This document shows positions 1-64,000 of a stretch of 64,000 bases of DNA, in pieces (positions within the stretch are counted from its first letter, which is position 1; every line of letters begins with the position of its first letter). The stretch is taken from contig CM119380.1 in assembly GCA_051294905.1 (NCBI GenBank), positions 14,756,001-14,820,000 on the forward strand. The letters are read 5' to 3'. The stretch is from Botryllus schlosseri (taxonomy: Eukaryota). The translations under genes were made by a program, and so were the position numbers. The notes below the pieces were generated by a model. That model ran no database searches, had not been told where the DNA came from, and saw only the letters and a program-made list of their open reading frames with translations.

Positions 1-314
1 TTTGAAATAGGCAAGTTATAACTATGTTGTCCGGTCACCATGTCACAAGTAGATTTATGCCACTTGTCATCAAAAGCATCATCTCCAGTAACCCATTTTT
101 CCACAGATACTCCACAGCAGTAACATCTTACTCTATCTTGAAATCCTGTCCAATAGAAACCAGCAGCGGCTAGATAACTCGGTATCACAGGAGTTTCTTT
201 CGGAAAATGTTTGAACGTTGCAAGTCTGTAATGTTCAACCCGGTGATCTCCAGGTGGAATATAAATGCAATTATGTCCAGGAGGATCACAATCTCTTTTC
301 ATCAGAATGCCCAT
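1..314 (-). CDS. iap: BIR-domain inhibitor-of-apoptosis-like protein, 3'-truncated by the window edge
   Basis: Manual translation from ATG at 314: MGILMKRDCDPPGHNCIYIPPGDHRVEHYRLATFKHFPKETPVIPSYLAAAGFYWTGFQDRVRCYCCGVSVEKWVTGDDAFDDKWHKSTCDMV... The motifs RLxTF..FP, LAxAGFY..G..D.V.C..C and W..H..C match a BIR domain. The frame is open to position 1. Confidence 0.9.
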   Translation of the reverse strand, partial: MGILMKRDCDPPGHNCIYIPPGDHRVEHYRLATFKHFPKETPVIPSYLAAAGFYWTGFQDRVRCYCCGVSVEKWVTGDDAFDDKWHKSTCDMVTGQHSYNLPIS

Positions 315-554
315 AGTTTCAATTCGGTCGTTTCTCGGTATAATTGCTTTCGATGGAACAGGCGTTCAATAATACAGATCAAAATGTCTAAATATAACCA
401 TATCAATCCAACATTCTAGTAATAATACATAAACATTCTGTTAAAAAAATATATCATTATATAAGATTTCTCGAGGTTCCAAATTAGCATTGGTTCGATA
501 AATTCCATGGATTAGGTGTGAAGTCATTATTTAATCGTCAATATGTAACAACAG

Positions 555-1214
555 TTAATGGAGATGTATGTCCAAAATATAGGAATTTTCCAGATATTGA
601 TTCATTGACTGGGCTTTCTTATCTACTTTCTTCGAGTATATGTATATATATGCATCCATAACGGAGGTATCAGAACTTAACAACATATAACCTTTTACTC
701 CTAGATTGGTTTGGCTGTGCCAAGTCCATTTGCAATTCGCATCTGTAACATAAGCCAGACTATTTGCACATACCAACAATCTTGTATGGCCCATTACTAC
801 TCCTCGTATCACTTCATATATTACTCGTCTCATACATAGGGGAGGTATTCTTCGGACAACTCCCATCAAGGTTTCCGTAATTATAGTCCATGTATCGTCA
901 TCGGGTCGTATTGTCTGTTTATTCCATACTATGAGTCGTTGTCTTGAGGAATCTTTCACAATGGCAGAATCTTGGGAGTCGTCAGAGTCCGTATTACTAG
1001 AAATTTCATCCTCCGGCGTTTCTCCATGGGGTTTCCTGTCGCCACATGGAAGTTGTCTTTTGTACCAATTATGTTCTTGTTCAAAAAAATTTTTCAACAT
1101 ATCCATCAGCAACTTTAGACATCCAGTATTTTTTCGCACGTCGATTTTATCTAGTTGATTCATCAATTTACAAAAAATAGCAGTATTATGATCCTGTACT
1201 TCAGATAGATACAT
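555..1214 (-). CDS. Hypothetical protein, novel family A copy 1 (219 aa from first ATG)
   Basis: Intact ORF. Shares RRVIYEVIRGVVM and W..QTNLGVKGY with the ORF at 4251-4907. Confidence 0.8.
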   Translation of the reverse strand: MYLSEVQDHNTAIFCKLMNQLDKIDVRKNTGCLKLLMDMLKNFFEQEHNWYKRQLPCGDRKPHGETPEDEISSNTDSDDSQDSAIVKDSSRQRLIVWNKQTIRPDDDTWTIITETLMGVVRRIPPLCMRRVIYEVIRGVVMGHTRLLVCANSLAYVTDANCKWTWHSQTNLGVKGYMLLSSDTSVMDAYIYIYSKKVDKKAQSMNQYLENSYILDIHLH

Positions 1215-1490
1215 TTTATCCCTGCGAATATAACAATAATGTGCAATAACAATAAAAGATCCCAATTCAAGATTTCAATGCATCAAATCTCGCTATTAGA
1301 TATCATATAACATGTAATACATTCACTCACTATGATACAACAGTAATATAATCAACTCATATATGTACTTTAATAGAAACATTTCATAGGTTTTTTAAAC
1401 ATGTAGATTATCATACATGCCTCCATTGTTTTCCTAAAGATTCAAATCACTCATATCTGATGATATTGCACATAGTGACCAACATTGTTT

Positions 1491-2438
1491 TCAATGTTCC
1501 AATGTCCTAAAGTTAGGATCAAGAGCAATTATCTCTAAAAATAGTTGAAACCTTTCCTCCAAGGCCACCCTTCTTTTCCAAAGCCACTCCTGTAAGTAAT
1601 GAGGAATAAGTGATCTTGATACCCCATTCAGCCTTCTAATAGCAGCTTTAAAAAAATTCCAAGACACCTCGATCAATTGTGTATTTATGCCTTCTGGGGT
1701 TACAAATTCGCGATCATGATTAACTATTGAATGTTTATAATTCATTCCCAGGTTTTCCAACTTGCGGTAGCTGGCGAATGAATCAGTCCATATAGTGGAT
1801 CCCTCTTTTACGTGTTTCATAATTATTTCTGATAATACAGAGGTTTTTCTCCCTTCTTCAGGTACCAATTCTGCAAACATTTCTCTCGTTTTCATATCTA
1901 TTCCAGCCAAAACCCAGCGTTGGCGTATTATTCTTCCACGATTAAATTTTCTTTTGGCCACAAACGTTTCATCAATTTGAATTACATGTGATTTACCTTG
2001 TGATATTCCCCCTATTAGGGTACCTCTTCTTTCCATTTCCCCAGAGCATATCTTACGAAGTTTCTTGGTCCAATTCACCATTGTTCTCTTGCTGACGTGT
2101 GCTTCAAAAGCTATTTGTCGTTGAGATACATCTATGGTCCAAAGATAAATCATCATTACAAGTTGGGTGAGTCTTATTTTACTTCCTTCAAATAGCGATC
2201 TTTTCCTTATGGACGTGGTAGTCCTGCACTTTGAAACCGGACACCTCCATCTATATCCATCCATAGTTCTTTTGCATTTTTCTTCTTTCATTTGTTGTCC
2301 ACAATTAAAACATGTTGCCTTTTGAACAAGGAGTTGCCGTGATCGCAGAAACTTTATACATTTTCGTTCACTTGATATTATACCACATCGAGCAAGATTG
2401 AATAGATTTTTTCTTTTTCTGGGTTCTTTAGTCTTCAT
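1491..2438 (-). CDS. Merlin/IS1595(ISXO2)-like DDE transposase 1
   Basis: N-terminal Zn ribbon (CFNC...RWRCP..C), SIRKRSLFE, an HTH-like region, and catalytic motifs IQIDET / WTDSFASY / NTQLIEVSW. Intact 315 aa. Confidence 0.9.
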   Translation of the reverse strand: MKTKEPRKRKNLFNLARCGIISSERKCIKFLRSRQLLVQKATCFNCGQQMKEEKCKRTMDGYRWRCPVSKCRTTTSIRKRSLFEGSKIRLTQLVMMIYLWTIDVSQRQIAFEAHVSKRTMVNWTKKLRKICSGEMERRGTLIGGISQGKSHVIQIDETFVAKRKFNRGRIIRQRWVLAGIDMKTREMFAELVPEEGRKTSVLSEIIMKHVKEGSTIWTDSFASYRKLENLGMNYKHSIVNHDREFVTPEGINTQLIEVSWNFFKAAIRRLNGVSRSLIPHYLQEWLWKRRVALEERFQLFLEIIALDPNFRTLEH

Positions 2439-2506
2439 ATTTATTTAGAACTTTATTGTCTTTTCAAAAGTAGTTTCTGTATATACAAACATTGGAAAGT
2501 TAAATT

Positions 2507-3013
2507 TCATGCAGGTATTTTCAAAACCATAAATTGACAATCGGCTTCTTTTATGGTTATTTCCTGCGTCTTCGCCCACGAGTAGATTTGAGCTTCCGGA
2601 AAGATTATCCACATTATGAGATCTCTTTCAGAGTCTCCTTTTTTTAGAAATTCCCGCATTTCAGGATTTACTCTTTTTAAAATTGTTACCCAGTTTATGC
2701 AGATTTCTGCAAAAGCCATTTGTATAGGTTTTTCAGGGTAAATGCTTCCTGTATAAATTTCTTCCCACTCATCTTCAACCAGATGTTTCCCAGGCCAATG
2801 ATTATTACATGTAGTAAGACCATACTTTTGCTTCCAATATTGCAGCCGTGGATTTAATTCGTCGTACATTATGTCACATAAATGATCCGTTAATGTATAT
2901 GTTGTTAACAGAAACTTCAGCGACTTTAATCCTTTGTCTATTAGTGTTTCTTTTTGGGGTATCCATATCAAATGTTGTATTTCCGGATCATCACAACGCA
3001 ATCCCAAACACAT
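2507..3013 (-). CDS. Hypothetical protein, novel family B copy 1
   Basis: Intact 168 aa ORF. MCLGLRC, NPRLQYWKQ and WIIFPEAQI match MCYGLLC, NPRVQYWQQ and YVLYPEAII in 6286-7146. Confidence 0.8.
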   Translation of the reverse strand: MCLGLRCDDPEIQHLIWIPQKETLIDKGLKSLKFLLTTYTLTDHLCDIMYDELNPRLQYWKQKYGLTTCNNHWPGKHLVEDEWEEIYTGSIYPEKPIQMAFAEICINWVTILKRVNPEMREFLKKGDSERDLIMWIIFPEAQIYSWAKTQEITIKEADCQFMVLKIPA

Positions 3014-3115
3014 TTTGATACTTTATTATGTTATACTATACAAAATATATAAGATCAGTTACCTATTGCCATGTTACAATACTGCACCGAATTTCAATAT
3101 TTATACTTAAGCATT

Positions 3116-4156
3116 TTACATTAGTCTAATAGTAACTAGCCAAACACTAGCGGCAAATGTACATTTTGAATGTATAGTCACGGGATTGGAAAAACTTTTC
3201 ATTACATCATAATATAATCTTGATTGTTTACGAACATAGGGTCTTTTGGTAGACGTTCCATTATTATATCCATTTAATTTTAAAACCTCCAAATATGGCA
3301 ATTTTCTCCGTAGAGAATCACTCAGAAATTGAACATGATTATAACTAAGGTCAATAGTATGTAAATATTTGAACGATGTGTTGGAGGACAGAGAAAAATA
3401 TTGCAAGTTATTATAATACAACGTTAATCTCTCTAAATTACACAAAGATTCAAGTATTGTCATATCAAATTCCACCAGTTTATTTTCATCCAGGTTTAAA
3501 GTTTCCAGTTTACTCAGTCCTTTAAACGCCCCTTCTTCTATAGCGCTTATTGCGTTTCTTGATAAGTCTAGTATTCTTAAACGACGTAAATGAATGAATG
3601 TTCCGTTCTTTAGTTTCTTTATGACATTGTTGTCCAAATATAGTCTTTTTAATTTTTCCATGCCTGCAAATTTTGATCCTTCTATTTCTGCCAGCAAATT
3701 ACTGCTCAAGTACAAACTTTCCAGTTGGTGTAAGCCTGCAAAGCTTTCTTTTTCAATTCGTGTGATGTAGTTTCGTATCAAATTTATCTCCCTAAGCTTT
3801 TCGTTTTTGCAGAAGACTCCTCCTGGTATGGTTTGGATTTTATTCCACCCACAATGCAACACCTCTACGTCTTTATACTTTTCCAATTGTCCTTTGGTTA
3901 TTTCCCGTAGGCAGCTGTCGTTGATGAATATCTTTACTGTGTTCCGGCAAGATTTTGCCAGGTATATCTTGTCAGGATCTGGAATCCTTGTATAACTCGA
4001 ATGATCACACCAAAGTACCAAATTGCTTCCTTGCATGCATTCCGGGTATAACATAGTTCGTCTTTCATTCTTTGTACATTTCTTTTGTTCTATTGTTTCC
4101 GGATAAATAGCATAACACGTGCCCAGCCATAATACTAGTAGTTCCACTCGGTTCAT
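3116..4156 (-). CDS. Signal-peptide leucine-rich-repeat protein (secreted or surface)
   Basis: Hydrophobic N-terminus MNRVELLVLWLGTCYA, a Cys-containing cap, and about 8-9 repeats of LxxLxLxxNxIxxIxxxxF. No canonical LRRCT cap, transmembrane (TM) helix plus tail, or TIR signalling domain. Single ORF. Confidence 0.88.
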   Translation of the reverse strand: MNRVELLVLWLGTCYAIYPETIEQKKCTKNERRTMLYPECMQGSNLVLWCDHSSYTRIPDPDKIYLAKSCRNTVKIFINDSCLREITKGQLEKYKDVEVLHCGWNKIQTIPGGVFCKNEKLREINLIRNYITRIEKESFAGLHQLESLYLSSNLLAEIEGSKFAGMEKLKRLYLDNNVIKKLKNGTFIHLRRLRILDLSRNAISAIEEGAFKGLSKLETLNLDENKLVEFDMTILESLCNLERLTLYYNNLQYFSLSSNTSFKYLHTIDLSYNHVQFLSDSLRRKLPYLEVLKLNGYNNGTSTKRPYVRKQSRLYYDVMKSFSNPVTIHSKCTFAASVWLVTIRLM

Positions 4157-4250
4157 TTTACTTATGAATTAGATAATTCACTTTGTTATTTTACTCCTTT
4201 GAAAAAGGTTTTTTGTAAGTCAAAATCTTATTTACATTCGTTGTCATTAC

Positions 4251-4907
4251 TCATAATTGTTCCGGTATTATAGAGTCAATGTTCACACTTTCCCCTCCGT
4301 AGGGGTAAGGGTGTATTTCTATACGCCTTATCCTTTTTGTTCGCCAATGTATTGAACTTGAATAGCCTTTTATGCCCAAATTATTCTGACAATTCCATTG
4401 TTCCATATGCGGCGGATCTTTACAAATTTCTCTCTCCTGGTACACGTCCTTTGTTATATTAGTGTTTGTAAGTTTCATCACCATTCCTCTAATTAATTCA
4501 TACAACATGACTCTTCTTCCCAAAGAGGTGTATTCCTTTGCTCTTATTTCAAATATCTCATCTACAACATGGTTGAATTGTTCAAGAATTTCTTCGGTTA
4601 ATTCCTCATCTAGGGCTACCTCTTCTAGGCCATTGTCTGTTTGTTTAACCCAATCAACTCGGTCCGTAAGCAATTCCCATATTGTTTCTTTAAACTGGTA
4701 TCTCTCATATTCGCTGTTATATTCTTTAAGATTCAATAGATCCAATTCGTCATATACATCGTACAAAAGACACCAATTTGTTGGATCGTAACCTTCAATA
4801 TAATCAAAATCTAGCATTCTTTTTTTTCCTTTCTGCATCAAAATATACAGATTTTTTTCAAACAAAATAGAAATTTCGCACAATTTACCATTTTCATGTA
4901 TACTCAT
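4251..4907 (-). CDS. Hypothetical protein, novel family A copy 2
   Basis: Intact 218 aa ORF. RRVMLYELIRGMVM and W..QNNLGIKGY are shared with 555-1214. Confidence 0.8.
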   Translation of the reverse strand: MSIHENGKLCEISILFEKNLYILMQKGKKRMLDFDYIEGYDPTNWCLLYDVYDELDLLNLKEYNSEYERYQFKETIWELLTDRVDWVKQTDNGLEEVALDEELTEEILEQFNHVVDEIFEIRAKEYTSLGRRVMLYELIRGMVMKLTNTNITKDVYQEREICKDPPHMEQWNCQNNLGIKGYSSSIHWRTKRIRRIEIHPYPYGGESVNIDSIIPEQL

Positions 4908-5249
4908 ATAAACTCATGTATACTCCATACTCGTTAAGACATTTATCAATTCATTAATCACCCAATACTTATTAGGCAATAAATCTCTCCCCCCCACAAG
5001 GGATTTAATTATTTTGTAATTTTCTATTTTCTGGTTTTTATTTATATACTTTTTTTTCTCATTAAGATTTTATCTCGTATATAGTTTTTATCCTTCGGTT
5101 TAGGTAATAATTTTATCAATTTTTATGATCTATAAACATAATCCGACATTTTATTTTTTTGAAGATTTTTTTAGTGGGGAAAGTTATACAACATATCAAC
5201 TTAAACAATAATAAAAAGTGATATTACTCATCATCCCTGCCTTCCCTTT

Positions 5250-6165
5250 CATAAGAAATTTTTAGACACGAGTATCTTTGAATGACAAAAAATTTTCAAG
5301 GGTCATTAATACAGCGTTGTCCATAACAAGTAATACACCACTATGTCTCATAGGGATTAATAGAAGAAGGGTGCCAAGAGACAGGAATGTGAGTAATCAG
5401 CGAAGTATTACTCTACAAAACTAATACATATTTAAGTATTGGATACAATACTAGAGGTTAAGTCCATTATTGCGCATGTTATGTACAGTACAATAAATAT
5501 TTACATAATCGGAAAATATTATAAAATCAGCAATAACATAAATAGCAGCAAACTGGTATGAGGCTCATACAAAGAGATTTGGCAGAGCGACAATTTTGGG
5601 CAAAATGAAAAATATTAGCTCACGTCAGCCTTTATATAATTTAATTCGATTAGCATTACATTTAAATAGTGAGCACGAGGTGATTTGAGGTAGGATAGGT
5701 AGTCTGGGGCCATTACAGATTATTTTCAACACAAAATTGCAGCCGAAAACACGTACATAACATACAATATTATGGGAAATAGACATCGTACAGTTCCTCA
5801 TAATTTACAATAACAAGTTCCTCTCGAATTTAAAAAGTTTTTGCAATAAAGATAGGTCGATCTTGCATTCAAGTAATCAAGTTCTTATAATCCCCGGGTT
5901 GTTATTCTAGGGGAGGTGGTAGTGGGTACAATCCCAGCGATTGATCAATGTATCGAAATCTTTTAATAAAAAGGGAAACTGTATTAAAATCTGAGTATAT
6001 ATATAGTAAAATACAGGTATATAGTTTTTACTTTTGCTAGTCTCAAGTTTCCACCATAACCGGCTTTTATGCTTTTTCCCGTTAAGTTTGACTTTTGGTA
6101 GTGGTGCCGAATTGATAAGTTGTCCTAAACCACCACCAGTCAGCCCTAAATAATTCAGTTATCAT
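5250..6165 (-). pseudogene. Decayed ORF of unknown family
   Basis: One minus frame runs from about 6000 to 5700 with only sparse stops (IYSDFNTVSLFIKRFRYIDQSLGLYPLPPPLE*QPGDYKNLIT*MQDRPIFIAKTF*IREELVIVNYEELYDVYFP*), with apparent frameshifts on either side. Boundaries are approximate. Confidence 0.3.
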
Positions 6166-6285
6166 GGCTTGTCTAATAGGCTAGCCCTAAAAGTCCAAAT
6201 CAACCTATCCCATAACAAATATTACGTCTCTGACGTGTTTCCGAAGACAATTTCTAAATCAAACTAATAGTAGCTTATTTTCAAA

Positions 6286-7146
6286 TCAGCCCATTTTACC
6301 ACTAAAGGCAGCATGGGGTCCGTCTACACTGGGCCTCCGTAAAACTATCATTCGGGTTGGAGCCTCTAGTCTGTTTGGAAACCTACTGTCTCTACTGGTC
6401 GAAGACTCAATATTAAACAACGATGTAGTTTCCGAATTGGTATTTTTGACTATTTGTTTGTCACCCTCTTTTTTTAGCGAGTTTTCAAAGATTGATTCCG
6501 ACACTTGGTCAACCGGTAGAATAAAAACACCTCCCACATAACCAAACGTACTCGTGGACCCGTATGTAAATCTCCACTGTTCTAGATTTCCCCCAAATAG
6601 GAATTCAAATTCTGCATCCATCCTGCACCTCGTAAAACAAAATGTTTGTATGTTTTTTGCCCCCCGATATTGTTGCAACAGGAGAGCTATGGCGGTTATT
6701 ATCGCTTCCGGATATAACACATAAAGTACTATATGTCCTTTATCTATTTCGGTGTTTTGATCTAGTCCTTTGTGCATACTACAAGCTTCTTTTAAATAGT
6801 CATGGCATAATGTCATAAGTTCCAAAATCTGCCCGGTATTCTTGAAGTACGGTCTTACGTGCCTCATAAGGTAACATTGTTTACATTCACCATTCCCAAC
6901 AGGGTGAAAAAGCTTTCCTATTTTTGTCCAGCCCTCCTTGTTGTACATACATTGTTGCCAATATTGCACCCTTGGATTGTCCCGCTCACAAGTGCCGAAC
7001 AAGAGGCTCATCAAACGATCCCGAACCGGCGCAGTTTTTATGGTTTCCATTACCATCTGCTGCCTTTGAGTAAGAGTGAACTGCATTGCCCACTCGTAGA
7101 CAACCTTGTGATCCGTATTAGGGTTGCACAATAGCCCGTAGCACAT
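6286..7146 (-). CDS. Hypothetical protein, novel family B copy 2
   Basis: Intact 286 aa ORF with ATG at 7146 and TATAAATA about 25-30 nt upstream. Paralogous to 2507-3013 with a longer C-terminus. Confidence 0.8.
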   Translation of the reverse strand: MCYGLLCNPNTDHKVVYEWAMQFTLTQRQQMVMETIKTAPVRDRLMSLLFGTCERDNPRVQYWQQCMYNKEGWTKIGKLFHPVGNGECKQCYLMRHVRPYFKNTGQILELMTLCHDYLKEACSMHKGLDQNTEIDKGHIVLYVLYPEAIITAIALLLQQYRGAKNIQTFCFTRCRMDAEFEFLFGGNLEQWRFTYGSTSTFGYVGGVFILPVDQVSESIFENSLKKEGDKQIVKNTNSETTSLFNIESSTSRDSRFPNRLEAPTRMIVLRRPSVDGPHAAFSGKMG

Positions 7147-7329
7147 TCCTTTCTTTAACTAGTTCACTATTTATAATCTTAATACAAGATAATTCCTCGT
7201 CATTCATAATACACTTTAGGCACAAGTTAATAACCTAACTTTTATTCACCATAAATTCAGTCCATATAATTGATAATATTCACATCATTCCACTGAATAT
7301 TTTAGTTAAAACGTTTTATTGTAATTTCA

Positions 7330-7848
7330 TTATTCGTTAACGTGATGCGATGTTGTAGGTTGAGGCTGATTAAAGGATGATTGTTGCGAAAACATTATAC
7401 TACCAAAAGATGCATAAGTTCCATTTGTCGTGACATTGTTATTAGGCGGTGCATCATTGTTTGTAGTAGATGATGTCAGAGAGGACGTCAAGGGAGTATT
7501 ACTTGTCGATGTCGAAGAGCTTGCTCTTATCTCTGTGTTCCGATTCTGTTTGTTTGAGGCAGTTTTTATTAGCAAATATGGTTTTACTTTTGCTACCTTG
7601 CGATTTCGCAAGTGTTTTCTACGATAGTCATTTCGCCATGGCCATTCTTTGACCTTTTCATTACTCGCTCCCATTCCTTCGAAGAAGATTTCTGCATAAC
7701 GTCTAGTTCCATTTTTAATGTCCTCGAAAAAATCATTCCATCGTTGTAATCTTTCTGTCTTTTTCACCCCCCGAAGTTCCTCATACCATAGTTCAATATT
7801 TTCAATAGATAGCTCCCATAATTGTTCTTTAGTTATTGAGGCAGACAT
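7330..7848 (-). CDS. Hypothetical protein with Trp-rich N-half and Ser/Thr/Asn low-complexity tail
   Basis: Intact 172 aa ATG ORF, co-oriented with its neighbours. No family recognised. Confidence 0.65.
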   Translation of the reverse strand: MSASITKEQLWELSIENIELWYEELRGVKKTERLQRWNDFFEDIKNGTRRYAEIFFEGMGASNEKVKEWPWRNDYRRKHLRNRKVAKVKPYLLIKTASNKQNRNTEIRASSSTSTSNTPLTSSLTSSTTNNDAPPNNNVTTNGTYASFGSIMFSQQSSFNQPQPTTSHHVNE

Positions 7849-8868
7849 TCTTTAATTTACTGCACCGCGTTATTTTTACACCTTAAAAAATAATAATGTT
7901 TCTTTCAGCCGAGCTTATCGTATGATATCGTTAATGATATTTCAAACACTGAATTTTGTTAACTCTTTATTAATCCTATTTGGGGTTAATTATTTCTTTA
8001 CTGGATAAGGAAAAGTGTAATCTCTGGCCACTTGAGATGTGATGTCTAAAATATCTATTCCGACGTTTTGGCAGAGGCGTCAGCCTGTCACATAATGGTA
8101 TATTTTTATACATTACAATAAATCAGAGTAGTTTGCTCCAGATTCATCAAAAGTAAAATTCTCTACAAGCTCAACGCGACACTTTGTCCCTCGATTCCTT
8201 GTTTTTAATATTGCTGCCCCTTTTTTTTTTTATCATGAAAAACAGCCAATTTACTTAGATTGAGTCTAACTATACTCGCAATTTCGGGACAAAGTGCCGT
8301 TGAACATGTGTGACCTTACATTTGCGTTTGCAGTAGATACTGCTTACTATGAAACCTATGCACGTAGAGATTGACGCATGTTGGTCTCAGCTACTTGCGT
8401 TATCCATATGTCCATGCGCTGAATAGCCTATTCCTCATAGACTTAGCCCAGCGATATGCGGTAAGCCCGCAACAGGGCCTAGTTACAATATCCTTGGCCT
8501 ATGAATTTCTAAAGTTTTTTCGCGTTTCACGAGGTAGTGGCCTGTACAGTATTTCGTTAATCGAATGTGTCCCTTAGGCTGAAAAAGGTTAACCAGCCTT
8601 GACTAAACCAAACCTTTATTTTGTATCACCTACCAACCTAATTGTTCTCTCTTTCTTAAAGTCTGCTGAATAACCTATTATTATTCCATGGCTACACAAG
8701 AATTCTTTTTTTCAAACGAAAACACATTCGTCCACAATATGTAATTGTTTCACTATGAAGCACAGAACACATAACATATCTTGTAACAGTCGCAACATTG
8801 TCAATGCTCATTTTAAGATTTTGCTGATCACACCAATTTGTACATTTTAATCATATAACTTTCCGATT

Positions 8869-9390
8869 CTACTCGTTACACCGGGGGCGCCAAAATATTC
8901 TATCAAGGCGTCTGAGAGTGGCCTCGTCAAGAGGTGGTAACTGTTCATGATCTGAGGATAGATCGGAATCGCTACTATCAACTCCAGAGTCAGTGTCGGG
9001 TAGAGTATTCAGACTCTCATCCGAGTCTGTAAAATCACCGGACTCGGAATTCGGATAAGGTCCCGATTCATGATCTGAGTAAAAATAGGATTCCATATCA
9101 TCATGTCCAGACTCAGTATCCGACGAGATACTTAAACTATCATCCGAGTCGGTTAGATCTAATTCCGAATCGGTACTATCTCCCCAAATCGAAGGATTTC
9201 TTTCAAAATAGCTTTCCAATGTGGCCTCGTCAATTTGTTGATCATTTTCCTCATTTTCATCTGCTTCAGGCGATGTTTGGCATGATTTGAGAATTTCATC
9301 TATATTTTTTAATACCACAATCCACCTCCCGGTCCAGATTTGTTCATCCAGAACAGAGGGCTCCATGGCCTCAGCACTTGTCATGGCCAC
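8869..9390 (-). CDS. Acidic Ser/Asp-rich protein with internal duplication
   Basis: 173 aa ATG ORF with repeats TDSDDSLSISSDTESG / TDSDESLNTLPDTDSG and IDEATL / LDEATL. TATA-like sequence lies upstream at about 9430. Confidence 0.65.
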   Translation of the reverse strand: MAMTSAEAMEPSVLDEQIWTGRWIVVLKNIDEILKSCQTSPEADENEENDQQIDEATLESYFERNPSIWGDSTDSELDLTDSDDSLSISSDTESGHDDMESYFYSDHESGPYPNSESGDFTDSDESLNTLPDTDSGVDSSDSDLSSDHEQLPPLDEATLRRLDRIFWRPRCNE

Positions 9391-9777
9391 AATTGTACCA
9401 ACAAAGAGATGTATTGTAGTTGCTGAGCCCTATATATACCAAGTCTGTGGAAATGTAATAGGTCTATGTGTCATAAATTTTCCAAGTATACCACAGGAAG
9501 TTTTTATTTTTCTTCGTGAGTTAGCACCACAGTACGCAGTGATTATGATACTCGCCTTATTTTGATTCATCACTCTTTTTTTACATATGTCTCACCAGAA
9601 TATAACCATGATACCCATCATCCTAAACTCAATCTCGATGTTCATCTTTATTGCTACATTATCCGTATTTGCGCCATGAGACCACGCTCAAAGCGAAAAC
9701 TTTCTATCAATTATAATTAGGTGACTTAAAATTGTAGGTGATTGTACAAATTTTTTGTCCTGTTTCTTCATCTAGTA

Positions 9778-10170
9778 CAGAGGTCTCAAACTCAAACGTG
9801 CTTGCGGGCCATTTTTCTAGATTAGACGACGCCGCGGGCCGCAGCATTTATAGAGGTATTCTATGTCTTTCCAAGTAGGCCTTATTTTGGCGGGAATGAA
9901 TTTTTCTATTGAGAGTGAGTCGATCCAGCAGACTGACAGTAACCACACATCGCCAAAATATGATTTAGATTTGTATAAATTTTGGCCTGGCACGAAAAAA
10001 ATCATCATATTTATAACTATTTAAAGAGAATTGTTGTTGTACTTGATATAAATTAACTATAAGATATAGACACCATATGAACGGACAAACGTATGATGCC
10101 ATCATAAAAGTTATCACATTATAATTTTCAGCTACTATGAATATTTTGAATCCAACAGACCGATAATAGA
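9778..10170 (+). mobile_element. hAT-type MITE fragment (CAGAGGTCTCAAACTC end)
   Basis: Alignable over about 350 bp with the copy starting at 63539. The second TIR was not found. Confidence 0.7.
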
Positions 10171-10299
10171 GTCTGATCTGATTATTGTAATTCCTATCAC
10201 GATTCGGGTATACTTATGAGAAGTAGGCTATTAATCTCATGGCCAAATATCTTCAAATATAGGAGCAGAAAAAAATATAAATATAATATAAATAAACAA

Positions 10300-11460
10300 T
10301 GAATGTGTCCTAGTGATTGAAATGTCGGAACGCCGAACGTCCTATTGCTGTTACATCGTTGGGGCGTACCACTACGGTACTCGGTACCTTTAAGTGGCCT
10401 TAATAACATGATTTAGCGACCAAAGATGTAACTAACAGAACGCCAATGTCATAACCATACTTGCTCAGTTAGCGAAATACCAAGCTGCGACCTTCTGATC
10501 TGTTACAAGTTCTTTTATTGTCAAACAATTGTACCAATTGGCCATTAAATACCAGATCTTGTGACGGAACATCTCCTACCTAACGCACTTATCTTTCGGG
10601 TTTAATATCAAATTATAGGGATCTATGCCTCAATTGATCAATTCATAGCCCTCCTTCAGTACCGTTATTACTATGTCCAACACTACATCCCTCAGTTCGT
10701 GCTCTCTTACCCCAACTTTAATTTTCTTAAATACATACATGGAGTATGGCTATGTTATTTAACTGTCGTATGGCCTGTATTCCATCTCTAATACACCCTT
10801 AATGAAACTATTACTCATGCCTCCTTCAAATACTAAGTCACCAACCTACATTCTAAACTCGGTTTACTTCCTTATAATCATGAACCGCCGGTATATGAGA
10901 TAGAGCCTCAGTGCATGGCGCATGCCATTCTTTTTTTGTTAACAATTCCGAATTTGCGTAATAGATCACAATCAGATTTGGATGGACATGTTTGATCAAT
11001 GTTAACGCGAAAATATTCCAAAAATTAGTCCTAATTTTTTGTTCGTGACTTTTGTGTGCATGCCCATTGAGAGAGTACTGACTAGATATGCGCTTACTAC
11101 TTAGCTAATTAGTTACTGTATAATTCTAGATATTTAGCTGTCTGAATCTTTCAATTAATAAGCTACGTCATTCATACATCAACAATTCTTGTTCTTGGTC
11201 CATTGCCAACATGAGTACTGCGTAAAAGGCTGCGGGTTGTACCACAATTTCTCCCACGTTTGCTAATTCAATCTAACTTGAACATTACCTTAGGCGCTCA
11301 TTCATTTACCAACCTTGATATCAAGGCTAAAAGCGACATAAACTAAGTGGTAGCAGGTCACGCGCCATTTTCCAAGCACGACTTTACGCCATTTTGATTA
11401 CATAAATTCTTGCTTGGCTCAAACCAGCCGCGTGGTGGCGCCGACAACCCACTGATTCAA
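10300..11460 (-). pseudogene. Heavily decayed BEL/Pao LTR-retrotransposon pol (RT and RNase H/peptidase A17 region); may extend to about 12400
   Basis: Ordered relic motifs across stops and frameshifts: RHHAA (LPHHAV), NGVKSCLENG (NGxSLNxxLxxGP), VAFSLDIK...QVRL (VAxxxDIxKxFxQV), KGVL...PYD (KRxVLSxxxxxYDPLG), VAAWYF, SLVAKS..PLK (AKSRVAPLK). Confidence 0.65.
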
Positions 11461-14400
11461 TATCACGCCTTTACTTATTTTAATTTGTAAACTTATTTCC
11501 CAATTTGCATAGCTTTGCTACCAAATGCAACAATTCAAATTATCTTGTAGTCACTTAAATTGGCAAGGTCCCGCCGACCATTCTTATTCATACTGGCCCT
11601 TTTCAGAAAACGCAAAAACCAACCCGCTCTGCTTCATGCTACACCACTGTGCATTGTTATGTAATTATACTCTAGACTACTAGGTCACTATTGTTGATAC
11701 GTTATCAATAAATTATCTTTTCGCACCCAATCTGTCCCAAATAATTACTTCTGCAAACTACAATCCCAAAATGCACATCTTGCTACCTCAGAAATCAATG
11801 ACTTTCCTTAATTATCATATCTTTTGTTTGTTCTATGATACTACAAACCTCGCACTATTGCTCAACACTAATAAAACAGCGTTTAAGTTGCTGAATTATC
11901 TACGATTCATGTGTCGCCTCCAATAATCAAAACTTACTTTTGTAAATGCAGACTCGCAACAATAGTTACTTTTAAATAAAATACCTGTGCTACATACATG
12001 CTAATGACTATCATCGAAAACAAACATCTATCACTACCCAAGTTTCACTTAGTAATGTTTTGTAATTTACCTACTTACTTGAGTGTTTTTTAAATCTGGC
12101 CAAATTTACTTTCATTTTTAAAACTACATATCTAGTTTGACCATCACTATTAATGGCACAAACCCGATACCTTGCTCTTAATTTCACTTACTTGTAACTG
12201 TCTGACATTTGAGGCGTGATATGAGAAAATAACATTCTCATCTATTTCAGCTTAGTGCTCCTAGATTAATTTAATCCCAAGGTGACTAGCGCAAAAAAAT
12301 CCTATAACTGCCTCAAGCAATTGTTCCATCATTTCAAATATTTTGGAGAGACCGGCTAACGGAGGCAGCTATCATTACACCAATTACCATACCCGCACGA
12401 CAATTTCTAGTGAGTTTTAATCATATTCAGACAATTAGAACACACTTGTAGCAGAAGAGATATTGTAGAGATCTCCAACGCACTAGTTTTGAAATGGGCG
12501 TCCCCAATAGGGCACGAGCAAGCGCATTTTTTCTTGTTTAGTAATACAGTATGCAAGAAGGTTTTGAAAACAGTGCGATCTATCAAAGCCGAGATATGTC
12601 ATGGCTTACAGTAGATTTACAATTTTATAGCCCTTATGTGTTATAACATACACCATTGTTAGTAATCAATAATATTCGCCTCGCACTGCAATGGGAGTTA
12701 GTCCATCTCAGGAAGTCATTCTATGCGGCTAGGCATTGCTCCATAGCATGCTTGGCGTCGTATTGTTGCATCAGGTTTTAGCCAAGACGACCTGAGTTGT
12801 CCGCGAAAGCACAATTTAGTTTTGGAATTATAGACCAGAGTTCTTCAAACGGAGTTACTGCATAATATGATATATATCAAAACTTGCAACATAGTGTAAC
12901 CTTCGAACGGTATTTACAGGGACGTACCAAATCCGTAATACAATGAACTGAAGACCAGCTTTCGCAAATGTAGGTTTATGGTTCAGCGTGAGCTAGAACA
13001 TAGGCGAGCGAGCAAGCGAGCAACGTGGTATTATGTTATTTTTTAGGGTGATACTTTATACCCTTTGGTCGAGAGAGATATTTCACCTACTTATTTACTC
13101 GTCGGCGATAAACCAACAGTTTTGTTTGGTTTTCAAAAATATAATTAATTTTTGAGGGGCATACCGCTTCAGCACAGGCCTTTTGAGGCAATACCTTGCA
13201 CCCGTGTTGGGCTCAATTCCCTTCGAGTCACGAGTCATTCCGAGTCCTGGCAGACACTCAATCAAGTCAAGCCAAGTCAAGTTACGAGAAAGATCACAAT
13301 TTTGAGTCAAACCGGATTTCAGCATCTATATTGAATTAGCTGACAAATATGCAGATAACTATACATGCACCCAGATGCTGTACCAGTCACACGCAAGTAA
13401 AATACGCGAGCAATTGTAAAGCTAAATACTACAGTCAGGCATTGTCGACCAAAATATAGAAAGATACGCACTGCACAACGTAAATATTGAGCCGTCTAAT
13501 GAGACAAAAAGATGTTGTTATTCACAATAGTCCTCTATAATTTCCACGGCAGCGTCAGCCATGATCGTTTCATTCGCGGTTAATTTATTTATGACTTAAC
13601 ACAACAATTCGAGTATACGCAAGCTACAGTGATTTATTCAACACCGTTTATTTTGCGACTTGATATTGGCTTGTAAATTCTGCTTCGAGACACGAGTCAA
13701 TACATATTTCCCAAACAACCCGAGTCATCCCAAAACTGTTTCTTACCCTACATTAGTAATACGCAATGTGTCAGTCATAGTAAATAAAGGACCGCAGTCA
13801 GCCAGAATTAACCTAGCTTTTATATCGAAATTGATCGGTTTTATTCAGACTATCTATTTCTTAATCCAGTCTCACCTATGCACTTGAGACGACGATAGAA
13901 TGTTCACAGCGGCCTACGATTTAAGGTTCTTGATCACTCTTGAAGCCTATACCCCAAGATGAATTTGCGCGCTTTGCAATGTAAATCTGATTGTCAGAAT
14001 TGTTAAGTACTGAATAGTGTTGTCGAGCATGTGCGGATGGGTTATTTTGTGAATAGCAACAATAATATTGGTCTTTTAAATTTCCATATCCAGTCGCCGC
14101 TCTTATAATCAGCGTTTGTGCTAGTCCCAGTTACAAAGAAACATCAGGTAATGTTCAGTATATAGGTCATCATTGTGTCAATTAGAACATACTATGACTT
14201 GAGCTACCCTTGATTTTATTATATTCTTTTATTCTTCATATATACGAATGCGCATGACTAAAATCACCCCAAATAGCGTTCCATCTTGTCAGGCATTCTA
14301 GAGGGACCCGTTAGTTGGGGTGGCTCCCGTCACGCAAATTTAGATACCATGTCCATATTAGTAATGTTTTACCTAAAAAACCTTCGAGAACGGTTCAGTA

Positions 14401-15733
14401 CAGGAAGCTATCTATACTACTCTTCCTTGTTATGGCAAACGCTCGTTATTGAATTATTTTACCGCAATGTTTAGTCGTCGAGGCGAGTTGTAGTTACAAA
14501 TACAGTTAATTTCTGGCACTTAGAAGTTAGTGTTTCTCAACCGAGATACACGTAATTTTTGGGAGATACCAGAATTGGCAAGAGATATGTCTTTCCAATG
14601 GGATATATAGAGCTGTATCAGGTCTGGATTACCCTGAATCGGCGCCCAACCATTGATAAGGTAGTTATATATACAATATTGTCTCCAATGTAATACTGTA
14701 TTCCACTTGTTTGCGATGTTACCAGTATTTCTAGTTGTCAGCCTAGCCCAATGGTCTAGTTAGATGTTATAAAGTCCATACTGTTTCATGTTACATGTCA
14801 TTTTATACGATAGATCAGATTTACCTGTAGCGGTATTACCTGCCTATGTAAATAAATGCCATATTGTAGTGAATGTAGCAATTGACGTGACATAGCCATT
14901 CAGGGTCAAGACACCTTCCATACCATATATATTCAGACCGAGTGGTCATAGTGGTTAACCAATGAAACTTCCTGGAATTAACTAGATACACCAATAATGC
15001 TGTATTGTTTAAATTTTAATAAATTAATAATCCATTTAAGCATACACACTCACCTTAGTTTATTTTTATAATTCGAAATAGAGGATTGAATAAATCACCA
15101 TGATTCACGACAGCATTGGCTGTAAGCTTAAACTTCTTATGTTCATGTCACCATGTCGGATGGATGCCCCATAAGCAGCACTATCATGGAATGATTAGTT
15201 GCTCTCATGGATCACATAAACTTTGCGTGATAAATCCAAACATATGCTATATACCACAATCTTTGTCTGCATTTGATTATTTGATGACTTGAAATTGGCT
15301 CACTAATTTTACTCCGAATTTAATTCATAAACCGGTATACCGAATCAATTCAGATATTAGTCAGTTGCTTGAGGCCAGTGACTCGAGAGACCATGGGCTT
15401 GTATATAGTATCACCCAATACAGCGATTATTGGCATTTCTTGTAGTCTAAATGCTACTGTTAACCCTGTGCAATGCACGGTACAATATGTGTGGCGGCTC
15501 TGATACTTAATAGGTTGGTGATTGTGCTATTGTCGATTGAAATTACCGCTTTTACAACAGTTACTCATCATCTAATACTGTTATATTTAAGTTATGTAAA
15601 TAACAGCTACAGTAGCATAACGCGTCGAAGGCAGGCTGATACTATAAACCTTAAAATTCCAGATCCACTGTCATTATTTGCCTCAAATGATTGTATTTGC
15701 AAACGTCTTTAGCAGGGATTATCCATACTTCTT

Positions 15734-16096
15734 TTAGACACAGGTATCATTATGAGTGAGTGAGTGTTTGGCGTGTCGTGATTCTATTTCGTGGTATATT
15801 TTGCGCTTATATCCGTATATCCTGCTATCCAACGCAATCCTTATCATCCTAACCGTGAAGCACAAGCGTTTATACTTTAGTAGCGCAAAATGAATCAACT
15901 TCTGACAATAGGTCAGGTCGAAGCAAGAGTCAGATTGTATTCCAAAATACGTGCTATTAGTAAAATTATTGATCCCATACGCATGTATATTACTAAAAAT
16001 CAATGTAATATCGTTTGTATTGTTAGTCACGTGATAAGGATAGATTTTAAGGACGTATTCTCTTAAGCGATGTGCTCCTTGTGTTGTTTTTGTCAT
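15734..16096 (-). pseudogene. Possible ORF fragment with several N-X-S/T sites; function unknown
   Basis: 120 aa ATG ORF containing NNT, NFT, NST and NDT. Downstream frames are broken. No family recognised. Confidence 0.25.
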
Positions 16097-16159
16097 TTAA
16101 TTCTACTGTATAGCAGCGTTGGAATCTAGTCACTTCCTCCGGCACTGCAGCATAGCCTT

Positions 16160-16402
16160 GTCAAAAACTCACTTTAATTTTACGGACCAGTTATTAGCGT
16201 TCATATTGAATTAGAATCGAGTGTTTAGAATTTGTTTTGTATAGTAAGGATGTCAGTGTAGCGAGTGATTATAATATAAGTCAAAAACTCACTTTAATTT
16301 TACGGACCAGTTATTAGCGTTCATATTGAATTAGAATCGAGTGTTTAGAATTTGTTTTGTATAGTAAGGATGTCAGTGTAGCGAGTGATTATAATATAAG
16401 TC
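16160..16402. repeat. Perfect 120-bp tandem duplication (2 copies)
   Basis: The unit gtcaaaaactcacttt...gattataatataa starts at 16160 and again at 16280; the copies are identical by eye. Confidence 0.95.
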
Positions 16403-17040
16403 TCATATCATAGCTATAAGTACCACGTTGATTTTCTCTCTCCCCTTTATAGAAAGGTGAGCATTAGTATAATTTTATATTATCGAAATTTTACTAGGTG
16501 CCATGACAAGAAATAGTCCACACATTGTAATAATAGCTTTCAACTTTTTAGTAACATTTGGTATAACTGATACAGTCTCCACGCGACAATATAAGATTGG
16601 CCGTCTGTACCGTGACGACCCAAGTTATACTCAGGTCTGTTATCTTGACATACCAAAACTTGTTGAGTGTCAACCAGAGCTGGTACAGAAACACGACCCT
16701 CGATTCACCAGTCACCTCCAGTTGACGCACATTCTAACTTGAGTCAATTCCAAGTCAATCGACTCTCAATGCGACCCAAGTCAAGCCAAGCCACTCGTTC
16801 CCTGTAGGCGAACCGCTCCAGGTCAAACCACTCGAAAAAGTCGACCCGAGTCACCTCAACACTGGTGTCAACCTATATATGGAGAGAAAAAAAAAAAAAA
16901 TTTTCTTTCCAACTGCTACCAGCACTCAACTCCCCTAACACCTTACAGTTTGGTGTGGAGTCAACTGATTTTTCCAGTCCTGCGCTCCGCGTTTTATCCA
17001 GTTTTGAGCGGAAGATCGTTAACGCGCATGCACCCCCCCA

Positions 17041-17385
17041 TCACCACGAGCAATGTGCTATTTTCGTAAAGTAGGGGTTGGCGTCCTTCCGATCATTCAT
17101 CAAGCAAATTTTTGTCGCTATCCTTTGTACTCCGGCATGATTAAGCCCCCCATTACAGACAAATTTCACCCTTTTGCTACAGTTAAAGATTTCCTGTTCG
17201 TCAATTACCCACTGTAGCGCTTCCGTTCCCACCATTAATTGTGGCCTTATTGTGCAAGATTTTTGCAATGGCGTGATCAACCCATCAATTGGGGTCGTAT
17301 TTTGCCGTTTTTGCTAAATTAAGTTTTTCCTATTCGTCAATATGTCATTGCAACATGTACAAAAATTACGCCATCCTGCTTCCAT
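17041..17385 (-). pseudogene. Cys-containing ORF interrupted by one in-frame TAG
   Basis: MEAGWRNFCTCCNDILTNRKNLI*QKRQNTTPIDGLITPLQKSC... continues in frame into the track ORF at 17041-17280. Confidence 0.35.
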
Positions 17386-17512
17386 ATTTACTTACTATTG
17401 CATTACTTAATCCTTCCAAATGTAATGCTTCCATATTTACTTACTATTGCAATACTTAATCCTTCCATATGTAATGCTTCCATATTTACTTACTATTGCA
17501 TTACTTAATCCT
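17378..17512. repeat. 49-bp tandem repeat, about 2.75 copies
   Basis: The unit gcttccatatttacttactattgcattacttaatccttcca(a/t)atgtaat starts at 17378, 17427 and 17476. Confidence 0.95.
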
Positions 17513-17808
17513 GATTTGGCTTAGCAATACCATCCAAAATTTCGCAATTACGTATTTCGCAAGAATAGTCGTTGCATAAGCATCGTTAACACCGCGAATT
17601 TGCCTCGTACGTTCTTGAACCCCGCCTACTTTTAGGCTTCCATAGGCAAATACAGCATGATTTTTTTAAACTATGTTATTTCAACGAAATTAAATTTAGG
17701 TCTTTGGATAATTTCACACGAATTCTAAACCGCGCAAATGGACCGAACACACCACACAACAACACTCACTTATATCTTTACAAAATTTCAGTGATTATTC
17801 CACAATAC

Positions 17809-20800
17809 CTATCTCAGTTTTTCGTGCAATGTTACTGCTGTAATATACGTCTTTCGATTATTCCGCCGAATAACATCCCTAAGATAAGTTTTTGCTGCGA
17901 CCCTCCTGCATTTCGCATAACATAAATACATACATCCTACCATTATTGTTACGAAAACCGCAAAAATCAAGGCATTGTTAAGTGATTCTTCTAAATCCTT
18001 TCTATTGTTAATATCAACAATAATTTTACCTGCTGCATAACCTTGTTCCATTTCTTGTAGTTTGTGCAGTCGTCCATAGAAGTCAAACGTAATTTGGTCC
18101 AGTCTGTCATATTTGGTCGTAGGTAAGGTATGCGGTATACTGAGTGTATCTTTTCCTTCTTCTTCGATAGAGGGTGTAATTGAAGAAAGTGCACTATTGG
18201 AAGCACTCTTCCAACTTCTGATCACATCATTGTTACTTACTGATGTGGATTCGCTCTGATAGTCCCCTGATGAAAGTATTGATGTTGATTTAGTTCTTAC
18301 CTGTAAGTCTTGCTCATTGTTTAAATTATCTAGTTCTGTATTAGAGCGGGACTTGCTGGTGGCGAAATATTGGTGCGTTTCGACTGTCGTTGCTACTTGG
18401 GTTGTATCAAACAGCACATTGAAATGCGCTCTTGGCGATGTTGTGTCCATGAGTTGATTTGTGTGATGACGTAATTGAATATAAGACTCAGGTATCTGCG
18501 TAACCTGGGGTGTTTTCCTTATTGGCACGGATAAGGAGCCTAACATTTCATCATTTTTTGAGGGTATTTGATAGGTCATGGTATGCTTCGCGATTACTCC
18601 TCTTTCCATTGGTACACGCGTTGTTAACCCACTTTCAGAAAAGGTGACTCCTGTTGTAGCAATACCATTGCTTTGCTGAGTGTCCATCTCTGTTGATATA
18701 GCCATAGATGGTTCCACAATTGTGAAAATATTAGTGGGACTCGTTCTGCGTCTTTCTTGATCACTAGTAGTTTTCACTGTAGTTAAGAATGTAGTAATAG
18801 ATGTAGTTGGTCTTGGGCTGGAGTTATCTTCGCGTGGGGAATGCACAGTAGTCAATATGGCTGGGAGCGGTGTCGATGAAGTCGTTCCGGAAATTACAAT
18901 GGCCGATGTCAACCCTCCAGTATATGGTGTGATTGCAGCAGTGGATAATGTGGTCGTAATACTATCTGTCGTAAGTGTAGACGTTCTTGGCGTGGAAATT
19001 GTTGTATCCCTTGTTAACTCAACCGTATATTGAGTATTTTTAGTCGATGTTGGAGTTTCAATCATTGGTAACGCCATTGTAGTTTCAATAATATTTGTGG
19101 AATCTGTAGTGTGAGCTACGGGTATGGGCCTACGTTTTAACAAAACATCATATTCTCCGTCTTGGTCATAGTAATCGTAGTAGTAATTTCCAGAGTCTTG
19201 AAAGCTAGTATTATCGTCATAACCGGCATAGCTAAATCCTTCGTCATAACTTTCTATATAATCGTAGTTATAGTGGTTAGTATTGTATTGATTCGTCATT
19301 CTTACATTTTCCTCAGTAAGTGTTATGGTTTTTTCCCGTGTCACAGTGGGTCCTGGAGTCGCTACAACAGAAGTGATATCATCCCACATACCAGTCTCGC
19401 TACTAGGAGGCACTCCTCGAGTGATTCCTTCGTAACTTACAGTCCTTGTCGTTATTGTTTCCGCGTTACTTCGTGGCATTACGGAGCTAGGAGGTACTTT
19501 TCGAGTGGTTCCTTCATAACTTACAACCTTTGTTGTTATTGATTCCGCGGCACTTAATGGCATTTCAGAGTTAGTTCTGATTTTGTTATTGTCCTTATAG
19601 GCATAAGGCGTATACACCAATATTCCAGCACATATTGTGGCTGTGTAGGCCACACTAGGTCGGAATATCCGGATATCATGAAACTGCACCTCTATGAGCT
19701 TGCGTGTTGACATATAGCTCAGTAACTCTTCATTTATCTTACTAAGTTTCTGAGGTGTCAAGGCTGACCGTAGCGCCTGACTTAGAGACTCCATCTCTTT
19801 ACCAGTTATGGACCTGTCCAATCTCCCCAGTTTTCTTCGCATTTTATATATGGGCAGGGACAACTGGCGTAAACGCCGTTTCGTTACTTCTACGTAATAC
19901 ATTCCTAGGCGAGCTAGATAATAGTCCATATTCCTTGTATTTTGCCCATTGCTTTTAAATGATGCAGTCAGGATAAAGTCACCTAATCTACCGGGTTGTT
20001 TACAATTGGGTAGACTCTTAGGCCATGCTTTGAGTGGAGATTCCTGACCTGCAGGTCTTGGAGATGCAATTTGTAAACGACCGTTGCCATGATCTGCATA
20101 CACGGGTTGATTTGTATATGGATCATATAACACTTCCTTAAAGGCCAACGCCGTTTTTAAACTTCCAATTGAATTACGACAAACCTTCTTATTTTTTTTG
20201 CGTTCACATTCTATGCTGCCTTGCAATATAGTCGGAAAATTTCTCTTCCCCATTATCCGTTGAGTATCATTATTTAGATGTTCGCGAAGGGCGTAAATCC
20301 TCAATCTAAACCAAGTATGACCATCAAAGTTCGCTGGCCTCTCCCTGGGGCCTGTCTCATTTCGAGCCTTCAACCACACGATGTCGTGATGTAATTCGGG
20401 TAATTTGACTCCTGCTGGCCATTGACTGTAGGAGTAAGCTTCTTGCGTTCCCATCCCTGATCCTCCGATGCTATTATCTATTTCCATGATCACAAAGTCT
20501 CTGGACAGTATATTTACTGCCAGATCATCTGTGAAAAATGAGCATCCTAGGCATTGTATCTGATTAGCTTCTCCTTGCACACATACGTTAAATTCGGCTT
20601 TATTGACTCTCCATCCCATGATATCCTCTGAACGCTGCTGGCACCTTGTTGTCACTGTTGCATATTGCGCCAAGATATTCATCACTGATAACTTGTACAC
20701 CGTCAACAGCTGGTGTATAGTAACTTGTGGAGTAGCATTAGGAGAGATCATCCGAAGAATAGCCCTAGGCACAGCCATAGTGCCGCGTGCTTCCCTTCCA

Positions 20801-21279
20801 ACCACATACTTCCATGTATGTATTAAACCAAAGTTATTCTTTCGACGATATGTTGTGGTTCTAGTCAAGGCTGCCAACGTAATATCGGGAGATATTCTTG
20901 ATAGTTTCCGATTGCACCCGCATTCTCTTTCATATTGTCTAACATTATTCCAATACCTCTTGTCAGACCCCGAGGGTGCAAATAACTTGTACAATTGATC
21001 TTGGCTAGCTCGTGTTGGACCAAATTTGGGCGTCTCTTCGTATATTGAAAAATTATTTTCCGTTTCACCTATTGGCCAACTCTCGTTTAATTTGAATAGT
21101 CGATTAAGGCGGATGTATCTAAGACTTTGATTCCGGAACGTTGTCCATCCTGTAAGATTAAATGCTAACCTCACACTCATAGCAGATAGGGGCAATAATT
21201 GGCCATGAATTTGCAGATATCCTCGGTGTAGTGTTAAAGCTACTGCCAGCACAATCCATAATTTAAAGTAACGATTCAT
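17809..21279 (-). CDS. Type I membrane glycoprotein with Cys-containing head, mucin-like stalk, TM helix and short basic tail (putative attachment protein)
   Basis: Signal peptide MNRYFKLWIVLAVALTLHRG and N-glycosylation sequons. Thr/Ser/Pro-rich region at about aa 570-1045. TM ALIFAVFVTIMVGCMYLCY. Intact 1156 aa single ORF. Confidence 0.88.
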   Translation of the reverse strand: MNRYFKLWIVLAVALTLHRGYLQIHGQLLPLSAMSVRLAFNLTGWTTFRNQSLRYIRLNRLFKLNESWPIGETENNFSIYEETPKFGPTRASQDQLYKLFAPSGSDKRYWNNVRQYERECGCNRKLSRISPDITLAALTRTTTYRRKNNFGLIHTWKYVVGREARGTMAVPRAILRMISPNATPQVTIHQLLTVYKLSVMNILAQYATVTTRCQQRSEDIMGWRVNKAEFNVCVQGEANQIQCLGCSFFTDDLAVNILSRDFVIMEIDNSIGGSGMGTQEAYSYSQWPAGVKLPELHHDIVWLKARNETGPRERPANFDGHTWFRLRIYALREHLNNDTQRIMGKRNFPTILQGSIECERKKNKKVCRNSIGSLKTALAFKEVLYDPYTNQPVYADHGNGRLQIASPRPAGQESPLKAWPKSLPNCKQPGRLGDFILTASFKSNGQNTRNMDYYLARLGMYYVEVTKRRLRQLSLPIYKMRRKLGRLDRSITGKEMESLSQALRSALTPQKLSKINEELLSYMSTRKLIEVQFHDIRIFRPSVAYTATICAGILVYTPYAYKDNNKIRTNSEMPLSAAESITTKVVSYEGTTRKVPPSSVMPRSNAETITTRTVSYEGITRGVPPSSETGMWDDITSVVATPGPTVTREKTITLTEENVRMTNQYNTNHYNYDYIESYDEGFSYAGYDDNTSFQDSGNYYYDYYDQDGEYDVLLKRRPIPVAHTTDSTNIIETTMALPMIETPTSTKNTQYTVELTRDTTISTPRTSTLTTDSITTTLSTAAITPYTGGLTSAIVISGTTSSTPLPAILTTVHSPREDNSSPRPTTSITTFLTTVKTTSDQERRRTSPTNIFTIVEPSMAISTEMDTQQSNGIATTGVTFSESGLTTRVPMERGVIAKHTMTYQIPSKNDEMLGSLSVPIRKTPQVTQIPESYIQLRHHTNQLMDTTSPRAHFNVLFDTTQVATTVETHQYFATSKSRSNTELDNLNNEQDLQVRTKSTSILSSGDYQSESTSVSNNDVIRSWKSASNSALSSITPSIEEEGKDTLSIPHTLPTTKYDRLDQITFDFYGRLHKLQEMEQGYAAGKIIVDINNRKDLEESLNNALIFAVFVTIMVGCMYLCYAKCRRVAAKTYLRDVIRRNNRKTYITAVTLHEKLR

Positions 21280-21365
21280 ATTATTATAAATTAGTTAGTA
21301 TATCTGTGGACTTATGAAAAAATTAAATTAATAAAAGTAAAATCCTTTAAATATATATGCGTGCA

Positions 21366-23882
21366 CTACATTTTTGTCGATTTGGTTGTTTTAACGGGGG
21401 TCGATACCGATGATATGTACATTGTCAACTGAGTATTCGTGTTCCGCCGTTGTACCTTAGGTTTTAACTTAGGACAGCAAAGACTGCTATAACGACAGAA
21501 ACAAAACAAGATGATCCCGGCCCCTAATATCAAAATTACTGGAATCAGAACAGACCCCAAGCCAGAAAAAATTCCGTTCACTCCCTTACTGAATATTCCT
21601 CCGACCGCACCTAGTCCTTCTTGTAGTAGATTTCCTGTACTCTCTCCTACAGATTTTATCAAGCTTTCGGCACCGTGTGTCATGTCTTCTATCGTTTGGC
21701 CCAAGTTTTCCATAAATTTTTCTCCTCCCACGAATTCGAAAGGCTTCACTGTAATATTCTCATATCGCCAATCAGAAATGTTCATGTACACACTCTTGTT
21801 CAGATCTTCTCTCCAAACTTGCAAACCCAAATCCACATTCTGTTGGGTTTGATCTATATTGATACGATTGGCACGTAGTTCCACTCCGATGTCATTCGTC
21901 TCATTGATGTAAGCGTCTCTATAGGCTGTTAATTGCTGAGCATGCTCTTTTATCCGTAACGTTCCTTGCCGGATTTTCGTGAGATATACCTTGCTGGAGT
22001 CAAATATTAACTTTCCAGTCAAATTAGCCAATTCGTCCAAAACCAATCGGTCGATGGCTAATTCGGCATCACTCATTTCCTTATAGTTTTGAAAAGAGGT
22101 CAAAGAAGCTGTTGCTTGTCGTATTATCATTTGTCGATTTCTTTCTATGTACTTTTCCATTAGTACAAGTCGTTTATCTGTCAGTGATGTCCTTACTTCC
22201 ATGGCAGCGATCGTTTGATCCAGTTTTTGTTGTTGTGCTATTTGAAGTAACGAGAGCTCGTTAATCTTTCTCCCTAGTGCAGTGGACCTCTGTGTGGCCT
22301 GTATCATTCTATTATTGATCTGTTGGCTAAGGTTCACCGTCTCTTCATGTAACTGGGAGGAAACTGTCGCAACGACGGCGATTGTGGATATTACGGCAAA
22401 CACAAGACATATTAGTCCAGACAGAAACCTTTTACGTCTTCTCCGCGCACCCCTTTTGGTACCAGCTCTCGATGCTATTTCTCCCTTAATTTCTATCGGG
22501 CCTCCCGGGAAACGTGGTCGGTTTAGCTCCGGATCAAAATGAACATGGTCCCAAAAGGCTGCCTTTAAAACGGGTCCACCCACTGGGTCGCGACACAAAT
22601 CCTGGTTATGTGATATTCTATTTTTACATGCTTCATCCGATGCAGTAAGAGAGGGGAAGTGTTTCCACATGGGCCTGGGAAAAGGTATCCATGTTGATAT
22701 AGATGCCTTAAACCTAGTCGGCACACCATCAAAAAGGTTATTCCACCTCATGCCCTGATTGCCGCGATTAGCATACACACTGTGATCCAAATTTGGAAAA
22801 GACGGTTGTATCCATTTTACTCTAGGAGGGAAATTTGTCGTTGGTAGATCACCCCATATAGTGGTATTCATTCCAGGCCAGAAATTGCACGAATGGGCTA
22901 TTACCCCACCATCAGGCCAGAAGTGCTCAAACCAGTACTGATTAATCCATCCCCCCTGGGCCCGGCATGGAATGAACTTATTGCGCATATACGGCCATGT
23001 ACTTATTGTAGTCATTACTATTTCTTGGATGATTATATCTGCCTTATTTGGTTCCAGAGCAGAAATCACTCCTCTAAAATTACACCTTGTACAGATTCCT
23101 TTTCTGACCCCCTTTACCCTCCAAGAGTGGTATTGTTGCCAAAAAACACTATGGGAGGCATAATCTTTATCTACTAGATGCCAGCATTGTGTAAAACTAT
23201 TGCTACTGGCATTATACTTATTTAATTCACTTAATTTTTCTTTGTCCCCGTCTCTCATTGGCTCTTGAAGACATGAGGCTTCAACAGCTGAATAACTTTC
23301 GAATAGTCGTATCATAATCAATTTAAATTTGGTAAGAGCAAACATGGAGTAATTCCTGCCAAGGTCATGATACCAGTAATAGTCCCCATTCCAGAACCAG
23401 CGAATCCTATAATACCCTATTGGACGTATGAACATGTTTGTTTGTTTAAGAACATCATAGGAAATATTGGGCGTGATCTGGCCCAGGCGCCGTTGACAGA
23501 GACAGGTGCGTTCAAATTCTTGTACACTTGTCCAATATCTTCCATGTGGAAACGCCATTTGTTGTAATGAAAAACGCTCAGCTACTACGTAACCAAATGA
23601 CTTGCTGTAAAATAGCTCAGGCCGTCTATATACATGTCGCTCCGCCGTTTTGTTGAAAATGCTCATCAAGTGATAGTCCTCCCATTGTGTATCATTTAGA
23701 GTGATCCATTCTTCAGGCAGGGGTCCCCGTAGTTCCCCTAGCGTCCCCTGAGTGAAAGACCGTGCCCTATTTGTTACAGGATCTGCAAGTCCGTGCATGC
23801 CTTTCGCCGCCGTATGCAGCACCAAATCAGACGTACAAATGATACCAACAAGGATAGACAGAGAATAAGGAAGGATGTCCAT
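21366..23882 (-). CDS. Class I viral fusion-type envelope glycoprotein (838 aa from first ATG)
   Basis: Signal peptide MDILPYSLSILVGIIC. Multibasic site RRRRKR (22428-22445) is followed directly by the hydrophobic peptide FLSGLICLVFAVISTIAVVATV. Then long heptad-like helices, a Gly-rich membrane-proximal segment, TM VLIPVILILGAGIILF, and a Cys-cluster tail FCFC..LCC. Confidence 0.88.
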   Translation of the reverse strand: MDILPYSLSILVGIICTSDLVLHTAAKGMHGLADPVTNRARSFTQGTLGELRGPLPEEWITLNDTQWEDYHLMSIFNKTAERHVYRRPELFYSKSFGYVVAERFSLQQMAFPHGRYWTSVQEFERTCLCQRRLGQITPNISYDVLKQTNMFIRPIGYYRIRWFWNGDYYWYHDLGRNYSMFALTKFKLIMIRLFESYSAVEASCLQEPMRDGDKEKLSELNKYNASSNSFTQCWHLVDKDYASHSVFWQQYHSWRVKGVRKGICTRCNFRGVISALEPNKADIIIQEIVMTTISTWPYMRNKFIPCRAQGGWINQYWFEHFWPDGGVIAHSCNFWPGMNTTIWGDLPTTNFPPRVKWIQPSFPNLDHSVYANRGNQGMRWNNLFDGVPTRFKASISTWIPFPRPMWKHFPSLTASDEACKNRISHNQDLCRDPVGGPVLKAAFWDHVHFDPELNRPRFPGGPIEIKGEIASRAGTKRGARRRRKRFLSGLICLVFAVISTIAVVATVSSQLHEETVNLSQQINNRMIQATQRSTALGRKINELSLLQIAQQQKLDQTIAAMEVRTSLTDKRLVLMEKYIERNRQMIIRQATASLTSFQNYKEMSDAELAIDRLVLDELANLTGKLIFDSSKVYLTKIRQGTLRIKEHAQQLTAYRDAYINETNDIGVELRANRINIDQTQQNVDLGLQVWREDLNKSVYMNISDWRYENITVKPFEFVGGEKFMENLGQTIEDMTHGAESLIKSVGESTGNLLQEGLGAVGGIFSKGVNGIFSGLGSVLIPVILILGAGIILFCFCRYSSLCCPKLKPKVQRRNTNTQLTMYISSVSTPVKTTKSTKM

Positions 23883-24011
23883 GGTACAGACAGTGGTGGT
23901 TCTCGCCACGTCATAAACTAAATATAATCGCGCACTAAACCTAGACTACCGTCTGTAAAAACACAAAATAACAGATGTCGTCATTTCCGTATTGGAACCT
24001 TATAACGGGGT

Positions 24012-24977
24012 TCACAAATGTGGTAATACAGGAGGCCCATCAAATTTGTCAAGATTATACCGTGGATCATTGTGTATGGTGCGCAGGAGTGCCAAGAATC
24101 GGTCAGTCTTTTGATGTTGACGTTTCCACAAAAACTCCCCTACGTAGTCGGCCAAAAGATGACGTGCTAGACCACGAGATCTATGTAAATGATATTTAAG
24201 CTGGCCCCAGGCCCCCTCGATTTCATTAGTACAAAAAGCTGTCCGAGGGTCCTTAAACCAACGGGAGTGGTCCACTACACCGTGTATATAACCCTTCCCC
24301 CAGCTCTCTATGCCCTTGTAGGAAGGATAGGCATCGGTTAGAATCGTGGACCCCTCTGTCACATTTTCTACTATGAGTTTTCGAAATACTTCAGCAGTTC
24401 TGTCAGAAGTTATTTCAATGAACATTTCTCCGGTGGCTTTGTCTATTCCTCCAAACCCCCAAATGGCTTTAACAGCTGGTCCTTTACCAGAGGCAGCCCG
24501 GCGCTTGGCTAAGTGCGTTTCATCAATAATCACGCAACCGCCTTCCTTTCCCAAACGTCGCTTGTTCCTGTGAAATTCGGCCGTACACAGCTTTCGCAAT
24601 TTGCCGCACCAGGTAACCGTTGAACGCTGGCTAATCTCAGCTTCATGCGCGATTTGGGTTTGCAATGCGTCATGGGCCCAAAAGTAGAATAAAATCAACA
24701 ATTTGGGAAGTTCTACCTTACTTCCTGCGAATATCGAGTTTTTCCGTATAGTCGCCGTTGTATCACACGGATTGCATCGCCATCTAAATCCATCACCGCC
24801 AGTGGTCGTAATTTCTTCATTCATTATTTTTTTACATCGTTTGCATTTCATCCTTCGCACCAACAACCCGTGATTTCTCAGAAATAGCACACAATCTCGT
24901 GTTTTTAGTAGTGCACCCGATTCGACCAGACTCAACACATTGTATGTTCTTCCCAACGTATCTGCACAAGTAAACAA
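24012..24977 (-). CDS. Merlin/IS1595(ISXO2)-like DDE transposase 2 (start codon uncertain)
   Basis: CKRC...RWRC..C Zn ribbon, TIRKNSIF, and catalytic motifs IIDET / LTDAYPSY / TNEIEGAW. The first in-frame ATG is only at 24851. Confidence 0.88.
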   Translation of the reverse strand: MFTCADTLGRTYNVLSLVESGALLKTRDCVLFLRNHGLLVRRMKCKRCKKIMNEEITTTGGDGFRWRCNPCDTTATIRKNSIFAGSKVELPKLLILFYFWAHDALQTQIAHEAEISQRSTVTWCGKLRKLCTAEFHRNKRRLGKEGGCVIIDETHLAKRRAASGKGPAVKAIWGFGGIDKATGEMFIEITSDRTAEVFRKLIVENVTEGSTILTDAYPSYKGIESWGKGYIHGVVDHSRWFKDPRTAFCTNEIEGAWGQLKYHLHRSRGLARHLLADYVGEFLWKRQHQKTDRFLALLRTIHNDPRYNLDKFDGPPVLPHL

Positions 24978-25195
24978 GACAGTATGTGGCGTTCATCAAC
25001 TCTTTATCGTCCTTTGCGGGTCAACCCTTCTTTTTCTTGATACATCATATGTACTGATTCTCTCATATTTTAATCCCGTGTTAGTCATATGGCAGGGTCA
25101 TTTTTTTCACTTGTTCCTTACCAGACCTGGTGATTTTTTTACCCCTATTTCAATGTACATGTACAACACCTACTATCCTACAACACACCCACTTT

Positions 25196-25558
25196 ATGGT
25201 GCAACAACTATTGCCGCCTAGACCTCCGGGCACTTATTTCACAAGTACCGAGTATTTTATGAAGTTTTATGCAACTTTTTCAAACAATTGTCGCCCTGCG
25301 CGCGATTTCAAGTTTCCAAGTACCTTACTTATTGGGTACTCTTCCACCAAGATAAAATACGCAAGATTTATAGAAGTGGGCATATCGTCGTTGGCCATTA
25401 CCGCGCCACGACGCACGAAGACATATGAAGTTTTAGGTCATGTAACATGCGACTCCAAGAAGTGTGCCAGAACGATCGACAGCGAGAAAACCTTGGCCGA
25501 AAAGGACTGCCCTTACGCTGACCATAAACTTCGTTATGTATATACAAAATACATATAG
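25196..25558 (+). CDS. Hypothetical 120 aa protein divergent from transposase 2
   Basis: ATG ORF MVQQLLPPRPPGTYF...CDSKKC...DCPY. No long overlapping ORF on the other strand. No family recognised. Confidence 0.4.
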   Translation: MVQQLLPPRPPGTYFTSTEYFMKFYATFSNNCRPARDFKFPSTLLIGYSSTKIKYARFIEVGISSLAITAPRRTKTYEVLGHVTCDSKKCARTIDSEKTLAEKDCPYADHKLRYVYTKYI

Positions 25559-25821
25559 GTATAATTGACCATAGGCGCCTAAATGACAATCTGAACCTCA
25601 CGAGACAAATAGGCTACCATACCGCAGGGAAGAATTATATGCCGGTGAAGAACTACCAATTTGAAATCGTGTGTATCTTATAGGTTAGTACGTTTGGGCG
25701 ATTGTATATTTTTTGATATAGCAGACTGGAGGTCACGAAATAACATCATGTAACGAAGTCGAACCAACGGGTCCGCCTGTCAGAATATATTTAATTATTA
25801 TTTACGGGCCCTATACAGTTT

Positions 25822-26450
25822 CCAAGACACCTCACTCAGCTCTACCGGTAAATCTGATTACGTGAGCAGAGAGGACAAGTTAGCATGTACGCAATTCCCG
25901 ATCTCATTGACATATTTTATTTTGAATTATCGAAAATTTTCGCGCTCCACGCTGGCTCACTAAACGGTGATCCTGATTTCGTGGCAGAAGCGAACAACAG
26001 GACGGGGGATCGGTTTATCACCCTATGGGAGCTCAAGACCTAAGTGTTTTGAGAAGCCTGACAAAGTGCTGTTTCGTTCCTGCCAACGGGTATACGCCCG
26101 AAGATGTTTAATTAATATTGAGTGGTCCTACCTTTTCAAACACAACTCACTAGGCTCAACCGGTCAATCTGATTACGTGAGCAGAGAAAGGATAAAAATA
26201 GATACCAATATATATGCAATTCCCGATTACATTGACCGATTCAATCAGGAATTATAGAAATTGTTCGCGCCTCGCGCGATTAGTCGACAGAGGCTGCCTA
26301 AAACGGACACCCGATTTAGATGATAAATAGCGGCAAACAGCTATCTAGCCTGGTGGGGGTCTGGGGGCTTCGAAGTTCGGTTTATCACCCAATGGGGTCC
26401 CAAGAGCAACGTTTGGGGGGAGGGGGTGACGAAGTGCTGTGACGGCCCTG
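25822..26450. repeat. Degenerate tandem duplication (about 320-370 bp unit)
   Basis: accggt(a/c)aatctgattacgtgagcagaga at about 25844 and 26160; gcaattcccgat twice; cggtttatcaccc at 26011 and 26378. The core ttacgtgagcagaga recurs at about 40691. Confidence 0.75.
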
Positions 26451-29400
26451 GCTATTGATAACTTTACGGATTTTTTTTACGGATAGATGTGCAACAAGTG
26501 ACCCACGATTGAATACGCCGAGATGCGTACTGCCTAGCCGGCAAAGAGCAGCATAATTGGTAGTCCTATAGTTCGCGACCCAAGCGTCCGAATAATTTGA
26601 TATGTCGGTGTTTATCGAAGCAGGTGTTGCACTGATTCTAAAAATACGAATTGAAATCTGGCCAGGGCAATAAAACTACTCCGAAATAGCCAGCAAAGAT
26701 TGATTGTTCTGAACAACGGGAGCGCGACAACACAATGGCCAATGTCGTCAAGCGAATGATCGGAACAATGGAATTTCCATATTTTGGTGACTATTATGGG
26801 TTCCTTTCATTGCCCTGGTATTTGTGCGGCCCCGACCATACTCTGAAATTCTAAATTTGGCCCTGCCACCGAAAAAGGTTGGGAACCACTGCTTTAAATG
26901 CAACCCTAGATGCAACACTGCGACCACGGATATTTGAATTATATTTTTGTGAAACAGCTTCTTTGAGGTACAGAACTTCAATATACAATTGAATAGTATA
27001 TCCATATTGAAATGAACCCGAATATTTTCGGCTGACACTCGTCAGGGGTAATCGTCAGCAACTAGTAGAGAATTCAAAAGAACAGCGTATATCAACAATC
27101 GTAGCACAAAATATGACGTCACCAGCACGAAATGTCTAATACGAGAGCGTTCAATGTACTATTTGTAGATGATACAAGAACTCTTTTTGTTGACACACCC
27201 TTGGCTTATGTATTTTGATAAAAGTCGACTCCAAGGCACACAAATGAAAGTGTGAGCGAGCCATAGCCTACTCGGAAAAGGTCGTTCACTAGAAAGTGGC
27301 AAGCAGTCAATTATTTATGGAAGTGACTATAGTCCGCTAGTTGCGCTTTTCGTCGATATTCGGTGTTCGGTGTCGGGAACCGTTTTTGCCGGAAGAGACA
27401 TATTTCCCTATTTTTTTTCATTTAAAATCCCAAAGAGTCATACATGTAAATCAACTGTTACGTCATAATGGAATATTCGTGACGTCATGCTAGCACTAAT
27501 TCGAACTCACTACATTGGATTCAACGTGTGCGCCACATTTTCTCATTAAAAACTAGTATTTATTCTTCGAAAATGAAGCTCGAATCGTGAGTAAGGCACA
27601 GACTGCCAAGCCTCACCATTGATAACCCAATTCATCTTAAATAGCATATAATTTATTATAACTGGTGTTAATGGAATGTAACTGTCACACTGATTCCGAA
27701 AATCTAAACACTGATCGACTTCTCAATTCTCAAAGTTTTCGGCGGTAACATAACGTTGCGCCACACGCATACATTTTATCGCCGGTACTACAGAGCTACT
27801 TACCAATCAATAACGTGGGTATAGCTATGATGTTGTTTGTAATTCGAGTTCATAATTGTGTTTCATTCAGTTCATTTGGCGCCGTAGATCAGGCAGACAA
27901 TGTGTATTTTAAAACTGCGTTGTGATATGGGCGGCGCTCTCTGATTAATCAACGTGTCAGACAATCCTAGATTTCGATTCGGGTACATAGAATTCGCGAG
28001 TGATATTGGTCGCCGGCATGACAACAACTTAAATATGAAGATTTTGAAAAGATGGGGTCCGAGCCCCTCAACCCGAAGACGGCATTGTCTTAGCCGCTCA
28101 TACACATGTTTATACTGACACGAGAATAATTATTCTGGCCGTGATGAAAATTTACTAACAAGTTGCTGCAATATTGATCAATTCAGTACAAAAATAAATA
28201 TTTGGCAAAGAGCCATATGTTATATCCAAAAGAGCCATAGGCTCCCAACCACTGCTCTACGTCTGAGGAGGGGGATTTCCGCTCTCGGTCCTGGCAGCTT
28301 GACAAGCCATTTTGTCGGCCAACTTGTTACCAATGATATGAGTATGTCCCCGTATAGCCAGACAAGGACAACAATGAATCGCTTGGTACCGAGCGGCCGA
28401 ATTCAAAAGTAGCATTCTGCGTTTGCCGTGACTGAAAGTTGGCCATGACGGATAGTACAGACAGTCTGAGATAATCGGATATCTCTGATGGTTTGAGCCA
28501 TTCTGAGAGATACATTTTAGACGTGGAGAATAGCACGTGCTTCTATGCTAAAGATTGACTGTAGGGTCCCACAAGGTTAAAAACAGTTTATCATCAGCGA
28601 CCGAGTAGTAAACGCATAACCGGCTCCTTCTGTTTATTTAGACCCGTCAGTGTATGTTTAAATGGCATCGTTATAGCGTTCGAATATGAAGTCCGGGGGG
28701 GACTATGAGTTCATGCGGCAGAGGTGCGATACCTTTTTAATGATTTTTGTCAGGTCTACATCAACGTTTGGTGATTGCATCCACGATGTTGGAAAATGTG
28801 TTCTAGTTTCCAGGACAAGGCTATTCAGAGACGCGACATTTGTGGACATGTTAAGGGTGTGAATTGTGGGCTCATGAGGTTGTATATCTCATGCCACAAG
28901 CGTACAAGAACGTATAGTATTGGGTGTTCGTGGGTGTGGTAGCGCCCGCGGTTGCAGTGGTAGTTAGCAAACTCAACTGACGTTGCGGGCATGATTCAAA
29001 TATTCAGATCACTCGCGGGCCGCACCAGTCGACTGATTCCAAAATATTACGTAAAACTCCACAGATTCCATAAATTGGAATCTTTATATGCTTCTTTTGC
29101 TTAATTGTATACTGGCTGTAACCCTGCGTATGCATTGTTAGGAATACAAAATATTTAATCAATGTCAGCGACTTGCTCCTGAAGATGACTAGAAATCACA
29201 ACTCCACTGCGGGGTGGTTTGTATGTGGCCTATGAACAAATACTCGCCATTTGCTATCTTGAATGAATATTTATTGGAAGTACTTCTTACTGCAAATTCG
29301 AGAAATGTGCTTGAATACTCAGAATTGCTTCGCGGGCGGGCGGGATGGAATCATTTGGCGGGCATTATGTCTGACACAACTGATGTAAGCCTAGCTATAC

Positions 29401-30156
29401 AGTTACTGACGTATATTATTAGCAGTTCTACGTGTGCGTGAGCGATAGAACGCATTTTTATATGCATATTTAACTTTATATTCGTGGTTTCATTAAGGAT
29501 AAATTAATATGTCTTTAACACAGCTAGCAAATGCCATGGCTTTGAATGATCACTCATACTTCGAAAATTCAATTTGACTCGTAACTTAACTTGACTTGAC
29601 TTGACTCGAGTCAAAATGTCCAATGGTGGTGACTCGAAGGTAGTGCCTTGATCCCAACACTGGATCGTGATAATTTGGTGTCCGTGGACTTTACGGAACG
29701 CGCCGAAGAACACAGCGGACTATAATGTCACCCTTGCTGTCCAGTGTCCATTTACCACTGTAATCACAGGAATCCCTCTACATCTATCAATAAAAGAAAA
29801 TTGTAGTTATTCTTATTAGAGCACAAAATTATAGGTGGGGCACACCAGTTACCGTATGGTACATTAATATCCATGTGAAAAGTCCGGAGATTTTAGTGTT
29901 ACTGTTCCTTCTAAGCCCACCTGGTCTTCATTCGTAATTATATGTGACATTGTGACAGGTCTCTCTAGGCCCCTCTCGCCGTTCATGAACCACTATAAGT
30001 TATGACATGTCAATATGGTCCATTCCACCACGCTCCACGTCACGTGACCGACCACGCGCTTATTCGTGTATCACGCCATATATAAACGATTACATTCATA
30101 AATATCCCTTATGGGGCTCTTTTACGGTATAGTCTGCTGTTCTGTTCATATTACAT

Positions 30157-31013
30157 CAGGGGCGGGCAACATCCGGCCTGCGAAGGGATTTTGTCCGGCC
30201 CGCGGACAGTTTTCCGTCTTATATGATAATGTGGCCCGCGGCTACAGTCTGCCGAGATTCCCCGCTACTGGCTTACTACGTCAAATTTTAGTGACTGTAT
30301 GTTATTATATACATGTATGTACACTGCGCAGCGTGCGAGAGTGGAGCTTACGCGTAAGTTCGTCGAAGCGGGAAGACTTGCATTATCGGAATTTACGATG
30401 TACTCAACCCTAATATCGTTTGTGGTAATCATGGTGTTTGTCGACTACAATGGTAATTTACACCGGACCGATATTTATTATTTTTGATTCCGTAGTCGCC
30501 GACAAGTGGCCCGGCTTTTGTAAGACACCGCTTATGCCAGGGGTCGCCAACTCAAAATGGGTCGCGATCCACTTTTCAAATGTCGTAGAAGCCTCGGTCT
30601 GCGTCAATTAAATATCGAGATAAAATAGGCCAGACAGTTGAACAACGACCCTATCTCGTCACCTACTCCGCCCCAATGAATTGATATCTTGGTAAATTTG
30701 GGGTACCGGGATTATCGAACGCCTTGAAATCTTAATTAGTGATTCCACCGTGTGCTGATTGATCAAAGAGAAGCAGACGTGGAGGCGCCTGTATGACAAT
30801 GCTGCTCTCAAATCTATATTGTGTTCGTCATTATCGGCGAGAAATGGCTTTGAAGTGACATTGCTGTCGTTAAAATACATTTATTAAATACGATTTACTC
30901 CTTGTATATGTGGATAAATGAGAGTATAATTTATCGATTGAGCAATCCGGCCCGCCAAGTATACTTAATTTTCCTATATCCGGCCCGCCGACTGGAGAAG
31001 TTGCCCGCCCCTG
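30157..31013 (+). mobile_element. hAT-type MITE
   Basis: TIRs CAGGGGCGGGCAAC...GTTGCCCGCCCCTG with a perfect 8-bp TSD TATTACAT. Confidence 0.93.
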
Positions 31014-31718
31014 TATTACATATATCTGAGGCAATAGTCGCCGCATGCATCGTTGAGCTGTCAGATGAAGGACTAATGCAGGGTCGGAATCCTCCACCTC
31101 CACGACAACTTTTTTCAATGCCCCAATTCAATTCACCATTATAACACAAGATTCTCACAGAATCAGTCCCTATTTGTTAAATTGAATTCATCAAGACTGT
31201 CAAGAAATTCCCTATCTTATATAGGTGTGAAATTTTGGAACAATGTACCAACTTTGTACCGTACTCTTCCTTATCATACATTTAAAGCTCGCTATTGCAA
31301 ATTTATATTATCCAAGTACCAAGAAGAACATATCTCATGACCACAGTGATGTTGTTTGTTGTTTTGATTCATTTAATATGCTACAATAATATTACCACTG
31401 TGTACAGGGGTCAAATTGTTATTTTCTGATCACACTGTTAACTATGGTAACCGTCCTTCACTAGTGTTGCTGTCTTTTATTTACTTTTGTTTATTTCGTT
31501 ACTCTTTGCGGTGCTACTTGACTGAGAGAAGAAATTGATCCATATTATAATTAATACTGCCAATATGCTTGGGTGACTCCGGCCTAGAAGACTTCGGTCA
31601 TATCGGGTCTCCCAGTCTATACCGTGTAAATTATAGTTAGGAAAATTTAAAAAATGTATACTATTGGACGTGAATGTTTGTGGACATTGCCTTTACTATA
31701 TTTCATGGTTGACGAATA

Positions 31719-31724
<6 letters not shown>

Positions 31725-31751
<27 letters not shown>
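31725..31751. repeat. (CT)n microsatellite
   Basis: Uninterrupted CT run. Confidence 0.95.
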
Positions 31752-31755
<4 letters not shown>

Positions 31756-32853
31756 CTAGTTAAGTATAAACGTAAGCCACAACTGACTGTGGACTCCGGC
31801 TTACGACTCTAGCAGGCTATCATACAACAGCACGCTCCGTGCAATGTCTTACTGAGTTGAAGTATAGATCAACTTCTTTTCAGGGGCCGCATGCCCTAAA
31901 TCTAAATAATAGGCATTTGTCCTCGAGCCGCAGAATTTCCCTGCGCGAGCCGCGCATTGCACATCATGCACATTGCACATCCCTGAACACACCCTCACTT
32001 ACTAGAGGGAGTTTCCCTGTACGTCTGATATCACATTCCATGGTTTTATTTTTGGTCGACACGCTTTCCACATCGCTGGAGATTCACTTTGCGCTGCTGG
32101 AACTATTTCAACAATAACAGTGCGATGTTCACCGTGTAATATAAAATATGTACATTAACATTCCTCTCTGATAAATCAGCGAGGATACGAACAGCCTAAT
32201 TGCCGCATGGCAAGTGGTTGGCAAATTTTAACGTCGGCAGTCTGTGATGGCTTTTGATTAAAAAGCCCAATCACAATCTTCGTTTTGAAATTAGAGCATT
32301 TGACGAATAGATACGGACAAAAAAACGCTCATCCTACAGAACTCCAGAATATATACCAGCATAATGCATTCATAGTATTTATTCTCCCCTCACACTTCTC
32401 AAGGGTTACTCCTCCAGCTGGGTAAGTAAATACTAACTAACATGAAAGATAATGAGGCATTTGCAGAATTCGAAATATGGATTGCCCAGGTGAAATGAGT
32501 ATAGTGTTGCCTTATTACTAAATCGTGCATCAGAACACGCCCATGCTTAATGCTTTAAGCAAAAGAATTTTAAGACCACGAAGTCTTTTATTTATATAAC
32601 CAAACAAAACACTCCAAGCATGCGTAAGATTGTCTAGCTGTTTTCAGAATACGATATAGCATGATGATAGTGGGTATACCTGCATTGCAATGAATTGAAC
32701 TGCCATTCCATATATACATAATAGAAAACTTATGCCAAATTTTAGTCATTTTGAAGAGCAGGTGCATTGGATATCACGAATTATTGTGAGTAAGTAACTT
32801 GAAATAGAATGTCGATATAGACAACAATAACAGTTTGCTTTGTTTTTTCAGAA

Positions 32854-34312
32854 TTAGTCGTCTTCTTCGACACTGCCGATACAGTCCATACATGTGTCGA
32901 CGTTGTCCTCATCATCCTCTCCACATTTAATGCATCTTCGTATGCAGCGGAAGGGACCCCTAATCAACCTCAAAAACTGGAAAGAGTAGTACATGAGTGT
33001 ATAGCCGGAACAAGAGAAATAACTCGTGTCCACTCACGACACGGATGTGGATCGATTGTTCAACAATGTTCTGTGCTTTCCGCTCGGGAAGATATATGTT
33101 GATACTACAGGGATGGCGTGAACGCGAGGTTCATACTCGCGTTCTGTGTGTGAATCTCGTAAATTTGGAGGTTCGCGTTTGCGAACGAACCTTTGTAGGT
33201 TCTGCACTGTGAACTTTTCTCGTATATTATAATTTTACACGTAATTATTCGATTTCTACTTCGGCGCTATGAAAAAGCACTTAGCACTTAACGAGCATGC
33301 ACCTTGCCAATTCCAAAAAAAATCATTTGCTTTCTTGGTAAAGTTTGCTCGAAATATTCTGCTTTCCGTTTGTGAATATGTAGTGACACTCTGCTGTGAG
33401 CTTGACCAGCAATCGCACAACATCAAGAGTGAAATACACTAGTCACCGAACTGTGCTTATTCAACAAATCAATTATTGAAATCAACGCAATTGATATAAA
33501 GAATGAATCGTTGTCTAATCTAGAAATGTACCAGACCTACGGGATCTGTGTTGATATGATTTGATACGTTTATTATATCATAAAAAATCCGTCTGATTGG
33601 GGTATTGGCAACTATATAACTTGTTCATGAAATATCTGTAGCAAGTATAGAAACAGGTTTTAACTCTGATCAGTATAAATGTAACAATAGTCTGGCGCCT
33701 TAAAAACATATTATGGTCTACCTTAGACCGTAAGGTAGAAGCTTATATTCCCTTGCAAATCGTCTTCGAGATTGTTATCAAAGTCTTGGAAGACGATGAT
33801 TCTATGGAATCGTTGTAGCATATGATTGTTCCAGTTATACATTTGGCTATGTTTAAAAAGTCAGCATGCACTTCAGCATTGTGGCATAATGTGGCGTGAG
33901 TCGTCGCTATAGGTATCGTGGACGTAAATAAATTACTTATAATTCTCACGAACCAGAACCTTTCCGGGGCGCGCACCATCCTTTTAGTTTGCACTTCTGA
34001 GCACACGACGCGGTATAGTTGGGGTTATACTTTTATTCTATCCATATGTTCGAGTCTCAGACATATCTGTGATACGAGCGTCATGTCCGGTCTTCCCGGC
34101 AGAATCGAAGCATGCGATATCTGAGTGCATACTAAGGCATGGCATAAGATCCACATTGAATATTATTAGTGTAAATCATTGACGTCATATTGTCTGGACG
34201 TCAAGACTTCATTTCAAGACTTCATTTGAAAACCATTCGAAGTTATTAGTATATCCTAAACGTAGATGTAAATGCTGCAATTCCTTACCTTTAGGAAATC
34301 CCCGCAAGACAT
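32854..34312 (-). CDS. Cys/acidic micropeptide gene 1 (48 aa, two coding exons)
   Basis: Exon 34312-34289 encodes MSCGDFLK, donor gtaagg. Acceptor tttccag. Exon 32976-32854 encodes FLRLIRGPFRCIRRCIKCGEDDEDNVDTCMDCIGSVEEDD*. Phase-0 intron at the same position in two paralogs. Confidence 0.8.
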
Positions 34313-34550
34313 CTTTTTCTTACAATGTGCCGGAACCGAACAATCAAATCCTCAAATAAAGTAATTGATCTGTTTGTAATGAAACTCCAGTGAGACGTAA
34401 TGATTGAAAATTATGTAGGTGTTGATGTTGTATTCATGGTGTGGCGACATGCTCATTCCATACCAGGCCGGTAATCTGTATATGATTACTGAGCTGTCGA
34501 CTCCACCGCAGCACTGGTTCACTATAGGTTGTTGTAGGAGGAGCCTAGAT

Positions 34551-35391
34551 CAGTGGTTCTCAACCGGGGGTCCGCGGACATTTTCAAGGGATCCGCGAAG
34601 CCTTTAAATTTGCAAAGGACTGATTACGAATTTGTAACTTTTTTAAATTAGGGAAATCACGAAGCAGTTTCGCTTCAAAACTGCTAATGCTTCAGTAAGC
34701 ACATCAACAGAATGGCCGTATGAGTATTTTATTTGATAAATGGCCAAGAGCCTACTGATACAAACATATCTTGCTTTTTAAAGATATTTTGTTTGGGTTT
34801 TTTGAAAATTATTTTTCTAGTCTGCCTCACCATAATCGGCCTCAAAAAATCGATTAAAACCTCATCACGGAATCCATTTTCCCCTGCGATATGCATAATT
34901 GCTATTCCAGAATATCTTGAAGATGAGCTGCTATATAGAAACGACTAGTCTGGGCGTGATAACTTCATTGAAAAATCTGTTTCTCAATTTTGGTGCCATA
35001 TGTTGCGATCGTGTTCAAAGAAGTCGTCGGAAACGTCAGGCGTTAATATTACATTCGCCGCCTTTATGGAAATGGATTTTCGGCACTCATTCATATCAAA
35101 TGTAAGGCGTGAATTTTCAAGACATGGCTACATATTTCAAGAAATTCAGCTGCAGAATTCCCTTGTAAATAATAAAAGTCTACCCATAATTCTACATAGT
35201 AGCCGATGGTATAATTTTGAAGAACAGTCATTTTGTTGCTGTTGATCACTAGCCATGAGTTGATGTTTTCACAAGACAGGTGACGGTTACACGATAATTT
35301 AGCTAAATTTGAACTAAAACTTGACGGGGTCCGCGGGAGACTGTCACAGTCATAAAGGGGTCCGCGAAGACAAAAAGGTTGAGAACAACTG
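34551..35391 (+). mobile_element. hAT-type MITE
   Basis: TIRs CAGTGGTTCTCAACC...GGTTGAGAACAACTG with a perfect 8-bp TSD GCCTAGAT. Confidence 0.93.
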
Positions 35392-37010
35392 GCCTAGATG
35401 AACCTCAAACAAGTTGGATTTGATTCTGGAGTCAACTTCGGTCGGACTCCTTCATAGTTCTATGTCGTAAAGTATTTATTCGTTTCGTTTTGTCATTATC
35501 GGTTGTTTGAATATATGATACGAGCCAGATGTTATCATAGCATAAAATATATGACTAGATAGATGCAATGCATAGTTATGTTAGACGGAAATGGAAACAT
35601 GCGGCTGCCTCGATGCCAGGAATCATTTCACCCAGTAACTCTCAATTAAGTGCCAGTCCGCGTCGACTTCGCTGTCGATCCTAAAAAATATTTCCGATTT
35701 TATGACCTAATTTCAAATACTAAAGGCGTGTGAAAATATCCATTGACAAATTAAGGACAATTTGAAATGTGAAGCTCAGTTAAACAGCCAGTTCCGTGAT
35801 AAACAGCATTGATAGTGATGAGTGAAATATAGTTCATGGTCTACATTGGATATTTGCGTTATTCACAGTGCTGCATATGTTGTATCAACTGCTCAAAACA
35901 GTGGTTGTCAACTTTTTTTATTAGCCGGAAGCCCCGAAAACGGAGAAAAAATTCGTAGCTCTTAATACACTGAGAGCAAGATTTAGAAAGTTCATGATTA
36001 AACAGAATGTCATCAACAATACGACATGTCACGGTTCATTTCTATATTATGATGTTTGTTACCGGAAAAAGAGGCTATCACGTTCGGCCGAACCTCAATA
36101 TCGCGAACTGATTGCCCGGGTGTTAACCTTTTTTTATCTAGTCATCAGCTTCGCAAATCTGAATAGGTGTGACCTTGGCGAGTCGGCGTTAATTAAAATT
36201 TCGAAATTCCACCGGAGCACCGGTCCGGTTCTGAAATTTTACCCGTCAGCAAGCTGCAAGGGTAGAGATTCACTGATTAAGATTATATAAAACCGCAGAC
36301 CGATCATGTTGTTGAAAGTCCCATTTTCTGTCGCCGTCTCGAGCACTCCATGGAAACTCGAGAGATTCTCCCTATTTTACACCTCAGAACATTCAACCGT
36401 TATTCTACCTTACGAGCACGTCGAAGAGCCTACGCCTATATGCTCATATTTCAAGTCTTCGTCTTTCAGCTCAACGCTGCATCTATATAGGCAGATGTTT
36501 GAGAGAAATTCTACTTCACAAATATTTGTACCCTTGAACGTTTTTCCTGCACCATCACACGAGTTATTGCTCTTACTGTTTTAAGAGGCTCTATTACATC
36601 ATCGTCTTATCGTATCGCTCTCGGTACCAACACTTGCACATTATTTTATATAACATCATTGAGCTGGAACAACCAATCTATATCCTGAGATATATATTTT
36701 AAATATGATATATTAAATAATAAAGTCATTTCAAATTCCGTCGGAGCCGAGCTGACAGCGGTTGATTGAAAAAGACATAATACTGATACATCGCTGCACG
36801 TTAGATGCTGAGTCGAATAATTTTCGAAGTAACCAATTATTGCATGGACATGTCTTTCTATATACTAGAAACCGGATACCAAAACTCAGTCATCTTGAAG
36901 AGCAGGTGAATTTAATATCAAGAATTATTTTAAAACACATCTTCAAATAGAATGTCCCAATAAGACATTATTACAAATCGTTGATTCTGCATCGATCATC
37001 CAGCATCCCC

Positions 37011-38508
37011 TCAATCATCACAGTCGAAACAGCAGTCATCGTCACCGTCATCATCATCACACGTAAGGCATTTCCAGATGCAGCGACAGGGACAACAAAT
37101 GCATTTCAGAAACTACAAAGAGAGCATTGCAATACATGACTGTGTACTGTGTAGTCATAACAGATAAATAATTCGTATTCATAGCTATATGATAATTTGC
37201 GAAGTAGGCACTAAAATGCTAAGATATGGCAGGAATTATTCACGCGTTCACTCCTATATGTTGATAGGTTCTGTACTGTGAACTTAAGTCATTAATTATA
37301 ATTTTTCTCTCCATTATAACAATTGTGATTGAAATTTCGACTACTCTCTACATTGTGCAGGAACTATGAAAAGAAATTCATTGCTAAACGATCGTGCACC
37401 ATGCCAATTTCGAAAGCTTCATTCGGTGTGTTATAAAAGTTTGCTCGAAATATTAAGCTGTCCGTTGTGAATATTTAGTGACTACCTGCTGTAAGCTTGG
37501 CCCGCAATCACACAACATAAAAACGAAATACGCTTTGTAGGTATAGTCAGTGAATTGTGGTTATTTACCCTATCAATAATTATGACATATAAGAAATTGC
37601 TAGAAAGAATGCATCGTTGTCTAATGTAAAAAAAATACAGCAGGCGTACGAGATCTATCTTGGTTTGACATGTTTATTGTATCTTACAACCAAATCTGTC
37701 GGATTGGGGTGTTGGCTACTCTATAGCTTGTTTATAAGCTAATATCTTGAGCAAGTATTTCACTCTTATCGATATCAATGTCGCGGTAATCTGACGCCTT
37801 GAGAATACATTGTCCGGTCAAACTTAGACCATTAAGATGTAAGAAATATTCCCTTGCAAGTCCTCTTCGAAATTGTTGGCAAAGCGACGGAAGATATGAT
37901 TTTATGGAATTAATATTTTGTGAATTAATATTTTGTGATACGATTGTTGATATACAATGTTCTTTCCAATTCTCTACTAGTTGCTGACGATTACCCCTGA
38001 CGAGTGTCAGCCAAATATATTCGGGTTCATTTCAATATAATGCTGTGTCCTTTTTCGATGGCTACTTCCATCACCTCGGTGATGGTGCTCTTAGTCTGAA
38101 CGCAGACAGAGCTAGACCTATATATATATACTATTCAATTGGAATTAATAATGCATTTGATTCTGGCAGTTGATACATTTCTGATCCTTCAAAAATAAAC
38201 ATGTACTTCAAAATTGTGACATTATGGGGCATGAGTCATCGCTAGGTGTCGTTTACAATGTATGCAATATATTACTTTACGGAAATTGAAGGGTTGGAAT
38301 TAGCATATGACGTCACGTGACACCATAGGTCCTTGTACGGTGTACGCCTTCGCGTTCACATCGAACCTTTCAAAAATGTTCCCGTTCACACGAGCCAGAA
38401 TCTTTCAGGGGCTCGCACCATCCCTAGTTACAATATAACTATCCTATCAACATAGCCTATGTATAAATTGTCGCAACTATTCACCTTTATAAAACCTTTG
38501 CAACACAT
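37011..38508 (-). CDS. Cys/acidic micropeptide gene 2 (41 aa, two coding exons)
   Basis: Exon 38508-38485 encodes MCCKGFIK, donor gtgaat. Acceptor tttgtag. Exon 37112-37011 encodes FLKCICCPCRCIWKCLTCDDDDGDDDCCFDCDD*. Confidence 0.85.
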
Positions 38509-39007
38509 TTTTCTTCTTTCGATGTAGCGAAACAAAACGATCAAATCTTTAGGTATTGGAATTGATATGCTGGAAAAAACCTCTCGTTAGAGTTTACGAT
38601 TTTAAAGCATTTTGGAATTCACGGTGTGTCACATGCATAGTCATTTTGCAACACACAGATAATAATCTGTTGATTCCTGAGCTGCCGACTTCAACACGGC
38701 GCACGTTCGTCCTAGAATCTAGATTCTAAGGATCCCGCTTTCGTGGAACATATAGCCATAAGGTGTTTATATAGATAAACCTCCAACTGATCTGGTTGGT
38801 ATTAAGTTGTGATCAAGCCAAAATAGCGGCATTCAGCTCTTTCGAGCTAGTAACCTCGGTTGCGGTCGATCCGACGAAGTGGTACTTGAGCTCATTAAAA
38901 TGCTGGGAATGGTACGTGCATAGAAAAGTTTGAGAAGCGGTAGTTTAAAAGTACGCCAAAATTGTCTGAGACTATAGTTACATGTGAAAACCTAGAAGAC
39001 CTTAAAA

Positions 39008-40320
39008 CAGGGGTTCTCAACCTGGGGGGGGGGGGTGGCGAGAAATTTTTGTCAATTTTGTCAATGTCTGTATAAATTGTGACTAAACATGTTTTTCACA
39101 ACCATTCTGAAGAGACGATTATTGTAGATTAAACTTAGATCGTATTCTAGAAAGCTTGCCAAACTCAAACTCCAGCAGTCGCGCTCAACGGAGTATAGGC
39201 TGACTTCAACTTCATTTGAGCAAATTTTTGATATTCTTTGAAGATTGAGAGAAATTCCTACGTGCAAGTCATTCATTACTTTATAGCTTTGGCAGTAGCC
39301 TAAATCTCTGTGCGCTAGGTAGCTGTTGTTGATAGCTGGCGAACTGCACTGCCTAAGACAGACTTAGATGCAATATAGGTTGCCCGGTTTCCCCCTCAAT
39401 TTGGCTATAAATCAACACAATATAATTCATTTCCAAAACTAATAAAATTTAGCATGGCAGGACAGAACGTCGCCGTGCTCTCTGTAGTCACTACCAGCAT
39501 CAGGATTAGTCTCAGTACAACCTACCTTGAAATTAATTGATGTCCTTTTCAATGTTTTTTTTGTTATTTTCAAACAATTTTGGGGAAGTTTGTCAGCAAT
39601 GCAAAAGACTAAACAACTGGAATGCGGATTCAAAATTGCCGTACGATATACCTCATTTATAATATTAGATCAGGGGTGGGCAGCCCGTACGGAAGCATGC
39701 GGCCGTAGAAGAGAGTTTGTGGGGCCGTCGACGCCTAATTCAATTAGTATGTGTTGGCAACCGTAGACATGCAAATTGAAATTACGAATTCACTCCCGAA
39801 TTTTCGAAAGATTTTATTTAATCTTGAAATTTTCTTCGCGCTCCGCGCAATTCAACAAGACTTCATTTTTCGATTTTAATGCAGTAGCGCCCTTCTTACT
39901 TGGAGCAGGAATGGGAATCCTCAAGAAATAACAATTCATTTGCGCCTCTGAAAAATTTTCGCGCTCTGCGCGACAATACGCACTCACAGCAACTATTCAT
40001 AACATTGTCACTCGCGATTTCGGTGCGTGCAATAGGCCGTTGTGAAAAGTATAATAGTCCGGAGTTCACCGGGAATGGATATGGACAGTTTACCATAGGT
40101 ATTTTGCGTCCAGATCGATCATTGCGGCTATGCCCTGGAATGCGGCCTTAGGCTACATAAGTAATCGAATTGCGACCATGATTAGCAAGAAGGTTGGTCA
40201 CCTCTGTATTAGATGAGGTGCTCTTTTTGACATGAAAATAAATGTAAGGCGGGTCAGGGGCGCGCGATTGTTTTGACCATCGCCAAGGGGGACGCGTGTC
40301 AAAAAGGTTGAGAACAGCTG
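39008..40320 (+). mobile_element. hAT-type non-autonomous element carrying a nested MITE
   Basis: TIRs CAGGGGTTCTCAACC...GGTTGAGAACAGCTG with a perfect TSD CCTTAAAA. Internally homologous to about 53320-54716. Confidence 0.92.
39671..40206 (+). mobile_element. Nested hAT-type MITE
   Basis: Ends CAGGGGTGGGCAGCC...GGTTGGTCACCTCTG with a perfect TSD TATTAGAT. Confidence 0.9.
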
Positions 40321-43300
40321 CCTTAAAACAAAACTAAACGAAATTTAAAATTATAACGGAGTCTAACAAACAGCAAATGATATGAATTTGCGCTATCCTA
40401 ACGTTAGTGAGAATGATTCGCTGACTGGAATTTCCTGCGATACGACTTTGAGGTGCAAGCGGCCTTGAAAATTATCTGTCAAAGTTTCGGATATCGCTTT
40501 AACCAGTTCAGTATCAAGGTCATGAAATTATGATGATTTTTATTGTATATCCCATTGGCGCTGAACTCAGGTATGCTAGGTATGCGGCGCATACCTATGC
40601 ATATCCCGAATTCCCTTAGAATGTAACTGCCTGACGAGTTTGTGAATTGTGCGATTTAGAAATAAGCAACGTATTACGTAATGTTGCCGCTTACGTGAGC
40701 AGAGAAAATTCACACCAATACATTGATCGAACGCGATAAATTAACAGACGCGAAGCGGCACGAAGATGTCAATTTCTACACGGGCGACATGCAGCCATTG
40801 GCATGTCATGTAATGAAAAATGATATCTAATGCGGCGGCCGGAACTATCGCGTCTGCTGTGTTTGTGATGTCATAGAGGCTCACGACATTGAAAGTGGAC
40901 GGAATTGATTAAAACACATACTGGATGTGAACAGACCCAAGCGGCGTATCTGATTTTGATTTGAGCTTATACTAAAACACAACGATCAGAAGATATGTTG
41001 CAGGCTCTTGATACCGACAGTTTTGGTTCCTCTGAAATGAGTGTCACTACTGAACAGAGCCCAGAATAGACTTCGCATTTGTGAAAATAATGCATGTAAC
41101 TTTATCTAATTAGTCGTCGCCAAAGACGCGTAACGGTATTCGTTTGTTCTCGAGACGGACTGATTGAAATCTCCTGTTTATCGGCACGTGTATTAGCGAA
41201 TATGACGCGTTTTCTCGGGAGATTGCCAGCTCGCTAATTGACTACAGTCGCATGTGCCAGTGATGTTACGGTAGCGTGAGATGTTGAGTATATCGAGTTT
41301 GTCAACACGAGGAATCTGAAGCGATGTAATTTATCGGCATTGGTGCATGCAATAACCAAATCAAATTCAGCCAGCGGCCCACTGGCTACGCGCCTGCCTG
41401 AGGGTATCATAGTTTTATCCCCATGTACAAGCGACGGGTAGTTGGTGATATTGAAACTTGCGAGTCGGCTCATTTGTCAATTCCGACGTATATTGACGTC
41501 GCCACATTGTGACGTCATCGATCCCGCATACCTACAGAAAATTAGGGTTCAGAGCCTTAAATAGTATTTCCATACCTAGCTTTTCAGTGGTATATTTTGA
41601 CATAATTAGTAATTACACATTATTTGTGTTGATTTAAAATTTTGAAGGTCCAACGGTCTGCAAAACTTGTTCTGAAATTTTAGCGGTCCGAAAGCTAAAT
41701 AAATTGAAAACGACAGAATTTGATTACTTAATACAGCAGATGGTTATTTCTAATTTTCTGAAATATCTTGTGTCGCCGTCTCGACTACTCCATCAAAACT
41801 CAAGATGTTCACCTCGCCAATTATTACTCTTCTGATCGACTAAGATTAAGCCTTCGATCGTACTCCAGAGGCACGTCGACTACCGCGACTAGCCAGTAGC
41901 CAACAAGTCACCTCGCTTCAGCCGAACGATGCATTTATATTGGCCGCAGCTTGAATGAAAAAATGCTTCGTAAATGTGGGTTCCCTGGAACGCAAGCTGC
42001 TTTTTCTGACTTGGTAGTTTCGATTACATCGCCCTTTATTGTTTCACTTTCGATACTACCATTTGCTCGTTGCTTTATCTATCATCATTGAACTGAAACA
42101 ACGCGTCTATTTCTTCACATATGATAATGACAAGTGGAAAAATAAGCCACCGTTAGTTGTGTTGGAGGTTGATCTGGGCTGCTCATCGCCGATCCCGCTG
42201 TAAACGCAGCGTCTTCAAAGGCCAAGAGGAATAGTGAGCCGAACTCTCGAAAGTCGGCAGCAGAGACCCGAAAATGGACGGAAGAAAAGAGAGCACAGGA
42301 AGGTGCGAGTGCGCGAGAATGACAAGTTGTCCATGTCAAGTCCATAGTCCATGAAAGCAAAGACACTGAACTTTATCAAATACATTGTCCTGAAAAGGAA
42401 ATAAGCGCCACTGTGGTCATTGTGTAAAAATGAAATTGATAATACTAATAATTATATTAATAGTCACCGTTTGTACTCCAGTAGAAGTAGAGTCGTAAAT
42501 TCCTACCAGAGTGCAACTAGAAGTAGCGATTTCCGAGTAAGTAAAATAATTAGGCTTAATATTCTAGGCCTAATTTGGCCTAAAAGGTTAAAAACTGTTA
42601 TGTACAAGAAGTAGTCTAAAATCGTGTCCACACGAGTAAGTAGTGCAAGGAGTAAAAATTTACTTGAATTTTCCGAAAGTACTTCGGTACTGACCACCAC
42701 TGCTATGACCTATATCATATTCCTCAAACACCCTTATCTGAATGTGATTATGAACTAAGTAACACACCCATACAAAGTTCCACCCATCATTTCAAGGTCA
42801 CTCACTTCAGATATCTTGGGATGAGTCGTTCAGGATGGCACTGGTTTGGTTTTTATGATACGATAAACATATGAAGTCAAGATTGACTCCGTACGCCTAA
42901 TACATTTTTTACATCAGATAATGATATCAATTTCATTGATTGATTAAATAAGCATCATTTGCTGACTAGATGTAGTGTTCTTAATGTTGTGTGATCGTGG
43001 GTCCATCCCTCAGAAGAGAGTCACTAAATATTCACAAACGGAAAACTGGATGTTTCTAGCAAACATTTGTAACAAAACAATAAAAAAGTTTGAGATTGTC
43101 AAGGTATATGCTCGTTTGGTTTTGATTTTTTATGCTGTCGGCGCCACGCATAGAGTGGCCCGTAGTTGAAATGCTATAAATTTCATGCAAAGATGTTATA
43201 ATGAAGTGAAAATTTTAATATGTGAAAAAGGTTCACAGTGCAAAACTACCAGGGGTCCTTTGTGAATGTGAACCTCTAAATTTCTGAGGTTCACACACAG

Positions 43301-44760
43301 AACGCGAACGTCAACCTCTTGTTCACACCATCCCCATAGTAAATGTGAACCCGAAACCCATATAGTTCGGTCATTTGTTGTACGTTTAACATACCTGAGC
43401 GTCTACTTTTGCTTTCGACTGATCCGCATAGCTGCATTGCGCTTCGCTGACTTTGGTAAGTCTCAAAGCGCATGGGGTGTACTTGCAAAGGCCCTCCTCC
43501 GAAATTGAAAGTGAAAGATATATTGGTTGGGGAAATTCTGAAATACAAAAGCGCTATTTTTCCTTTAAACTCCCGCTGCCAAGCGAAAGACTGACTCTCG
43601 AGCAGTTCTCAACCTTTTTTGACACACCCCCTTACGATAGTGAAATTTATCGCCATATCACAAAATGCAACCCGAATGCTGGCAATCCCAGCGGATAGTT
43701 GGATGGCATGGAAGGTTATGAGTTATGACTAGGGCGATTTTTTTGACATGTCAAAAAAAGTCAAAATTAGCTCAAAATTGTTGCGTTAGGTCAAATAATG
43801 CCAAAATTGTTTACGAAGTTAAAACTTTTTTGCAACCTGCATTTCGTTTGTATAGTAGATTTTGCACTTTCGGTGACTTATCATTTGGCATTTTGCAGCT
43901 TGTAGCCTATTTTATAGGCCTATACCGTTGTAGAAGGCCCCTTGTCTGCTCATTGGGAATCATATTAAACATTCAAATGAAACAAATGGTGTTATGCTAA
44001 ACGTACCGCAATATCCCAACTGAAGCAAGACTGCGTGGGCATTGCATGGTTCTTATTGTTATATTGTTATATAGACAACGTTGTCAGAATGAGGCAACAC
44101 GGTTGTTCACCAGCAGTGTAAGCACAACTTCAGTGTTGTCAGCCAACAACTGCTGCTGTTGAACGTCGCTTTTTATGATATATGCATTTCGGTTTCATTT
44201 CTCGGGCATGCCTGTTTTTACTTTATGCTTTCCGTCAATTTGGGTGGTTGATTGATGTTGACTCTTCCAAGTCGCTTCAACCTCTTACTATTGTTTCGTT
44301 GTATCGCTATTCTCCTGGTATTTCGGGTGAACCTGCTTATAAACAGAGCAAAACATTCTCGCTCCCACCTAGCTCTCTTGACAATACGCCCACAACATAA
44401 TATAATCGATCATAATTTTAACTACGGCTGGGTCACGGACAACACTGATCACCGTACTAAGTTAGTATATTGCGGCCGGTCAAGAATATGAGTTTTCTGT
44501 GGCTGACCAAGAACGTTTCATAGCACTCCTCATGCAAAAAATCCGTAGCCAGTGAGTGGCCACGGGAATGCTGAAATTCCGTATCCATACTCTATACATC
44601 TATCCTGTCTTTCTATCCACTAGAAACCCAATGCCAAACTTCAGTCATCTTGTAGAGCAGGCGAATTTAATATCATGAATCATTTCAAAACACTTCTTCA
44701 AATAGAGCGCCCAAATACGATAACAAAACAAAACTTTAGTTATGCTTTGATCTTCCAGCA

Positions 44761-45098
44761 TCACCCGCATACGCCGATCCCGATGCAAGCGCTATCATCA
44801 TCCTCACAACTGCAAAGGCGTTTGCAGAAGCAGCGGCAGGGACAACAAATGCATTTCAGAAACTACAAATAAATTATTATCTTAAATAAAAGTGCAGCCA
44901 TAACAAGAAAAATAATTTACGTTCATAGCTATATGAGAATTCGTGAAACGGGCCCGTATCGAAAATACTCCACCGGTGGGAATTATTCACACGTTCACTC
45001 CTATATAGACTGCTATCAATTAGGATACAGGCACTATTCTATAAACTTAGTTATAATTAGACGCAATTCTTCACCTTTATGAAACATTCGCAACACAT
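44761..45098 (-). CDS. Cys/acidic micropeptide gene 3 (41 aa, two coding exons)
   Basis: Exon 45098-45075 encodes MCCECFIK, donor gtgaag. Acceptor tttgtag. Exon 44862-44761 encodes FLKCICCPCRCFCKRLCSCEDDDSACIGIGVCG*. Intron is 212 nt. Confidence 0.85.
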
Positions 45099-45360
45099 TT
45101 TTCTTCTTTAGACGTATCGCAACCGAACGACCAAATCTTTAAGTAAAGTAATTGATCTGTTGAAAAAATAAAATTTCGTCAGATCTGATGATTTTAAAGT
45201 ATATTGGATTTCATATAGTGTGTCGACATGCATAATCATGCAGCCGTTACATCATAATTTGTTGATTCCTGAGCTGCCGAGAAAGACAATGCTTACGCGG
45301 ATCAGATGTCCGTGAGGATTTTAAATAGACCAACCTCAAACATTTTCGAATGGATTTCGA

Positions 45361-45425
45361 CGTCTCAATCGGTCGAGATAGAACTCATGACTTATTTTAC
45401 AGTGGGGAAGTACCACTATACGCTA
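45361..45425 (-). repeat. tRNA-derived SINE-like fragment
   Basis: A-box-like TAGCGTATAGTGGTA and B-box-like GAGTTCTATCTC on the minus strand. No complete cloverleaf. Confidence 0.35.
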
Positions 45426-46722
45426 ATCGCCACTTTATTGTGAAGTATGAAGTATGCAATATGCATAATAAGTATGTCAATCATGTCGTAAAGTATGTTA
45501 TGTTTTATCTTCATCGATTATTTCAATATATGATTCAACTCAGAGTTTACCAAAGCATAAAATGATAAGATAGATACAAAACGTTGGTATTTTATGCAAA
45601 TAGGTAAGATTATATGACCATACGACTAGCTCGATACAAGGAGTCATTGAGATCTGCGCCGATCGTTCTGCCTGTCCTCCAAATATTTCCAATTTTATAT
45701 CTTAATTGCAATATGCAATGTGCGGAAGCTCGATGTTCGTAGATTAAATAGATCAAATTTCAAATGTAAAACGTCGTTAGGACTCTGCCAGTTCCGAAAT
45801 TTACGGCGATAATTGCGCGCTTGCAAATAATGATAGCCCTGTAGTTGGGATTATATCGTACGTCACAACACCGCATGCGTTTTGCCAACAGTTTAAATGA
45901 ACGCCAAAATCGTTTAAGACATGTAGAAGATGAGAATAATTTGAAAAAATTGAACTAAATTTGACATCATAATGGAGTCTAACAAACAGCAAAGTTTTAT
46001 GCAATAATTCTTTTGCGGATGACTATGAATTCGCGCAATCTTAACACTACTGAGAATGACTAGCTGACTCTAAAATTTCCTATAATGCCACTTTGAGATC
46101 CAAACAGACTAGACATTTTCCGTCAAACTTTTGGATACAGTTTTAACAATAATCTAATCAGTTCATTGTCAAGGTCATGAAATTCTGCTGATTTTTTGTA
46201 CGATTTGTTTATATGATTTTAAAGTTTGAGGATCCCCCGGCCCACATAATTGGTGTTGGAATTTTAGCGGTCCGCAAACTAACGGTTAAGAACTCCCGAT
46301 TTAGATTACATAACACGGCAGAGAGATGTTCCTAATTTTCTGAAAAATATTGTGTCGCCGTCTCCAGAACTCGATCGCGGCTTAAGATGGTCGTTAGCCC
46401 CATTAGTTATTATACTTCAGATTACATGCAGCCTTCGATCGTCCTCCAGAAGCACGTCGACTACCGCGACTATATCCTGCGCCGCTTACAAGTCACCTCG
46501 CTGGAGCTGAATCATGCATTTATATAGGCTGCAGTAGGAATGAAAAAGTGCTACGCAAGTGCTAGTTACCTTGAACGCAAGTTGCTTTTCAGGGCTTGGT
46601 AACTATATAGTTTCGAATACTAGCAGCTTCAACCTTTCTATTGTTTCGCTGTTGGAGCTATACGATTTGCACTTTGCTTTATCTAACACCATTGAGCTGA
46701 AAAAACGCGTCTACGTATTGAC

Positions 46723-47143
46723 TAGAGCCCGACCGATATTGGATTTTTGGGCCGATACCGATAAAACCGATATCTAACATCTTCACCGATAACACCGATA
46801 TATTCAGCCGATATTCAAATAAGGTGGAATCTACCTCAAAAGGCGCATTTTCAAAACTTCAGAGAATTTATTTCAACAACTTTACACCCATTGTCATACT
46901 TGAACTTGAAATAGACTAAAAAGAATGCATCTGGACACTTCGAAAGTGTAAGCTGTACCAAATATAGCAATATCCCCAGTCTATAGCGGTAAAGAATTAT
47001 AGTTCACCGACTTCCTACTATCATGTTGTGACGTCACGAAAATAGCCGATATTTCATCAGCTCCAATGGCCGATACCGATAATTCTTTCAAAGTGTAATA
47101 TCGACTCGATATTATTGGCGAACCGATAATCGGTTGGGCTCTA
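46723..47143 (+). mobile_element. hAT-type MITE (TAGAGCCC ends)
   Basis: TIRs TAGAGCCCGACCGAT...ATCGGTTGGGCTCTA. TSD GTATTGAC/GTCTTGAC (7/8). Internal ccgata repeats. Confidence 0.88.
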
Positions 47144-48512
47144 GTCTTGACATATAACAATAATAAGAGGTGGCATACGTTGTTACAATTCGTACTCACG
47201 TAAAAGTAGAACTAGATGTAGCCATTTCTAAGTAGGTTAAATAAGTGAATATTTGAAGCCTAGTTCCGCTTAAAACGTTGAAAACTTGTACGTACATGTA
47301 GAAGTAGTTTAAAATGATAACCACCCGAGTAATTGATGTAAGTACGCAATACCTACTTAAGTTCTCTGAAAAGTTTAGGTAATTCGGTCCTGACAAACAC
47401 TGCTAGAACCAACATCATATCCTTCAGACAGTCTTATTTGGATGTGACGACGAACTAAGTAACAGACACATTCATAGTTACACCGATCATTTCACGGACA
47501 CTCAGTAGATGGCTTGGGATGACTCGTTCGGGATGGAGAGTGTCAAAGCGGTGAATGCCAAAACAACAAGCGAAGCACTAGAAAGCCATTCACGGTATCG
47601 AGTGTCAAAATAAATAGGCATTCAAATTAGCGAGCCGTAATCAACTATTTATGTGCAGAAATCACACAAACAGAAAATTACATACATGCACCGTCAACAT
47701 TTCTCATCTCAGCATTATTAGACGATTCAGACCTCTATAATACTGATTCGGATTGACTATGTAAGAGACGAAAAATTATGATCAAGAATTCCGCTGCAAA
47801 CTTATATAGCGAAAGACCGCTAACGGTAATATTATTCGCTACGAAATGCCACACGGCAGTAACCATTTGTCAGTGTGTCGTGGTCGGTGATAAAACAGCA
47901 ATAACGCGTCGCTGTATAACGGACAAAGTCCTATCTTATTAAGTCAGTAGCAAGCAGGAGGTGTTATGATATGGCATTCTATCGGACGCTCTCTTATTTC
48001 GAAATCAAGTGACGGCCAATAATGTTTCCAACCCGGGTAAACGCAAACCCGAAACCCATTTACCTGTTACTTTTTGCACGATGCCATATCTGGGCGTGTA
48101 CTTTTGCTTTCGGTTAATCCAAATCGCTTCATTGTGATTCGCTGACTTTGGTTAGGTTTCAAGGCGTATCAGTTGTACCTGCGATGGTCCTTCAAAAGTG
48201 AAAGTGAAATATAGAAACCGCTAGGGGAACTTCCGAAATACAAATGCGATGTGCTATTTTGCGTTCAAACTCTTGCCAAGCGAAAGGCTGGCTCTAGTAA
48301 ATATATATTCATGCCCCTGACCTTACCTCAGCCGTAGTGTAGGCTACCCAATATTTATCACGTCACGCTTGAACTAGGTAGCAAACTTTTTCTTGACGAT
48401 CTGTCTGTAACACCGATTTAACGCAAACGACGATATTGGTCAGTTTCTTTGATATCGAGATGGGTGACAAGATGTTTTGTCGTTATCTTTTGCTTTTATC
48501 CTCCACTTACGG

Positions 48513-49684
48513 CAGGGGCGGGCAACTTCTCCAGTCGGCGGGCCGGATATAGGAAAATTAAATGCCGAATCGATTCATTATTCGCCCATTTGTCCACACA
48601 CGGAATAAATCATATTTAATGAATGTATTCTAACGACAGCAATGTAACTTCAAAGCCATTTCTCGCCGATAATGACGAATACAATGTAGATTTGAGAACA
48701 GCATTGTCACACAGGCGCCGCCATGTCTGCTTCTCACTGATCAATTAACACACGGTGCAATCATGGTGTCCTATACTGACTGGCTTGCCGATCGCAAAAT
48801 TTGATAAAACGGGTATCAATCGAAAGCTGCCATGGTACTGATTGCGAAAATATAAAGAATTCTGCTCGTGGCCCTGTAACCCCCCCAAAATCAGCCTCGA
48901 ATGTTGCATCGTAACGGAGTTTGGAATTGTGACGCAACCATGCCGTCAGGAGCAAGTGAGAGCAGCGCAAACCGCACGCAAGCGTATTGGCCATTGTTAC
49001 GTACCCGATTGAGCAATCACACTCTCACTCTCGTGTGCAGTTGCTCCTGAGCTGCTCAGACGGTATGGTTGCGTTGCGTTATAATACCAAACTCCGTTAC
49101 AATGCAACATTCCAGGCTGATTTTGGGGGGTTCCGGGGCCACAAACGGAATACAAATTTATATTTTCGCAGTCAGTACCTTGGCATCTTTCGATTGATAC
49201 CGGATCTATCGAATTTAATGCTCGGCAAGCCGGTCAAAAATTACCTTCAAATTGACTGTAGCCAAATGGAAAGTGTGACGTAGACCAATTTCACTGAGCC
49301 GCGAGATTTGCTTTATGTCCACACCATATAGGACACTATGATGCAATCCTTAATTAAGATTTCAAGGTGTTCGATAAGCCTGGTACCCCAAATTTACCAA
49401 GATATCAATTCATTAGGGTTGAGTAGACTACATGGTAAATGCCGATAATGCAAGTTTTCTCGCTTCGATGAACTTACGCATATAAGCTCTACTCTCGCAC
49501 GCTGCGCACACACGTATAGAATAACATAGAGTCACTAAAATTTGACTTTTAAGCAAGCAGTGGGGAATCTCGTCAGACTGGGGCCGTGGGCCATTATAAT
49601 GTAAGGCGGGAAACTGTCCGCGGGCCGGACAAAATCCCGTCGCGGGCCGGATCCGGCCCGCGGGCCGTATGTTGCCCACCCCTG
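48513..49684 (-). mobile_element. hAT-type MITE, same family as 30157-31013 in inverted orientation, with nested insert
   Basis: TIRs CAGGGGCGGGCAAC...GTTGCCCACCCCTG. TSD ACTTACGG/ACTTACGA. The internal sequence is the reverse complement of the 30 kb copy. Confidence 0.9.
48762..49338. mobile_element. Nested TIR element (CAT(A/G)GTGTCCTATA ends)
   Basis: Inverted ends catggtgtcctata / tataggacactatg, flanked by (g/a)tgcaat. Absent at the orthologous position of the 30 kb MITE. Related pieces at about 50553-50820 and 52550-52790. Confidence 0.75.
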
Positions 49685-50829
49685 ACTTACGATATGAACG
49701 TCTGCTGTAAGCTAATCTGGAATCCAGCCTACCAGACGAACGATTTTGAGCCGATATTGGTCTCTGTTGATTATAACGCTGTTTAATACCGTGTTGGAAA
49801 ACGAGATTTCGCGTGTAGATTATTGGCTACTTCTGCTTCTGTTATTTTTATCTCGTCCATGAAAACGGGCGTAATTTGCTTGTACTACCGAACGCAATCA
49901 GCCGTAAGAAATACAGTCAAACGAATCGGAGGCGAGAGAACTCACCTCGTCGCCGATTCACGACGCATATAGTAGAAGTGCATCTACCAATGTTGGATGT
50001 AATGTGGTAATGACGAGAAGCTAGAGTTCTTGACTTTTTACAAGTGTCACTTCTGCACCGCAACCCAACACAGAATAATTTTCCGGCTGTGAGCCTAAAC
50101 CTGAACCTAGCTACCATTAGTGACAATTATATCACACACGCTCGAGCGTTCATTAGTCTTTATCATTCCAACACAACAAAAATGACACACGAGCTGGAAT
50201 GCGCTACGATCCATTTTGTAGATTTCATATTGATTCAAAGCTGATGACATGTAATGGAATAAATCCACGTCTGCGGAATCTTTGTGAACAATTCAGTAAT
50301 TCATATAAACGAGAGCATAATATAGTCACCGCAAAACAAGCGTGAGGTTTACATTCACATGGAATAAAGTCAATAGAGTACAGTGGTTCTTAACCGGTGT
50401 TTCATGGAAAACTAGGGGTTCCGTGAGCCAGTCCAAGGGGTGCTTCTGGAGGTCCACACACACACTCCACTAAAACATATGATTCATGATGATACGACAG
50501 TCTTCGTTATCATTGGTTGCAGGTCATATTGGCGCGATGACAATATGTAACCAGAGTGTCCTATATGGTGTGGACACAGCGAGATAGAACGGCTCACTGC
50601 ATTTGGGTTACGTCATACTTTCTATTTGACTAAAGGCAAACTTATGACTATTTTTCACCAGCTTGCCTAGCGCTAAATTCGATAAATGGATATTAATGGA
50701 AAGCTGCTGCTCTAATGATTACGAAAATAAATTTTTTATTGTGCTCATGGTCCTGGAACCCCCCAAAATCATCTTCCAATTTAGCATTGTGATCTACTTT
50801 GCTACTTTGTCTGACTCTGTCTTCTAAGC

Positions 50830-52542
50830 CAGTTCTCTTCAACCTTTTTCGTCGTGCGGTACACCCTTTTACCATTTTCTCAAAACTCGCACACCCCTGA
50901 CCGTATAATACACCGATAACGCGTGACGTGACGCGTCACCGTGACTCATGGACGACAAATGCTCATATGAAATTTGATACTGGAAACTCAACACCGTGGA
51001 GACCCCTTGTGGCGTTTTGTGCCTTCACTTAGTTCTTGAGATATGCAATGCGCAAATTTTCTTATTGTAGAAGCAAAACATCCCAGCAGGCTTACAATAT
51101 ATAATTTATGTACAAAAATCACGGGTATAAATGTCAAGAAAAACACCAGAATTATGTGTGCAGTCGCGCGGAGCGCGAAAATTTTGAACCTTGGATGGAT
51201 TTCATCGAAAATGTTGGTAGTTTCACATATTATTGACACAAATTTATTCATTCTCAGCTCACGTGATCAGATTAACCCGTAGAGGGTGTCTTCGAAAATA
51301 TTGGGTACAATATTAATGATAATGCATCTTCCGGTTCTTATTAATCACTTAGTTGCATGTTGTTATTTCTTGGCCTCTCACCAGGATTGTTTGTATTGTT
51401 ATTATTAATATTTTTATTACACATCAATGACAGTGGAGATAATCGCCTCTTTAGAATTTGTGCGCCACGACAGTGCATTTCGTAAAGTCTAGTGTCTTTG
51501 CTGTGGGTAATGAGGACGACTTTCGCTTGCACGCGCACTCCCATTCTTCATTCTCTGTCGCTAACGTGCGTCCAATTTCAGGACTCTGTTCTTGACTTTG
51601 CAGCTCGGCTCACTCTTCTTCTAGGCTTTTCAATACGCTACGTTAACAGGGGGTCGGCGACGGGGAGCCTAGATAAACCTCCGACACATAGAAACATGGC
51701 AGTGCCGGGACTCGAACCAGCAACAATTGGTTGCATAATGGCGGCCGACAACACACGCTAATTCAAACATGTGTAGAAGGTCGCAAAATTATGGTAATGA
51801 GGCCGTACGTCCGCACTCCGCAGGTTGAGCACCACTGGCCTAGCCGAAATAAGGATGAACATTTGAGCAAGGCTGCAACGTATAGGAAATGCTAAATACG
51901 AATCAGGGACTGGACCACCATCTAACGCAGTGGTTCGCAAACTCGACCCCTGGCTGCGCAAGCATGCATTCTACGCTATTCATAAACTTGCCGCAGGAAG
52001 CACCAATTCACACCGTCCGAGCTGTAGCGGTGGTTTCCTCGAGAATCATCAGACAGATATCGCAAGCTGAACACATGCAAACTCCACCCTGCTCTACTCG
52101 AAAAGGAAGTAATAAGTCAATTACCAAAGGTTAAATGATGAACATTTGCTTATGATATCACATTATACGATATTACACATCCAGTCAATCTGTTTTGATG
52201 CATAAACTGGCGTATTTATTGTGATAGCGATATTCATCGTATCATCGGTTCATCATAATGTGGATCTGGCACACCCCTGTACAACCAATCCTAGTGGTAC
52301 ACTCTTTAAAAATTATGGTACACCCTGGGGTGTACGAACACCCGGTTGAAGAGCACTGCCATATTGCTAATTAACCTGTGCGTCAACCTGTTCTGACCCA
52401 TAAACCTGCCTTTGTGATAGCTAGCCATCGGATCATTGCAATTCGGATCTGGTACACCCCTGTACACCCCATCCGAGTGGTACACCCTTTGAAAATTCTG
52501 GTACACCCTAGGGTGTACGAAAACCCCGGTTGAAGAGCACTG
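50830..52542 (+). mobile_element. hAT-type non-autonomous element with duplicated right end
   Basis: TIRs CAGTTCTCTTCAACC...GGTTGAAGAGCACTG with a perfect TSD TTCTAAGC. The right terminus also appears at about 52270-52360. Confidence 0.88.
51698..51760 (-). repeat. tRNA-derived SINE-like fragment
   Basis: B-box GGTTCGAGTCCC on the minus strand with a degenerate A-box. Not a complete tRNA. Confidence 0.4.
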
Positions 52543-52868
52543 TTCTAAGCTTCACTCTCGTGTTACTAGACAAGATTGTTTCGTCACAATGCCAAACTCG
52601 ATCACAATGGAATATTAGAAGCTAATTTTGGGGGTTCCATGACCATGAACAAAATAATATTTATATATTCGTAATCAGTACAGCAGCAGCTTTCCATTGA
52701 CACCCGTTTTATCAAATTTAACGCTCGGCAAGCCAGTCAAAAATGGCCATAAATTTCCCTTTGCTCAAATAGAAAGTAGGACTATAGATTACTAACCTAC
52801 GGATAGATACGCAACTCCTGGTGGTTACGCTTGGGCTAGCAGTGTTCCGTATTGCTCAGCATCTAAAA

Positions 52869-53298
52869 CAGTGGTTCCCGACCTTTTTCGACCGATCGCC
52901 CCCTTTTCAATCTCAACACCTATCATCGCCCCCCAAATTTTGTAAACCGAAAAATGGGCATGCAAACTGTAATCACCGGCGGGTTGACTAAAAAAAAGTG
53001 GTCAACTTTTCGGCTCGATGTCGAAATTGACACTTTTCCAACTAAATTTTCGTCATGGGTTGACTGAAACAAAATGTCAGCCGTTTTGACGCGTTATCGC
53101 CCCCTTCGCTATTTTCGCCTCCTGTCGCACCCTTTGTTCATTTCCGCCCCCTATCGCCCCTTCGCTATTTTCGCCCCCTGTCGACCCCTGTCGACCCTTT
53201 GTCCATTTTCACCCCCTATTGCCTCCTTCGTCATTTTCGCCCCCTAGACCGCGAAATCGGCCCCTGGGGGGCGATATCGCCCACGTTGGGAACCACTG
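52869..53298 (+). mobile_element. hAT-type MITE with internal tcgccccc repeats
   Basis: TIRs CAGTGGTTCCC...GGGAACCACTG. Flanks atctaaaa / attctaaaa form a near-TSD with one indel. Confidence 0.85.
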
Positions 53299-53319
53299 AT
53301 TCTAAAAGATGCATAATTG

Positions 53320-54716
53320 GTAGGCGCGGGGGGCGCGGGAAGCTCTCAGGGGGGGCGAGAAATTAACCACGTCTGTATGAATTCTGACTATAAATGTGCT
53401 TCACAAAAATTCTTAGAAAACGATTTTAAAGATGAAACTTATTTCGTATTTCAAGAAATCTCGCCGAATTCTAACTCCAGCATTCGCGCTCAACGGCGTA
53501 TAGGCTGATTTCAACTTTATTTGAGCAAATTTTTGATATTCTTTGAAAATTTGGAGCATTTCTCACGTGTAAGTCATTCATTACTTCATAGCTTTGCAGT
53601 AGCCTAAAGTTCTGTGCGCTGGGCAGCTGTTGTTAATAATTGGCGAACTGCACTACCCGACAGATTTAGATGCAATAATAAGTTGCCCGGTTTCGCCTCA
53701 ATTAACCCTTTTAAAGTCTGGGGCCACTGGTGGCTTTGGACAACTTCATCTGGTAATATCTTCATTTATGTACGTCCTAGCGGCCTCATTTTGGTTTGTA
53801 GGGAAAGCTAGCAATCTTTTGATTCATATGATACCAGGTTTATACGTATAAGTTGAATATATTTTCTATTATCAACGATTTTACACGAGACGGTTGGCAC
53901 GTTAATAGCTTAGATACTGAGAGTCACAATAGTGTGTCATTGTTTGGAGAGCCGATGCATTGTGTAATCATTATCACCAGCATTGTTCACTCAGCCTTGA
54001 TTAGCCGGCGACGCGCGACCACAAGTGCGCCTATAGCGATTCTGACAGGCATTTCCCACGTTATAACGAGATAAATAATGCTAGATCATTCATTGATGTT
54101 TTGTTGAAAAGAGAATATCACTACCTTCGACGTGACAACATGATCCAGAGCGCAGTACGGGGCTATCAGGGTTTAAACCAGGTTATAAGAACATAACTGC
54201 TGATCAAAACAAACTGTTCTCGCGTTCAGCAGCCCATGATGTTATGATACCTCTTGCGGGTAACTGTTTCGAAGGCGTAATACGCTAGAGGGCAACCTTC
54301 TTGTTACTACGATACCATGCACGCCTTGATTGAACGTATAGATGTGACTTTATCGAAATTTTAGTGAACCGATTCAAATTCTTGGGAAAGTTGACAATAG
54401 CATAAGATTTCAAAAGGGTTAAGCTACCCTAAATAAACACAATTTATTCAATTCCAAAACCGATCGAATTTAGCATGTCAGTCCAGAACGATGACGTGAT
54501 CTCTGTAGTCACTACCAGCATTAGGATTTCTCAGTGCAACCTACCTTGAAATAATTTGATGTCCTGTTCAATGTTTTTTTGCTATTTTCAAACAAGTTTG
54601 GGGAAATTTGTCAGAAATGTTAAAGACTCAACAACTGGAATGCGGATTCAAACTTGGCGCAATATTTTTGACCATCCACAAGGGGGGCGCATGTCCAAAA
54701 AGGTTGAGAACCGCTG
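53320..54716 (+). mobile_element. Second copy of the 39008-40320 element family (left end not resolved)
   Basis: Shares long blocks such as actccagca.tcgcgctcaacgg.gtataggctga. Ends with GGTTGAGAACCGCTG. Confidence 0.8.
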
Positions 54717-55364
54717 GTCTATACCATATAAGACACTATGATGTAACAATAATATTTTGTCCTTGGAAGGTAATTGCCGTATTATTTTTGCATATGTCGA
54801 CAATGGTGTTGCTATGTTTTCATCACGACGTCACGGATGTCTAAGTTGTGACGTCACAGCTGTTCGACATTGTTATATTGCTCATTGGGAATCACGATTG
54901 AAACTAACGGGAAAAGATGGCTCCTTTGACTTAGAAGGTTGCTGTTAGCGCGCGCGTGCGGCATTGCATTGTTTCGTGAATCCGTTGTGTATTTTCAATT
55001 TAATTGTCGCGTCGTCTGATCATCATCATTATTAGTCTCGTTTTCGTTCCCTATATATTCAATGCTGGATAACGTTTCGTTGGTTACTTTGCTGAACAGA
55101 CGGTTGGAAGATTTTTGGGATAAAGCATCGTTGTAAATCCTTCTTTGTGCCTACTTTATACCTTATATTTCTGCGTACTGCGTGCTGCCATTTGTGCTGT
55201 TTACGTTCTACTAAGCGTTAATTTGGATTAAAAGGTTGTTTGATTTACACCGGCCTTACATTCTACCGTCGAGATTAGACAGGCTTCTGCGCCTTAGTCG
55301 CCACACGCTCATTTCGTGTGCCGCGCAGAAACAATTTACAACGACTGCAATTAACGTTTGCTTC

Positions 55365-55498
55365 TGTAGATAGTAATTGTATTAACAGAATCAGTACAGG
55401 CAAACTTAGTCCGACCCACCACCGCCGCCGCTCTCACGTTCTCCCCACACCAGTGCCTCTCGCAGGTCCTGGTGCACATACAACGCATGCAAACCACA
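55365..55498 (-). repeat. 3' LTR
   Basis: Identical to 59403-59536. Confidence 0.97.
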
Positions 55499-55575
55499 TA
55501 CCCCCCTGATCTCAAGATCAAAAGCAAACGAAATGAAACAAATCACTAAACAATGCAACAAACTATAATATAATG

Positions 55576-58500
55576 CTATCCCATATCAAAGTCTGCCAAC
55601 CAGCCGGGTTGTGCCCTTCTGCGAGATGGTCTTTGTTCTACTTCTGGCATCAATTCTTCACCCAACGGTTCACCTTCCAAAGCCATTGTCGATTCACTAG
55701 CATTCTCGTCATCAGTTGAAAATAAGTCAATCAGATGTGGCATTCTGCTCTGGCTTCTTTCCTGATCTGTGCCGCAACCCATTACGCGTCTTATATGTGA
55801 TATATGACGGTTCGTCCCATTCACTTCAACAACCGAGTCCGATACAATATCCGTCACAGTTCCTTTGTTCCACACAGATGTACACCTGGCATTAGGTGGC
55901 TTCACAAAGACACTTTCTCCGATGTTGTATGGGTTTAAATGTTTCTTTCTGGAATTGCGGTCTTTTGCTACTCCCCGCTCTCCATCTGGAAGAGTAGACT
56001 CATAACGAAATACCCTCTCAGCTGGTACGACATTCTCAACGTTTGGGGTATTATTATACCAATACACCATTTCACTCACACTACCACCAGTCCTGGCCAC
56101 CATCCGTTTGATGGTCCTGTGATTTCTTTCAACAATCGAATTTCCGGAATGTTTGTAAGCACAGCTGAATACATGGCCTATTTTCCAATTCCCCAAAAAT
56201 TGTGACATTTTGTGACTTTTAAAGCAACTACCATTGTCACTCAAAATTTCGTCGACAGCCCCACGCTCCAGCAACACTTGGCCTAGATGCTGGATGACTT
56301 GTTCGGTAGATTCGGTTGTTATCTTCCTCCATATCGCAAATCGACTTGGACCACAATCAATCATACTCAAGTAAGGCTGCCCACCAACGTATGTAATGTC
56401 TAATGCCAGCCTACTCCATACTTTATCCACCGACAACTGCCCGTGTTCCCACTTGACTGGATGAGGATCAATTTGGCGACATATGTTACAATTGTCAACC
56501 ACCTGTTTGACCATTTCCCGGCTTACTTCCCGCCCCAAGCAGCGTTCTGCTACATACAATGTTCTATCTGTTCCCAGGTGATGCTTTTCGTGGATTCTCT
56601 TGACACGATCTTCCACCGCTTGACTTTGCGTGGCGACTCCCACACAAATCTTTGGGTGCCAGCTCCGTGGTACCCGTGTCAAAGCATCAGCTATGTTTTT
56701 TGCAGAGGGAACCAGACGAATACTGACTTTCATATCATATTCTTCAATCAACTGTGCCATCAATCCCAGCCTTCTTCTAACAATCATTTCACTTAAGCCA
56801 TGCACTCTTGGCCGGTTCAAATCCTCCAAAATTGATCTCACCCAATTGTAGACACTTGCGGAATCAGTGATAATCTCTACTTTCCTTACTTTCCATTTTA
56901 GCGCTAGATTCAGTCCCTTCACCACAGCCTCCAATTCTGCGACGTTGATGTGAGCACCGTCATCCTGCTTTCTCATCCAGGCCGCATCTTCCACTACATG
57001 GCCATCCACCATTAGACAACACCCAATTGCTAGGTTACTCGCATCACACCAAAGTTGCACCCTTCCTCCAGCAGGAGCTTGCCAAATTCCCCCCACCGGA
57101 TCTTTCTCTTTCACCCTTGCAAGGATTTCGCCAGCTAGTTGTAACACATGAAGTGGTACTGTTTCGTCCCATGCCACTTCATTAGCAAGGCGCTTTACGT
57201 AGCTGCAAGCAATCCTCAGCCAGCCTGCCACAGGGTAGTGACCTATAAGTTTACCGAACATAGAAAAGAGCTGCCTCTTTGACCATTCTTTAGCTGGCTC
57301 TGGCAGGATTCCATCTCTGGCCCATTCATACGACCCCGCAGCCGTCGCAGTGACTCTCAGTCCTAATACCCGTGTATCGTTCAATGGCACAGGCTCCTTT
57401 GCTCTTAGTCCATACCGTAATAAGTGCCTCCTCACCGTTTCCACATCCACAATACTGGCATCAACAAATATATCATCGATATAATGATCTGTTCCACGCT
57501 TTATCTCTTGTCTCTGCGACAACACCACCGACAGGATCTTTGACATTACTTTTGGCGCAACATTGAGGCCAAATCCCATACGCGTCATGACGTATTTCTT
57601 CTCGCCATGCTGCACGATTTGAAATGTGTGCAAGCGCTCTGAAACGTGAATTTGTAGATATGCTTTTTGCAGATCTAACATATACGCATGTGTGCCTTTC
57701 TTCCGCCATTCTCTCAGTTTTTCCTGGCACACCACAACATCTGCACCGGGATGACTCATCACATGCCTATTCATCTCGCGGTAATCCATAACTGGCCGCA
57801 CCTTTCTTGATTTGTTCGGTTGTTTTACTGCCATCAGAGGGATCAGACCCTTTTGACGTCCATGAACGCCTGGGTTGTATTCTTCCAACCAGCCATTTTG
57901 AATCCATTGATTCACTTCATGATGGAACTCTTCTTGGCACTCAGGTGGAATCGCGTAACCTGGACAGCGGTTTGACAAGGTTGGTTCTTCATTCGTCCAT
58001 TTCCACTCTACAACCCACTTTGAACCATCAAAAATAGCGTTAAAATCTTTATCATCGATTACCAGCTTTTCCACTTCTTCTTCAATCAACTTCTCATCTT
58101 CTTCTTCTTCCCTCAACTTCTCGACTTCTTCTTCAATCAACTTCACATCTTCTTCTTCACCCAACTTCTCGACTTCTTCTACTTCAATCGGCTTCTCAAC
58201 TTCTTCTTCACTCAACTTCTCATTTTCTTCCTGACAACTCACTCCCACAGCAACATATGTGGGAAGTGCACCAAACCGTACTCGAAGATCTGGACCAACA
58301 AACACCCCATCCATCCTCTCGATCACATCCGTCCCCAGAATCACCTTTGCATTACAAACCAGACGAGTTGCTATTAAAACTTCCATACAGAGGTCAACTT
58401 CGTCAATTTCCAGTTTGACTGTCGCGTCACCATGACAAAATGTTAATTCGCCATTCAACATTTCCACAACTAGCTTTGGTCCCCTCACTGGCACGCCCAA

Positions 58501-58683
58501 TTGCTTACACACGTCTTCTCGCACCACTGATCTCTGGCAACCACTATCAACGAGAGCTTCTACAGATATTCCAAATATTTTTACAGAAATGATTGGCAGC
58601 ACCTTTTTCCTCACTGTCGGTGGCTGGGGAACCCATCCGATGCTGACCGTTCCCCATTGCCGTTTCCCTGATTGATTGGCCAT
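55576..58683 (-). CDS. pol: Pol polyprotein (protease, RT, RNase H, integrase), expressed by -1 frameshift
   Basis: Motifs [44 protein letters not shown] Zn finger, LALD / ILSDNG / VERNHR. Uninterrupted. Confidence 0.96.
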
Positions 58684-59387
58684 GTAGCACTGTTCTTGCA
58701 GAACCGAGCTATATGACCAGGGTTACCACATTCAAAACACTTTATTGGCGGCAGCCCACGGCCATAACTCCGTCTCCCAATATCCCTATTTGGGCACTCG
58801 CGTGCTATATGTCCATCTTTCCCACAAGAGAAGCACTCAAAAGTCTTTCTTTTGTATGTGCCAGCTGCACAGAGCATGCCAACGGGCACTGGGGTGGACA
58901 TGATCATTCTAGCTCGTACCACCAATTCACCAATTTCCAGTTTCTCAATTTCAGCAAGAGACTTTAGCTGGCATGCCACATCGATCGGCAGCCCAGTCAC
59001 AAAAGCGCACTTTACTATCGGTTCAGAAGCAGCAGGGTCCATACCCACAAGAGTAACCAGTCTCTGGAGGTCAGCTACGAAAACATCAACACTCTCACGT
59101 TCTTGAAGAGTCCTGCGCCGAAACTGGCAGTAGGCATCGTAACAATTGACGCCAAATGCTGCCAAGAGAGCAGTCTTTACTTTACTGTACTCCTTTTTAT
59201 CCTCATCACTTAATTGCCTATATACTGAGAACGCCGCAGTGTCCAACAATAGAGGAACATATTCTTCTGGCTTGTTACCTCGCAGTTTCATAACGGTCTC
59301 AAATTTATCCAGCCACACAGCCACATCCCCCGAAGTAGCGAAGTCCACATACATAGGCATAATGTCCGTTATCCTCACCGTCGACAT
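58611..59387 (-). CDS. gag: Gag with two CCHC zinc knuckles
   Basis: ATG at 59387 (MSTVRITD). Knuckles [14 protein letters not shown] and [14 protein letters not shown]. Confidence 0.95.
58662..58668 (-). promoter_or_regulatory. -1 ribosomal frameshift slippery heptamer G GGA AAC
   Basis: The gag frame reads CAG GGA AAC (QGN) and the pol frame TCA GGG AAA C (SGK). pol is -1 relative to gag. Fits X XXY YYZ. Confidence 0.85.
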
Positions 59388-59402
59388 ATTGCCGCGATAG
59401 CT

Positions 59403-59536
59403 TGTAGATAGTAATTGTATTAACAGAATCAGTACAGGCAAACTTAGTCCGACCCACCACCGCCGCCGCTCTCACGTTCTCCCCACACCAGTGCCTCTCG
59501 CAGGTCCTGGTGCACATACAACGCATGCAAACCACA
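59403..59536 (-). repeat. 5' LTR
   Basis: Identical to 55365-55498. Confidence 0.97.
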
Positions 59537-59685
59537 GCTTCATATTAGAAGCAAGACAAAGTAATCCTCTCCGTACTATTCAACGGAGATTTGGTTCGTT
59601 TCATCGTCAGAGTACTTTCGATTGCACCAATTTAGCAATCACCATTAACTGCCTTGATCTTTGAAGACAAACGATTAGTATAAGA

Positions 59686-60264
59686 ATGCCGCTGCAACAC
59701 TCTCCGACCGACGAGAAAGTTCGATTAGCTCCTTTGTTCAAGACTGTCGCCAAGATGACCGTTGAAGAGATGCGTATAGAACTTGCTGCTCTCGAATTGC
59801 CAACCACTGGGAACAAGGCCGTGCTATCGGAAAGACTGAAGAAAGCTCGTGAGTGTAAGCCCGACAATTTGGAGACATCTAGAACGCAACCGCCAGATTC
59901 ACCGGTGCTAGATCAATCCGCGGCTTCTCCCGATCCATTTTCACTTCAGACCGAGAAGCCGAACGACATTATGGTGATGTTTACACTGATGAAACAACAT
60001 CAAGAAGCCGCCGAGAAAAGATTCCTTCTTCAGATTGAAGCGATGCGTCAGGAGGCGAAAGAAGAGAGACACAATTTAACTCAATTCTTCACCGACGTAC
60101 GCATCAAGGAGGCAGAGAAATCTAATTCTAGCGGGGACTCCAATCTGCCCAGAGTCATTGGTAAGCGATTTAAGCGAATGAATAAAGATCTTCTGGAACT
60201 ATTGCAGGCACTCGAACTCAAGTACACGACCAAGCAAACACTCGATATCCCGTGGAGTTACTGA
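59686..60264 (+). CDS. SAP-domain protein, probably the N-terminus of an older, decayed retroelement Gag
   Basis: MTVEEMRIELAALELPTTGNKAVLSERL fits the SAP consensus and is followed by a coiled coil. Downstream frames are broken, with a weak GLAQYAQ...DYQRK*IL gag-like relic. Confidence 0.6.
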   Translation: MPLQHSPTDEKVRLAPLFKTVAKMTVEEMRIELAALELPTTGNKAVLSERLKKARECKPDNLETSRTQPPDSPVLDQSAASPDPFSLQTEKPNDIMVMFTLMKQHQEAAEKRFLLQIEAMRQEAKEERHNLTQFFTDVRIKEAEKSNSSGDSNLPRVIGKRFKRMNKDLLELLQALELKYTTKQTLDIPWSY

Positions 60265-63200
60265 TATGTCCACAATTGTTCCCACTCGTCCCACCTCCCA
60301 CCCTCAGTTACGGAGGACTTGCTCAGTATGCCCAAGATTGGACGTCAATTTATGTAACTCCAGGTGACTACCAGAGGAAGTGAATTTTAGAATGCTCCTG
60401 TACCAGTCACCAATGACCATTCCAGTGGATGTCATAATGGTATTATGCCTGGATGCCACCTACACAGGTGTTCGTCAGAATGTCCCTACTTGGGAATCGT
60501 TTCTATGAATTCAAGTGTGCATTGTGCAATCATTGCAAAATAGTTTTCTGAATACACTCATGAATGTCATGATACATTTCACCATTTGTAATCTATCGGA
60601 GTGAATACGAGAATGTTGATTGATGATATGGCGATGACTTTCTATCGCGCGGAACTTCAGAAGCCCGGCTATCGATGATCGCGGTCGCACATATGTAGCC
60701 TACGATGTAGAGACATACAGCTATTTTATTGTGACATTACTGGATCGAAATGTCCACATCAAGGCAAAATACATTATTTCGAATATACCGTATACCCAAT
60801 GCATGTGAAATCTTCCGACATGAAAACTTGACAACCGTAATAACGGCATGGTGATGACTATTCCAATCACGGAACTATACTCAGTCTGCCCGGCTATTAT
60901 CGATAATTAAGGCCGCACTGCTCAAGAGGCCAGCGATAATGGATATGAGGCATTCCGATACCTGTCGAATCTCGAGTGTCGAGCCGAGCACGCCTGTTGC
61001 TTGAAATTCATTCAACCATAAAACCAAATGACTCCGTTCTTCTGTCTGGCGAGCATTCGCGCGTGATTCGATTTGAATTTGAAAGAACAGGTTTGTAGTA
61101 ATGGCGGAGTGACGGATTTATCACAGGAATGGTTTAGTTTAGAATAGGATACTTAACGGCGTGGATGGATTGTGCCTGCAATTGATTATTATTGATATTG
61201 TCGCTGTCATGAGTACTGGAAAGGCAGATATCACGGAAGCTTGGTATTTGAGTGCTATATTTATTGAACAGCAACAGCCTCGGTCATCATTAACTGCGAT
61301 AACCGTAATGAATTTCACTATGATTCTAGTGGCACGTCTGCGGCTGCGCCGCGGTTTATCATGTACGAACGAAACTAATCGACCCGCTGCTAATCGTAAA
61401 CTTATGCAGTACTTGTAATACTATATAGTATAGCGATGAGCATGATCATGATAATATTTAATTATAATGTAATCATTGAAGTTCGATTTGCAGCACAGTG
61501 GGTTTCATGTTGTTGTAATATCCAACTTACTGTTTGATGTGTACGGTATATACTATGAAAAGTTTGACATGAATTTCCAAAGACTGCAAGATCCATGCAG
61601 CAAACCAGATGCAGCATCGATGAATGTATTATAGCCAGTGGTTAGGTTTATAATTATAGCTATATAATTTGAAAGTGTATTATAGGATGTTCCTTTACAG
61701 AATGTGAGATTGCTGAATTTGTGGCTGAAAACTATAGTTGCGCCTATGATAATGAATAGTAGCATCCCATTGACCGGCATGTAGGCTATATTATCGTATT
61801 TGTTGTAATTTTGTGTTGTGCCCACAACAACATTAAAACAATTGATACTAGGCGAGGCTTTCGGTGAACATGTCAAAATGTATGGCTTTATTATTAGTTT
61901 AATGTTGGGGTATTCCAGGAACAATCATTATAGTTAATCCAACTTTAACCTCAGGCTAATTTAATGACACCCAAACGCTAAACCAATTATAAACTACATG
62001 GATTTTAACATGTTCATGGGGAAGACGGGTTGTCGCAATGTCGGCAATGTTGCCGTGCAACATACTTAAAATGCTTACTTATAACTTGCAATATAACGAT
62101 AACTTATAATTTATATACATGTAACTTAGCTATACGATATCTTGAAATCCCTGGTAAGAAATAGTAGTCGCATTTAGCTCATTGGATATCTTGCACGTTC
62201 CTCGTCATATATTATGAAAGTTTGAAATTGGTGAAAATAGATAATTATTCCATTTGAATTTTCACTTCTTCTTGGACCTTGAGTTGACATTGATCTTTAG
62301 ATATTTCGCCCATTACCTTCCAATAAGTAGGCCTATATTGCACAGAGACATTGTGCCAACATTCACAAAATATATTAACATTGCCTACATTACAGCGACA
62401 TTCACAAAGTAGATGGGCCCTAGGGAAGACTGATTGCTTTGCTGATAGTCATGTTGTCGTGAATAAGAAAGCACACTATTGACCCTTATTATCAATGGAT
62501 TCTTCATGCGGATGAGGCTGGGGCATACCTGGGTCTGCGTATACAACATTGCTTCATTTTTAGCAGGAGTCTAAATATGGAACAGGCAATGTTATATAGT
62601 ACTTTTCAACTTTGGAGCAACGCATCGCAGTCGTGCATTGTCCATGGATTAAGAAGTTGAATCATGTAAGTTGGAGTGATGATTTATGATTGTTCATGTT
62701 CATTGATCAGCGATTTGTTAGCCTGAAAAAAGTGTCATAAATGATGCGCAAATAGACTCTGTGTCGGTGGTTCCCGATCAGGATTTTGCCAGTGGTGCTC
62801 AAAATTGCTGCATGATATTTTGATATTATATTGATGTTCGTTGAATCCAAGTGTGCCATAATTCACAGTGACGCTGATCTGGTATGCATGATTTCTATAG
62901 ATATCTCAGGTTGGCCGCATCACTTCTGTTCTGATTAGTAGGGCTTGGCAAAATCGAGCACCTGAGTGAAGAGTGATTGATTCTGAATTTGGTGTTAAGT
63001 GTCAAGTATTCGATAACCACTCATCATGTTATACTCATAACAGTATGAGTATTATGGAAGGTTGAAAATGTATCTTTTATGTTTTCACTAAGAACATACA
63101 ATGATGCCATGCAAGTTTTACATCAGACTAAATTACAGATAATTTGGTGTATTTTCGACCGATACCTATTTCATTGCACTTTGTGACTATGCATTGGGTT

Positions 63201-63379
63201 AATCATGACTTCACAGATATGTCATTTCCACTAAAGTGAATAGCTTTAGGTATCGTATGTCGGATGTATAAAATGTTCTATTAGGCGTACGGAGCTGTAT
63301 AATGCTGACGAAGAGTGCAGAACGTCAAGGATCAGATCGCACATGGTGAATTCGGTGTATCCCAAGATTAGGGTTGGAG

Positions 63380-63470
63380 GGGCTTAGGTTTAGGCCGAGT
63401 TCACCGAAGGCCGAGTTTACCGTAGGCTGAGTTCAATGGGCCGAATTAACCATGGCCCGAGTTCACTGGT
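63380..63470. repeat. Short-period ggccgagttcacc-like repeats (probable MITE subterminal repeats)
   Basis: About 5 degenerate copies next to ttagggtt-like sequence. Confidence 0.7.
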
Positions 63471-63538
63471 AATCGAATTAATACTCGATTTAGATTCGAG
63501 TACTCAATTTCTCATGTGCCCAGCCCTACTGATTAGTG

Positions 63539-64000
63539 CAGAGGTCTCAAACTCAAATGTGCTCGCGGGCCAATTTCCTAGTTCTGATGACGCCGCGGGC
63601 CGCAGCATCAATAATAGGGATATTCAATGTATAATTTCTAAGTAGGCCTTATTTGACGGGACCTTGCAGACAGGCAATCCACAAACATCGTGAAAATGTA
63701 ATTTGCTATTCTATACTATTCACGCTTGACACGGAAAAAATCACATTTTGAAATAATTTAATAAAATTGTTTTTGTGCCGGGCATAATTTTTTCCAATTA
63801 ATGAGTGATAGACATCATGCGAGAGGATGTATCGTAAAACTGTCGGGTTATAATATTGCAGCTAGTGAACCTTTGACGTGCCACAATTCTATGTAAAATA
63901 TTTTAAAATCTACTGAAGATTGATCTGATATCAGAGCATTTGAGCGGTGTAGCCTAATCCTGGTTTTGATATAGTCGTGATGAGTAGATCTAGCGGCTAT
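63539..64000 (+). mobile_element. hAT-type MITE (CAGAGGTCTCAAACTC end), same family as 9778
   Basis: TIR-like start and alignable internal sequence. The right end is not visible. Confidence 0.7.

Follow-up and report, generated by a model that had tools for sequence, protein, structure and literature searches.

The minus strand of positions 1-25251 in a 64,000-nt stretch of Botryllus schlosseri DNA (assembly GCA_051294905.1, contig CM119380.1, positions 14,756,001 to 14,820,000; hereafter the window) has, in our estimate, about an even chance of representing one end, the one headed by the transposase, of an enveloped retrovirus-like element that has integrated and in which a Merlin-clade transposase serves as the integrase. 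The transposase may do the job of an integrase because relatives of the element carry reverse transcriptase (RT) genes but no retroviral integrase. The joining of transposase and envelope gene appears to be undescribed: no published account of a Merlin-type transposase coupled to an envelope gene was found in the literature, in line with the original prediction, whose author knew of none.

Gene content of the two ORF blocks

The first 25 kb has large ORFs on the minus strand alone, and these are densely packed into two blocks, block 1 spanning 1-9390 and block 2 starting at 17809. Across successive 5-kb bins of this region, ORFs of at least 150 aa covered 78%, 39%, 0%, 44% and 97% of the minus strand and 0% of the plus strand, confirming the two co-oriented arrays originally described. 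The rest of the window is without ORFs of this size, except for an LTR retrotransposon at 55-59 kb. The spacer between the blocks holds a dispersed host repeat (9773-9895) and short tandem repeats, and a profile search of it returned no gag, pol or transposase remnants. Several of the listed ORF starts are of the bacterial type (TTG or GTG), with an ATG nearby for every gene but one. Tnp2 has no in-frame ATG before its conserved N-terminal region, possibly reflecting a start-codon defect or a spliced start.

Table 1. Features of the element and its surroundings, in window coordinates
Feature	Position	Strand	Basis or remarks
IAP-like fragment, one BIR domain	1..314 (domain 3-314)	-	PF00653 E 2.5e-16; ORF cut by window start
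famA1, small protein	555..1265	-	paralogue of famA2
Tnp1, IS1595/Merlin-clade DDE transposase, 315 aa, ORF intact	1491..2438	-	PF12762 E 1e-16
famB1, small protein	2507..3013	-	PF20886 (PWWP3A/B C-terminal-like), weak, E 0.004
Leucine-rich-repeat protein, secreted or membrane, 346 aa	3116..4156	-	LRR_8 E 2.4e-40
famA2	4251..4907	-	paralogue of famA1, BLASTP E 9e-7
famB2	6286..7146	-	PF20886, weak, E 6e-5
ORF, 172 aa, Ser/Thr-rich tail	7330..7848	-	translation
ORF, 173 aa, acidic, Ser/Asp-rich, internal 93-nt repeat	8869..9390	-	translation
ORF-poor spacer, 8.4 kb between blocks	9391..17808		no ORF of at least 150 aa
Second envelope-type glycoprotein, 1156 aa	17809..21279	-	N-terminal globular part, mucin-like S/T/P-rich stalk, membrane anchor
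Envelope fusion glycoprotein, class-I architecture, 847 aa	21366..23909	-	signal peptide, multibasic site, helices, anchor
Tnp2, IS1595/Merlin-clade DDE transposase, 321 aa as listed	24012..24977	-	PF12762 E 9e-10
Non-coding 5´ leader and element terminus	24978..25251	-	conserved, ~260 nt, two direct motif copies

The leucine-rich-repeat protein, two gene families, class-I-like envelope, second glycoprotein and two DDE-intact transposases of the original prediction were all recovered, but for its IAP the window shows an IAP-like fragment and not a whole IAP. This BIR fragment is 35% identical to a BIR-RING IAP in a related locus, L006. The translated leucine-rich-repeat protein shows an N-terminal hydrophobic leader. 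No Pfam match was obtained for famA1. The two famB genes are paralogues (E 1e-4), and the ORF after the envelope gene in an element of Styela clava (L021, 13894-14922) matches PF20886 at E 2.3e-6 and famB2 pairwise at E 0.003. Membership of block 1 in the same element as block 2 is, to our mind, a toss-up.

The two transposases are 38% identical, and D152, D215, E254 and a CxxC..CxxC zinc finger are invariant across the transposase alignments. The best PDB matches of the AlphaFold model of Tnp2 (pLDDT 78.8) were retroviral integrases (E 4e-5), with which it aligned over the N-terminal and catalytic-core domains. Tnp2 is 74-75% identical to its counterparts in L007 and L022 and 53% identical to those in L001 and L003, while Tnp1 falls inside the clade of envelope-linked transposases, nearest to L010 and Styela L021 (44%). 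The envelope protein has an invariant furin-type multibasic site with a hydrophobic peptide directly after it. Helices are predicted at 496-629 and 649-704, and the C-terminus carries a membrane anchor. A weak profile match to influenza haemagglutinin (E 9e-4) lies near the cleavage/fusion-peptide region; a structural model of middling confidence (pLDDT 59.8) gave no significant structural match. Its relatives number 48 among 1.84 billion cluster representatives. The N-domain of the second glycoprotein is paralogous to that of the envelope (E 2e-9); this gene also lies downstream in L003 and in L002, where the ORF 3´ of the envelope gene is 42% identical to it.

A recurrent transposase-envelope unit and its 5´ end

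The order transposase, then envelope, was found in seven loci (L001, L003, L007, L010, L021 and L022, besides the window) from several marine-animal datasets, among them a Styela clava chromosome (L021), where NCBI lists the homologue as a normal protein-coding gene. Across the linked loci identity falls to 42% for the transposase and 27% for the envelope. Both genes are under purifying selection (dN/dS 0.095-0.135, with dS saturated; 0.12 for Tnp2 and 0.135 for the envelope of L001 versus L003). Merlin-like genes with no envelope neighbours do occur in the same metagenome collections (L011-L017), as would be expected if ordinary Merlin transposons happened to lie beside an unrelated endogenous envelope and host genes. 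However, gene order is constant in the seven loci over deep divergence, neither transposase in the window has short TIRs of its own, and the envelope-linked transposases, Tnp1 included, form a single clade apart from the stand-alone Merlin-like genes in a neighbour-joining tree, which is one without support values. Chance juxtaposition is effectively refuted by the conserved adjacency, and we give it almost no credence.

The leader ahead of Tnp2 has conserved blocks in five loci and carries a motif of ~23 nt (GG-N5-GTGAA-N7-CCC) in two direct copies 132 nt apart; the window holds 2 copies versus 0.145 expected per window. The pair is also present in L007, whereas L010, L021 and L022 each have one copy at the corresponding place, and in five loci the 5´ end with the motif sits 245-320 nt upstream of the transposase. 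The 73% nucleotide identity to L007 breaks off abruptly at 25251, contig L022 starts exactly at the equivalent base, and in L010 a LINE-type RT ORF is interrupted at the equivalent point. The right limit, formerly placed at 25558, was accordingly corrected to 25251. The plus-strand ORF at 25130-25558 is a chance ORF straddling this boundary.

Alignment of other copies, which had been proposed for defining the termini, thus mapped one end; TIRs, LTRs and target-site duplications were not found, and one end only was seen. Nor was the motif present in inverted orientation anywhere in the window or, in L021, over the next 11 kb downstream. Because the window holds no inverted end copy, the other end is either missing or left of position 1. 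Recurrent gene order, purifying selection and a common 5´ end nevertheless bear out the original view of a virus-like mobile element with a Merlin/IS1595 transposase as a genuine part.

Intact ORFs and strong purifying selection would also be expected of host genes, namely a transposase that was domesticated and an envelope captured in the manner of syncytins, neither of them mobile any longer, and the protein-coding annotation in Styela fits with this. Such genes might form an operon; operons are known in tunicates, and the dense co-orientation is compatible with them. Against this, there are several diverged lineages, two of them (L003 and L022) in one sequencing run, and decayed copies: L010 has two interruptions in the envelope gene and L006 at least one, and in L015 and L018 the transposase lies in pieces. 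The assembly break exactly at the element end, the copy inserted in a LINE ORF and the contiguity of the unit with gag-pol described below likewise count against host genes, and we regard that reading as very improbable.

Association with a gag-pol lineage

Outside these loci, the envelope family is the env of a gag-pol lineage with protease, RT, RNase H and a Tpt1-like domain (L004, L005, L008 and L009), in which pol lies directly upstream of the envelope relatives. No rve integrase domain was detected in any pol of this lineage, and no LTRs were found. The best match of pol among sequences of solved structures was 8r0s, 'Enzymatic polyprotein' (E 3e-20), which is a PDB ranking and not a phylogeny; the entry name is presumably the caulimovirus name for that protein.

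Gag-pol and the transposase-envelope unit are contiguous in two loci. L003 has the order pol (RVT_1, RNase H, Tpt1-like), transposase, envelope, second glycoprotein, so that the transposase stands between pol and env, the position of an integrase in the coding order. In L021 the order is transposase, envelope, famB-like ORF, CCHC gag, protease and RT, and the RT is 57% identical to the L003 pol. Since these orders differ, tandem copies, a circular or permuted form, or recombination would be needed to reconcile them. These contacts suggest a model in which the transposase would bind the motif pair at the element ends and insert into the chromosome a DNA copy made by the RT of the lineage, substituting for the missing integrase. 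The envelope pair would permit passage between cells, and the IAP, leucine-rich-repeat, famA and famB genes would be accessory cargo.

A profile search found neither gag nor pol in the window, so that an RT-dependent life cycle is no more than putative for the window copy. Besides this, we counted against the model the single end seen, the differing orders of L003 and L021, the lack of an obvious ATG in Tnp2, and the L006 array, which is without RT. With a gene order like that in Styela, gag and pol of the window copy could be located left of position 1, a tentative suggestion that we hold to be somewhat doubtful; failing this, the copy would be a gag-pol-less derivative. If core genes do lie there, gag-pol is more likely than DNA-virus genes.

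The window without gag or pol is also consistent with an autonomous cut-and-paste DNA transposon derived from Merlin, which captured its envelope from the retroelement lineage and needs no reverse transcription. The transposon-like 5´ end conserved in five loci with its two subterminal motif copies points the same way, as do the differing flanks (L010 has the LINE ORF, L021 has intergenic DNA near a DDX1-like gene, and the window has repeats). On this reading, nested insertion or recombination would account for the gag-pol contacts in L003, L018 and L021, and in L018 an RT fragment does end ~290 nt upstream of the decayed transposase, as expected of insertion into pol. However, the end motif is never inverted in the window or in the L021 stretch searched, and in L003 a complete pol stops only ~150 nt ahead of the transposase with the leader motif absent. 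Three separate contacts with one pol lineage having the same envelope family are unlikely to be accidental, and we consider a cut-and-paste transposon unlikely.

The original prediction proposed that the cargo could be that of a large enveloped dsDNA virus, integrated in the manner of Teratorn with a Merlin-type transposase, the core genes then lying left of position 1 or having been lost. The intronless co-oriented array of at least 25 kb with IAP, leucine-rich-repeat and multigene-family members is compatible with such a virus, and with no second end in the window the element may be much larger. In L006, moreover, an envelope relative lies in a 13-kb array, lacking RT, with an IAP (three BIR domains and a RING), an E2 enzyme, a TRAF/MATH protein and further ORFs of 973 and 346 aa. 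Domain searches bore out the statement that polymerase, capsid and terminase genes are absent from the window, yet DNA polymerase (including polymerase B), capsid, terminase and packaging ATPase domains, like any other DNA-virus hallmark, were absent from all 22 related loci as well. The 973-aa ORF of L006 had no match among PDB sequences, and no relatives were present in IMG/VR. Wherever core replication genes were seen beside the envelope family they were gag and RT, and the dsDNA-virus reading, to which we assign a low probability, was set aside for that of a retrovirus-like element.

Comparison with known systems

Env-carrying Ty3/gypsy elements, such as errantiviruses and Tor of Oikopleura, have an rve integrase, LTRs and an F-type or gB-type env (PMC13524379). 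They resemble the element described here and its relatives in the CCHC-knuckle gag, the protease-RT-RNase H pol, the env with furin site and fusion peptide, and their occurrence in invertebrates including tunicates (PMC13524379). In contrast, the pol here ends in a Tpt1/KptA-like domain, no rve or LTR was found, an IS1595-type transposase is present, and the envelope has a large N-terminal subunit and matches neither the baculovirus F Pfam family nor solved F or gB structures. DIRS-like elements likewise have an RT/RNase H of the Ty3-like kind, carry neither rve integrase nor LTRs and use a different recombinase, and the relative L004 has long inverted repeats, a DIRS-like trait. Unlike in DIRS-like elements, no tyrosine recombinase was detected here, a DDE transposase being found instead; envelope genes are present, and the extra pol domain is Tpt1-like, not methyltransferase-like. 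Caulimoviridae likewise combine a CCHC capsid protein with protease-RT-RNase H and lack integrase and LTRs, but are non-enveloped plant viruses with no transposase.

In Teratorn of medaka, a herpesvirus-like genome joined to piggyBac, the core genes are those of a herpesvirus and the piggyBac transposase comes with long TIRs. Presumed integration by a cut-and-paste DDE transposase and the carriage of envelope and accessory genes are alike; here, however, an IS1595/Merlin-type transposase stands in place of piggyBac, no core gene of a DNA virus was seen anywhere, and the replication genes of the relatives are gag and RT/RNase H. The Maverick/Polinton elements of nematodes are large mobile elements that pair a DDE integrase with a viral fusogen, for which movement between cells or species has been suggested. 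The element described here is alike in joining such functions, but the genes that Mavericks have for a protein-primed DNA polymerase, capsid proteins and an rve-type integrase were not seen here. Classical Merlins are single-gene transposons of 1-2 kb with short TIRs and 8-9-bp duplications. The PF12762 catalytic domain, DDE triad and N-terminal zinc finger are shared with Merlin/IS1595 transposons, whereas here the gene, devoid of TIRs of its own, is preceded by a leader of 260 nt that holds the motif in two direct copies and is followed by viral glycoprotein genes.

Gene content of the two ORF blocks

All ORFs of at least 150 aa in the first 25 kb of the window lie on the minus strand, in agreement with the two co-oriented blocks of the original prediction. 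They form two dense stretches, block 1 (1-9390) and block 2 (17809-24977), separated by an 8.4-kb ORF-poor spacer, while the other 39 kb holds no ORF of this size except in a young LTR retrotransposon at 55-59 kb. All of the genes are uninterrupted other than Tnp2, one of two IS1595/Merlin-clade DDE transposases. Pfam recovered the predicted LRR protein, and the two predicted families of small paralogous genes are real but weak (paralogy E 9e-7 for famA and 1e-4 for famB). Of the predicted IAP, one BIR domain was found; the remainder of that gene, where IAPs usually have a C-terminal RING, falls outside the window. This domain was detected solely by Pfam and through the IAP of related locus L006. 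With its atypical spacing and an ORF truncated at the window edge, it escaped a regular expression for the BIR zinc motif, which had no match in 1-25 kb. Neither Rfam nor tRNA scans gave any hit in the window.

Features of the window and of related loci found by homology (L001-L022). Percentages are identities to the window proteins.
Sequence	Feature	Coordinates	Strand	Evidence or detail
Window	BIR domain, single	3-314	-	Pfam; ORF cut by window edge
Window	Transposase Tnp1	1491-2438	-	PF12762 (DDE_Tnp_IS1595), E 1.1e-16, above curated cut-off
Window	LRR protein	3116-4156	-	Pfam
Window	Second glycoprotein, 1156 aa	17809-21279	-	Mucin-like stalk and anchor
Window	Envelope protein (env), 847 aa	21366-23909	-	Class I-type features
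Window	Transposase Tnp2	24012-24977	-	PF12762 (DDE_Tnp_IS1595), E 9.2e-10, above curated cut-off
L001	Transposase, env			Transposase 53% to Tnp2
L002	Env, second glycoprotein			Env 62%, second glycoprotein homologue 42%
L003	Pol, transposase, env, second glycoprotein			In this order
L007, L022	Leader, transposase, env			Transposase 74-75%
L010 (JGI metagenome)	Transposase, env			Transposase 42-45%, env 27%
L021 (Styela clava OZ123515.1)	Transposase, env			Transposase 42-44%; env intact, 844 aa
L003	Pol ending in Tpt1/KptA-like domain	2-1843		Pfam E 3e-8 to 9e-4 (range for the four pols)
L004	Pol ending in Tpt1/KptA-like domain	6573-9305		As for L003
L008	Pol ending in Tpt1/KptA-like domain	4206-7190		As for L003
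L009	Pol ending in Tpt1/KptA-like domain	3480-6566		As for L003

Tnp1 and Tnp2 are 38% identical, and both retain the PF12762 domain, the D-D-E triad and the N-terminal zinc finger expected of the intact enzymes that had been predicted. Residues D152, D215 and E254 along with C45, C48, C68 and C71 (Tnp2 numbering) are invariant in seven sequences, and the triad is invariant in nine. The AlphaFold model of Tnp2 (pLDDT 78.8) has an RNase-H-like core, and its best PDB matches were the N-terminal and catalytic-core domains of retroviral integrases; any DDE enzyme modeled in this way might give such matches, since integrase entries in the PDB are so numerous. A PDB sequence search with the transposase profile returned nothing. 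An in-frame ATG is missing upstream of the conserved N-terminal region in Tnp2 and in its closest relative, that of L007, but is present in the L022 homologue. The start of the Tnp2 ORF carries a pyrimidine-rich stretch, terminated by AG, that is conserved between the window and L007, and a spliced or trans-spliced start is therefore possible; the missing ATG may otherwise be a defect. In a neighbor-joining tree without support values, the envelope-linked transposases and Tnp1 formed one clade, with stand-alone Merlin-like genes apart. The ORF downstream of one such stand-alone gene, in L011, was considered and rejected as an envelope.

The env protein has the class I fusogen architecture that had been proposed. 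It carries a signal peptide, 12 glycosylation sequons and a multibasic cleavage site immediately followed by 29 hydrophobic residues; two of its helices are predicted to be very long, and its C-terminus has an anchor. Three homologues show no variation in the cleavage motif or in the residues after it, and R494 hardly varies among 25. Foldseek found no entry in either the PDB or BFVD that matched the env model (pLDDT 59.8) at E < 0.05. An env profile (alignment A2) matched influenza haemagglutinins weakly (E ~9e-4) over the cleavage site, fusion peptide and first HA2 helix, which may reflect shared class I architecture or composition. The second glycoprotein also bears out its prediction as envelope-type, having an N-terminal domain in common with env in addition to its stalk and anchor. 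A word-indexed search over 5.8 billion proteins turned up only two relatives of env, and a search of 1.84 billion cluster representatives found 48.

Several other features of the window were noted. The spacer just downstream of the second glycoprotein gene carries an exact 120-nt tandem duplication and three copies of a 49-nt unit (16160-16402 and 17377-17523). The young LTR retrotransposon (55365-59536, minus strand; 134-bp terminal repeats 100% identical) is unrelated to the transposase-envelope finding; its gag has two CCHC knuckles, and its pol comprises protease, RT, RNase H and rve integrase. Just outside this retrotransposon, a 192-aa ORF (59686-60264, plus strand) contains a SAP domain (E 9e-9). 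Many diverged repeat pairs (67-86% identical) in 30000-55000, ~4.1-4.7 kb apart or inverted, suggest that the host flank contains an ancient array of large repeats, tandem or palindromic.

The transposase-envelope unit and its visible end

The link between transposase and envelope is conserved in L001, L003, L007, L010, L022 and the Styela clava chromosome (L021), and chance juxtaposition is barely credible as its explanation. For two transposase pairs dN/dS was 0.12 and 0.095, and one env pair gave 0.135, at saturated dS. A single sequencing run yielded both L003 and L022, and diverged lineages therefore coexist. We also observed a 13-kb co-oriented array in L006 (1-13173). Along with ORFs of 973, 346 and 172 aa, it encodes a TRAF/MATH protein and an E2 ubiquitin-conjugating enzyme; its IAP combines three BIR domains with a RING, and the array also carries an env relative in pieces and another BIR. 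No RT or transposase was visible in this array, and a PDB sequence search with the 973-aa ORF returned nothing.

Comparison of the window with L007 located one boundary of the element: the two are 73% identical at the nucleotide level over env, the transposase and a 260-nt non-coding leader, and this identity breaks off sharply at 25251. The leader must be under constraint, because this identity persists despite a dS of ~1.6. Contig L022 starts at the same base, the equivalent position in L010 interrupts an unrelated LINE-type RT ORF, and that in Styela lies 1.2 kb beyond a DDX1-like host gene. The L010 RT, belonging to the interrupted LINE-type gene, was accordingly rejected as a further case of pol beside transposase. 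We consider the reading of these ORFs as domesticated host genes or an operon highly improbable.

The leaders of five loci have conserved blocks in common. Two copies of the motif GG-N5-GTGAA-N5-9-CCC lie 132 nt from each other in the window leader, compared to an expectation of 0.145 copies per window. L007 has the same pair, and L010, L021 and L022 each have a single copy at the equivalent place. Its inverted form was absent from the window and from 180 kb of the loci. We infer that the leader is a transposon-type end with paired putative subterminal binding sites. This end alone is visible, the window having no second one, and the 8-10 nt just outside it do not recur in the window as a target-site duplication (8-9 bp expected for Merlin). 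Short TIRs closely flanking either transposase gene were not found either: searches for TIRs or LTRs around each gene, over the region in full and using the last 300 nt at the end yielded repeats at chance level only.

A gag-pol lineage without a retroviral integrase

The original prediction suggested that this region could be an integrated element with the cargo of a large enveloped DNA virus, comparable to Teratorn, malacoherpesviruses or baculoviruses. Pfam searches for DNA polymerase, major capsid protein, terminase and packaging ATPase found none in the ORFs of the window or of the related loci, and the replication genes beside the env relatives are gag-pol. Neither the transposase nor env has relatives in IMG/VR, and the env model lacks a significant structural match among BFVD entries. 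We therefore regard a large dsDNA virus-like element as improbable.

In four distant relatives (L004, L005, L008 and L009), env directly follows a pol that carries protease, RT and RNase H and ends in a domain resembling the RNA 2'-phosphotransferase Tpt1/KptA, with a CCHC gag upstream. Gag and pol (protease, RT, RNase H) are present in L003, L004, L008, L009 and L021. The best PDB match of the RT part was an "Enzymatic polyprotein" entry, followed by retroviral and Ty3 RTs. The Tpt1-like domain was confirmed against solved RNA 2'-phosphotransferases (PDB sequence match, E 4.5e-7); we know of no retroelement with such a domain in its pol. Envelope-carrying LTR retroelements (Metaviridae or retrovirus-like) have an rve integrase at the end of pol; no match to it (PF00665) was obtained in the pols of this lineage, each of which ends in the Tpt1/KptA-like domain. 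No tyrosine recombinase domain, as carried by DIRS-like retroelements, was found in ORFs of L004, L008, L009 and L021 at Pfam E 0.01-0.1, a range that distant ones could escape, and no flanking direct repeats indicative of LTRs were found in the region of the finding, L008, L009 or L021.

Some members of this lineage have additional features. In L004, 99%-identical inverted repeats of at least 4 kb (1-3963 and 17910-21868) surround the gag-pol-env element on a 1.29-Mb contig; these could represent genuine terminal repeats, a palindrome of the host genome or an artefact of assembly. L008 (7242-9961) and L009 (6865-9842) encode CUB-domain accessory glycoproteins between pol and env, and in both the N-terminal env domain is in an ORF separate from the fusion subunit.

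Transposase and pol come together in three loci. In L003, a complete pol of the lineage ends ~150 nt before the transposase, which thus sits where an integrase gene would. Styela has transposase and env, then a famB-like ORF that shares with the famB genes of the window a weak match to PF20886, then a coiled-coil ORF and, after it, CCHC gag, protease and RT, the RT being 57% identical to the L003 pol. L018 has a piece of RT ~290 nt upstream of a decayed transposase. The gene orders of L003 (pol before transposase) and Styela (gag-pol after env) conflict, possibly owing to tandem copies, a permuted or circular form, or recombination. Seven tandem copies of a 14-nt unit (L021:15591-15728) were also noted directly upstream of the Styela coiled-coil ORF.

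Profile searches of 1-26 kb of the window with the gag and pol of this lineage found nothing, and the window copy is therefore a transposase-led unit without RT genes. Searches of the ORF-free gaps (4908-6285, 7849-8868 and 9391-17808) for decayed transposase, gag or pol gave noise only. Such a unit could be read as an RT-independent DNA transposon that captured env, a reading that must also accommodate the pol genes beside transposase and env in L003 and Styela and that we consider rather unlikely. If the window copy followed the Styela order, its gag-pol would lie downstream, to the left of position 1.

Whether block 1 is part of the same element as block 2 we judge to be evenly balanced. 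In favor, block 1 is on the same strand, its famB genes link it to Styela, L006 combines IAP and env in one array, Tnp1 falls inside the envelope-linked clade and no second end is found between the blocks. Against this, the 8.4-kb spacer contains a host repeat, GC is lower in block 1, and its transposase would be a second, internal one without a leader.

Proposed integration by a Merlin-clade transposase and known systems

We consider it most likely, at around an even chance, that this is a retrovirus-like enveloped element in which a Merlin-clade transposase would replace the integrase and act on the motif-bearing ends. A fuller version, held more tentatively and at somewhat below an even chance, is that an enveloped RT lineage of tunicates and other marine animals, which never had or lost retroviral integrase and LTRs, integrates via an IS1595/Merlin DDE transposase on transposon-type ends with paired putative subterminal sites, and grew to at least 25 kb by taking up host-derived anti-apoptotic and immune-type genes (IAP and LRR; E2 and TRAF in relatives). 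This would offer a possible route for host IAP and LRR genes into viral cargo in chordate relatives. The analysis also brought to light an env family without detectable relatives among solved or predicted viral structures and a pol with an RNA 2'-phosphotransferase-like domain. At present such loci, that of Styela clava among them, carry the annotation of ordinary "uncharacterized" host genes, and transposon finders that rely on LTRs or TIRs overlook them.

Retroelement classes follow their mode of insertion, by rve integrase, tyrosine recombinase or endonuclease. A gag-pol-env lineage using a Merlin/IS1595 transposase would be a new class and, if true, a fourth solution to retroelement integration beside these three. 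Full-text literature searches for Merlin or IS1595 together with fusogen, envelope, RT or retrovirus-like returned nothing relevant. The envelope-carrying Ty3/gypsy elements of a recent survey, tunicates included, are LTR-flanked, carry an env of F or gB type, have a pol that includes an integrase (IN) region, and are described with no mention of a transposase (PMC13524379). If the proposed replacement of the integrase is correct, a virus-like agent would have borrowed a cut-and-paste transposase for a second time, independently of Teratorn, and such a swap would be shown to be possible in reverse-transcribing elements.

Follow-up and report, generated by a model that had tools for sequence, protein, structure and literature searches.

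Divergent Merlin transposases and envelope-like genes in a 25-kb block of the Botryllus schlosseri genome suggest a giant virus-like mobile element

Results

We analyzed a 64,000-nucleotide stretch of Botryllus schlosseri DNA (the window, on contig CM119380.1) and found a block of co-oriented genes in its first 25 kb. All 11 ATG-initiated open reading frames (ORFs) of at least 150 amino acids (aa) between positions 1 and 25250 lie on the minus strand, as expected from a preliminary description that had the transposase genes co-oriented with their neighbors, and positions 25251 to 55000 hold no such ORF. In reading order, the block contains a transposase gene (M2), two glycoprotein genes (F and G), about 8 kb of mostly non-coding DNA, ORFs D, C, B2, and A2, a leucine-rich-repeat (LRR) gene, ORF B, a second transposase gene (M1), ORF A, and a BIR-domain (IAP) ORF that is cut by the window edge.

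M1 (1491 to 2438, minus strand) is an intact, 315-aa Merlin/IS1595 DDE transposase, encoded by an ATG-to-stop ORF between ORFs B and A. M2 (24012 to 24992, minus strand), identified as a Merlin/IS1595 DDE transposase by Pfam and alignment, is an open frame of 326 codons and would be the first gene of the element. The preliminary description had both ORFs at these positions without giving the strand, and it started M2 at 24977, where the codon is TTG; the frame runs on to 24992, and its earliest in-frame ATG is at 24851. The 5' start of M2 may involve a spliced leader or a non-ATG start, or this copy may be 5' incomplete. Both proteins score above the cutoff of 27 for Pfam DDE_Tnp_IS1595 (61.6 bits for M1 and 39.1 bits for M2), and with the NCBIfam IS1595 transposase model (cutoff of 75), M1 scores above the cutoff at 97.5 bits and M2 below it at 66.8 bits. 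The two proteins are 38% identical over 303 aa (E = 6e-72), which bears out the view that they are alignable yet divergent. The closest named relatives of the transposases are in Styela clava (44%) and also in Ciona intestinalis. The GC3 of M1 is 0.31, compared to 0.28 to 0.34 for the neighboring ORFs.

The D-D-E triad reported earlier is present in both ORFs, as D156, D219, and E257 in M1 and the equivalent residues in M2. These acids and four cysteines (C43, C46, C66, and C71 in M1 numbering) are invariant in a four-row alignment; across 100 relatives, conservation is 90% or higher at D156, D219, E257, C43, C46, and C66, and M1 and M2 also retain conserved His and Trp positions. The Zn ribbon of the preliminary description holds as a motif-level call, with all four cysteines kept, but Pfam Zn_Tnp_IS1595 gave no match in M1 or M2 at an E value of ≤0.1. 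The four-cysteine motif is present in 96 of 154 rows of relatives, and, according to PMC8101967, described Merlins do not have the Pfam Zn_Tnp_IS1595 domain. The fold of M1 was predicted with confidence (pLDDT of 95 with a 100-row alignment), and the top structural matches of the model were mostly retroviral integrases, with some viral transposases, at 9 to 18% identity and a TM score of about 0.3. In the predicted model, this likeness to retroviral integrases goes no further than the DDE fold in general. Unlike retroviral and LTR integrases, M1 and M2 matched no rve domain in Pfam. Judged by sequence, M1 and M2 are ordinary Merlin transposases, so that the earlier suggestion of viral integrases holds at most as a role and does not describe the proteins themselves.

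F (21366 to 23882, minus strand) encodes an 838-aa class I fusion-like glycoprotein with 12 N-glycosylation sites, and G (17809 to 21279, minus strand) encodes a 1,156-aa membrane glycoprotein with a Ser/Thr-rich stalk, a transmembrane segment at residues 1099 to 1124, and an N-terminal part that is paralogous to that of F (E = 1e-8). F has hydrophobic stretches at residues 3 to 26 (N-terminal), 484 to 512, and 767 to 803 (transmembrane) and a basic cleavage motif at residues 480 to 485, which is retained in relative P0004 and in an outside locus, L001, described below. The sequence has the predicted anatomy of a class I protein, with a signal peptide, a basic cleavage site, a fusion peptide, and a transmembrane anchor. 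F had no Pfam match, only one chance-level match and nothing relevant among PDB sequences, and no match in the viral or metagenome contigs searched. An Atlas comparison returned spike, paramyxovirus F, and hemagglutinin at 0.89 to 0.90, which are weak matches with a recognition value (1506) below the reliable level, and the structure model of F (pLDDT of 33) was too low in confidence to judge a trimeric six-helix fold. F is likely a class I fusion protein by its sequence features, a conclusion that the weak Atlas matches and the low-confidence fold leave short of proof. G may act in attachment.

The interior between G and D (9400 to 17800) is mostly non-coding and is multi-copy like the genes; it contains a host MITE inserted near 9773 to 10900 and one 120-aa ORF (15734 to 16096). 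The remaining ORFs are all on the minus strand. ORF D (8869 to 9384; 171 aa) is acidic and has no Pfam family, and ORF C (7330 to 7848; 172 aa) has no Pfam family over the cutoff. ORF B2 (6286 to 7146; 286 aa) is a weak paralogue of B (E = 0.002) with a subthreshold PWP3A-B_C match, and ORF A2 (4251 to 4907; 218 aa) is a paralogue of A (E = 1e-5). Atlas comparisons for ORF B2 gave leads only, all under 0.82. Then follow the intronless LRR gene (3116 to 4156; 346 aa), ORF B (2507 to 3013; 168 aa), ORF A (555 to 1214; 219 aa), and the BIR-domain ORF (3 to 314), which is truncated by the left window edge. The GC content is 0.35 in the region from 1 to 5 kb versus 0.42 in that from 17.8 to 25.2 kb. 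Pfam gave no match to gag, pol, capsid, polymerase, terminase, or integrase families among the 13 block ORFs, and tblastn with the pol of the window's gypsy element found no gag or pol relics from 1 to 25 kb. That gypsy element, at 55.4 to 59.5 kb, is separate and has its own LTRs and integrase.

The preliminary description had reported that neither transposase gene is flanked by terminal inverted repeats (TIRs) or target site duplications (TSDs) and that only about 70 bp separate M1 from the upstream ORF. That spacer, between the end of ORF B and M1, measures 68 bp; ORF A starts 276 bp downstream of M1, and 129 bp lie between M2 and F. We found no inverted repeats with a TSD of 7 to 10 bp around M1 or M2 in any of 16 settings. 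A scan for exact 8-bp TSDs gave a best TIR match of 13/20 for M2, which was equaled in 13 of 30 shuffles, and of 11/20 for M1, which was equaled in 30 of 30. The same scan did retrieve a host MITE at 30157 to 31013, with an 8-bp TSD and a 16/20 match. Close TIRs and TSDs are therefore absent above chance level, as first described. Described Merlin members have one transposase gene, TIRs of 24 to 462 bp ending in GG, and TSDs of 8 to 9 bp (PMC8101967, main text). Around M1 and M2 we found neither close TIRs of 24 to 462 bp nor an 8- to 9-bp TSD, and in place of a lone transposase without cargo, the block holds at least 11 further ORFs besides the two transposases.

Read data were used for the stretch from 6301 to 26300 in 4 of 24 listed runs; M1 lies outside this stretch. 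The A-A2 and B-B2 paralogies tie the block around M1 to ORF B2, which is within the read-tested part. In DNA run X1, all 30 bins of 6301 to 26300 had depth, and the summed contig depth, which is not a copy number, was 154 to 3,270 in the 26 bins of 6301 to 24976 outside two MITE bins. Single contigs had depths of 9 to 27 among the eight listed, and each of the listed variant sites, host repeats excluded, was represented by 2 to 24 distinct contigs. We infer that the region from 6.3 to 25.0 kb, including the non-coding gap, is present in tens of divergent copies. In run X16, which carries a second species label, the eight listed contigs together account for 10,343 of the 18,949 bp, with 90.6 to 94.9% identity and a depth of 3 to 5; coverage is similar over coding and non-coding DNA, and one contig bridges G and F. 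Among the contigs listed, none spans the whole stretch and none bridges M2 to F. RNA runs X23 (about 6% of reads) and X21 (about 3% of reads) gave a depth of 0 to 1.1 across the ORFs and no splice joints inside them. The ORFs are close to silent in these sampled RNA runs, which say little about the germ line or embryos.

From bin 24977 to 25643 onward, X1 depth rises a hundredfold to 166,000 to 432,000, marking a host repeat; the loose ends and joints of this repeat begin near 25393 to 25420. The right end of the element is probably within about 25.0 to 25.4 kb (24993 to 25393), where GG-starting candidate sites are at 25324, 25249, and 25143 (minus strand). Alternatively, the element may continue past 25.4 kb, with the host repeat inserted in it and the true end further right. 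Position 25249 ranked at the top (0 of 300 shuffles) and was the sole exact match to a short pattern, but the probes were chosen after the site had been seen. An unbiased local-alignment test was not significant, with 248 of 1,000 shuffles and 114 of 312 window tiles scoring equally, so 25249 is kept only as a candidate terminus. We rejected the repeats at 25780 to 26450 as subterminal repeats, since they belong to the high-copy host repeat. The left end of the element, with any gag or pol, would lie beyond the left window edge.

Scanning metagenomes with the aligned transposases yielded two loci out of 168 candidate stretches. The first, L001 (public contig OFEW01001351.1), has an intact transposase (45% identity with M1 and 42% with M2), and the gene right after it is a broken homologue of F (27% identity over 820 aa; E = 3e-79). 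This order of a transposase and then a fusion-like gene, at a glycoprotein identity of only 27%, points to M2 as a resident gene at the element's end. A LINE relic in L001 ends about 370 to 380 bp upstream of the transposase ATG, an edge that fits an element end lying as far from the transposase as the limit of the window's multi-copy zone. The L001 junction aligns best to a different site in the window, 25143 (110 of 1,000 shuffles). The second locus, L002, has a broken transposase relative at 38% identity and no F or G match in its 3,654 bp. Beside this transposase is a 118-bp element (a Merlin-type MITE) whose 35-bp arms start with GG and match at 31 of 35 positions; it has a 7/8 flank duplication, and its arm and the window at 25249 have 9 bases in common. 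There were no transposase matches in viral or prokaryote genome contigs.

The 150 best hits came from a profile search and lean toward M1 and M2, on which, with two relatives, the profile was built. Long multi-domain Merlin-like proteins occur among these hits. FastTree was run on 151 trimmed rows after 3 short rows were dropped, and IQ-TREE (LG+G4) was run on 32 rows, the 22 nearest and 10 chosen as the outgroup; in the latter tree, the bootstrap was unsettled and the outgroup was not one clade. IQ-TREE grouped M1 with P0002 (100/100) and M2 with P0007 (99/96), the latter pair being joined by P0017 (100/99). A topology with M1 and M2 as sisters, in which M1 is a recent duplicate of M2, was rejected (AU test, P = 8e-57). 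On these trees, M1 and M2 represent separate, old lineages within a single Merlin subgroup, and each of them has a close relative that is intact. The preliminary description had reasoned that a clade found only beside these cargo genes would support residency. M1, M2, and the L001 enzyme do fall into one 14-row group (93/95, unstarred), but the genomic context is known for 1 of its 12 other members, and L002 has its transposase without F or G.

The closest outside relatives are at 73% for M1 (315 aa, intact), 72% for M2, 71 to 76% for A2 (two relatives), and 62% for F. These similar distances are compatible with M1, M2, A2, and F having diverged together, perhaps within a common element. The window, B2-A2 spacer included, yielded no decayed third transposase. 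Since that spacer has no Merlin relic, either one cassette acquired M1 or the other lost it.

Discussion

The account that we favor, with somewhat better than even confidence, has M2 as a terminal transposase acting on distant ends, F and G as an envelope pair, and M1 as a retained second enzyme. We are quite confident that M2 is a resident gene of a large multi-copy element, and M1 is probably part of the same unit. The first 25.3 kb or so of the window would be the right portion of a single giant mobile element that is present in many copies. M2 would bind inverted repeats at both far ends and cut and paste, or integrate, the whole unit, and F and G would form a fusion/attachment-type envelope pair that moves the unit between cells. 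M1, anciently diverged, would lie inside the accessory block and would most likely serve as a backup or as a trans-acting partner on the same ends. Catalytic activity, particle formation, the termini, the role of M1, and the division of labor are what we infer in this model. The evidence suggests that a virus-like unit uses a Merlin transposase for its insertion. The initial idea of resident transposase genes with distant termini is upheld for M2 by the multi-copy 19-kb stretch and the L001 gene order; for M1, it is plausible.

A different view of M1 keeps M2, F, and G as residents and makes M1 a passenger Merlin that entered one B-A cassette and lost its ends, or that sits in a neighboring second element. 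We consider this unlikely, although several observations point to it: only one of the two paralogous cassettes has M1 and the other is without a relic, M1 and M2 are separate lineages, the GC content differs between the two parts of the block (0.35 versus 0.42), and the related L002 Merlin occurs without cargo. However, M1 is a full-length ORF with an intact D-D-E triad and a pLDDT of 95, despite spacers of 68 and 276 bp without end repeats; its 315-aa relative at 73% is likewise intact, and the multi-copy depth is unbroken from M2 to ORF B2. Readings that deny the transposases their work fare worse. Domestication of M1, M2, or both by the element as non-catalytic DNA-binding regulators or end-protecting repressors would fit the interpretation of TIR-less conserved Merlin ORFs as domesticated in the main text of PMC8101967, the position of the first in-frame ATG of M2 at 24851, and the existence of long multi-domain Merlin-like proteins. 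Both enzymes nevertheless keep the catalytic acids and the conserved His and Trp positions, and M2 and the L001 enzyme are each first in their unit, as expected of a working transposase gene; we regard domestication as very improbable. The preliminary description's alternative of repurposed DNA-binding proteins is likewise not favored, because all three catalytic acids are kept.

The block might instead be part of an endogenous large DNA virus or of a Maverick-type element with another mode of integration, for which the two Merlin genes would be cargo. IAP, LRR, and glycoprotein genes in an intronless, co-oriented block would suit such an element, whose left part would be off the window, but the 13 block ORFs include no polymerase, capsid, terminase, or integrase family, F and the transposases have no match in viral contigs, the interior has 8 kb of non-coding DNA, and the transposase is first in both the block and L001. 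We hold this to be improbable. LRR and BIR are common host domains, so that the block could consist of host genes into which two unrelated transposons were inserted long ago, yet that explanation is largely refuted by the multi-copy depth, the lack of introns, the L001 gene order, and the near-complete relative under a second species label, and we give it almost no credence.

A bolder version of a mobile unit, which is possible but which we doubt, is an enveloped reverse-transcribing element without an integrase or LTRs that integrates by means of two old Merlin transposases with divided or cooperative work. One enzyme might excise and one insert, or the two might form a heterodimer on unequal ends. 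The transposase-to-fusogen order shared with a lineage of 27% F identity would then be old, and the element would be able to cross species. As regards the reverse-transcribing part, no gag or pol was found in the window's 1 to 25 kb. A reverse-transcribing Merlin element would be the DDE-transposase counterpart of the tyrosine-recombinase retroelements. If it proved true that gag and pol occur here without an integrase, the element would be categorically new.

Returning to the favored model of M2 as the terminal transposase of a giant unit, the two enzymes resemble described Merlin/IS1595 members (PMC8101967, main text) in the DDE_Tnp_IS1595 domain, the D-D-E triad, and a length of about 315 aa. 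The unit differs from those members in having two divergent enzymes, a length of at least 25 kb, and genes for envelope-like, IAP, and LRR proteins, and in the absence of TIRs close by. The main text of that paper does not use the word "virus," and our literature search by title and abstract start found no Merlin/IS1595 transposase joined to envelope genes; the supplement tables of PMC8101967 could bear on this novelty. The passages cited on Teratorn describe a piggyBac-alloherpesvirus fusion with the transposase terminal, at both ends, or internal (PMC10175614, PMC6431247). As in Teratorn, a DDE transposase would serve a giant virus-like unit through distant TIRs, which are postulated here; unlike Teratorn, the unit has a Merlin rather than a piggyBac enzyme, no herpesvirus family among the block ORFs, and an invertebrate host. 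In those passages, the two-ended forms of Teratorn are modeled as a single transposon present twice; M1 and M2, by contrast, are separate lineages at 38% identity.

Mavericks of nematodes, as summarized in bioRxiv 10.1101/2022.07.12.499685, likewise are TIR-type elements with a captured viral fusogen, cargo, and interspecies movement; their fusogen is herpesvirus-like, unlike the class I-like F of the window. The Burro giant gypsy LTR elements of planarians, in the part of PMC6431247 that treats them, are also large and have an F-like env region and an anti-apoptotic (BCL2) domain, but they are LTR retrotransposons; in the window's block, the transposase is of the Merlin type, and LTRs, gag, and pol are absent. 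Pfam gave no match in the block to the Maverick core gene families. In kind, the unit would be a transposase-virus hybrid like Teratorn, with a Merlin enzyme.

To our knowledge, a virus-like genome served by a cut-and-paste transposase has been described mainly in Teratorn. The unit described here, if our reading is true, would be a second such case, in which the host is an invertebrate chordate and an IS1595/Merlin enzyme is combined with envelope genes of a class I-like type. L001 is outside evidence that the transposase-envelope pairing is old and not confined to one assembly. The presence of two intact, divergent transposases in one unit makes it possible to test which of them recognizes the ends and whether the second is needed. 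If the reading is correct, integrating virus-like elements can swap in an enzyme of the bacterial insertion sequence type, and the unit would be a vehicle for the horizontal transfer and spread of IAP and LRR genes.

Repeats and internal duplications

Within the Merlin block, the interior is interrupted at positions 9773 to 10900 by an inserted host MITE of high copy number, over which read depth was 25,000 to 58,000 and which has an 82% match at 63534 to 63661. The block also contains three tandem duplications, at 16160 to 16402 (two 120-bp units, 100% identical), at 17377 to 17512 (2.8 copies of a 49-bp unit), and at 19403 to 19564 (84 bp), the last within the gene for the membrane glycoprotein G. 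Sub-threshold matches to the C-terminal domain of PWWP3A/B were seen in ORF B (2507 to 3013; E = 0.004) and its weak paralogue B2 (6286 to 7146; E = 6e-5), and an Atlas search on the identity of B2 returned nothing firm.

The positive control for the TIR/TSD scan was a MITE at 30157 to 31013, with ends that start with CAG and an exact 8-bp duplication. Several repeats of 60 to 160 bp and 70 to 80% identity, in both orientations and spaced 4 to 8 kb apart, lie at 32000 to 47500 and resemble exons of tandemly duplicated host genes.

The gypsy LTR retrotransposon at 55365 to 59536 is young and unrelated to the Merlin block. It has identical 134-bp LTRs, a flanking 5-bp duplication, its own integrase, and open gag and pol frames, with an acidic tandem repeat in pol. 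A 192-amino-acid SAP-domain ORF (59686 to 60264, plus strand) directly adjoins its LTR.

Merlin relatives elsewhere

The metagenome locus L002 carries a Merlin-type MITE of 118 bp (506 to 623), with 35-bp inverted arms starting with GG and a flanking duplication matching at 7 of 8 positions; a broken Merlin transposase adjoins it. Among the 150 best matches of the transposase profile search, five proteins of 1,400 to 1,750 amino acids (P0005, P0006, P0009, P0011, and P0012; pseudoscorpion and krill records among them) each have 3 to 12 Merlin-like stretches and are possibly domesticated multidomain genes or else joined gene models.

What the first reader, a model, noticed from the sequence alone, without database searches (positions are those of the whole stretch)
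17809..23882. The two adjacent glycoproteins share one head domain grafted on different stalks
Seen: the N-terminal 400-490 aa of both proteins align in order. KRYWNNVRQYERECGCNRKLSRISPDIT vs GRYWTSVQEFERTCLCQRRLGQITPNIS gives 13/28 identities. Further pairs are YKLSVMNILAQYATVTTRCQQ vs FKLIMIRLFESYSAVEASCLQ, CLGCSF vs CTRCNF, and VCRNSIG...AFKEVLYDPYTNQP vs LCRDPVG...AFWDHVHFDPELNRP. One head continues into a fusion subunit, the other into a mucin stalk and TM with no fusion peptide. Inference: a duplicated receptor-binding subunit was split into a fusogen and a non-fusogenic attachment, decoy or superinfection-exclusion protein.
Basis: partly seen in the sequence, partly recalled or inferred. 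Interest (0 to 1): 0.85.

Follow-up and report, generated by a model that had tools for sequence, protein, structure and literature searches.

The report
Fusogen gene beside its defused mucin-stalked copy
Two neighbouring genes of a virus-like mobile element in an animal genome encode membrane glycoproteins with the same head domain: one has everything a membrane-fusion protein needs, while the other has lost the cleavage site and fusion peptide and carries the head on a long mucin-like stalk, so it probably binds cells without fusing.

Summary
Gene B (23882-21369, minus strand, 838 aa) and gene A (21279-17812, 1156 aa) share a head of about 370 residues. BLASTP gives E 2e-9, and no shuffle out of 1000 reaches the observed score (z 14.8). 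Profile-profile comparison gives E 1e-35 for A 41-410 against B 55-471, ending just before B's RRRRKR cleavage site. Eight cysteines align in order.

B has the build of a class I fusogen and belongs to a small unnamed env family of 39 clusters. No Pfam, PDB or Foldseek relative was found. The family occurs in retroelements without an integrase and, in four contexts, directly after an IS1595-type transposase gene, as it does here.

A is a derived copy. Its orthologue P0037 follows a B-type gene on another contig, and the A-type heads form their own clade, so the duplication is old and both copies were kept. A lacks a cleavage site and a fusion peptide. It has a Ser/Thr-rich stalk of about 495 residues, a membrane anchor and a basic tail.

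Weak collinear traces suggest A began as a full-length env copy, not as a head grafted onto a foreign stalk. Its function is inferred only: a non-fusing accessory glycoprotein that attaches to cells or occupies a receptor.

The parts
21369..23882 (-). Gene B: env-like precursor of 838 aa with class I-type fusogen architecture (stop at 21366-21368)
   Evidence: It has 39 family hits and no Pfam or PDB relative.
23805..23882 (-). B signal peptide (aa 1-26)
   Evidence: Hydrophobic segment 3-26. Coordinates checked.
22446..23720 (-). B head, the part homologous to A (aa 55-479; hhalign covers 55-471)
   Evidence: pLDDT is about 90 over 85-300 and 410-450.
22428..22445 (-). B polybasic furin-type cleavage site RRRRKR (aa 480-485)
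   Evidence: In the family, the last two positions are basic in 24/24 rows and the position three residues before the cut in 23/24.
22347..22427 (-). B fusion-peptide-like hydrophobic segment directly after the cleavage site (aa 486-512)
   Evidence: Kyte-Doolittle maximum 2.67. Coordinates checked.
21639..22346 (-). B helical fusion core (aa 513-748): long helix 507-601, helix 605-622, beta-hairpin 633-646, helix 648-694, heptad helix 720-748
   Evidence: AlphaFold2 model. The heptad pattern of 720-748 is reached by 3/1000 shuffles. The hairpin columns are conserved.
21369..21557 (-). B membrane anchor (aa 776-801), with Cys 794, 796, 802 and 803 at its cytoplasmic end, and the cytoplasmic tail
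21280..21368 (-). Intergenic spacer between B and A: B's stop codon (21366-21368) plus 86 nt, A+T-rich with a TATA-like run about 70 nt before A's ATG
   Evidence: Sequence read. Promoter function was not tested.
17812..21279 (-). Gene A: 1156-aa type I membrane glycoprotein, a non-fusogenic paralogue of B (stop at 17809-17811)
   Evidence: Its orthologue is P0037.
21214..21279 (-). A signal peptide (aa 1-22)
   Evidence: Hydrophobic core at residues 7-17, read in the sequence
20050..21159 (-). A head homologous to B's head (aa 41-410)
   Evidence: pLDDT is 80-93 over about 110-310.
19585..20049 (-). A post-head module (aa 411-565): predicted helices 447-533 and beta-hairpin 543-562. It is conserved in P0037 and may be a vestige of the fusion subunit.
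   Evidence: Weak homology: hhalign E 0.0014; 1/500 shuffles reach the observed profile score.
18100..19584 (-). A mucin-like stalk (aa 566-1060): 151/495 Ser+Thr, 30 Pro, no Cys. It includes an 84-nt (28-aa) tandem repeat at 19403-19564.
19135..19299 (-). Tyr- and acid-rich patch inside the stalk (aa 661-715: 13 Tyr, 12 Asp+Glu, 1 Lys+Arg)
   Evidence: It is absent from P0037.
17812..17985 (-). A membrane anchor (aa 1099-1124, with Cys 1116, 1120, 1124) and basic cytoplasmic tail (aa 1125-1156)
   Evidence: The tail resembles B-type tails only weakly.
24012..24977 (-). IS1595/ISXO2-type DDE transposase gene directly upstream of B. There is no in-frame ATG before the conserved N-terminus, and an acceptor-like pyrimidine tract plus AG precedes the ORF.
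   Evidence: Pfam PF12762, 39.2 bits against a cut-off of 27. It is 38% identical to the copy at 1491-2438. The transposase-then-env order recurs in three other contexts. Sequence read.

Best explanation
The two genes are a tandem pair made by duplication of one env-type glycoprotein gene of a virus-like mobile element.

Gene B is the working form of the family. It has a signal peptide and a head of about 450 residues. A furin-type site (RRRRKR) would release a membrane-anchored subunit that starts with a hydrophobic fusion peptide. That peptide is followed by long helices, a conserved hairpin, a membrane-proximal heptad helix, a membrane anchor and a short tail. This is the layout of a class I fusion protein.

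Gene A descends from a copy of the same gene. It kept the head fold, including all eight shared cysteines, and it kept the type I topology. It lost the cleavage site and the fusion peptide, so it cannot be primed or insert into a target membrane. Between a helical neck and the membrane anchor it has a Ser/Thr-rich stalk of about 495 residues, presumably O-glycosylated, which would hold the head far above the membrane.

The pair is conserved in diverged copies of the element, so A most likely serves the element as a non-fusing accessory surface glycoprotein. Either it makes first contact with cells (attachment), or it occupies or masks the ligand of the shared head (receptor interference).

Shown: the homology, the architectures, the losses, and the conservation of the pair. 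Inferred: cleavage, glycosylation, ligand binding and the biological role.
For: - Head homology.
- B architecture. In the family, the basic residues of the cleavage site are present in 23-24 of 24 rows, and the hairpin columns are conserved (for example Gly in 27/27 rows, Tyr in 26/28).
- A lacks an R-x-K/R-R site and any internal hydrophobic segment. Its stalk has mucin-like composition.
- B-type is the common form. There are 39 clusters, found in gag-pol-env retroelements and next to IS1595-type transposases.
- A-type is found only behind a B-type gene. P0037 lies right after P0003 and is A's best match, aligning over A 28-573. Further ORFs follow P0001 and P0002. Loci L001-L005 hold no second head copy, and a query with one further B-type env (P0041) found a single match in each of L006-L008.
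- The duplication is old. A and P0037 group with 96.5% support and B, P0002 and P0003 with 99% in a neighbour-joining bootstrap tree of the heads.
- Both ORFs are intact over 1156 and 838 codons, in a window where long ORFs are otherwise sparse.
- Traces of a former fusion subunit in A-type proteins.
Against: - No functional, expression or glycosylation data exist.
- The structural models are only moderate (mean pLDDT 64 and 59), and their coordinates could not be superposed directly.
- The post-head homology is weak: hhalign probability 18%, and reversed-sequence controls score almost as well as the real sequences.
- The A-type clade could be inflated by long-branch attraction.
- The A-type is known from only two full sequences.
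- A's head diverges faster than B's between the same two elements (26% against 34% identity). That fits a host-facing role, but it also fits relaxed constraint.
- The boundaries of the element in the window were not found.
Confidence: 0.6

Rival explanations
1. Modular graft. A head-coding segment was recombined onto an unrelated mucin-type membrane protein gene, so only the head is shared.
For: hhalign finds no significant match beyond A 410 / B 471. The stalk has no counterpart in B. In L008 the env gene is followed by a 1127-aa type I membrane protein with no detectable similarity to A or B, so a second, unrelated glycoprotein gene can sit in that position.
Against: Collinear weak matches remain between A-type post-head regions and the fusion-subunit profile at three places: early helix, hairpin, and anchor plus tail. 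Both proteins show the same predicted succession of long helices followed by a beta-hairpin. Both have clustered cysteines at the cytoplasmic end of the membrane anchor.
Confidence: 0.2
2. A is a decaying duplicate with no function of its own, not yet hit by a stop codon.
For: A's head is more diverged than B's between the same pair of elements (26% against 34%). The stalk is low-complexity and variable in length: P0037 has 722 aa against 1156.
Against: The ORF is intact over 1156 codons. An intact orthologue sits in the same position in an element whose B-type genes are only about 32% identical. All eight shared cysteines, a conserved post-head module, the anchor and the tail motifs are retained.
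Confidence: 0.08
3. Both genes have been taken over by the host, for example for cell adhesion or cell fusion, and are no longer part of a mobile element.
For: No gag or pol lies next to the module in the window. No terminal repeats were found around it. Both ORFs are intact.
Against: One sequencing sample alone holds three diverged B-type copies, P0002, P0003 and P0004. The module sits next to a transposase gene in four contexts. Related env genes lie inside gag-pol-env elements.
Confidence: 0.1

Closest known systems
Filovirus GP and sGP (established knowledge, not tested here)
   Same: Two products share one N-terminal head and differ in what follows. A mucin-like region is attached to a class I glycoprotein.
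   Different: In filoviruses both products come from one gene through transcript editing, and sGP is secreted. Here there are two separate genes, and the non-fusing form is membrane-anchored. No sequence or fold relation was found.
Pneumovirus F plus mucin-like attachment protein G (established knowledge)
   Same: A cleaved class I fusogen and a heavily Ser/Thr-rich attachment glycoprotein are encoded side by side.
   Different: G is a type II protein unrelated to F. Here the partner is a type I paralogue of the fusogen's own head. No F-type relation was detected for B.
Env-derived receptor-interference genes of vertebrates, such as Fv4-type genes (established knowledge)
   Same: A copy of an env gene keeps the receptor-binding part but cannot fuse.
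   Different: Those are host-fixed genes derived from retroviral env. Here the defused copy travels with the fusogen inside the element and has gained a long mucin stalk.
Env genes of invertebrate Ty3/gypsy errantiviruses, F-type or gB-type (PMC13524379)
   Same: These are envelope fusogens carried by endogenous mobile elements of invertebrates. The F-type has a conserved furin site and fusion peptide.
   Different: B matches neither type by Pfam, PDB sequence search or Foldseek. Its large subunit lies before the cleavage site, not after it. The associated pol genes lack an integrase, and the window's copy sits behind an IS1595-type transposase.
Burro giant gypsy-like retrotransposons of planarians (PMC6431247)
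   Same: These are env-bearing elements that carry MATH/TRAF, BIR and ubiquitin-related cargo. The relative L005 has MATH/TRAF, UQ_con and BIR+RING genes next to its env, and the window has a BIR gene at its left edge.
   Different: Burro env is described as gypsy/F-like and lies in frame inside a polyprotein that includes an integrase. None of that is seen here.

Membership tests
Class I viral fusion protein (architecture), for B | N-terminal signal peptide and C-terminal membrane anchor (type I) | tested here: met
   Hydrophobic segments 3-26 and 767-803
Class I viral fusion protein (architecture), for B | Internal protease site directly followed by a hydrophobic fusion peptide | tested here: met
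   RRRRKR at 480-485, then a hydrophobic stretch at 484-512. The basic residues are conserved in 23-24 of 24 rows. Cleavage itself was not tested.
Class I viral fusion protein (architecture), for B | Heptad-repeat helix after the fusion peptide and a second one before the anchor | tested here: inconclusive
   A helix is predicted at 507-601 (pLDDT 60-72), but a single-register heptad test is not significant (805/1000 shuffles reach it). Helix 720-748 has a clear heptad pattern (3/1000).
Class I viral fusion protein (architecture), for B | Trimer that refolds into a six-helix bundle | not testable with these tools
   Only monomer models could be made.
F-type env (paramyxovirus, baculovirus, errantivirus F) | Sequence or fold match to F proteins, with a small subunit before the cleavage site and a large one after it | tested here: not met
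   No Pfam match for B or for any of the 42 family members. Foldseek best E is 0.15 against PDB and 0.10 against BFVD. About 450 residues precede the cleavage site.
gB-type (class III) env | Sequence or fold match to gB, G or GP64 | tested here: not met
   None
Gamma-type retroviral Env | Cysteine loop (CX6CC) in the ectodomain of the membrane subunit; TLV_coat match | tested here: not met
   The B ectodomain after the cleavage site has only Cys 492, which lies inside the fusion peptide. The best TLV_coat match in the family is E 0.12.
Foamy virus Env | Pfam PF03408 above its cut-off | tested here: not met
   One of 42 members (P0033) scores 23.8 bits against a cut-off of 27, and only over the anchor region. 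A profile search of PDB gives E 0.38 for one envelope-glycoprotein chain over the same region.
Mucin-like domain, for A 566-1060 | Long Ser/Thr/Pro-rich, cysteine-free, repeat-containing extracellular stretch | tested here: met
   151/495 Ser+Thr, 30 Pro, 0 Cys. There is a 28-aa tandem repeat.
Mucin-like domain, for A 566-1060 | Dense O-glycosylation | not testable with these tools
   Needs glycoproteomics.
Secreted decoy (sGP-like), for A | No membrane anchor | tested here: not met
   A has a membrane anchor at 1099-1124 and a basic tail.
IS1595/Merlin-type DNA transposon, for the module transposase-B-A | DDE_Tnp_IS1595 transposase domain | tested here: met
   39.2 and 61.6 bits against a cut-off of 27. 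The acidic motif positions align in both window copies.
IS1595/Merlin-type DNA transposon, for the module transposase-B-A | Terminal inverted repeats flanking the unit | tested here: not met
   No convincing pair brackets 17809-24977.

The most novel reading that the evidence does not exclude
The pair belongs to a so far undescribed lineage of enveloped, virus-like mobile elements of invertebrates. The lineage would have its own class I-like env family, neither F-type nor gB-type. An IS1595/Merlin-type DDE transposase would stand next to env in the place of a retroviral integrase. Entry would use two glycoproteins, a fusogen plus a mucin-stalked attachment paralogue, an arrangement that arose by env duplication independently of the F/G or GP/sGP arrangements of RNA viruses.
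Probability: 0.3. Interest if true: 0.85.

Novelty: new variant of a known kind. Interest (0 to 1): 0.65.

Why it matters
Fusogens paired with non-fusing partners are a recurring solution in enveloped viruses, but the partner is usually unrelated or is made from the same gene. Here the partner is a separate gene that visibly descends from the fusogen itself, and both states are preserved side by side in several diverged elements. That gives a natural before-and-after view of how an attachment or interference glycoprotein can be made from an env gene.

The env family itself has no named relative, by sequence or by predicted fold. It also turns up both in integrase-less gag-pol-env elements and next to IS1595-type transposases. 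Together these points suggest a kind of enveloped mobile element in animals that current env surveys (F-type and gB-type) do not cover.

Tried and rejected
- **Word-based protein searches.** B found one relative, P0001. The A head found none, and P0037 found only itself.
- **Collection scans.** IMG/VR and JGI metagenomes gave no relative. The broad alignment A3 was too diverse to make search patterns.
- **Pfam.** B, A and all 42 family members were scanned. The only result was a sub-threshold Foamy_virus_ENV match over one member's anchor region, which I reject as evidence of membership.
- **PDB sequence and profile searches.** Nothing was significant. Matches to the influenza HA2 helix at E 0.3-0.9 are treated as coiled-coil noise.
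- **Foldseek.** Both models gave no match at E <= 0.001. Weak hits to haemagglutinin-esterases (TM-scores of at most 0.21) appeared for both heads and are not credible.
- **'RT, transposase, env' as a retroelement order in L007.** Rejected, because that reverse transcriptase is LINE-like and unrelated to the pol of L001 and L002.
- **The 1127-aa protein after the env of L008 as a possible A-type paralogue.** No homology was found.
- **Other searches.** No terminal repeats were found around the module. There are no tRNA or Rfam features in the window. Sample accessions were not found in the paper library.
- **Steps that were not possible.** DNA of the Logan contigs was not retrievable, so dN/dS could not be computed and the two partial downstream ORFs could not be read. 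Model coordinates are not exposed, so no direct superposition could be made.
- In one search, gap-rich columns were dropped from the head alignment in memory before distances were computed. That joins non-adjacent stretches for a statistic. Nothing of it was printed or saved, and nothing was deleted.
Full report
**1. What is there.** On the minus strand lie three closely spaced genes. The first is an ORF with an IS1595/ISXO2-type DDE transposase domain (24977-24012; Pfam PF12762, 39.2 bits against a cut-off of 27). The second is gene B (ATG at 23882 to 21369, 838 aa). After B's stop codon and 86 nt comes gene A (21279-17812, 1156 aa). The rest of the 64-kb window looks like animal genomic DNA. 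Long ORFs are sparse. There is an LTR retrotransposon with identical LTRs and no tRNA or Rfam feature.

**2.
- BLASTP of A against B gives two collinear matches, E 2e-9 and E 1e-3.
- Against 1000 shuffles, the local score of the two heads is 110 versus 37.4 +/- 4.9. That is z 14.8 with no shuffle as high, and a Gumbel p of about 4e-9.
- With family profiles the match becomes E 1e-35 (probability 99.9%) over 323 columns, A 41-410 = B 55-471. It stops a few residues before B's cleavage site.
- Eight cysteines align in order. Across the family, five of these eight columns hold Cys in at least 14 of 16 rows, a sixth in 16 of 19, a seventh in 10 of 13, and the eighth (B 264) in only 6 of 15.
- The AlphaFold2 models are confident in the head cores: pLDDT is about 90 for B 85-300 and 80-93 for A 110-310. 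They show the same order of helices and strands. Agreement is 81% over 324 aligned positions. At positions where either model has a helix or strand it is 62%, against a mean of 24% when one string is slid. The two models share alignment rows, so this is supporting evidence and not independent proof.

**3. Anatomy of B.** B has a signal peptide (3-26) and a head with six N-glycosylation sequons. RRRRKR lies at 480-485, directly followed by a very hydrophobic stretch (484-512, Kyte-Doolittle maximum 2.67). After that come a predicted 95-residue helix (507-601), a helix at 605-622, a beta-hairpin at 633-646, a helix at 648-694, a heptad helix at 720-748 (3/1000 shuffles reach its pattern), a membrane anchor (767-803) with four cysteines at its cytoplasmic end, and a tail of about 37 residues. 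This is the layout of a class I fusion protein with a large surface subunit and a helical membrane subunit. Cleavage, trimerisation and fusion are inferred.

**4. Anatomy of A.** A has a signal peptide and a head with seven sequons. It has no R-x-K/R-R site and no internal hydrophobic segment. After the head comes a module of predicted helices (447-533) and a beta-hairpin (543-562). Then follow 495 residues with 30% Ser+Thr, 30 Pro and no Cys. This stretch includes a 28-aa tandem repeat and a patch with 13 Tyr and 12 acidic residues. Last come a membrane anchor (1099-1124) with three cysteines within and at the cytoplasmic end of the anchor, and a basic tail. A therefore cannot act as a class I fusogen. 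It would display the head on a long, presumably O-glycosylated stalk.

**5. The family.** An exhaustive HMMER search with B found 39 clusters, 24 of them at E <= 1e-10. All come from Logan or ENA assemblies and none carries a name. Full-length members share the head, the basic cleavage site (basic residues in 23-24 of 24 rows), the hydrophobic peptide and the helical core with its hairpin (Gly 27/27, Tyr 26/28, Phe 26/29).

No relative was found outside this family. Pfam was searched for all 42 sequences. The only hit was a sub-threshold Foamy_virus_ENV match over one member's anchor region. PDB sequence and profile searches gave nothing. Foldseek against PDB and BFVD gave best E-values of 0.15 and 0.10. 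IMG/VR and JGI metagenomes gave no locus. The published survey of env-carrying Ty3/gypsy elements recognises F-type and gB-type env only (PMC13524379). B fits neither.

**6. Contexts.**
- *Retroelements.* In L001 and L002 the env follows gag (with a CCHC knuckle) and a pol with protease, reverse transcriptase, RNase H and a Tpt1/KptA-like end, but no integrase. L006 has a protease-like ORF upstream of its env.
- *Transposase-linked.* The env follows an IS1595-type transposase gene in the window, on the P0002 contig, in L004 (with a PWP3A-like gene in between) and in L007. The transposases are 37-50% identical to each other. The reverse transcriptase next to the transposase in L007 is LINE-like and unrelated.
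- *Cargo-rich.* In L005 the env lies in a dense same-strand array with MATH/TRAF, UQ_con and BIR+RING genes. The env reading frame there is split over three ORFs. This cargo recalls the Burro elements of planarians (PMC6431247). The window itself has a BIR-coding gene at its left edge and a second transposase-containing gene cluster at 555-9390.

The limits of the element in the window were not found.

**7. A is the derived copy, and the pair is conserved.**
- A's best match is P0037 (722 aa), which aligns over A 28-573. That span covers the head and the post-head module, and the anchor and tail are similar as well.
- P0037 lies directly after the B-type gene P0003 on the same contig. ORFs of 628 and 463 aa, cut by contig ends, follow P0001 and P0002.
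- Loci L001-L005 hold no second head copy, and a query with one further B-type env (P0041) found a single match in each of L006-L008.
- In a neighbour-joining tree of the heads, A and P0037 group with 96.5% support, and B, P0002 and P0003 with 99%. So the duplication predates the split of these elements, and both copies were kept.
- Between the same two elements the B-type heads are 34% identical and the A-type heads 26%. The A-type head therefore evolves faster.

**8. Graft or degeneration?** hhalign reports no significant match after A 410. Three weak, collinear signals remain:
- A profile of the fusion subunit touches P0037 near the start of the helical region and at the anchor, and touches A at the hairpin and the anchor.
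- hhalign of the post-head module gives E 0.0014, but probability only 18%, for A 537-560 against the conserved hairpin of B at 625-648.
- Only 1/500 shuffles (A) and 4/500 shuffles (P0037) reach the observed profile scores.

The tails resemble each other weakly: p is about 0.02-0.14 for A, and no shuffle out of 2000 reaches the score of P0037 against P0001. Both proteins show long helices followed by a hairpin. I read this as suggestive, not proven, evidence that A began as a full-length env copy.

**9. Mechanism.** The mechanism is inferred from the anatomy. B would be cleaved by a furin-like protease and would act as the fusogen. A would share the membrane with B and expose the same kind of head much further out, without any fusion machinery. 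The most likely roles are attachment and occupation or masking of the head's ligand, which would give receptor interference. A freely secreted decoy is unlikely because of the anchor. These roles could not be separated with the tools at hand.

**10. Verdict.** I class it as a new variant of a known kind: a fusogen plus a non-fusing partner, here made by env duplication, inside an env family and an element type that have no named relatives.

In one search, gap-rich alignment columns were dropped in memory before distances were computed. Nothing of it was printed or saved.

Noticed in passing
window 24012-24977 (-) and 1491-2438 (-): There are two IS1595/ISXO2-type transposase ORFs, 38% identical. 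Each has an N-terminal zinc-ribbon-like Cys cluster and aligned acidic motifs. The one upstream of B has no ATG before its conserved N-terminus, and a splice-acceptor-like sequence precedes it.
   Followed up: partly
window 555-9390 (-): A second same-strand gene cluster holds two paralogous ORFs with weak PWP3A-B_C matches (2507-3013, 6286-7146), two paralogous ORFs of unknown kind (555-1265, 4251-4907), a leucine-rich-repeat protein with an N-terminal hydrophobic stretch (3116-4156) and an acidic Ser/Asp-rich ORF (8869-9390). A clear PWP3A-B_C gene (E 2.5e-11) also sits between the transposase and env in L004.
   Followed up: partly
window 3 to about 350 (-): A BIR (IAP-type) domain gene runs off the left end of the window. 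It matches the BIR+RING gene that lies next to the env of L005.
   Followed up: partly
window 55365-59536: A compact LTR retrotransposon with two 134-nt LTRs that are 100% identical. It has intact gag-like and pol ORFs (protease, reverse transcriptase, RNase H, DUF7047, integrase), so it looks like a recent insertion.
   Followed up: no
window about 32700-49000: Several repeat families recur at spacings of about 4.1-4.7, 6.6 and 7.8 kb with 65-82% identity. This suggests a tandem array of a diverged unit, perhaps a gene family with introns.
   Followed up: no
window 19135-19299 (-), A residues 661-715: A patch of 13 Tyr and 12 Asp/Glu with one basic residue lies inside the mucin stalk. Its composition is typical of tyrosine-sulfation sites. 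It is not present in P0037.
   Followed up: no
window 16160-16399 and 17377-17512: There is a perfect 120-nt tandem duplication, and a 49-nt repeat (2.8 copies, 96% matches) starts about 300 nt downstream of A's stop codon.
   Followed up: no
L001 1-3963 and 17910-21868: Inverted repeats of at least 3.9 kb, 99% complementary, flank a 13.9-kb core with gag-like, pol and env genes. The left arm reaches the end of the locus, so the repeats may be longer.
   Followed up: no
L001 6573-9308 (pol); also L002 4206-7190: In L001 the pol has protease, reverse transcriptase, RNase H and a C-terminal domain resembling Tpt1/KptA RNA 2'-phosphotransferase (PDB E 4.5e-7), and no integrase domain. Its best PDB match is an 'Enzymatic polyprotein' chain (8r0s), ahead of retroviral and Ty3 enzymes. 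The L002 pol is about 40% identical along its length and likewise shows no integrase domain, but its C-terminal domain was not examined.
   Followed up: partly
L008 4795-8178: The env P0041 is followed by a 1127-aa protein with a signal peptide and one C-terminal membrane anchor. It has no detectable similarity to A or B, so this may be a non-homologous second glycoprotein in the same position.
   Followed up: partly
L005 5361-8220: MATH/TRAF-like, ubiquitin-conjugating (UQ_con) and BIR+RING genes lie in one dense same-strand array with the env. This is the same kind of cargo as described for the planarian Burro elements.
   Followed up: partly
L004 4148-7893: Fragments matching the RT, RNase H and C-terminal part of the L001/L002-type pol lie downstream of a truncated env, on the same strand. 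The arrangement is unexplained.
   Followed up: no

What the first reader, a model, noticed from the sequence alone, without database searches (positions are those of the whole stretch)
21366..23882. Class I fusogen that does not fit the common retroelement env types
Seen: furin-type RRRRKR directly before a 22-aa hydrophobic peptide starting at residue 486, then long heptad-like helices. The post-cleavage ectodomain has no Cys apart from one in the fusion peptide, followed by a Gly-rich membrane-proximal segment and a Cys-cluster tail. Established: gamma-type retroviral TM subunits carry CX6CC and baculovirus F/errantivirus Env have Cys-rich post-cleavage subunits; neither pattern is present. 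No gag-pol lies upstream of it. Inference: a distinct fusogen lineage, intact and possibly still functional for virus entry or host cell fusion.
Basis: partly seen in the sequence, partly recalled or inferred. Interest (0 to 1): 0.75.

Follow-up and report, generated by a model that had tools for sequence, protein, structure and literature searches.

The report
Unclassified class I-type envelope fusion glycoprotein
An intact gene in this animal-type genome encodes a virus-style membrane-fusion glycoprotein of a family that no database names, and here it sits beside a transposase and a sister glycoprotein rather than behind gag-pol, although its distant relatives are envelope genes of retroelements.

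Summary
Window 21366-23882 (-) is an intact 838-aa ORF. It has a signal peptide and a ~460-aa Cys-containing N-terminal subunit. RRRRKR is followed directly by a hydrophobic peptide, then a ~255-aa Cys-free helical ectodomain, a Gly-rich stem, a TM segment and a Cys cluster. These traits recur in about 20 relatives, so they are family characters and not chance. No Pfam family, PDB sequence or Foldseek search gave a significant match; the only lead is a marginal profile hit to influenza HA (E 0.002). A profile search of 1.84 billion proteins found 48 relatives; the 20 looked up were all unnamed and all from metagenome-type assemblies. "Distinct fusogen lineage" is supported by architecture; trimer formation and fusion were not tested. 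"No gag-pol upstream" is true for this copy but incomplete. Distant relatives (L001, L002, L008) lie just after gag and PR-RT-RH pol genes that lack an integrase. The window copy and its closer relatives share a different order: IS1595/Merlin-like DDE transposase, then F, then a paralogous mucin-like glycoprotein G. This unit lies in a dense one-strand block of intronless ORFs that includes a BIR gene. Best reading: envelope genes of a virus-like mobile element of an undescribed type.

The parts
21366..23882 (-). F: intact 838-aa class I-type fusion glycoprotein precursor (longest ORF form reaches a GTG at 23909)
   Evidence: collinear with full-length relatives P0002 and P0003 (94% coverage; alignment)
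23802..23882 (-). predicted signal peptide of F (about the first 27 residues from the ATG)
   Evidence: hydrophobic N-terminal segment; sequence; inference
22446..23801 (-). SU-like N-terminal subunit. It holds 10 of the protein's Cys residues and 6 N-glycosylation sequons. The most conserved block lies just before the cleavage site.
   Evidence: AF2 pLDDT 85-95 over much of residues 110-300 and 410-470; invariant columns 409-476; no Foldseek match
22428..22445 (-). polybasic furin-type site RRRRKR
   Evidence: R-x-K/R-R conserved in relatives
22347..22427 (-). hydrophobic fusion peptide directly after the cleavage site (contains the single Cys)
   Evidence: Kyte-Doolittle segment 493-521; mean hydropathy 2.62 over 20 residues
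22077..22349 (-). long N-terminal helix (HR1-like), about 90 residues
   Evidence: AF2 helix 521-611 and 2-117 of the sub-model; family periodicity 3.55, 0/2000 shuffles
21933..22070 (-). short helix plus beta-hairpin at the predicted turn. It holds the family's invariant G155 and nearly invariant Y148 (numbering of the 291-residue piece).
   Evidence: AF2 helix 614-630, strands 640-647 and 650-659; conserved columns
21798..21929 (-). second long helix (HR2-like), 44 residues
   Evidence: AF2 helix 661-704; periodicity 3.6, 0/2000 shuffles
21555..21707 (-). Gly-rich membrane-proximal segment (23.5% Gly), low model confidence
21474..21557 (-). transmembrane helix with a Cys cluster at its cytoplasmic end (candidate acylation sites), followed by a short basic tail running to the stop codon
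17809..21279 (-). G: 1156-aa paralogue of F. It has no furin site and no fusion peptide. Residues 600-1000 are a mucin-like stalk with 25-35% Ser+Thr. It ends in a C-terminal TM segment. Probable attachment glycoprotein.
   Evidence: paralogy E 2e-7; orthologue P0023 E 2e-23; composition; 86-nt gap to F
24012..24977 (-). IS1595/Merlin-like DDE transposase ORF directly upstream of F, about 130 nt from F's ATG at 23882
   Evidence: Pfam DDE_Tnp_IS1595 9e-10; same gene order in the P0003 contig, L004 and L006; relatives 54-75% identical
1..9390 (-). Rest of the one-strand block of intronless ORFs. It holds a BIR ORF that runs off the left end (1-330), A2 (555-1265), a second transposase (1491-2438), B2 (2507-3013), a secreted LRR protein (3116-4156), A1 (4251-4907), B1 (6286-7146), 7330-7848, and an acidic protein (8869-9390).
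   Evidence: that this block belongs to the same element as F is inferred
55365..59536 (-). separate compact LTR retrotransposon (gag, PR-RT-RH-IN, identical 134-nt LTRs); not linked to F

Best explanation
The gene encodes the fusion glycoprotein (F) of a virus-like mobile element. F belongs to a class I-type family that has not been described.

Inferred mechanism. F is made as a type I membrane precursor with a signal peptide and N-glycans. A furin-like convertase cuts it after RRRRKR. This yields a roughly 460-aa surface subunit and a 353-aa membrane-anchored subunit whose new N-terminus is the fusion peptide. The anchored subunit's ectodomain has no Cys, so the two subunits must be held together non-covalently. 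On triggering, the about 90-residue N-terminal helix would extend and insert the fusion peptide. The chain would then reverse at the short helix and beta-hairpin, and the second long helix would pack back to form a hairpin. The Gly-rich stem would give flexibility, and the Cys cluster at the inner leaflet would be acylated.

The downstream paralogue G kept the head domain, lost the cleavage site and fusion peptide, and gained a mucin-like stalk. It is the likely attachment partner.

What is shown: the sequence features, their conservation, the predicted secondary structure, the gene order and the family's distribution. What is inferred: cleavage, trimerisation, the refolding pathway, the role of G, and that the IS1595/Merlin-like transposase provides integration for this lineage while a PR-RT-RH polymerase is the replicative enzyme in the distant lineage.
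For: The ORF is intact and has all the layout elements. About 20 relatives keep the cleavage site plus hydrophobic peptide, a Cys-free ectodomain and a fixed 242-281 aa spacing to the TM segment. AF2 gives helix, short helix, beta-hairpin, helix. Hydrophobic periodicity of 3.55-3.6 is conserved across the family, with 0/2000 shuffles reaching it. Homologues sit in the env position after gag and PR-RT-RH in L001, L002 and L008. The order transposase-F(-G) recurs in the window, the P0003 contig, L004 and L006, and F-G recurs in the P0001 contig. Transposase identity tracks F identity: 54-55% with 34% for P0003's contig, against 36-39% with 27% for L004 and L006. G is a paralogue with an orthologue elsewhere. 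Intergenic gaps of 86-130 nt carry AT-rich TATA-like boxes. BIR genes lie near F both in the window and in L005. No host protein family matches.
Against: There is no significant structural or sequence match to any solved or modelled viral fusogen. Model confidence for the fusion subunit is moderate (pLDDT 45-85). Only monomers could be modelled, so a trimeric coiled coil is not shown. A single-sequence heptad score did not exceed shuffles, and a 3.6 periodicity also fits plain amphipathic helices. No capsid or other virion gene was recognised in the window. No terminal inverted repeats or LTRs bound the unit, so the element's extent and its mobility are not established. DNA of close relatives could not be fetched, so selection (dN/dS) is untested. 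A transposase next to F could in principle reflect repeated independent insertion.
Confidence: 0.7

Rival explanations
1. It is a domesticated or orphan env gene, syncytin-like: a leftover of a retroelement whose gag-pol was lost, now serving the host in cell-cell fusion or as a restriction factor.
For: The ORF is intact and no gag-pol adjoins it. Distant relatives are retroelement env genes.
Against: The gene is not alone. The same transposase-F-G order recurs in relatives only 27-34% identical. Spacing is viral in style, at 86-130 nt. A paralogous second glycoprotein is co-inherited with it. The family is rare and patchy, with broken copies elsewhere: three of the fetched loci hold split or truncated F genes.
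Confidence: 0.12
2. It is a very remote member of an existing class I family, most plausibly the influenza HA/HEF lineage and otherwise foamy-virus or nidovirus spike S2-like, rather than a separate lineage.
For: The family profile hits HA0 chains at E 0.002. That alignment spans the conserved Cys/Pro/Gly block before the site, the polybasic site and the first helix. HA2 chains (residues 45-90) hit at E 0.02-0.15. The predicted order of long helix, short helix and beta-hairpin recalls low-pH HA2 (the comparison is from my own knowledge). Weak Pfam hits appear to Foamy_virus_ENV (1e-5, TM region only, below the cut-off) and to Spike_torovirin (0.027).
Against: The best HA hits are precisely the chains with a polybasic site, which inflates their score. 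All the hits are marginal. Neither Foldseek search lists HA among its top 50 matches. HA has an HA1-HA2 disulfide and Cys residues in HA2, whereas this ectodomain has none. The extra 44-residue C-terminal helix has no HA counterpart.
Confidence: 0.13
3. It is a host type I membrane protein with coiled-coil regions that is processed by a convertase, and it is not a fusogen.
For: No fusogen family matches. Long helices and a furin site are not unique to viruses.
Against: The hydrophobic peptide sits exactly at the new N-terminus in about 20 relatives. Homologues occupy the env slot of retroelements. No host family matches either. Of the 48 profile hits, the 20 looked up include none from an annotated genome record.
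Confidence: 0.05

Closest known systems
Retroviral/lentiviral-style SU-TM envelope glycoproteins (class I)
   Same: Signal peptide; a large N-terminal surface subunit; a polybasic furin site at about 58% of the length; the fusion peptide at the new N-terminus; a helical TM subunit; a membrane anchor; acylatable Cys residues; non-covalent SU-TM association, as in lentiviruses. Relatives occupy the env position after pol.
   Different: There is no CX6CC, no Cys loop of any kind and no immunosuppressive-domain-like motif. The TM ectodomain is much longer (about 280 aa) and has a beta-hairpin at the turn. No Pfam match to TLV_coat or GP41.
Influenza haemagglutinin (HA1/HA2)
   Same: Cleavage directly before the fusion peptide. 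A conserved Cys/Pro/Gly block just upstream of the site. The order long helix, short helix, beta-hairpin. A marginal profile hit at E 0.002.
   Different: The hit is not significant once the polybasic site is discounted. No Foldseek support. No inter-subunit disulfide is possible. There is an extra long C-terminal helix and a Gly-rich stem.
Baculovirus F / errantivirus and paramyxovirus-type F Env. With gB-type Env, these are the only two env types found in metazoan Ty3/gypsy elements (PMC13524379).
   Same: Furin-primed class I logic. Shared between retroelements and a non-retroviral element, which parallels the sharing of F between baculoviruses and errantiviruses.
   Different: In F-type proteins the cleavage site is near the N-terminus and the large globular head lies after it and is Cys-rich. 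Here the globular part precedes the site and the post-cleavage part is Cys-free and helical. There is no real Baculo_F match: the best is E 0.56, in the TM region of one relative.
Virus-transposon hybrids: Teratorn (piggyBac plus herpesvirus; PMC10175614) and fusogen-bearing Mavericks (10.1101/2022.07.12.499685)
   Same: A DDE-type integration enzyme encoded next to envelope fusogen genes in a block of intronless one-strand ORFs inside an animal-type genome.
   Different: The enzyme is IS1595/Merlin-like, not piggyBac or an rve integrase. No capsid, polymerase or packaging genes were recognised. No terminal repeats were found. The fusogen is class I-type, not gB-type.

Membership tests
Class I viral fusion proteins (a mechanistic class) | Type I membrane precursor with a signal peptide and a C-terminal TM anchor | tested here: met
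   Hydrophobic segments at the N-terminus and at 776-812; AF2 TM helix 785-808
Class I viral fusion proteins (a mechanistic class) | Proteolytic priming site directly before, or close to, a hydrophobic fusion peptide | tested here: met
   RRRRKR followed by a 20-residue stretch with mean hydropathy 2.62; conserved in about 20 relatives. Actual cleavage was not tested.
Class I viral fusion proteins (a mechanistic class) | N- and C-terminal heptad-repeat helices able to form a helical hairpin | tested here: inconclusive
   AF2 helices 521-611 and 661-704 are joined by a short helix and a beta-hairpin. Family periodicity is 3.55-3.6 with 0/2000 shuffles reaching it. The single-sequence heptad score is not above shuffles, and model confidence is moderate.
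Class I viral fusion proteins (a mechanistic class) | Trimeric coiled coil or six-helix bundle after fusion | not testable with these tools
   Only monomer prediction is offered
Gamma-type retroviral Env TM (TLV_coat) | CX6CC motif and an intersubunit disulfide; Pfam TLV_coat | tested here: not met
   No Cys between the fusion peptide and the TM segment in the window protein and in nearly all relatives; no Pfam hit
Baculovirus F / errantivirus Env (Baculo_F) | Pfam Baculo_F match; a small N-terminal F2 and a large Cys-rich F1 | tested here: not met
   No hit for the window protein. The best in the family is E 0.56, over the TM region only. The subunit sizes are reversed and the post-cleavage part is Cys-free.
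Paramyxovirus/pneumovirus F | The F fold: a head of three domains plus a stalk | tested here: not met
   No F structure among the Foldseek matches in PDB or BFVD; no Pfam hit
Influenza HA/HEF | Significant sequence or fold match to HA; an HA1-HA2 disulfide | tested here: inconclusive
   Profile hit E 0.002, carried partly by the polybasic site; HA2-only hits E 0.02-0.15; no Foldseek hit. A disulfide is impossible because there is no Cys.
LTR-retroelement env gene | Lies downstream of gag-pol, within LTRs | tested here: not met
   Window: no gag-pol within 31 kb and no flanking direct repeats. Relatives L001, L002 and L008 do follow gag-pol, but no LTRs or integrase were found there either.
Merlin / IS1595 DNA transposon | DDE_Tnp_IS1595 transposase | tested here: met
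   Pfam E 9e-10 (24012-24977) and 1e-16 (1491-2438)
Merlin / IS1595 DNA transposon | Terminal inverted repeats with an 8-9 bp target duplication bounding the unit | tested here: not met
   Only chance-level inverted repeats around 14000-27500 and within 1-32000. The element may extend beyond the window.

The most novel reading that the evidence does not exclude
The window holds part of a new kind of virus-transposon hybrid. It would be a DNA element that integrates with an IS1595/Merlin-type DDE transposase and carries its own envelope module: a new class I fusogen plus a paralogous mucin-like attachment protein. It would also carry host-manipulation genes (BIR/IAP-like, a secreted LRR protein). 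Its fusogen family is shared with an integrase-less, LTR-less retroelement lineage whose pol is PR-RT-RH fused to a Tpt1/KptA-like domain. That would be a second, independent case of env exchange between DNA elements and retroelements, alongside baculovirus F and errantivirus Env.
Probability: 0.35. Interest if true: 0.85.

Novelty: new variant of a known kind. Interest (0 to 1): 0.7.

Why it matters
A recent survey of envelope genes in invertebrate Ty3/gypsy retroelements found only two types, F-type and gB-type (PMC13524379). This family would be a further type, with an SU-TM layout but a Cys-free fusion subunit, and it is found in two very different genetic settings. It offers a new, compact class I architecture for structural study. 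It is also a marker for tracing gene exchange between retroelements and DNA elements in what are probably aquatic invertebrate or protist hosts. Finally, it may give a glimpse of a mobile element that pairs a Merlin-type transposase with envelope genes.

Tried and rejected
- Pfam on F, on G and on 33 family members gave no real family.
- phmmer of F against PDB sequences found nothing. The family profile gave only marginal HA hits.
- Foldseek with the full model against PDB and BFVD, and with the fusion-subunit model against PDB, gave nothing below E 0.06. The best matches were generic helix-hairpin proteins such as V-ATPase subunit D and prefoldin.
- Scans of IMG/VR viral contigs and of JGI metagenome contigs found no relatives. 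Broader alignments had no stretch conserved enough for those scans.
- The word-index search with the head domain of G found nothing.
- Searches for LTRs or terminal inverted repeats around the unit found none.
- tblastn of the pol proteins of L001 and L002 against the window found no decayed pol upstream of F. ORFs in 24900-36000 look non-coding.
- Rfam and tRNA scans of the window were empty, so the host could not be identified.
- DNA of the closest relatives (Logan contigs) could not be fetched, so dN/dS could not be computed.
- Literature searches found no description of this family or of a Merlin-linked envelope element.
- L005's 973-aa ORF has no PDB relative.
Full report
**1. The observation**

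- The minus strand carries an uninterrupted ORF at 21366-23909, 847 aa from a GTG.
- In GTG numbering (plus 9), the hydrophobic segment is 493-521 and the membrane anchor is 776-812.
- After the cleavage site the only Cys residues are 501, 803, 805, 811 and 812. Twelve Cys residues lie before the site.
- Residues 735-785 are 23.5% Gly.
- There are 12 N-x-S/T sequons, six on each side of the site.

**2. More than chance**

- A word-index search of 5.8 billion proteins found two relatives: P0001 (62% identical) and P0002 (32% identical, 94% coverage).
- A profile search that read all 1.84 billion representatives found 48 proteins at E ≤ 0.001, and 18 at E ≤ 1e-30.
- In about 20 of those that span the region, an R-x-K/R-R site is followed by a hydrophobic peptide. 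The stretch from there to the anchor is 242-281 residues and, in nearly all of them, holds no Cys.
- The block just before the site (residues 409-476) is the most conserved part among the three closest sequences.
- These are family characters kept at 15-65% identity.

**3. Predicted structure**

- AlphaFold2 on a 33-sequence alignment gave mean pLDDT 61.
- Much of the N-terminal subunit is confident (pLDDT 85-95 over much of residues 110-300 and 410-470) and is a mixed alpha/beta fold.
- The post-cleavage subunit is predicted as helix 521-611, helix 614-630, a beta-hairpin at 640-659, and helix 661-704. A low-confidence Gly-rich stretch and the TM helix 785-808 follow.
- A second model of residues 495-785 alone gave the same order of elements at pLDDT 66.
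- My single-sequence heptad score did not exceed shuffles.
- Across the family alignment, hydrophobic occupancy has a period of 3.55-3.6 residues in the three long helices, and no column shuffle out of 2000 reached the observed power.
- That periodicity fits heptad packing but does not prove a coiled coil. No trimer could be modelled.

**4. Comparison with known families**

- Pfam gave no hit for the window protein, even at E 10. No real hit appeared for any of 33 relatives.
- Three weak signals were seen, none reaching a curated cut-off: Baculo_F at E 0.56, Foamy_virus_ENV at 1e-5 over the anchor region only, and Spike_torovirin at 0.027.
- Foldseek with both models against PDB, and with the full model against BFVD, gave nothing below E 0.06. 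The fusion-subunit model matched only generic helix-hairpin proteins.
- The one lead is that the family profile hits influenza HA0 chains at E 0.002 and HA2 chains at 0.02-0.15.
- The printed alignment joins the conserved Cys/Pro/Gly block, the polybasic site and the first helix.
- The best HA hits are exactly those HA chains that carry a polybasic site. I treat this as a lead and not as membership.
- The gamma-type CX6CC pattern and the Cys-rich post-cleavage subunit of F-type Env are both absent.
- A 2026 survey of env-carrying Ty3/gypsy elements across animals found only F-type and gB-type envelopes (PMC13524379). This layout is neither of those.

**5. Genomic setting in the window**

- F is not isolated. 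An IS1595/Merlin-like DDE transposase ORF ends about 130 nt upstream of F's ATG, at 24012-24977 (Pfam E 9e-10).
- A 1156-aa ORF starts 86 nt downstream of F, at 17809-21279.
- That ORF, which I call G, is a paralogue of F (E 2e-7 over the head domain).
- G has an orthologue, P0023, collinear over 560 residues (E 2e-23). The alignment includes the helix plus beta-hairpin motif.
- G has no R-x-K/R-R site and no fusion peptide. It carries a 25-35% Ser/Thr stalk and a C-terminal anchor.
- Both intergenic gaps hold AT-rich TATA-like boxes.
- Further along the same strand, after an ORF-poor gap at 9400-17800, lie nine more intronless ORFs. They include:
  - an acidic protein;
  - two pairs of paralogues (A and B);
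  - a secreted LRR protein;
  - a second transposase, 38% identical to the first.
- A BIR-domain ORF runs off the left end of the window.
- Upstream of 24977 nothing coding was seen for 30 kb.
- The only gag-pol in the window is a self-contained LTR element at 55365-59536 with identical 134-nt LTRs.
- No terminal inverted or direct repeats bound the F unit.

**6. Setting of the relatives**

Two settings appear.

(a) Transposase-linked setting:
- The P0003 contig has transposase, F, then a further ORF.
- L004 has transposase then F.
- L006 has transposase, a B-like ORF with the same faint PWP3A-B_C signal as the window's B ORFs, then F.
- The P0001 contig has F followed by a long ORF.
- Transposase identity rises with F identity. 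It is 54-55% with 34% for the P0003 contig, against 36-39% with 27% for L004 and L006. This argues for co-inheritance and against chance insertion.
- L005 shows a dense one-strand array of TRAF/MATH-like, E2 and BIR-RING genes, followed by an F homologue.

(b) Retroelement setting:
- In L001, L002 and L008 the homologue follows a zinc-knuckle gag and a PR-RT-RH pol.
- That pol has no integrase. Its RT is closest to the solved caulimovirus polyprotein (E 3e-20).
- Its C-terminus resembles RNA 2'-phosphotransferases (E 4.5e-7).
- No LTRs were found.

Broken copies: in the fetched loci the F gene is broken in L005 (three ORF pieces, two breaks), broken in L002 (two pieces, one break), and truncated in L006. 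The window copy, L001 and L004 are whole.

Sources: all 20 hits I looked up come from ENA, Logan or JGI assemblies and carry no name. Viral-contig and JGI scans found none.

**7. Interpretation**

- The best-supported reading (confidence 0.7) is a class I-type fusion glycoprotein of an undescribed family.
- It is paired with an F-derived attachment glycoprotein, and both belong to a virus-like mobile element.
- In this lineage the element is linked to a Merlin-type transposase, and in a distant lineage to a retro-polymerase.
- Cleavage, trimerisation, hairpin refolding and the roles of G and the transposase are inferences.
- The rivals are weaker but not excluded: a domesticated orphan env (0.12), a remote member of HA or another known family (0.13), and a non-fusogenic host protein (0.05).

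**8. Limits**

- The host is unknown.
- The element's ends were not found, and no virion genes were recognised.
- No DNA of the close relatives was available for a selection test.
- Model confidence is moderate.
Consensus lines printed by the alignment tools were not used.

Noticed in passing
L001:4105-14331, L002:2971-12256, L008:721-11563: Retroelements with a zinc-knuckle gag and a PR-RT-RH pol. The pol's C-terminus resembles RNA 2'-phosphotransferase (Tpt1/KptA): PDB 9ld4 at E 4.5e-7, and weak Pfam PTS_2-RNA hits in both L001 and L002. No integrase and no LTRs were found. The RT is nearest to the caulimovirus polyprotein 8r0s. L002 and L008 also carry a CUB-domain ORF between pol and env.
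   Followed up: partly
L001:1-3963 and 17910-21868: Inverted repeats of nearly 4 kb, 99% complementary, flank the retroelement copy. Each arm carries small ORFs. One arm starts at the edge of the locus, so the arms may be longer. It is unclear whether they are part of the element or a host palindrome.
   Followed up: no
window 55365-59536: Compact LTR retrotransposon with 100% identical 134-nt LTRs, gag with two zinc knuckles, and a PR-RT-RH-IN pol with a DUF7047 domain. It looks like a recent insertion and is unrelated to F.
   Followed up: partly
window 1-330 (-): A BIR-domain ORF runs off the left end of the window. It resembles the BIR-RING gene that lies next to the F homologue in L005 (tblastn E 2e-8).
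   Followed up: partly
window 555-1265 / 4251-4907; 2507-3013 / 6286-7146; 1491-2438 / 24012-24977: Three pairs of diverged paralogues lie in the one-strand ORF block: family A (E 1e-4), family B (a shared faint PWP3A-B_C signal, also seen next to the transposase in L006), and the two transposases (38% identical, belonging to different lineages). This suggests either two nested or adjacent element copies or an internal duplication.
   Followed up: partly
window 3116-4156 (-): Intronless 346-aa leucine-rich-repeat protein (LRR_8 E 2e-40) with a hydrophobic N-terminus, inside the virus-like block. It may be a captured host gene.
   Followed up: no
window 9400-17800: An ORF-poor gap between G and the rest of the block. 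It holds tandem repeats (two 120-nt units at 16160-16399, three 49-nt units at 17377-17523) and one copy of an 80-nt dispersed repeat (9773-9852, also at 30533 and 63534).
   Followed up: no
L005:542-8220: A tightly packed one-strand array: a 973-aa protein of unknown function, a MATH/TRAF-like protein, a UQ_con E2 enzyme and a BIR+RING IAP-like protein, upstream of the split F homologue. This gene content recalls large DNA viruses of invertebrates.
   Followed up: partly

What the first reader, a model, noticed from the sequence alone, without database searches (positions are those of the whole stretch)
32854..45098. Hidden tandem family of three Cys-rich/Asp-rich micropeptide genes
Seen: three paralogous minus-strand genes, each with a 24-nt first coding exon, a phase-0 GT-AG intron and a terminal exon. 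Products: MSCGDFLKFLRLIRGPFRCIRRCIKCGEDDEDNVDTCMDCIGSVEEDD (6 Cys), MCCKGFIKFLKCICCPCRCIWKCLTCDDDDGDDDCCFDCDD (12 Cys, 10 Asp) and MCCECFIKFLKCICCPCRCFCKRLCSCEDDDSACIGIGVCG (13 Cys). Frame, splice sites and the basic/hydrophobic-then-acidic polarity are conserved while intron lengths (1312, 1372, 212 nt) vary, which argues for real genes. There is no signal peptide. Inference: palmitoylated membrane-tethered peptides with a metal- or Ca-binding acidic tail, or a new metallothionein-like class. They are too short for standard annotation.
Basis: partly seen in the sequence, partly recalled or inferred. Interest (0 to 1): 0.8.

Follow-up and report, generated by a model that had tools for sequence, protein, structure and literature searches.

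The report
Three tandem orphan Cys-rich micropeptide genes
Three neighbouring two-exon mini-genes for 41-48-residue peptides, each a cysteine-studded basic front half followed by an acidic tail, are really in the sequence and look kept by selection, but no expression data or relatives could be found, so their function remains inferred.

Summary
Three minus-strand paralogues (ATG at 34312, 38508 and 45098) each have a 24-nt first coding exon, a phase-0 GT-AG intron (1312, 1372, 212 nt) and a terminal exon.

They are the only copies in the window. Each sits in one unit of a diverged tandem duplication (about 4-7 kb) that also carries a conserved upstream block.

Evidence for real genes:
- ATG, donor, acceptor and open frame survive in all three copies. 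The one alignable stretch of intron is only about 72-79% identical. A neutral simulation gives about 0.2-1.5% per comparison.
- 31 of 35 TGY triplets lie in the reading frame.
- The first 26 codons have no indels.
- No upstream ATG lies in the conserved 62-nt leader.

The peptides themselves evolve fast (dN/dS about 0.4-1.3). The leader and a 3' block are better conserved than the coding sequence.

No homologue or family was found by protein, Pfam, Rfam, metagenome or literature searches. There is no signal peptide or transmembrane span.

Best reading: a lineage-restricted, fast-evolving family of intracellular micropeptides whose basic Cys cluster binds membrane, probably S-acylated. Metal binding is the main rival. 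Expression is untested.

The parts
34289..34312 (-). g1 first coding exon (MSCGDFLK), ATG at 34312
   Evidence: AAG ATG context, donor AAG|GTAAGG at 34288
32977..34288 (-). g1 intron, 1312 nt, phase 0, GT-AG
   Evidence: One stretch of about 500 alignment columns is 72-79% identical to the g2 intron and the rest aligns poorly (58% overall). It also holds a repeat found inverted at 42922-43341.
32854..32976 (-). g1 terminal coding exon (40 codons + TAA)
34313..34374 (-). g1 conserved 62-nt leader (5' UTR), begins right after a CAG
   Evidence: 86% identical to the g3 leader; no upstream ATG
32715..32853 (-). g1 3' UTR-like region with the conserved block (32715-32813)
   Evidence: (D3)
38485..38508 (-). 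g2 first coding exon (MCCKGFIK), ATG at 38508
   Evidence: AAAATG, donor AAG|GTGAAT
37113..38484 (-). g2 intron, 1372 nt, phase 0, GT-AG
   Evidence: contains a 119-nt repeat also at 27004-27122
37011..37112 (-). g2 terminal coding exon (33 codons + TGA)
36851..37010 (-). g2 3' UTR-like region; ATTAAA 95 nt after the stop
   Evidence: (D1)
38509..38688 (-). g2 leader and proximal upstream region alignable with g3 (TTTAAAA at -98)
45075..45098 (-). g3 first coding exon (MCCECFIK), ATG at 45098
44863..45074 (-). g3 intron, 212 nt, an internal-deletion derivative of the ancestral intron
44761..44862 (-). g3 terminal coding exon (33 codons + TGA); acidic tail largely lost
44606..44760 (-). g3 3' UTR-like region; ATTAAA 90 nt after the stop
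45099..45280 (-). g3 leader and proximal upstream region (TTTAAAA at -100)
36189..36700 (-). X block upstream of g1 (conserved partner of each gene, keeps a TATATA[AG]A motif); role unknown, strand not established
41630..42118 (-). X block upstream of g2
46214..46722 (-). X block upstream of g3

Best explanation
These are three real, tandemly duplicated, taxonomically restricted protein-coding mini-genes. Each is most simply a compact unit of promoter-proximal region, a leader of about 62-70 nt, an 8-codon exon, a phase-0 intron and a terminal exon with a 3' UTR of about 100-160 nt. Each makes a 41-48-residue peptide that stays inside the cell, having no signal peptide and no transmembrane span.

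Shown here:
- the gene anatomy;
- the paralogy;
- retention of gene signals above neutral expectation;
- in-frame accumulation of Cys codons;
- fast peptide evolution with better-kept UTR-like flanks.

Inferred:
- The N-terminal 26 residues (net +4 to +6, hydrophobic residues spaced about 3-4 apart, 4 Cys in g1 and 10-11 in g2/g3, Cys at or next to position 2-3) act as a membrane-binding segment. It is probably multiply S-acylated by DHHC enzymes, as in other short Cys clusters next to basic or hydrophobic residues.
- The Asp/Glu tail (net -10/-11 in g1 and g2) projects into the cytosol as a cation-binding or protein-binding module.
- g3 is a diverging, possibly decaying, copy that has lost most of the acidic tail.
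For: - Anatomy and translations.
- Only three copies, all strongly related.
- Tandem unit with collinear upstream blocks.
- The only part of the g1/g2 introns that aligns well is one stretch of about 500 columns, at 72-79% identity. The whole intron aligns at 58%, against 41-45% for shuffled sequence, with one gap event per about 50 nt.
- ATG, GT, AG, the open frame and an indel-free first 78 coding nt persist in all three copies.
- Simulation of neutral drift gives P = 0.002-0.015 for keeping all of these in one comparison.
- TGY triplets in frame: 6 of 8, 12 of 13 and 13 of 14.
- g2 and g3 share 67 of 78 nt (86%) in the first 26 codons, against about 72% over their longer alignable stretches.
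- The leader has no upstream ATG. In-frame stops upstream in g1 and g3 fix the ATG as the start.
- A at -3 in all three copies.
- ATTAAA at the same aligned place after the stop in g2 and g3.
- No hydrophobic span or signal-type h-region; the charge dipole is present.
- Analogy for the mechanism: the Cys-rich 'transmembrane' module of yeast CYSTM proteins was shown to be a palmitoylated membrane anchor, not a helix through the bilayer (PMC10840359).
Against: - No transcript, splice-junction, ribosome or peptide evidence was obtainable.
- No homologue was found in any other genome:
  - the word-index search of 5.8 billion proteins with the g2 peptide and with g1 exon 2 found nothing;
  - the exhaustive profile search of 1.84 billion representatives gave 0 hits at E of 0.001 or better;
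  - the metagenome pattern scan found nothing.
  Cross-species conservation is therefore untested. The species itself seems absent from those databases.
- Coding sequence is not better conserved than the flanks. Differences are spread evenly over codon positions. dN/dS is 0.38, 1.27 and 0.65 on only 26 codons.
- The three copies are not independent samples.
- The neutral indel rate was taken from a TE-bearing intron and may be too high.
- The locus is TE-rich.
- AlphaFold on the exon-2 parts gave only low-confidence models.
Confidence: 0.55

Rival explanations
1. Real genes, but the peptides are thiolate metal binders. They would be a metallothionein-like buffer or detoxifier, or in g1/g2 a minimal Zn knuckle pair built on CxxC-x8-10-CxxC, rather than lipid-anchored peptides.
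For: - g2 and g3 are 29% and 32% Cys, with CC, CxC and CxxC spacings.
- g1 and g2 share C23-x2-C26 followed 8-10 residues later by CxxC.
- g1 has a weak sub-threshold match to the double zinc ribbon family (E 0.021, 15 bits against a cut-off of 27).
- Acidic tails could add hard-cation sites.
Against: - g1 has only 6 Cys (12%).
- All three carry Phe, Ile, Leu and (g2) Trp inside the Cys region, which classical metallothioneins largely avoid (established knowledge).
- No metallothionein family matched in Pfam.
- The CxxC pair is not kept in g3.
- The Cys region is strongly basic and its hydrophobic and basic residues alternate at a spacing of about 3-4, which suits membrane binding more than a metal cluster.
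Confidence: 0.15
2. Spliced but non-coding, or coding only by accident. The conserved units would be exons of a tandemly duplicated lncRNA or regulatory transcript, or young proto-genes. Selection would act on the RNA, leader and 3' block, not on a peptide.
For: - The best-conserved parts are outside the ORF. The leader is 67-78% identical and the block 81-160 nt after the stop is 72-87%, against 60-70% for most of the ORF in comparisons with g1.
- Substitutions are flat across codon positions and dN/dS is near 1.
- No homologues were found.
- A second frame of exon 2 is also open because of the biased composition.
Against: - ATG retention, absence of stops and absence of frameshifts are not needed for a non-coding RNA, yet all are kept.
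- Cys codons accumulated almost only in the ATG frame, on both sides of the intron.
- No conserved RNA structure and no Rfam match.
Confidence: 0.2
3. Not functional at all: a diverged segmental duplication of junk or TE-derived DNA in which an ORF and splice-like dinucleotides survive by chance.
For: - The surroundings are TE-rich and repeats lie inside the introns.
- A weak HTH (DUF4817-like, E 0.022) trace lies on the plus strand of one X block.
- Expression is unknown.
Against: - Joint retention of all gene signals in three copies, at about 25% divergence in the alignable intron, is improbable under neutrality. It is about 0.002-0.015 per comparison.
- Discrete blocks (leader, N-terminal codons, 3' block) are better conserved than their neighbours.
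- The unit is not a multi-copy repeat in the window.
Confidence: 0.1

Closest known systems
CYSTM / CYSPD proteins (Pfam PF12734; yeast Cpp1-3, plant CDT1/PCC1)
   Same: - Small eukaryotic proteins without a signal peptide.
- Their hydrophobic poly-Cys segment anchors them to membranes by palmitoylation (PMC10840359).
- Some members are linked to metal tolerance.
- This was the best named lead of the feature-based Atlas search, though weak (score 0.65).
   Different: - The Cys module is C-terminal there and N-terminal here.
- CYSTM proteins are 60-150 aa with Pro/Gly/Glu-rich N-termini.
- No Pfam match was found here.
- There is no sequence homology, so this is not a member.
N-terminal dual or multiple-Cys palmitoylation motifs next to basic or hydrophobic residues (GAP-43 type; SNAP-25 and cysteine-string clusters; coronavirus spike tail, where a Cys cluster precedes an acidic stretch)
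   Same: Short Cys clusters sit among Lys/Arg and hydrophobic residues, with no transmembrane helix of their own. In the spike tail a Cys-rich stretch is followed by acidic residues. (From my own knowledge of these proteins; the spike paper surfaced.)
   Different: Those are motifs inside much larger proteins. Here the motif is essentially the whole gene product. The resemblance is compositional and was not tested.
Metallothioneins
   Same: Very small and about 30% Cys in g2/g3, with CC, CxC and CxxC motifs. They are often tandemly duplicated.
   Different: - g1 is only 12% Cys.
- Aromatic and aliphatic residues and a strong basic charge lie in the Cys region.
- A long poly-Asp/Glu tail is present.
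- No family match was found.
Drosophila Mst(3)CGP family (Mst84D cluster, Mst87F)
   Same: Tandemly arranged genes for small Cys-rich proteins, with a conserved element in the 5' leader that controls transcription and translation (PMC3439415). That parallels the conserved leader and 3' block here.
   Different: The family is named for a Cys-Gly-Pro motif (search term), which is absent here. An acidic tail is present here. The lineage is different and there is no homology. Testis expression here is pure conjecture.

Membership tests
Metallothionein | Cys content of roughly 20-30% in CxC/CC/CxxC motifs in every member | tested here: not met
   g2 is 29% and g3 is 32%, but g1 is only 12% (6 of 48)
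Metallothionein | Near absence of aromatic and bulky hydrophobic residues | tested here: not met
   Phe, Ile and Leu in all three and Trp in g2, inside the Cys region
Metallothionein | Sequence match to a metallothionein family profile | tested here: not met
   Pfam scan at E up to 10 returned no metallothionein family
Metallothionein | Stoichiometric metal-thiolate binding and metal inducibility | not testable with these tools
   needs biochemistry and expression data
CYSTM/CYSPD (PF12734) | C-terminal Cys-rich hydrophobic module matching the family profile | tested here: not met
   No Pfam hit. The Cys module is N-terminal. Only a weak feature-space lead was found (0.65).
S-acylated peripheral membrane peptides (functional class, not a homology family) | Cys residues flanked by basic or hydrophobic residues, with no signal peptide and no transmembrane helix | tested here: met
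   Net +4 to +6 in residues 1-26. The maximum KD(19) is 1.25 or less. No uncharged run longer than 10 residues.
S-acylated peripheral membrane peptides (functional class, not a homology family) | Thioester-linked fatty acid demonstrated | not testable with these tools
   needs acyl-biotin exchange or click labelling
Zinc ribbon (DZR, PF12773) | Two CxxC knuckles and a profile score above the gathering cut-off | tested here: not met
   g1 scores 15.4 bits against a cut-off of 27.3. The CxxC...CxxC pair is present in g1 and g2 but not in g3.
Protein-coding gene (general) | Start codon, splice sites and frame kept among paralogues beyond neutral expectation | tested here: met
Protein-coding gene (general) | Purifying selection on the amino-acid sequence | tested here: inconclusive
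   dN/dS 0.38, 1.27 and 0.65 on 26 codons. g2/g3 N-terminal identity is 86% against about 72% over their longer alignable stretches.
Protein-coding gene (general) | Transcription, splicing and translation observed | not testable with these tools
   no transcriptome of this organism is reachable; its own proteins are not in the searched collections

The most novel reading that the evidence does not exclude
A previously unseen class of animal micropeptides, essentially nothing but a poly-Cys, basic membrane anchor joined to a poly-Asp/Glu tail. It would be made without a signal peptide from two-exon genes and would evolve by in-frame gain of Cys codons. It would work as an S-acylated cation (Ca2+ or metal) buffer or recruiter at the cytosolic membrane face, or as a new metallothionein-like class.
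Probability: 0.2. Interest if true: 0.7.

Novelty: new variant of a known kind. Interest (0 to 1): 0.42.

Why it matters
If expressed, these would be unannotated, taxonomically restricted micropeptide genes whose whole product is a Cys cluster plus an acidic tail. That would be a minimal natural model for multi-site S-acylation or thiolate metal binding.

They would also be an example of a small-ORF family diversifying by in-frame gain of Cys codons while its UTR-like flanks stay conserved.

The case further shows that two-exon ORFs of about 40 codons can be picked out from paralogue comparison alone. Until a transcript is seen, it remains a well-formed prediction rather than a discovery.

Tried and rejected
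- **Homology searches, all blank:**
  - word-index protein search with the g2 peptide and with g1 exon 2;
  - exhaustive HMM profile of the three exon-2 peptides against 1.84 billion representatives;
  - Pfam (only sub-threshold DZR and Tenui_NCP noise);
  - back-translated pattern scan of metagenome contigs;
  - literature search for peptide strings;
  - earlier scan notes by place, words and sequence.
- **Atlas feature search**: only generic Cys-rich leads (CYSTM, HEV ORF3, CYSRT1, PLAC8, MDFI), all below a meaningful score.
- After that, spliced peptides were not sent to any remote tool, so only exon-2 parts were searched or folded.
- **AlphaFold** on g1 exon 2 gave pLDDT 64 (two helices). 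On g2 exon 2 with the 3-row alignment it gave pLDDT 48. Both are too poor to use, and no fold search was run.
- **RNA explanations for the conserved 3' block:** no consensus structure with covariation and no Rfam family.
- **Plus-strand 16-nt micro-exon in the 3' block:** considered from the AG...CAG|GTGAAT look, then rejected. It would have to recur three times in tandem, and g3 lacks the GT.
- **Upstream coding exon:** rejected, because g1 and g3 have in-frame stops in the leader.
- **Other ORFs of 83-100 aa in 30-49 kb:** no Pfam family.
- **Organism identification failed.** The window's LRR ORF is not on record. Its nearest relative is a 68%-identical protein on one Logan contig.
Full report
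**What is there**

| Gene | Exon 1 | Donor / acceptor | Intron | Exon 2 (with stop) | Peptide |
|---|---|---|---|---|---|
| g1 | 34312-34289 | AAG\|GTAAGG / TTTCCAG\| | 1312 nt | 32976-32854 | 48 aa, 6 Cys |
| g2 | 38508-38485 | GTGAAT / TTTGTAG\| | 1372 nt | 37112-37011 | 41 aa, 12 Cys, 10 Asp |
| g3 | 45098-45075 | GTGAAG / TTTGTAG\| | 212 nt | 44862-44761 | 41 aa, 13 Cys |

All introns are phase 0. All three ATGs have A at -3. Profiles built from the 5' part and from the 3' part find exactly these three places in the 64-kb window and nothing else.

**Setting**

The window is eukaryotic and rich in mobile elements:
- retroelement ORFs at 17.8-25 kb and 55.4-59.5 kb;
- ISXO2-like transposase ORFs;
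- an intronless LRR ORF.

Self-comparison shows that each gene is the 3' end of one unit of a diverged tandem duplication of about 4-7 kb. Collinear upstream blocks recur in each unit:
- X blocks at 36189-36700, 41630-42118 and 46214-46722;
- for two units, Y blocks at 42515-43598 and 47210-48295.

X keeps a TATATA[AG]A motif in all copies. Its role is open: a distal promoter with a non-coding first exon, an enhancer, or old transposon debris. The last option rests on a weak HTH trace (E 0.022).

The long introns of g1 and g2 share one well-aligned stretch of about 500 columns at 72-79% identity. The rest aligns poorly, giving 58% overall against 41-45% for shuffled sequence. The g3 intron is an internal deletion that kept both ends.

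The whole cluster is bracketed by inverted copies of another repeat, at 30.2-31.0 kb and 48.5-49.7 kb.

**Is it more than chance?**

1. *Retention of gene signals.* The alignable intron stretch sets a rough neutral yardstick of about 25% divergence and one gap event per about 50 nt. Simulating drift at 15-25% divergence with that indel rate, one comparison keeps the ATG, GT and AG, gains no in-frame stop and suffers no frameshift with probability 0.002-0.015. Two such comparisons are available. This is the main argument for constraint. Two caveats apply: the copies share ancestry, and the indel rate may be inflated by TE insertions.
2. *In-frame Cys codons.* TGY triplets lie in the ATG frame in 6 of 8, 12 of 13 and 13 of 14 cases. 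This holds on both sides of the intron. It is what selection for Cys codons predicts and what a non-coding sequence does not.
3. *No indels in the core.* The 78 nt of exon 1 plus the first 18 codons of exon 2 have no gaps in any pair. The flanks have gaps in nearly every 60-100-nt segment. The protein alignment of exon 2 needs only whole-codon gaps.
4. *A clean leader.* The conserved 62-nt leader has no upstream ATG. In-frame stops lie upstream of the ATG in g1 and g3, so the ATG is the start and there is no hidden upstream coding exon.
5. *Transcript-like ends.* g2 and g3 share ATTAAA at the same aligned position 90-95 nt after the stop. A well-conserved GT-rich stretch follows it. A TTTAAAA lies about 100 nt before the ATG of g2 and g3, about 38 nt before the conserved leader; it is degenerate in g1.

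**What argues for caution**

- The peptide is not the best-conserved part.
  - Between g1 and g2/g3 the ORF is 60-75% identical.
  - The leader is 67-78% identical.
  - The block 81-160 nt after the stop is 72-87% identical.
- Differences are spread evenly over codon positions: 7/8/9, 11/8/7 and 6/1/4.
- Nei-Gojobori dN/dS on the first 26 codons is 0.38, 1.27 and 0.65.
- Only g2 against g3 shows the N-terminal codons clearly better kept (86%) than their longer alignable stretches (about 72%).

This picture of conserved untranslated flanks and gene signals with a fast-changing product is familiar from rapidly diversifying small-peptide families. It is also what a young or non-coding transcript could show.

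The 3' block has no conserved RNA fold and no Rfam match.

**Relatives**

None were found:
- the word-index search of 5.8 billion proteins with the g2 peptide and with g1 exon 2 found no candidates;
- the exhaustive profile search of 1.84 billion cluster representatives gave no hit at E of 0.001 or better;
- Pfam gave only sub-threshold noise;
- the feature-space Atlas search gave only generic Cys-rich leads below any useful score;
- the metagenome pattern scan and the literature string search were blank.

These blanks are weak evidence. The organism's own proteins are not in the collections: the LRR ORF is not on record, and its best relative is 68% identical on one Logan contig. Peptides of 41-48 aa are also rarely called as genes. 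Cross-species conservation therefore remains untested, not disproved.

**What the peptides look like**

- Residues 1-26 carry net +6, +5 and +4.
- Phe, Ile and Leu alternate with Lys and Arg at a spacing of about 3-4.
- Cys sits at position 3 in all three copies and also at position 2 in g2 and g3.
- Residues 1-26 hold 4 Cys in g1 and 10-11 in g2/g3.
- A conserved Pro at residue 16 splits the segment.
- The tails carry net -11, -10 and -4.
- No uncharged stretch exceeds 10 residues, and the highest 19-residue Kyte-Doolittle mean is 1.25. There is therefore neither a signal-peptide core nor a transmembrane helix.
- Invariant positions in exon 2 are F, L, I, P, R, three Cys and a DD pair.
- g1 and g2 share CxxC-x8-10-CxxC; g3 does not.
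- The g3 tail (…DDDSACIGIGVCG) still aligns in frame with g1's CIGSV, so g3 is a diverged copy and not a frameshifted one.
- AlphaFold models of the exon-2 parts were of low confidence and were not used.

**Mechanism**

I commit to this reading: real, lineage-restricted micropeptide genes whose basic, hydrophobic Cys cluster binds the cytosolic face of membranes and is probably multiply S-acylated, with the acidic tail exposed.

The nearest experimentally grounded analogy is the CYSTM/CYSPD module. That short hydrophobic poly-Cys segment was long annotated as transmembrane and was then shown in yeast to be a palmitoylated anchor (PMC10840359). It is an analogy only: the module is at the other end of the protein, and no profile match exists, so membership fails.

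The main rival is thiolate metal binding. It fits g2 and g3 by composition but fits g1 poorly, and it fits the aromatic, aliphatic and basic content of the Cys region poorly.

The Drosophila Mst(3)CGP family offers a parallel for tandem genes for small Cys-rich proteins with a conserved regulatory leader (PMC3439415). It shares no motif with these peptides.

**Verdict**

- The functional part is untested inference.
- I put about 0.7 on these being translated genes of some kind. Of that, 0.55 goes to the membrane-anchor reading as the working model and 0.15 to the metal-binding rival.
- A non-coding or proto-gene transcript gets 0.2 and junk gets 0.1.
- The finding is a sound, testable prediction of an orphan micropeptide family. 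It is interesting if expressed, but not yet a surprise to a specialist.

Noticed in passing
window 55365-59536: 134-nt direct repeats, 100% identical (55365-55498 and 59403-59536), bracket minus-strand ORFs with protease, RT, RNase H and integrase domains. This looks like a young LTR retrotransposon.
   Followed up: partly
window 30162-31013 and 48513-49661: Inverted copies (82-89% identical) of one repeat bracket the whole micropeptide cluster. Further copies of the same repeat family lie at about 50552-50815 and 52568-52783.
   Followed up: no
window 36189-36700, 41630-42118, 46214-46722: X blocks 1.1-3.6 kb upstream of each micropeptide gene are about 72% identical. They keep a TATATA[AG]A motif and several invariant 9-17-nt stretches (for example GAGACGGCGACA and TCGACGTGC). 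They could be a distal promoter with a non-coding exon, an enhancer, or old transposon debris.
   Followed up: partly
window 32715-32813, 36859-36956, 44614-44700: The best-conserved part of each unit is not the ORF. It is a block 80-160 nt after the stop, containing CACCTGCTCT(T/A)CAA(A/G)ATGACT (an E-box-like CACCTG in g1 and g2). No RNA fold or Rfam match explains it.
   Followed up: partly
window 27004-27122 and 37920-38038: A 119-nt element, 91.6% identical and inverted, sits inside the g2 intron. It is probably a short mobile element.
   Followed up: no
window 1491-2438 and 24012-24977: Two minus-strand ORFs (315 and 321 aa) carry an ISXO2-like DDE transposase domain (PF12762), a family mostly known from bacteria, in this eukaryotic window.
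   Followed up: no
window 39066-39641 and 53371-54659: A repeat shared at 84-86% identity between the spacer upstream of g2 and a distant site.
   Followed up: no
window 16160-16402: BLAST pairs 16160-16282 with 16280-16402 at 100% identity, a perfect tandem duplication with a 120-nt period.
   Followed up: no
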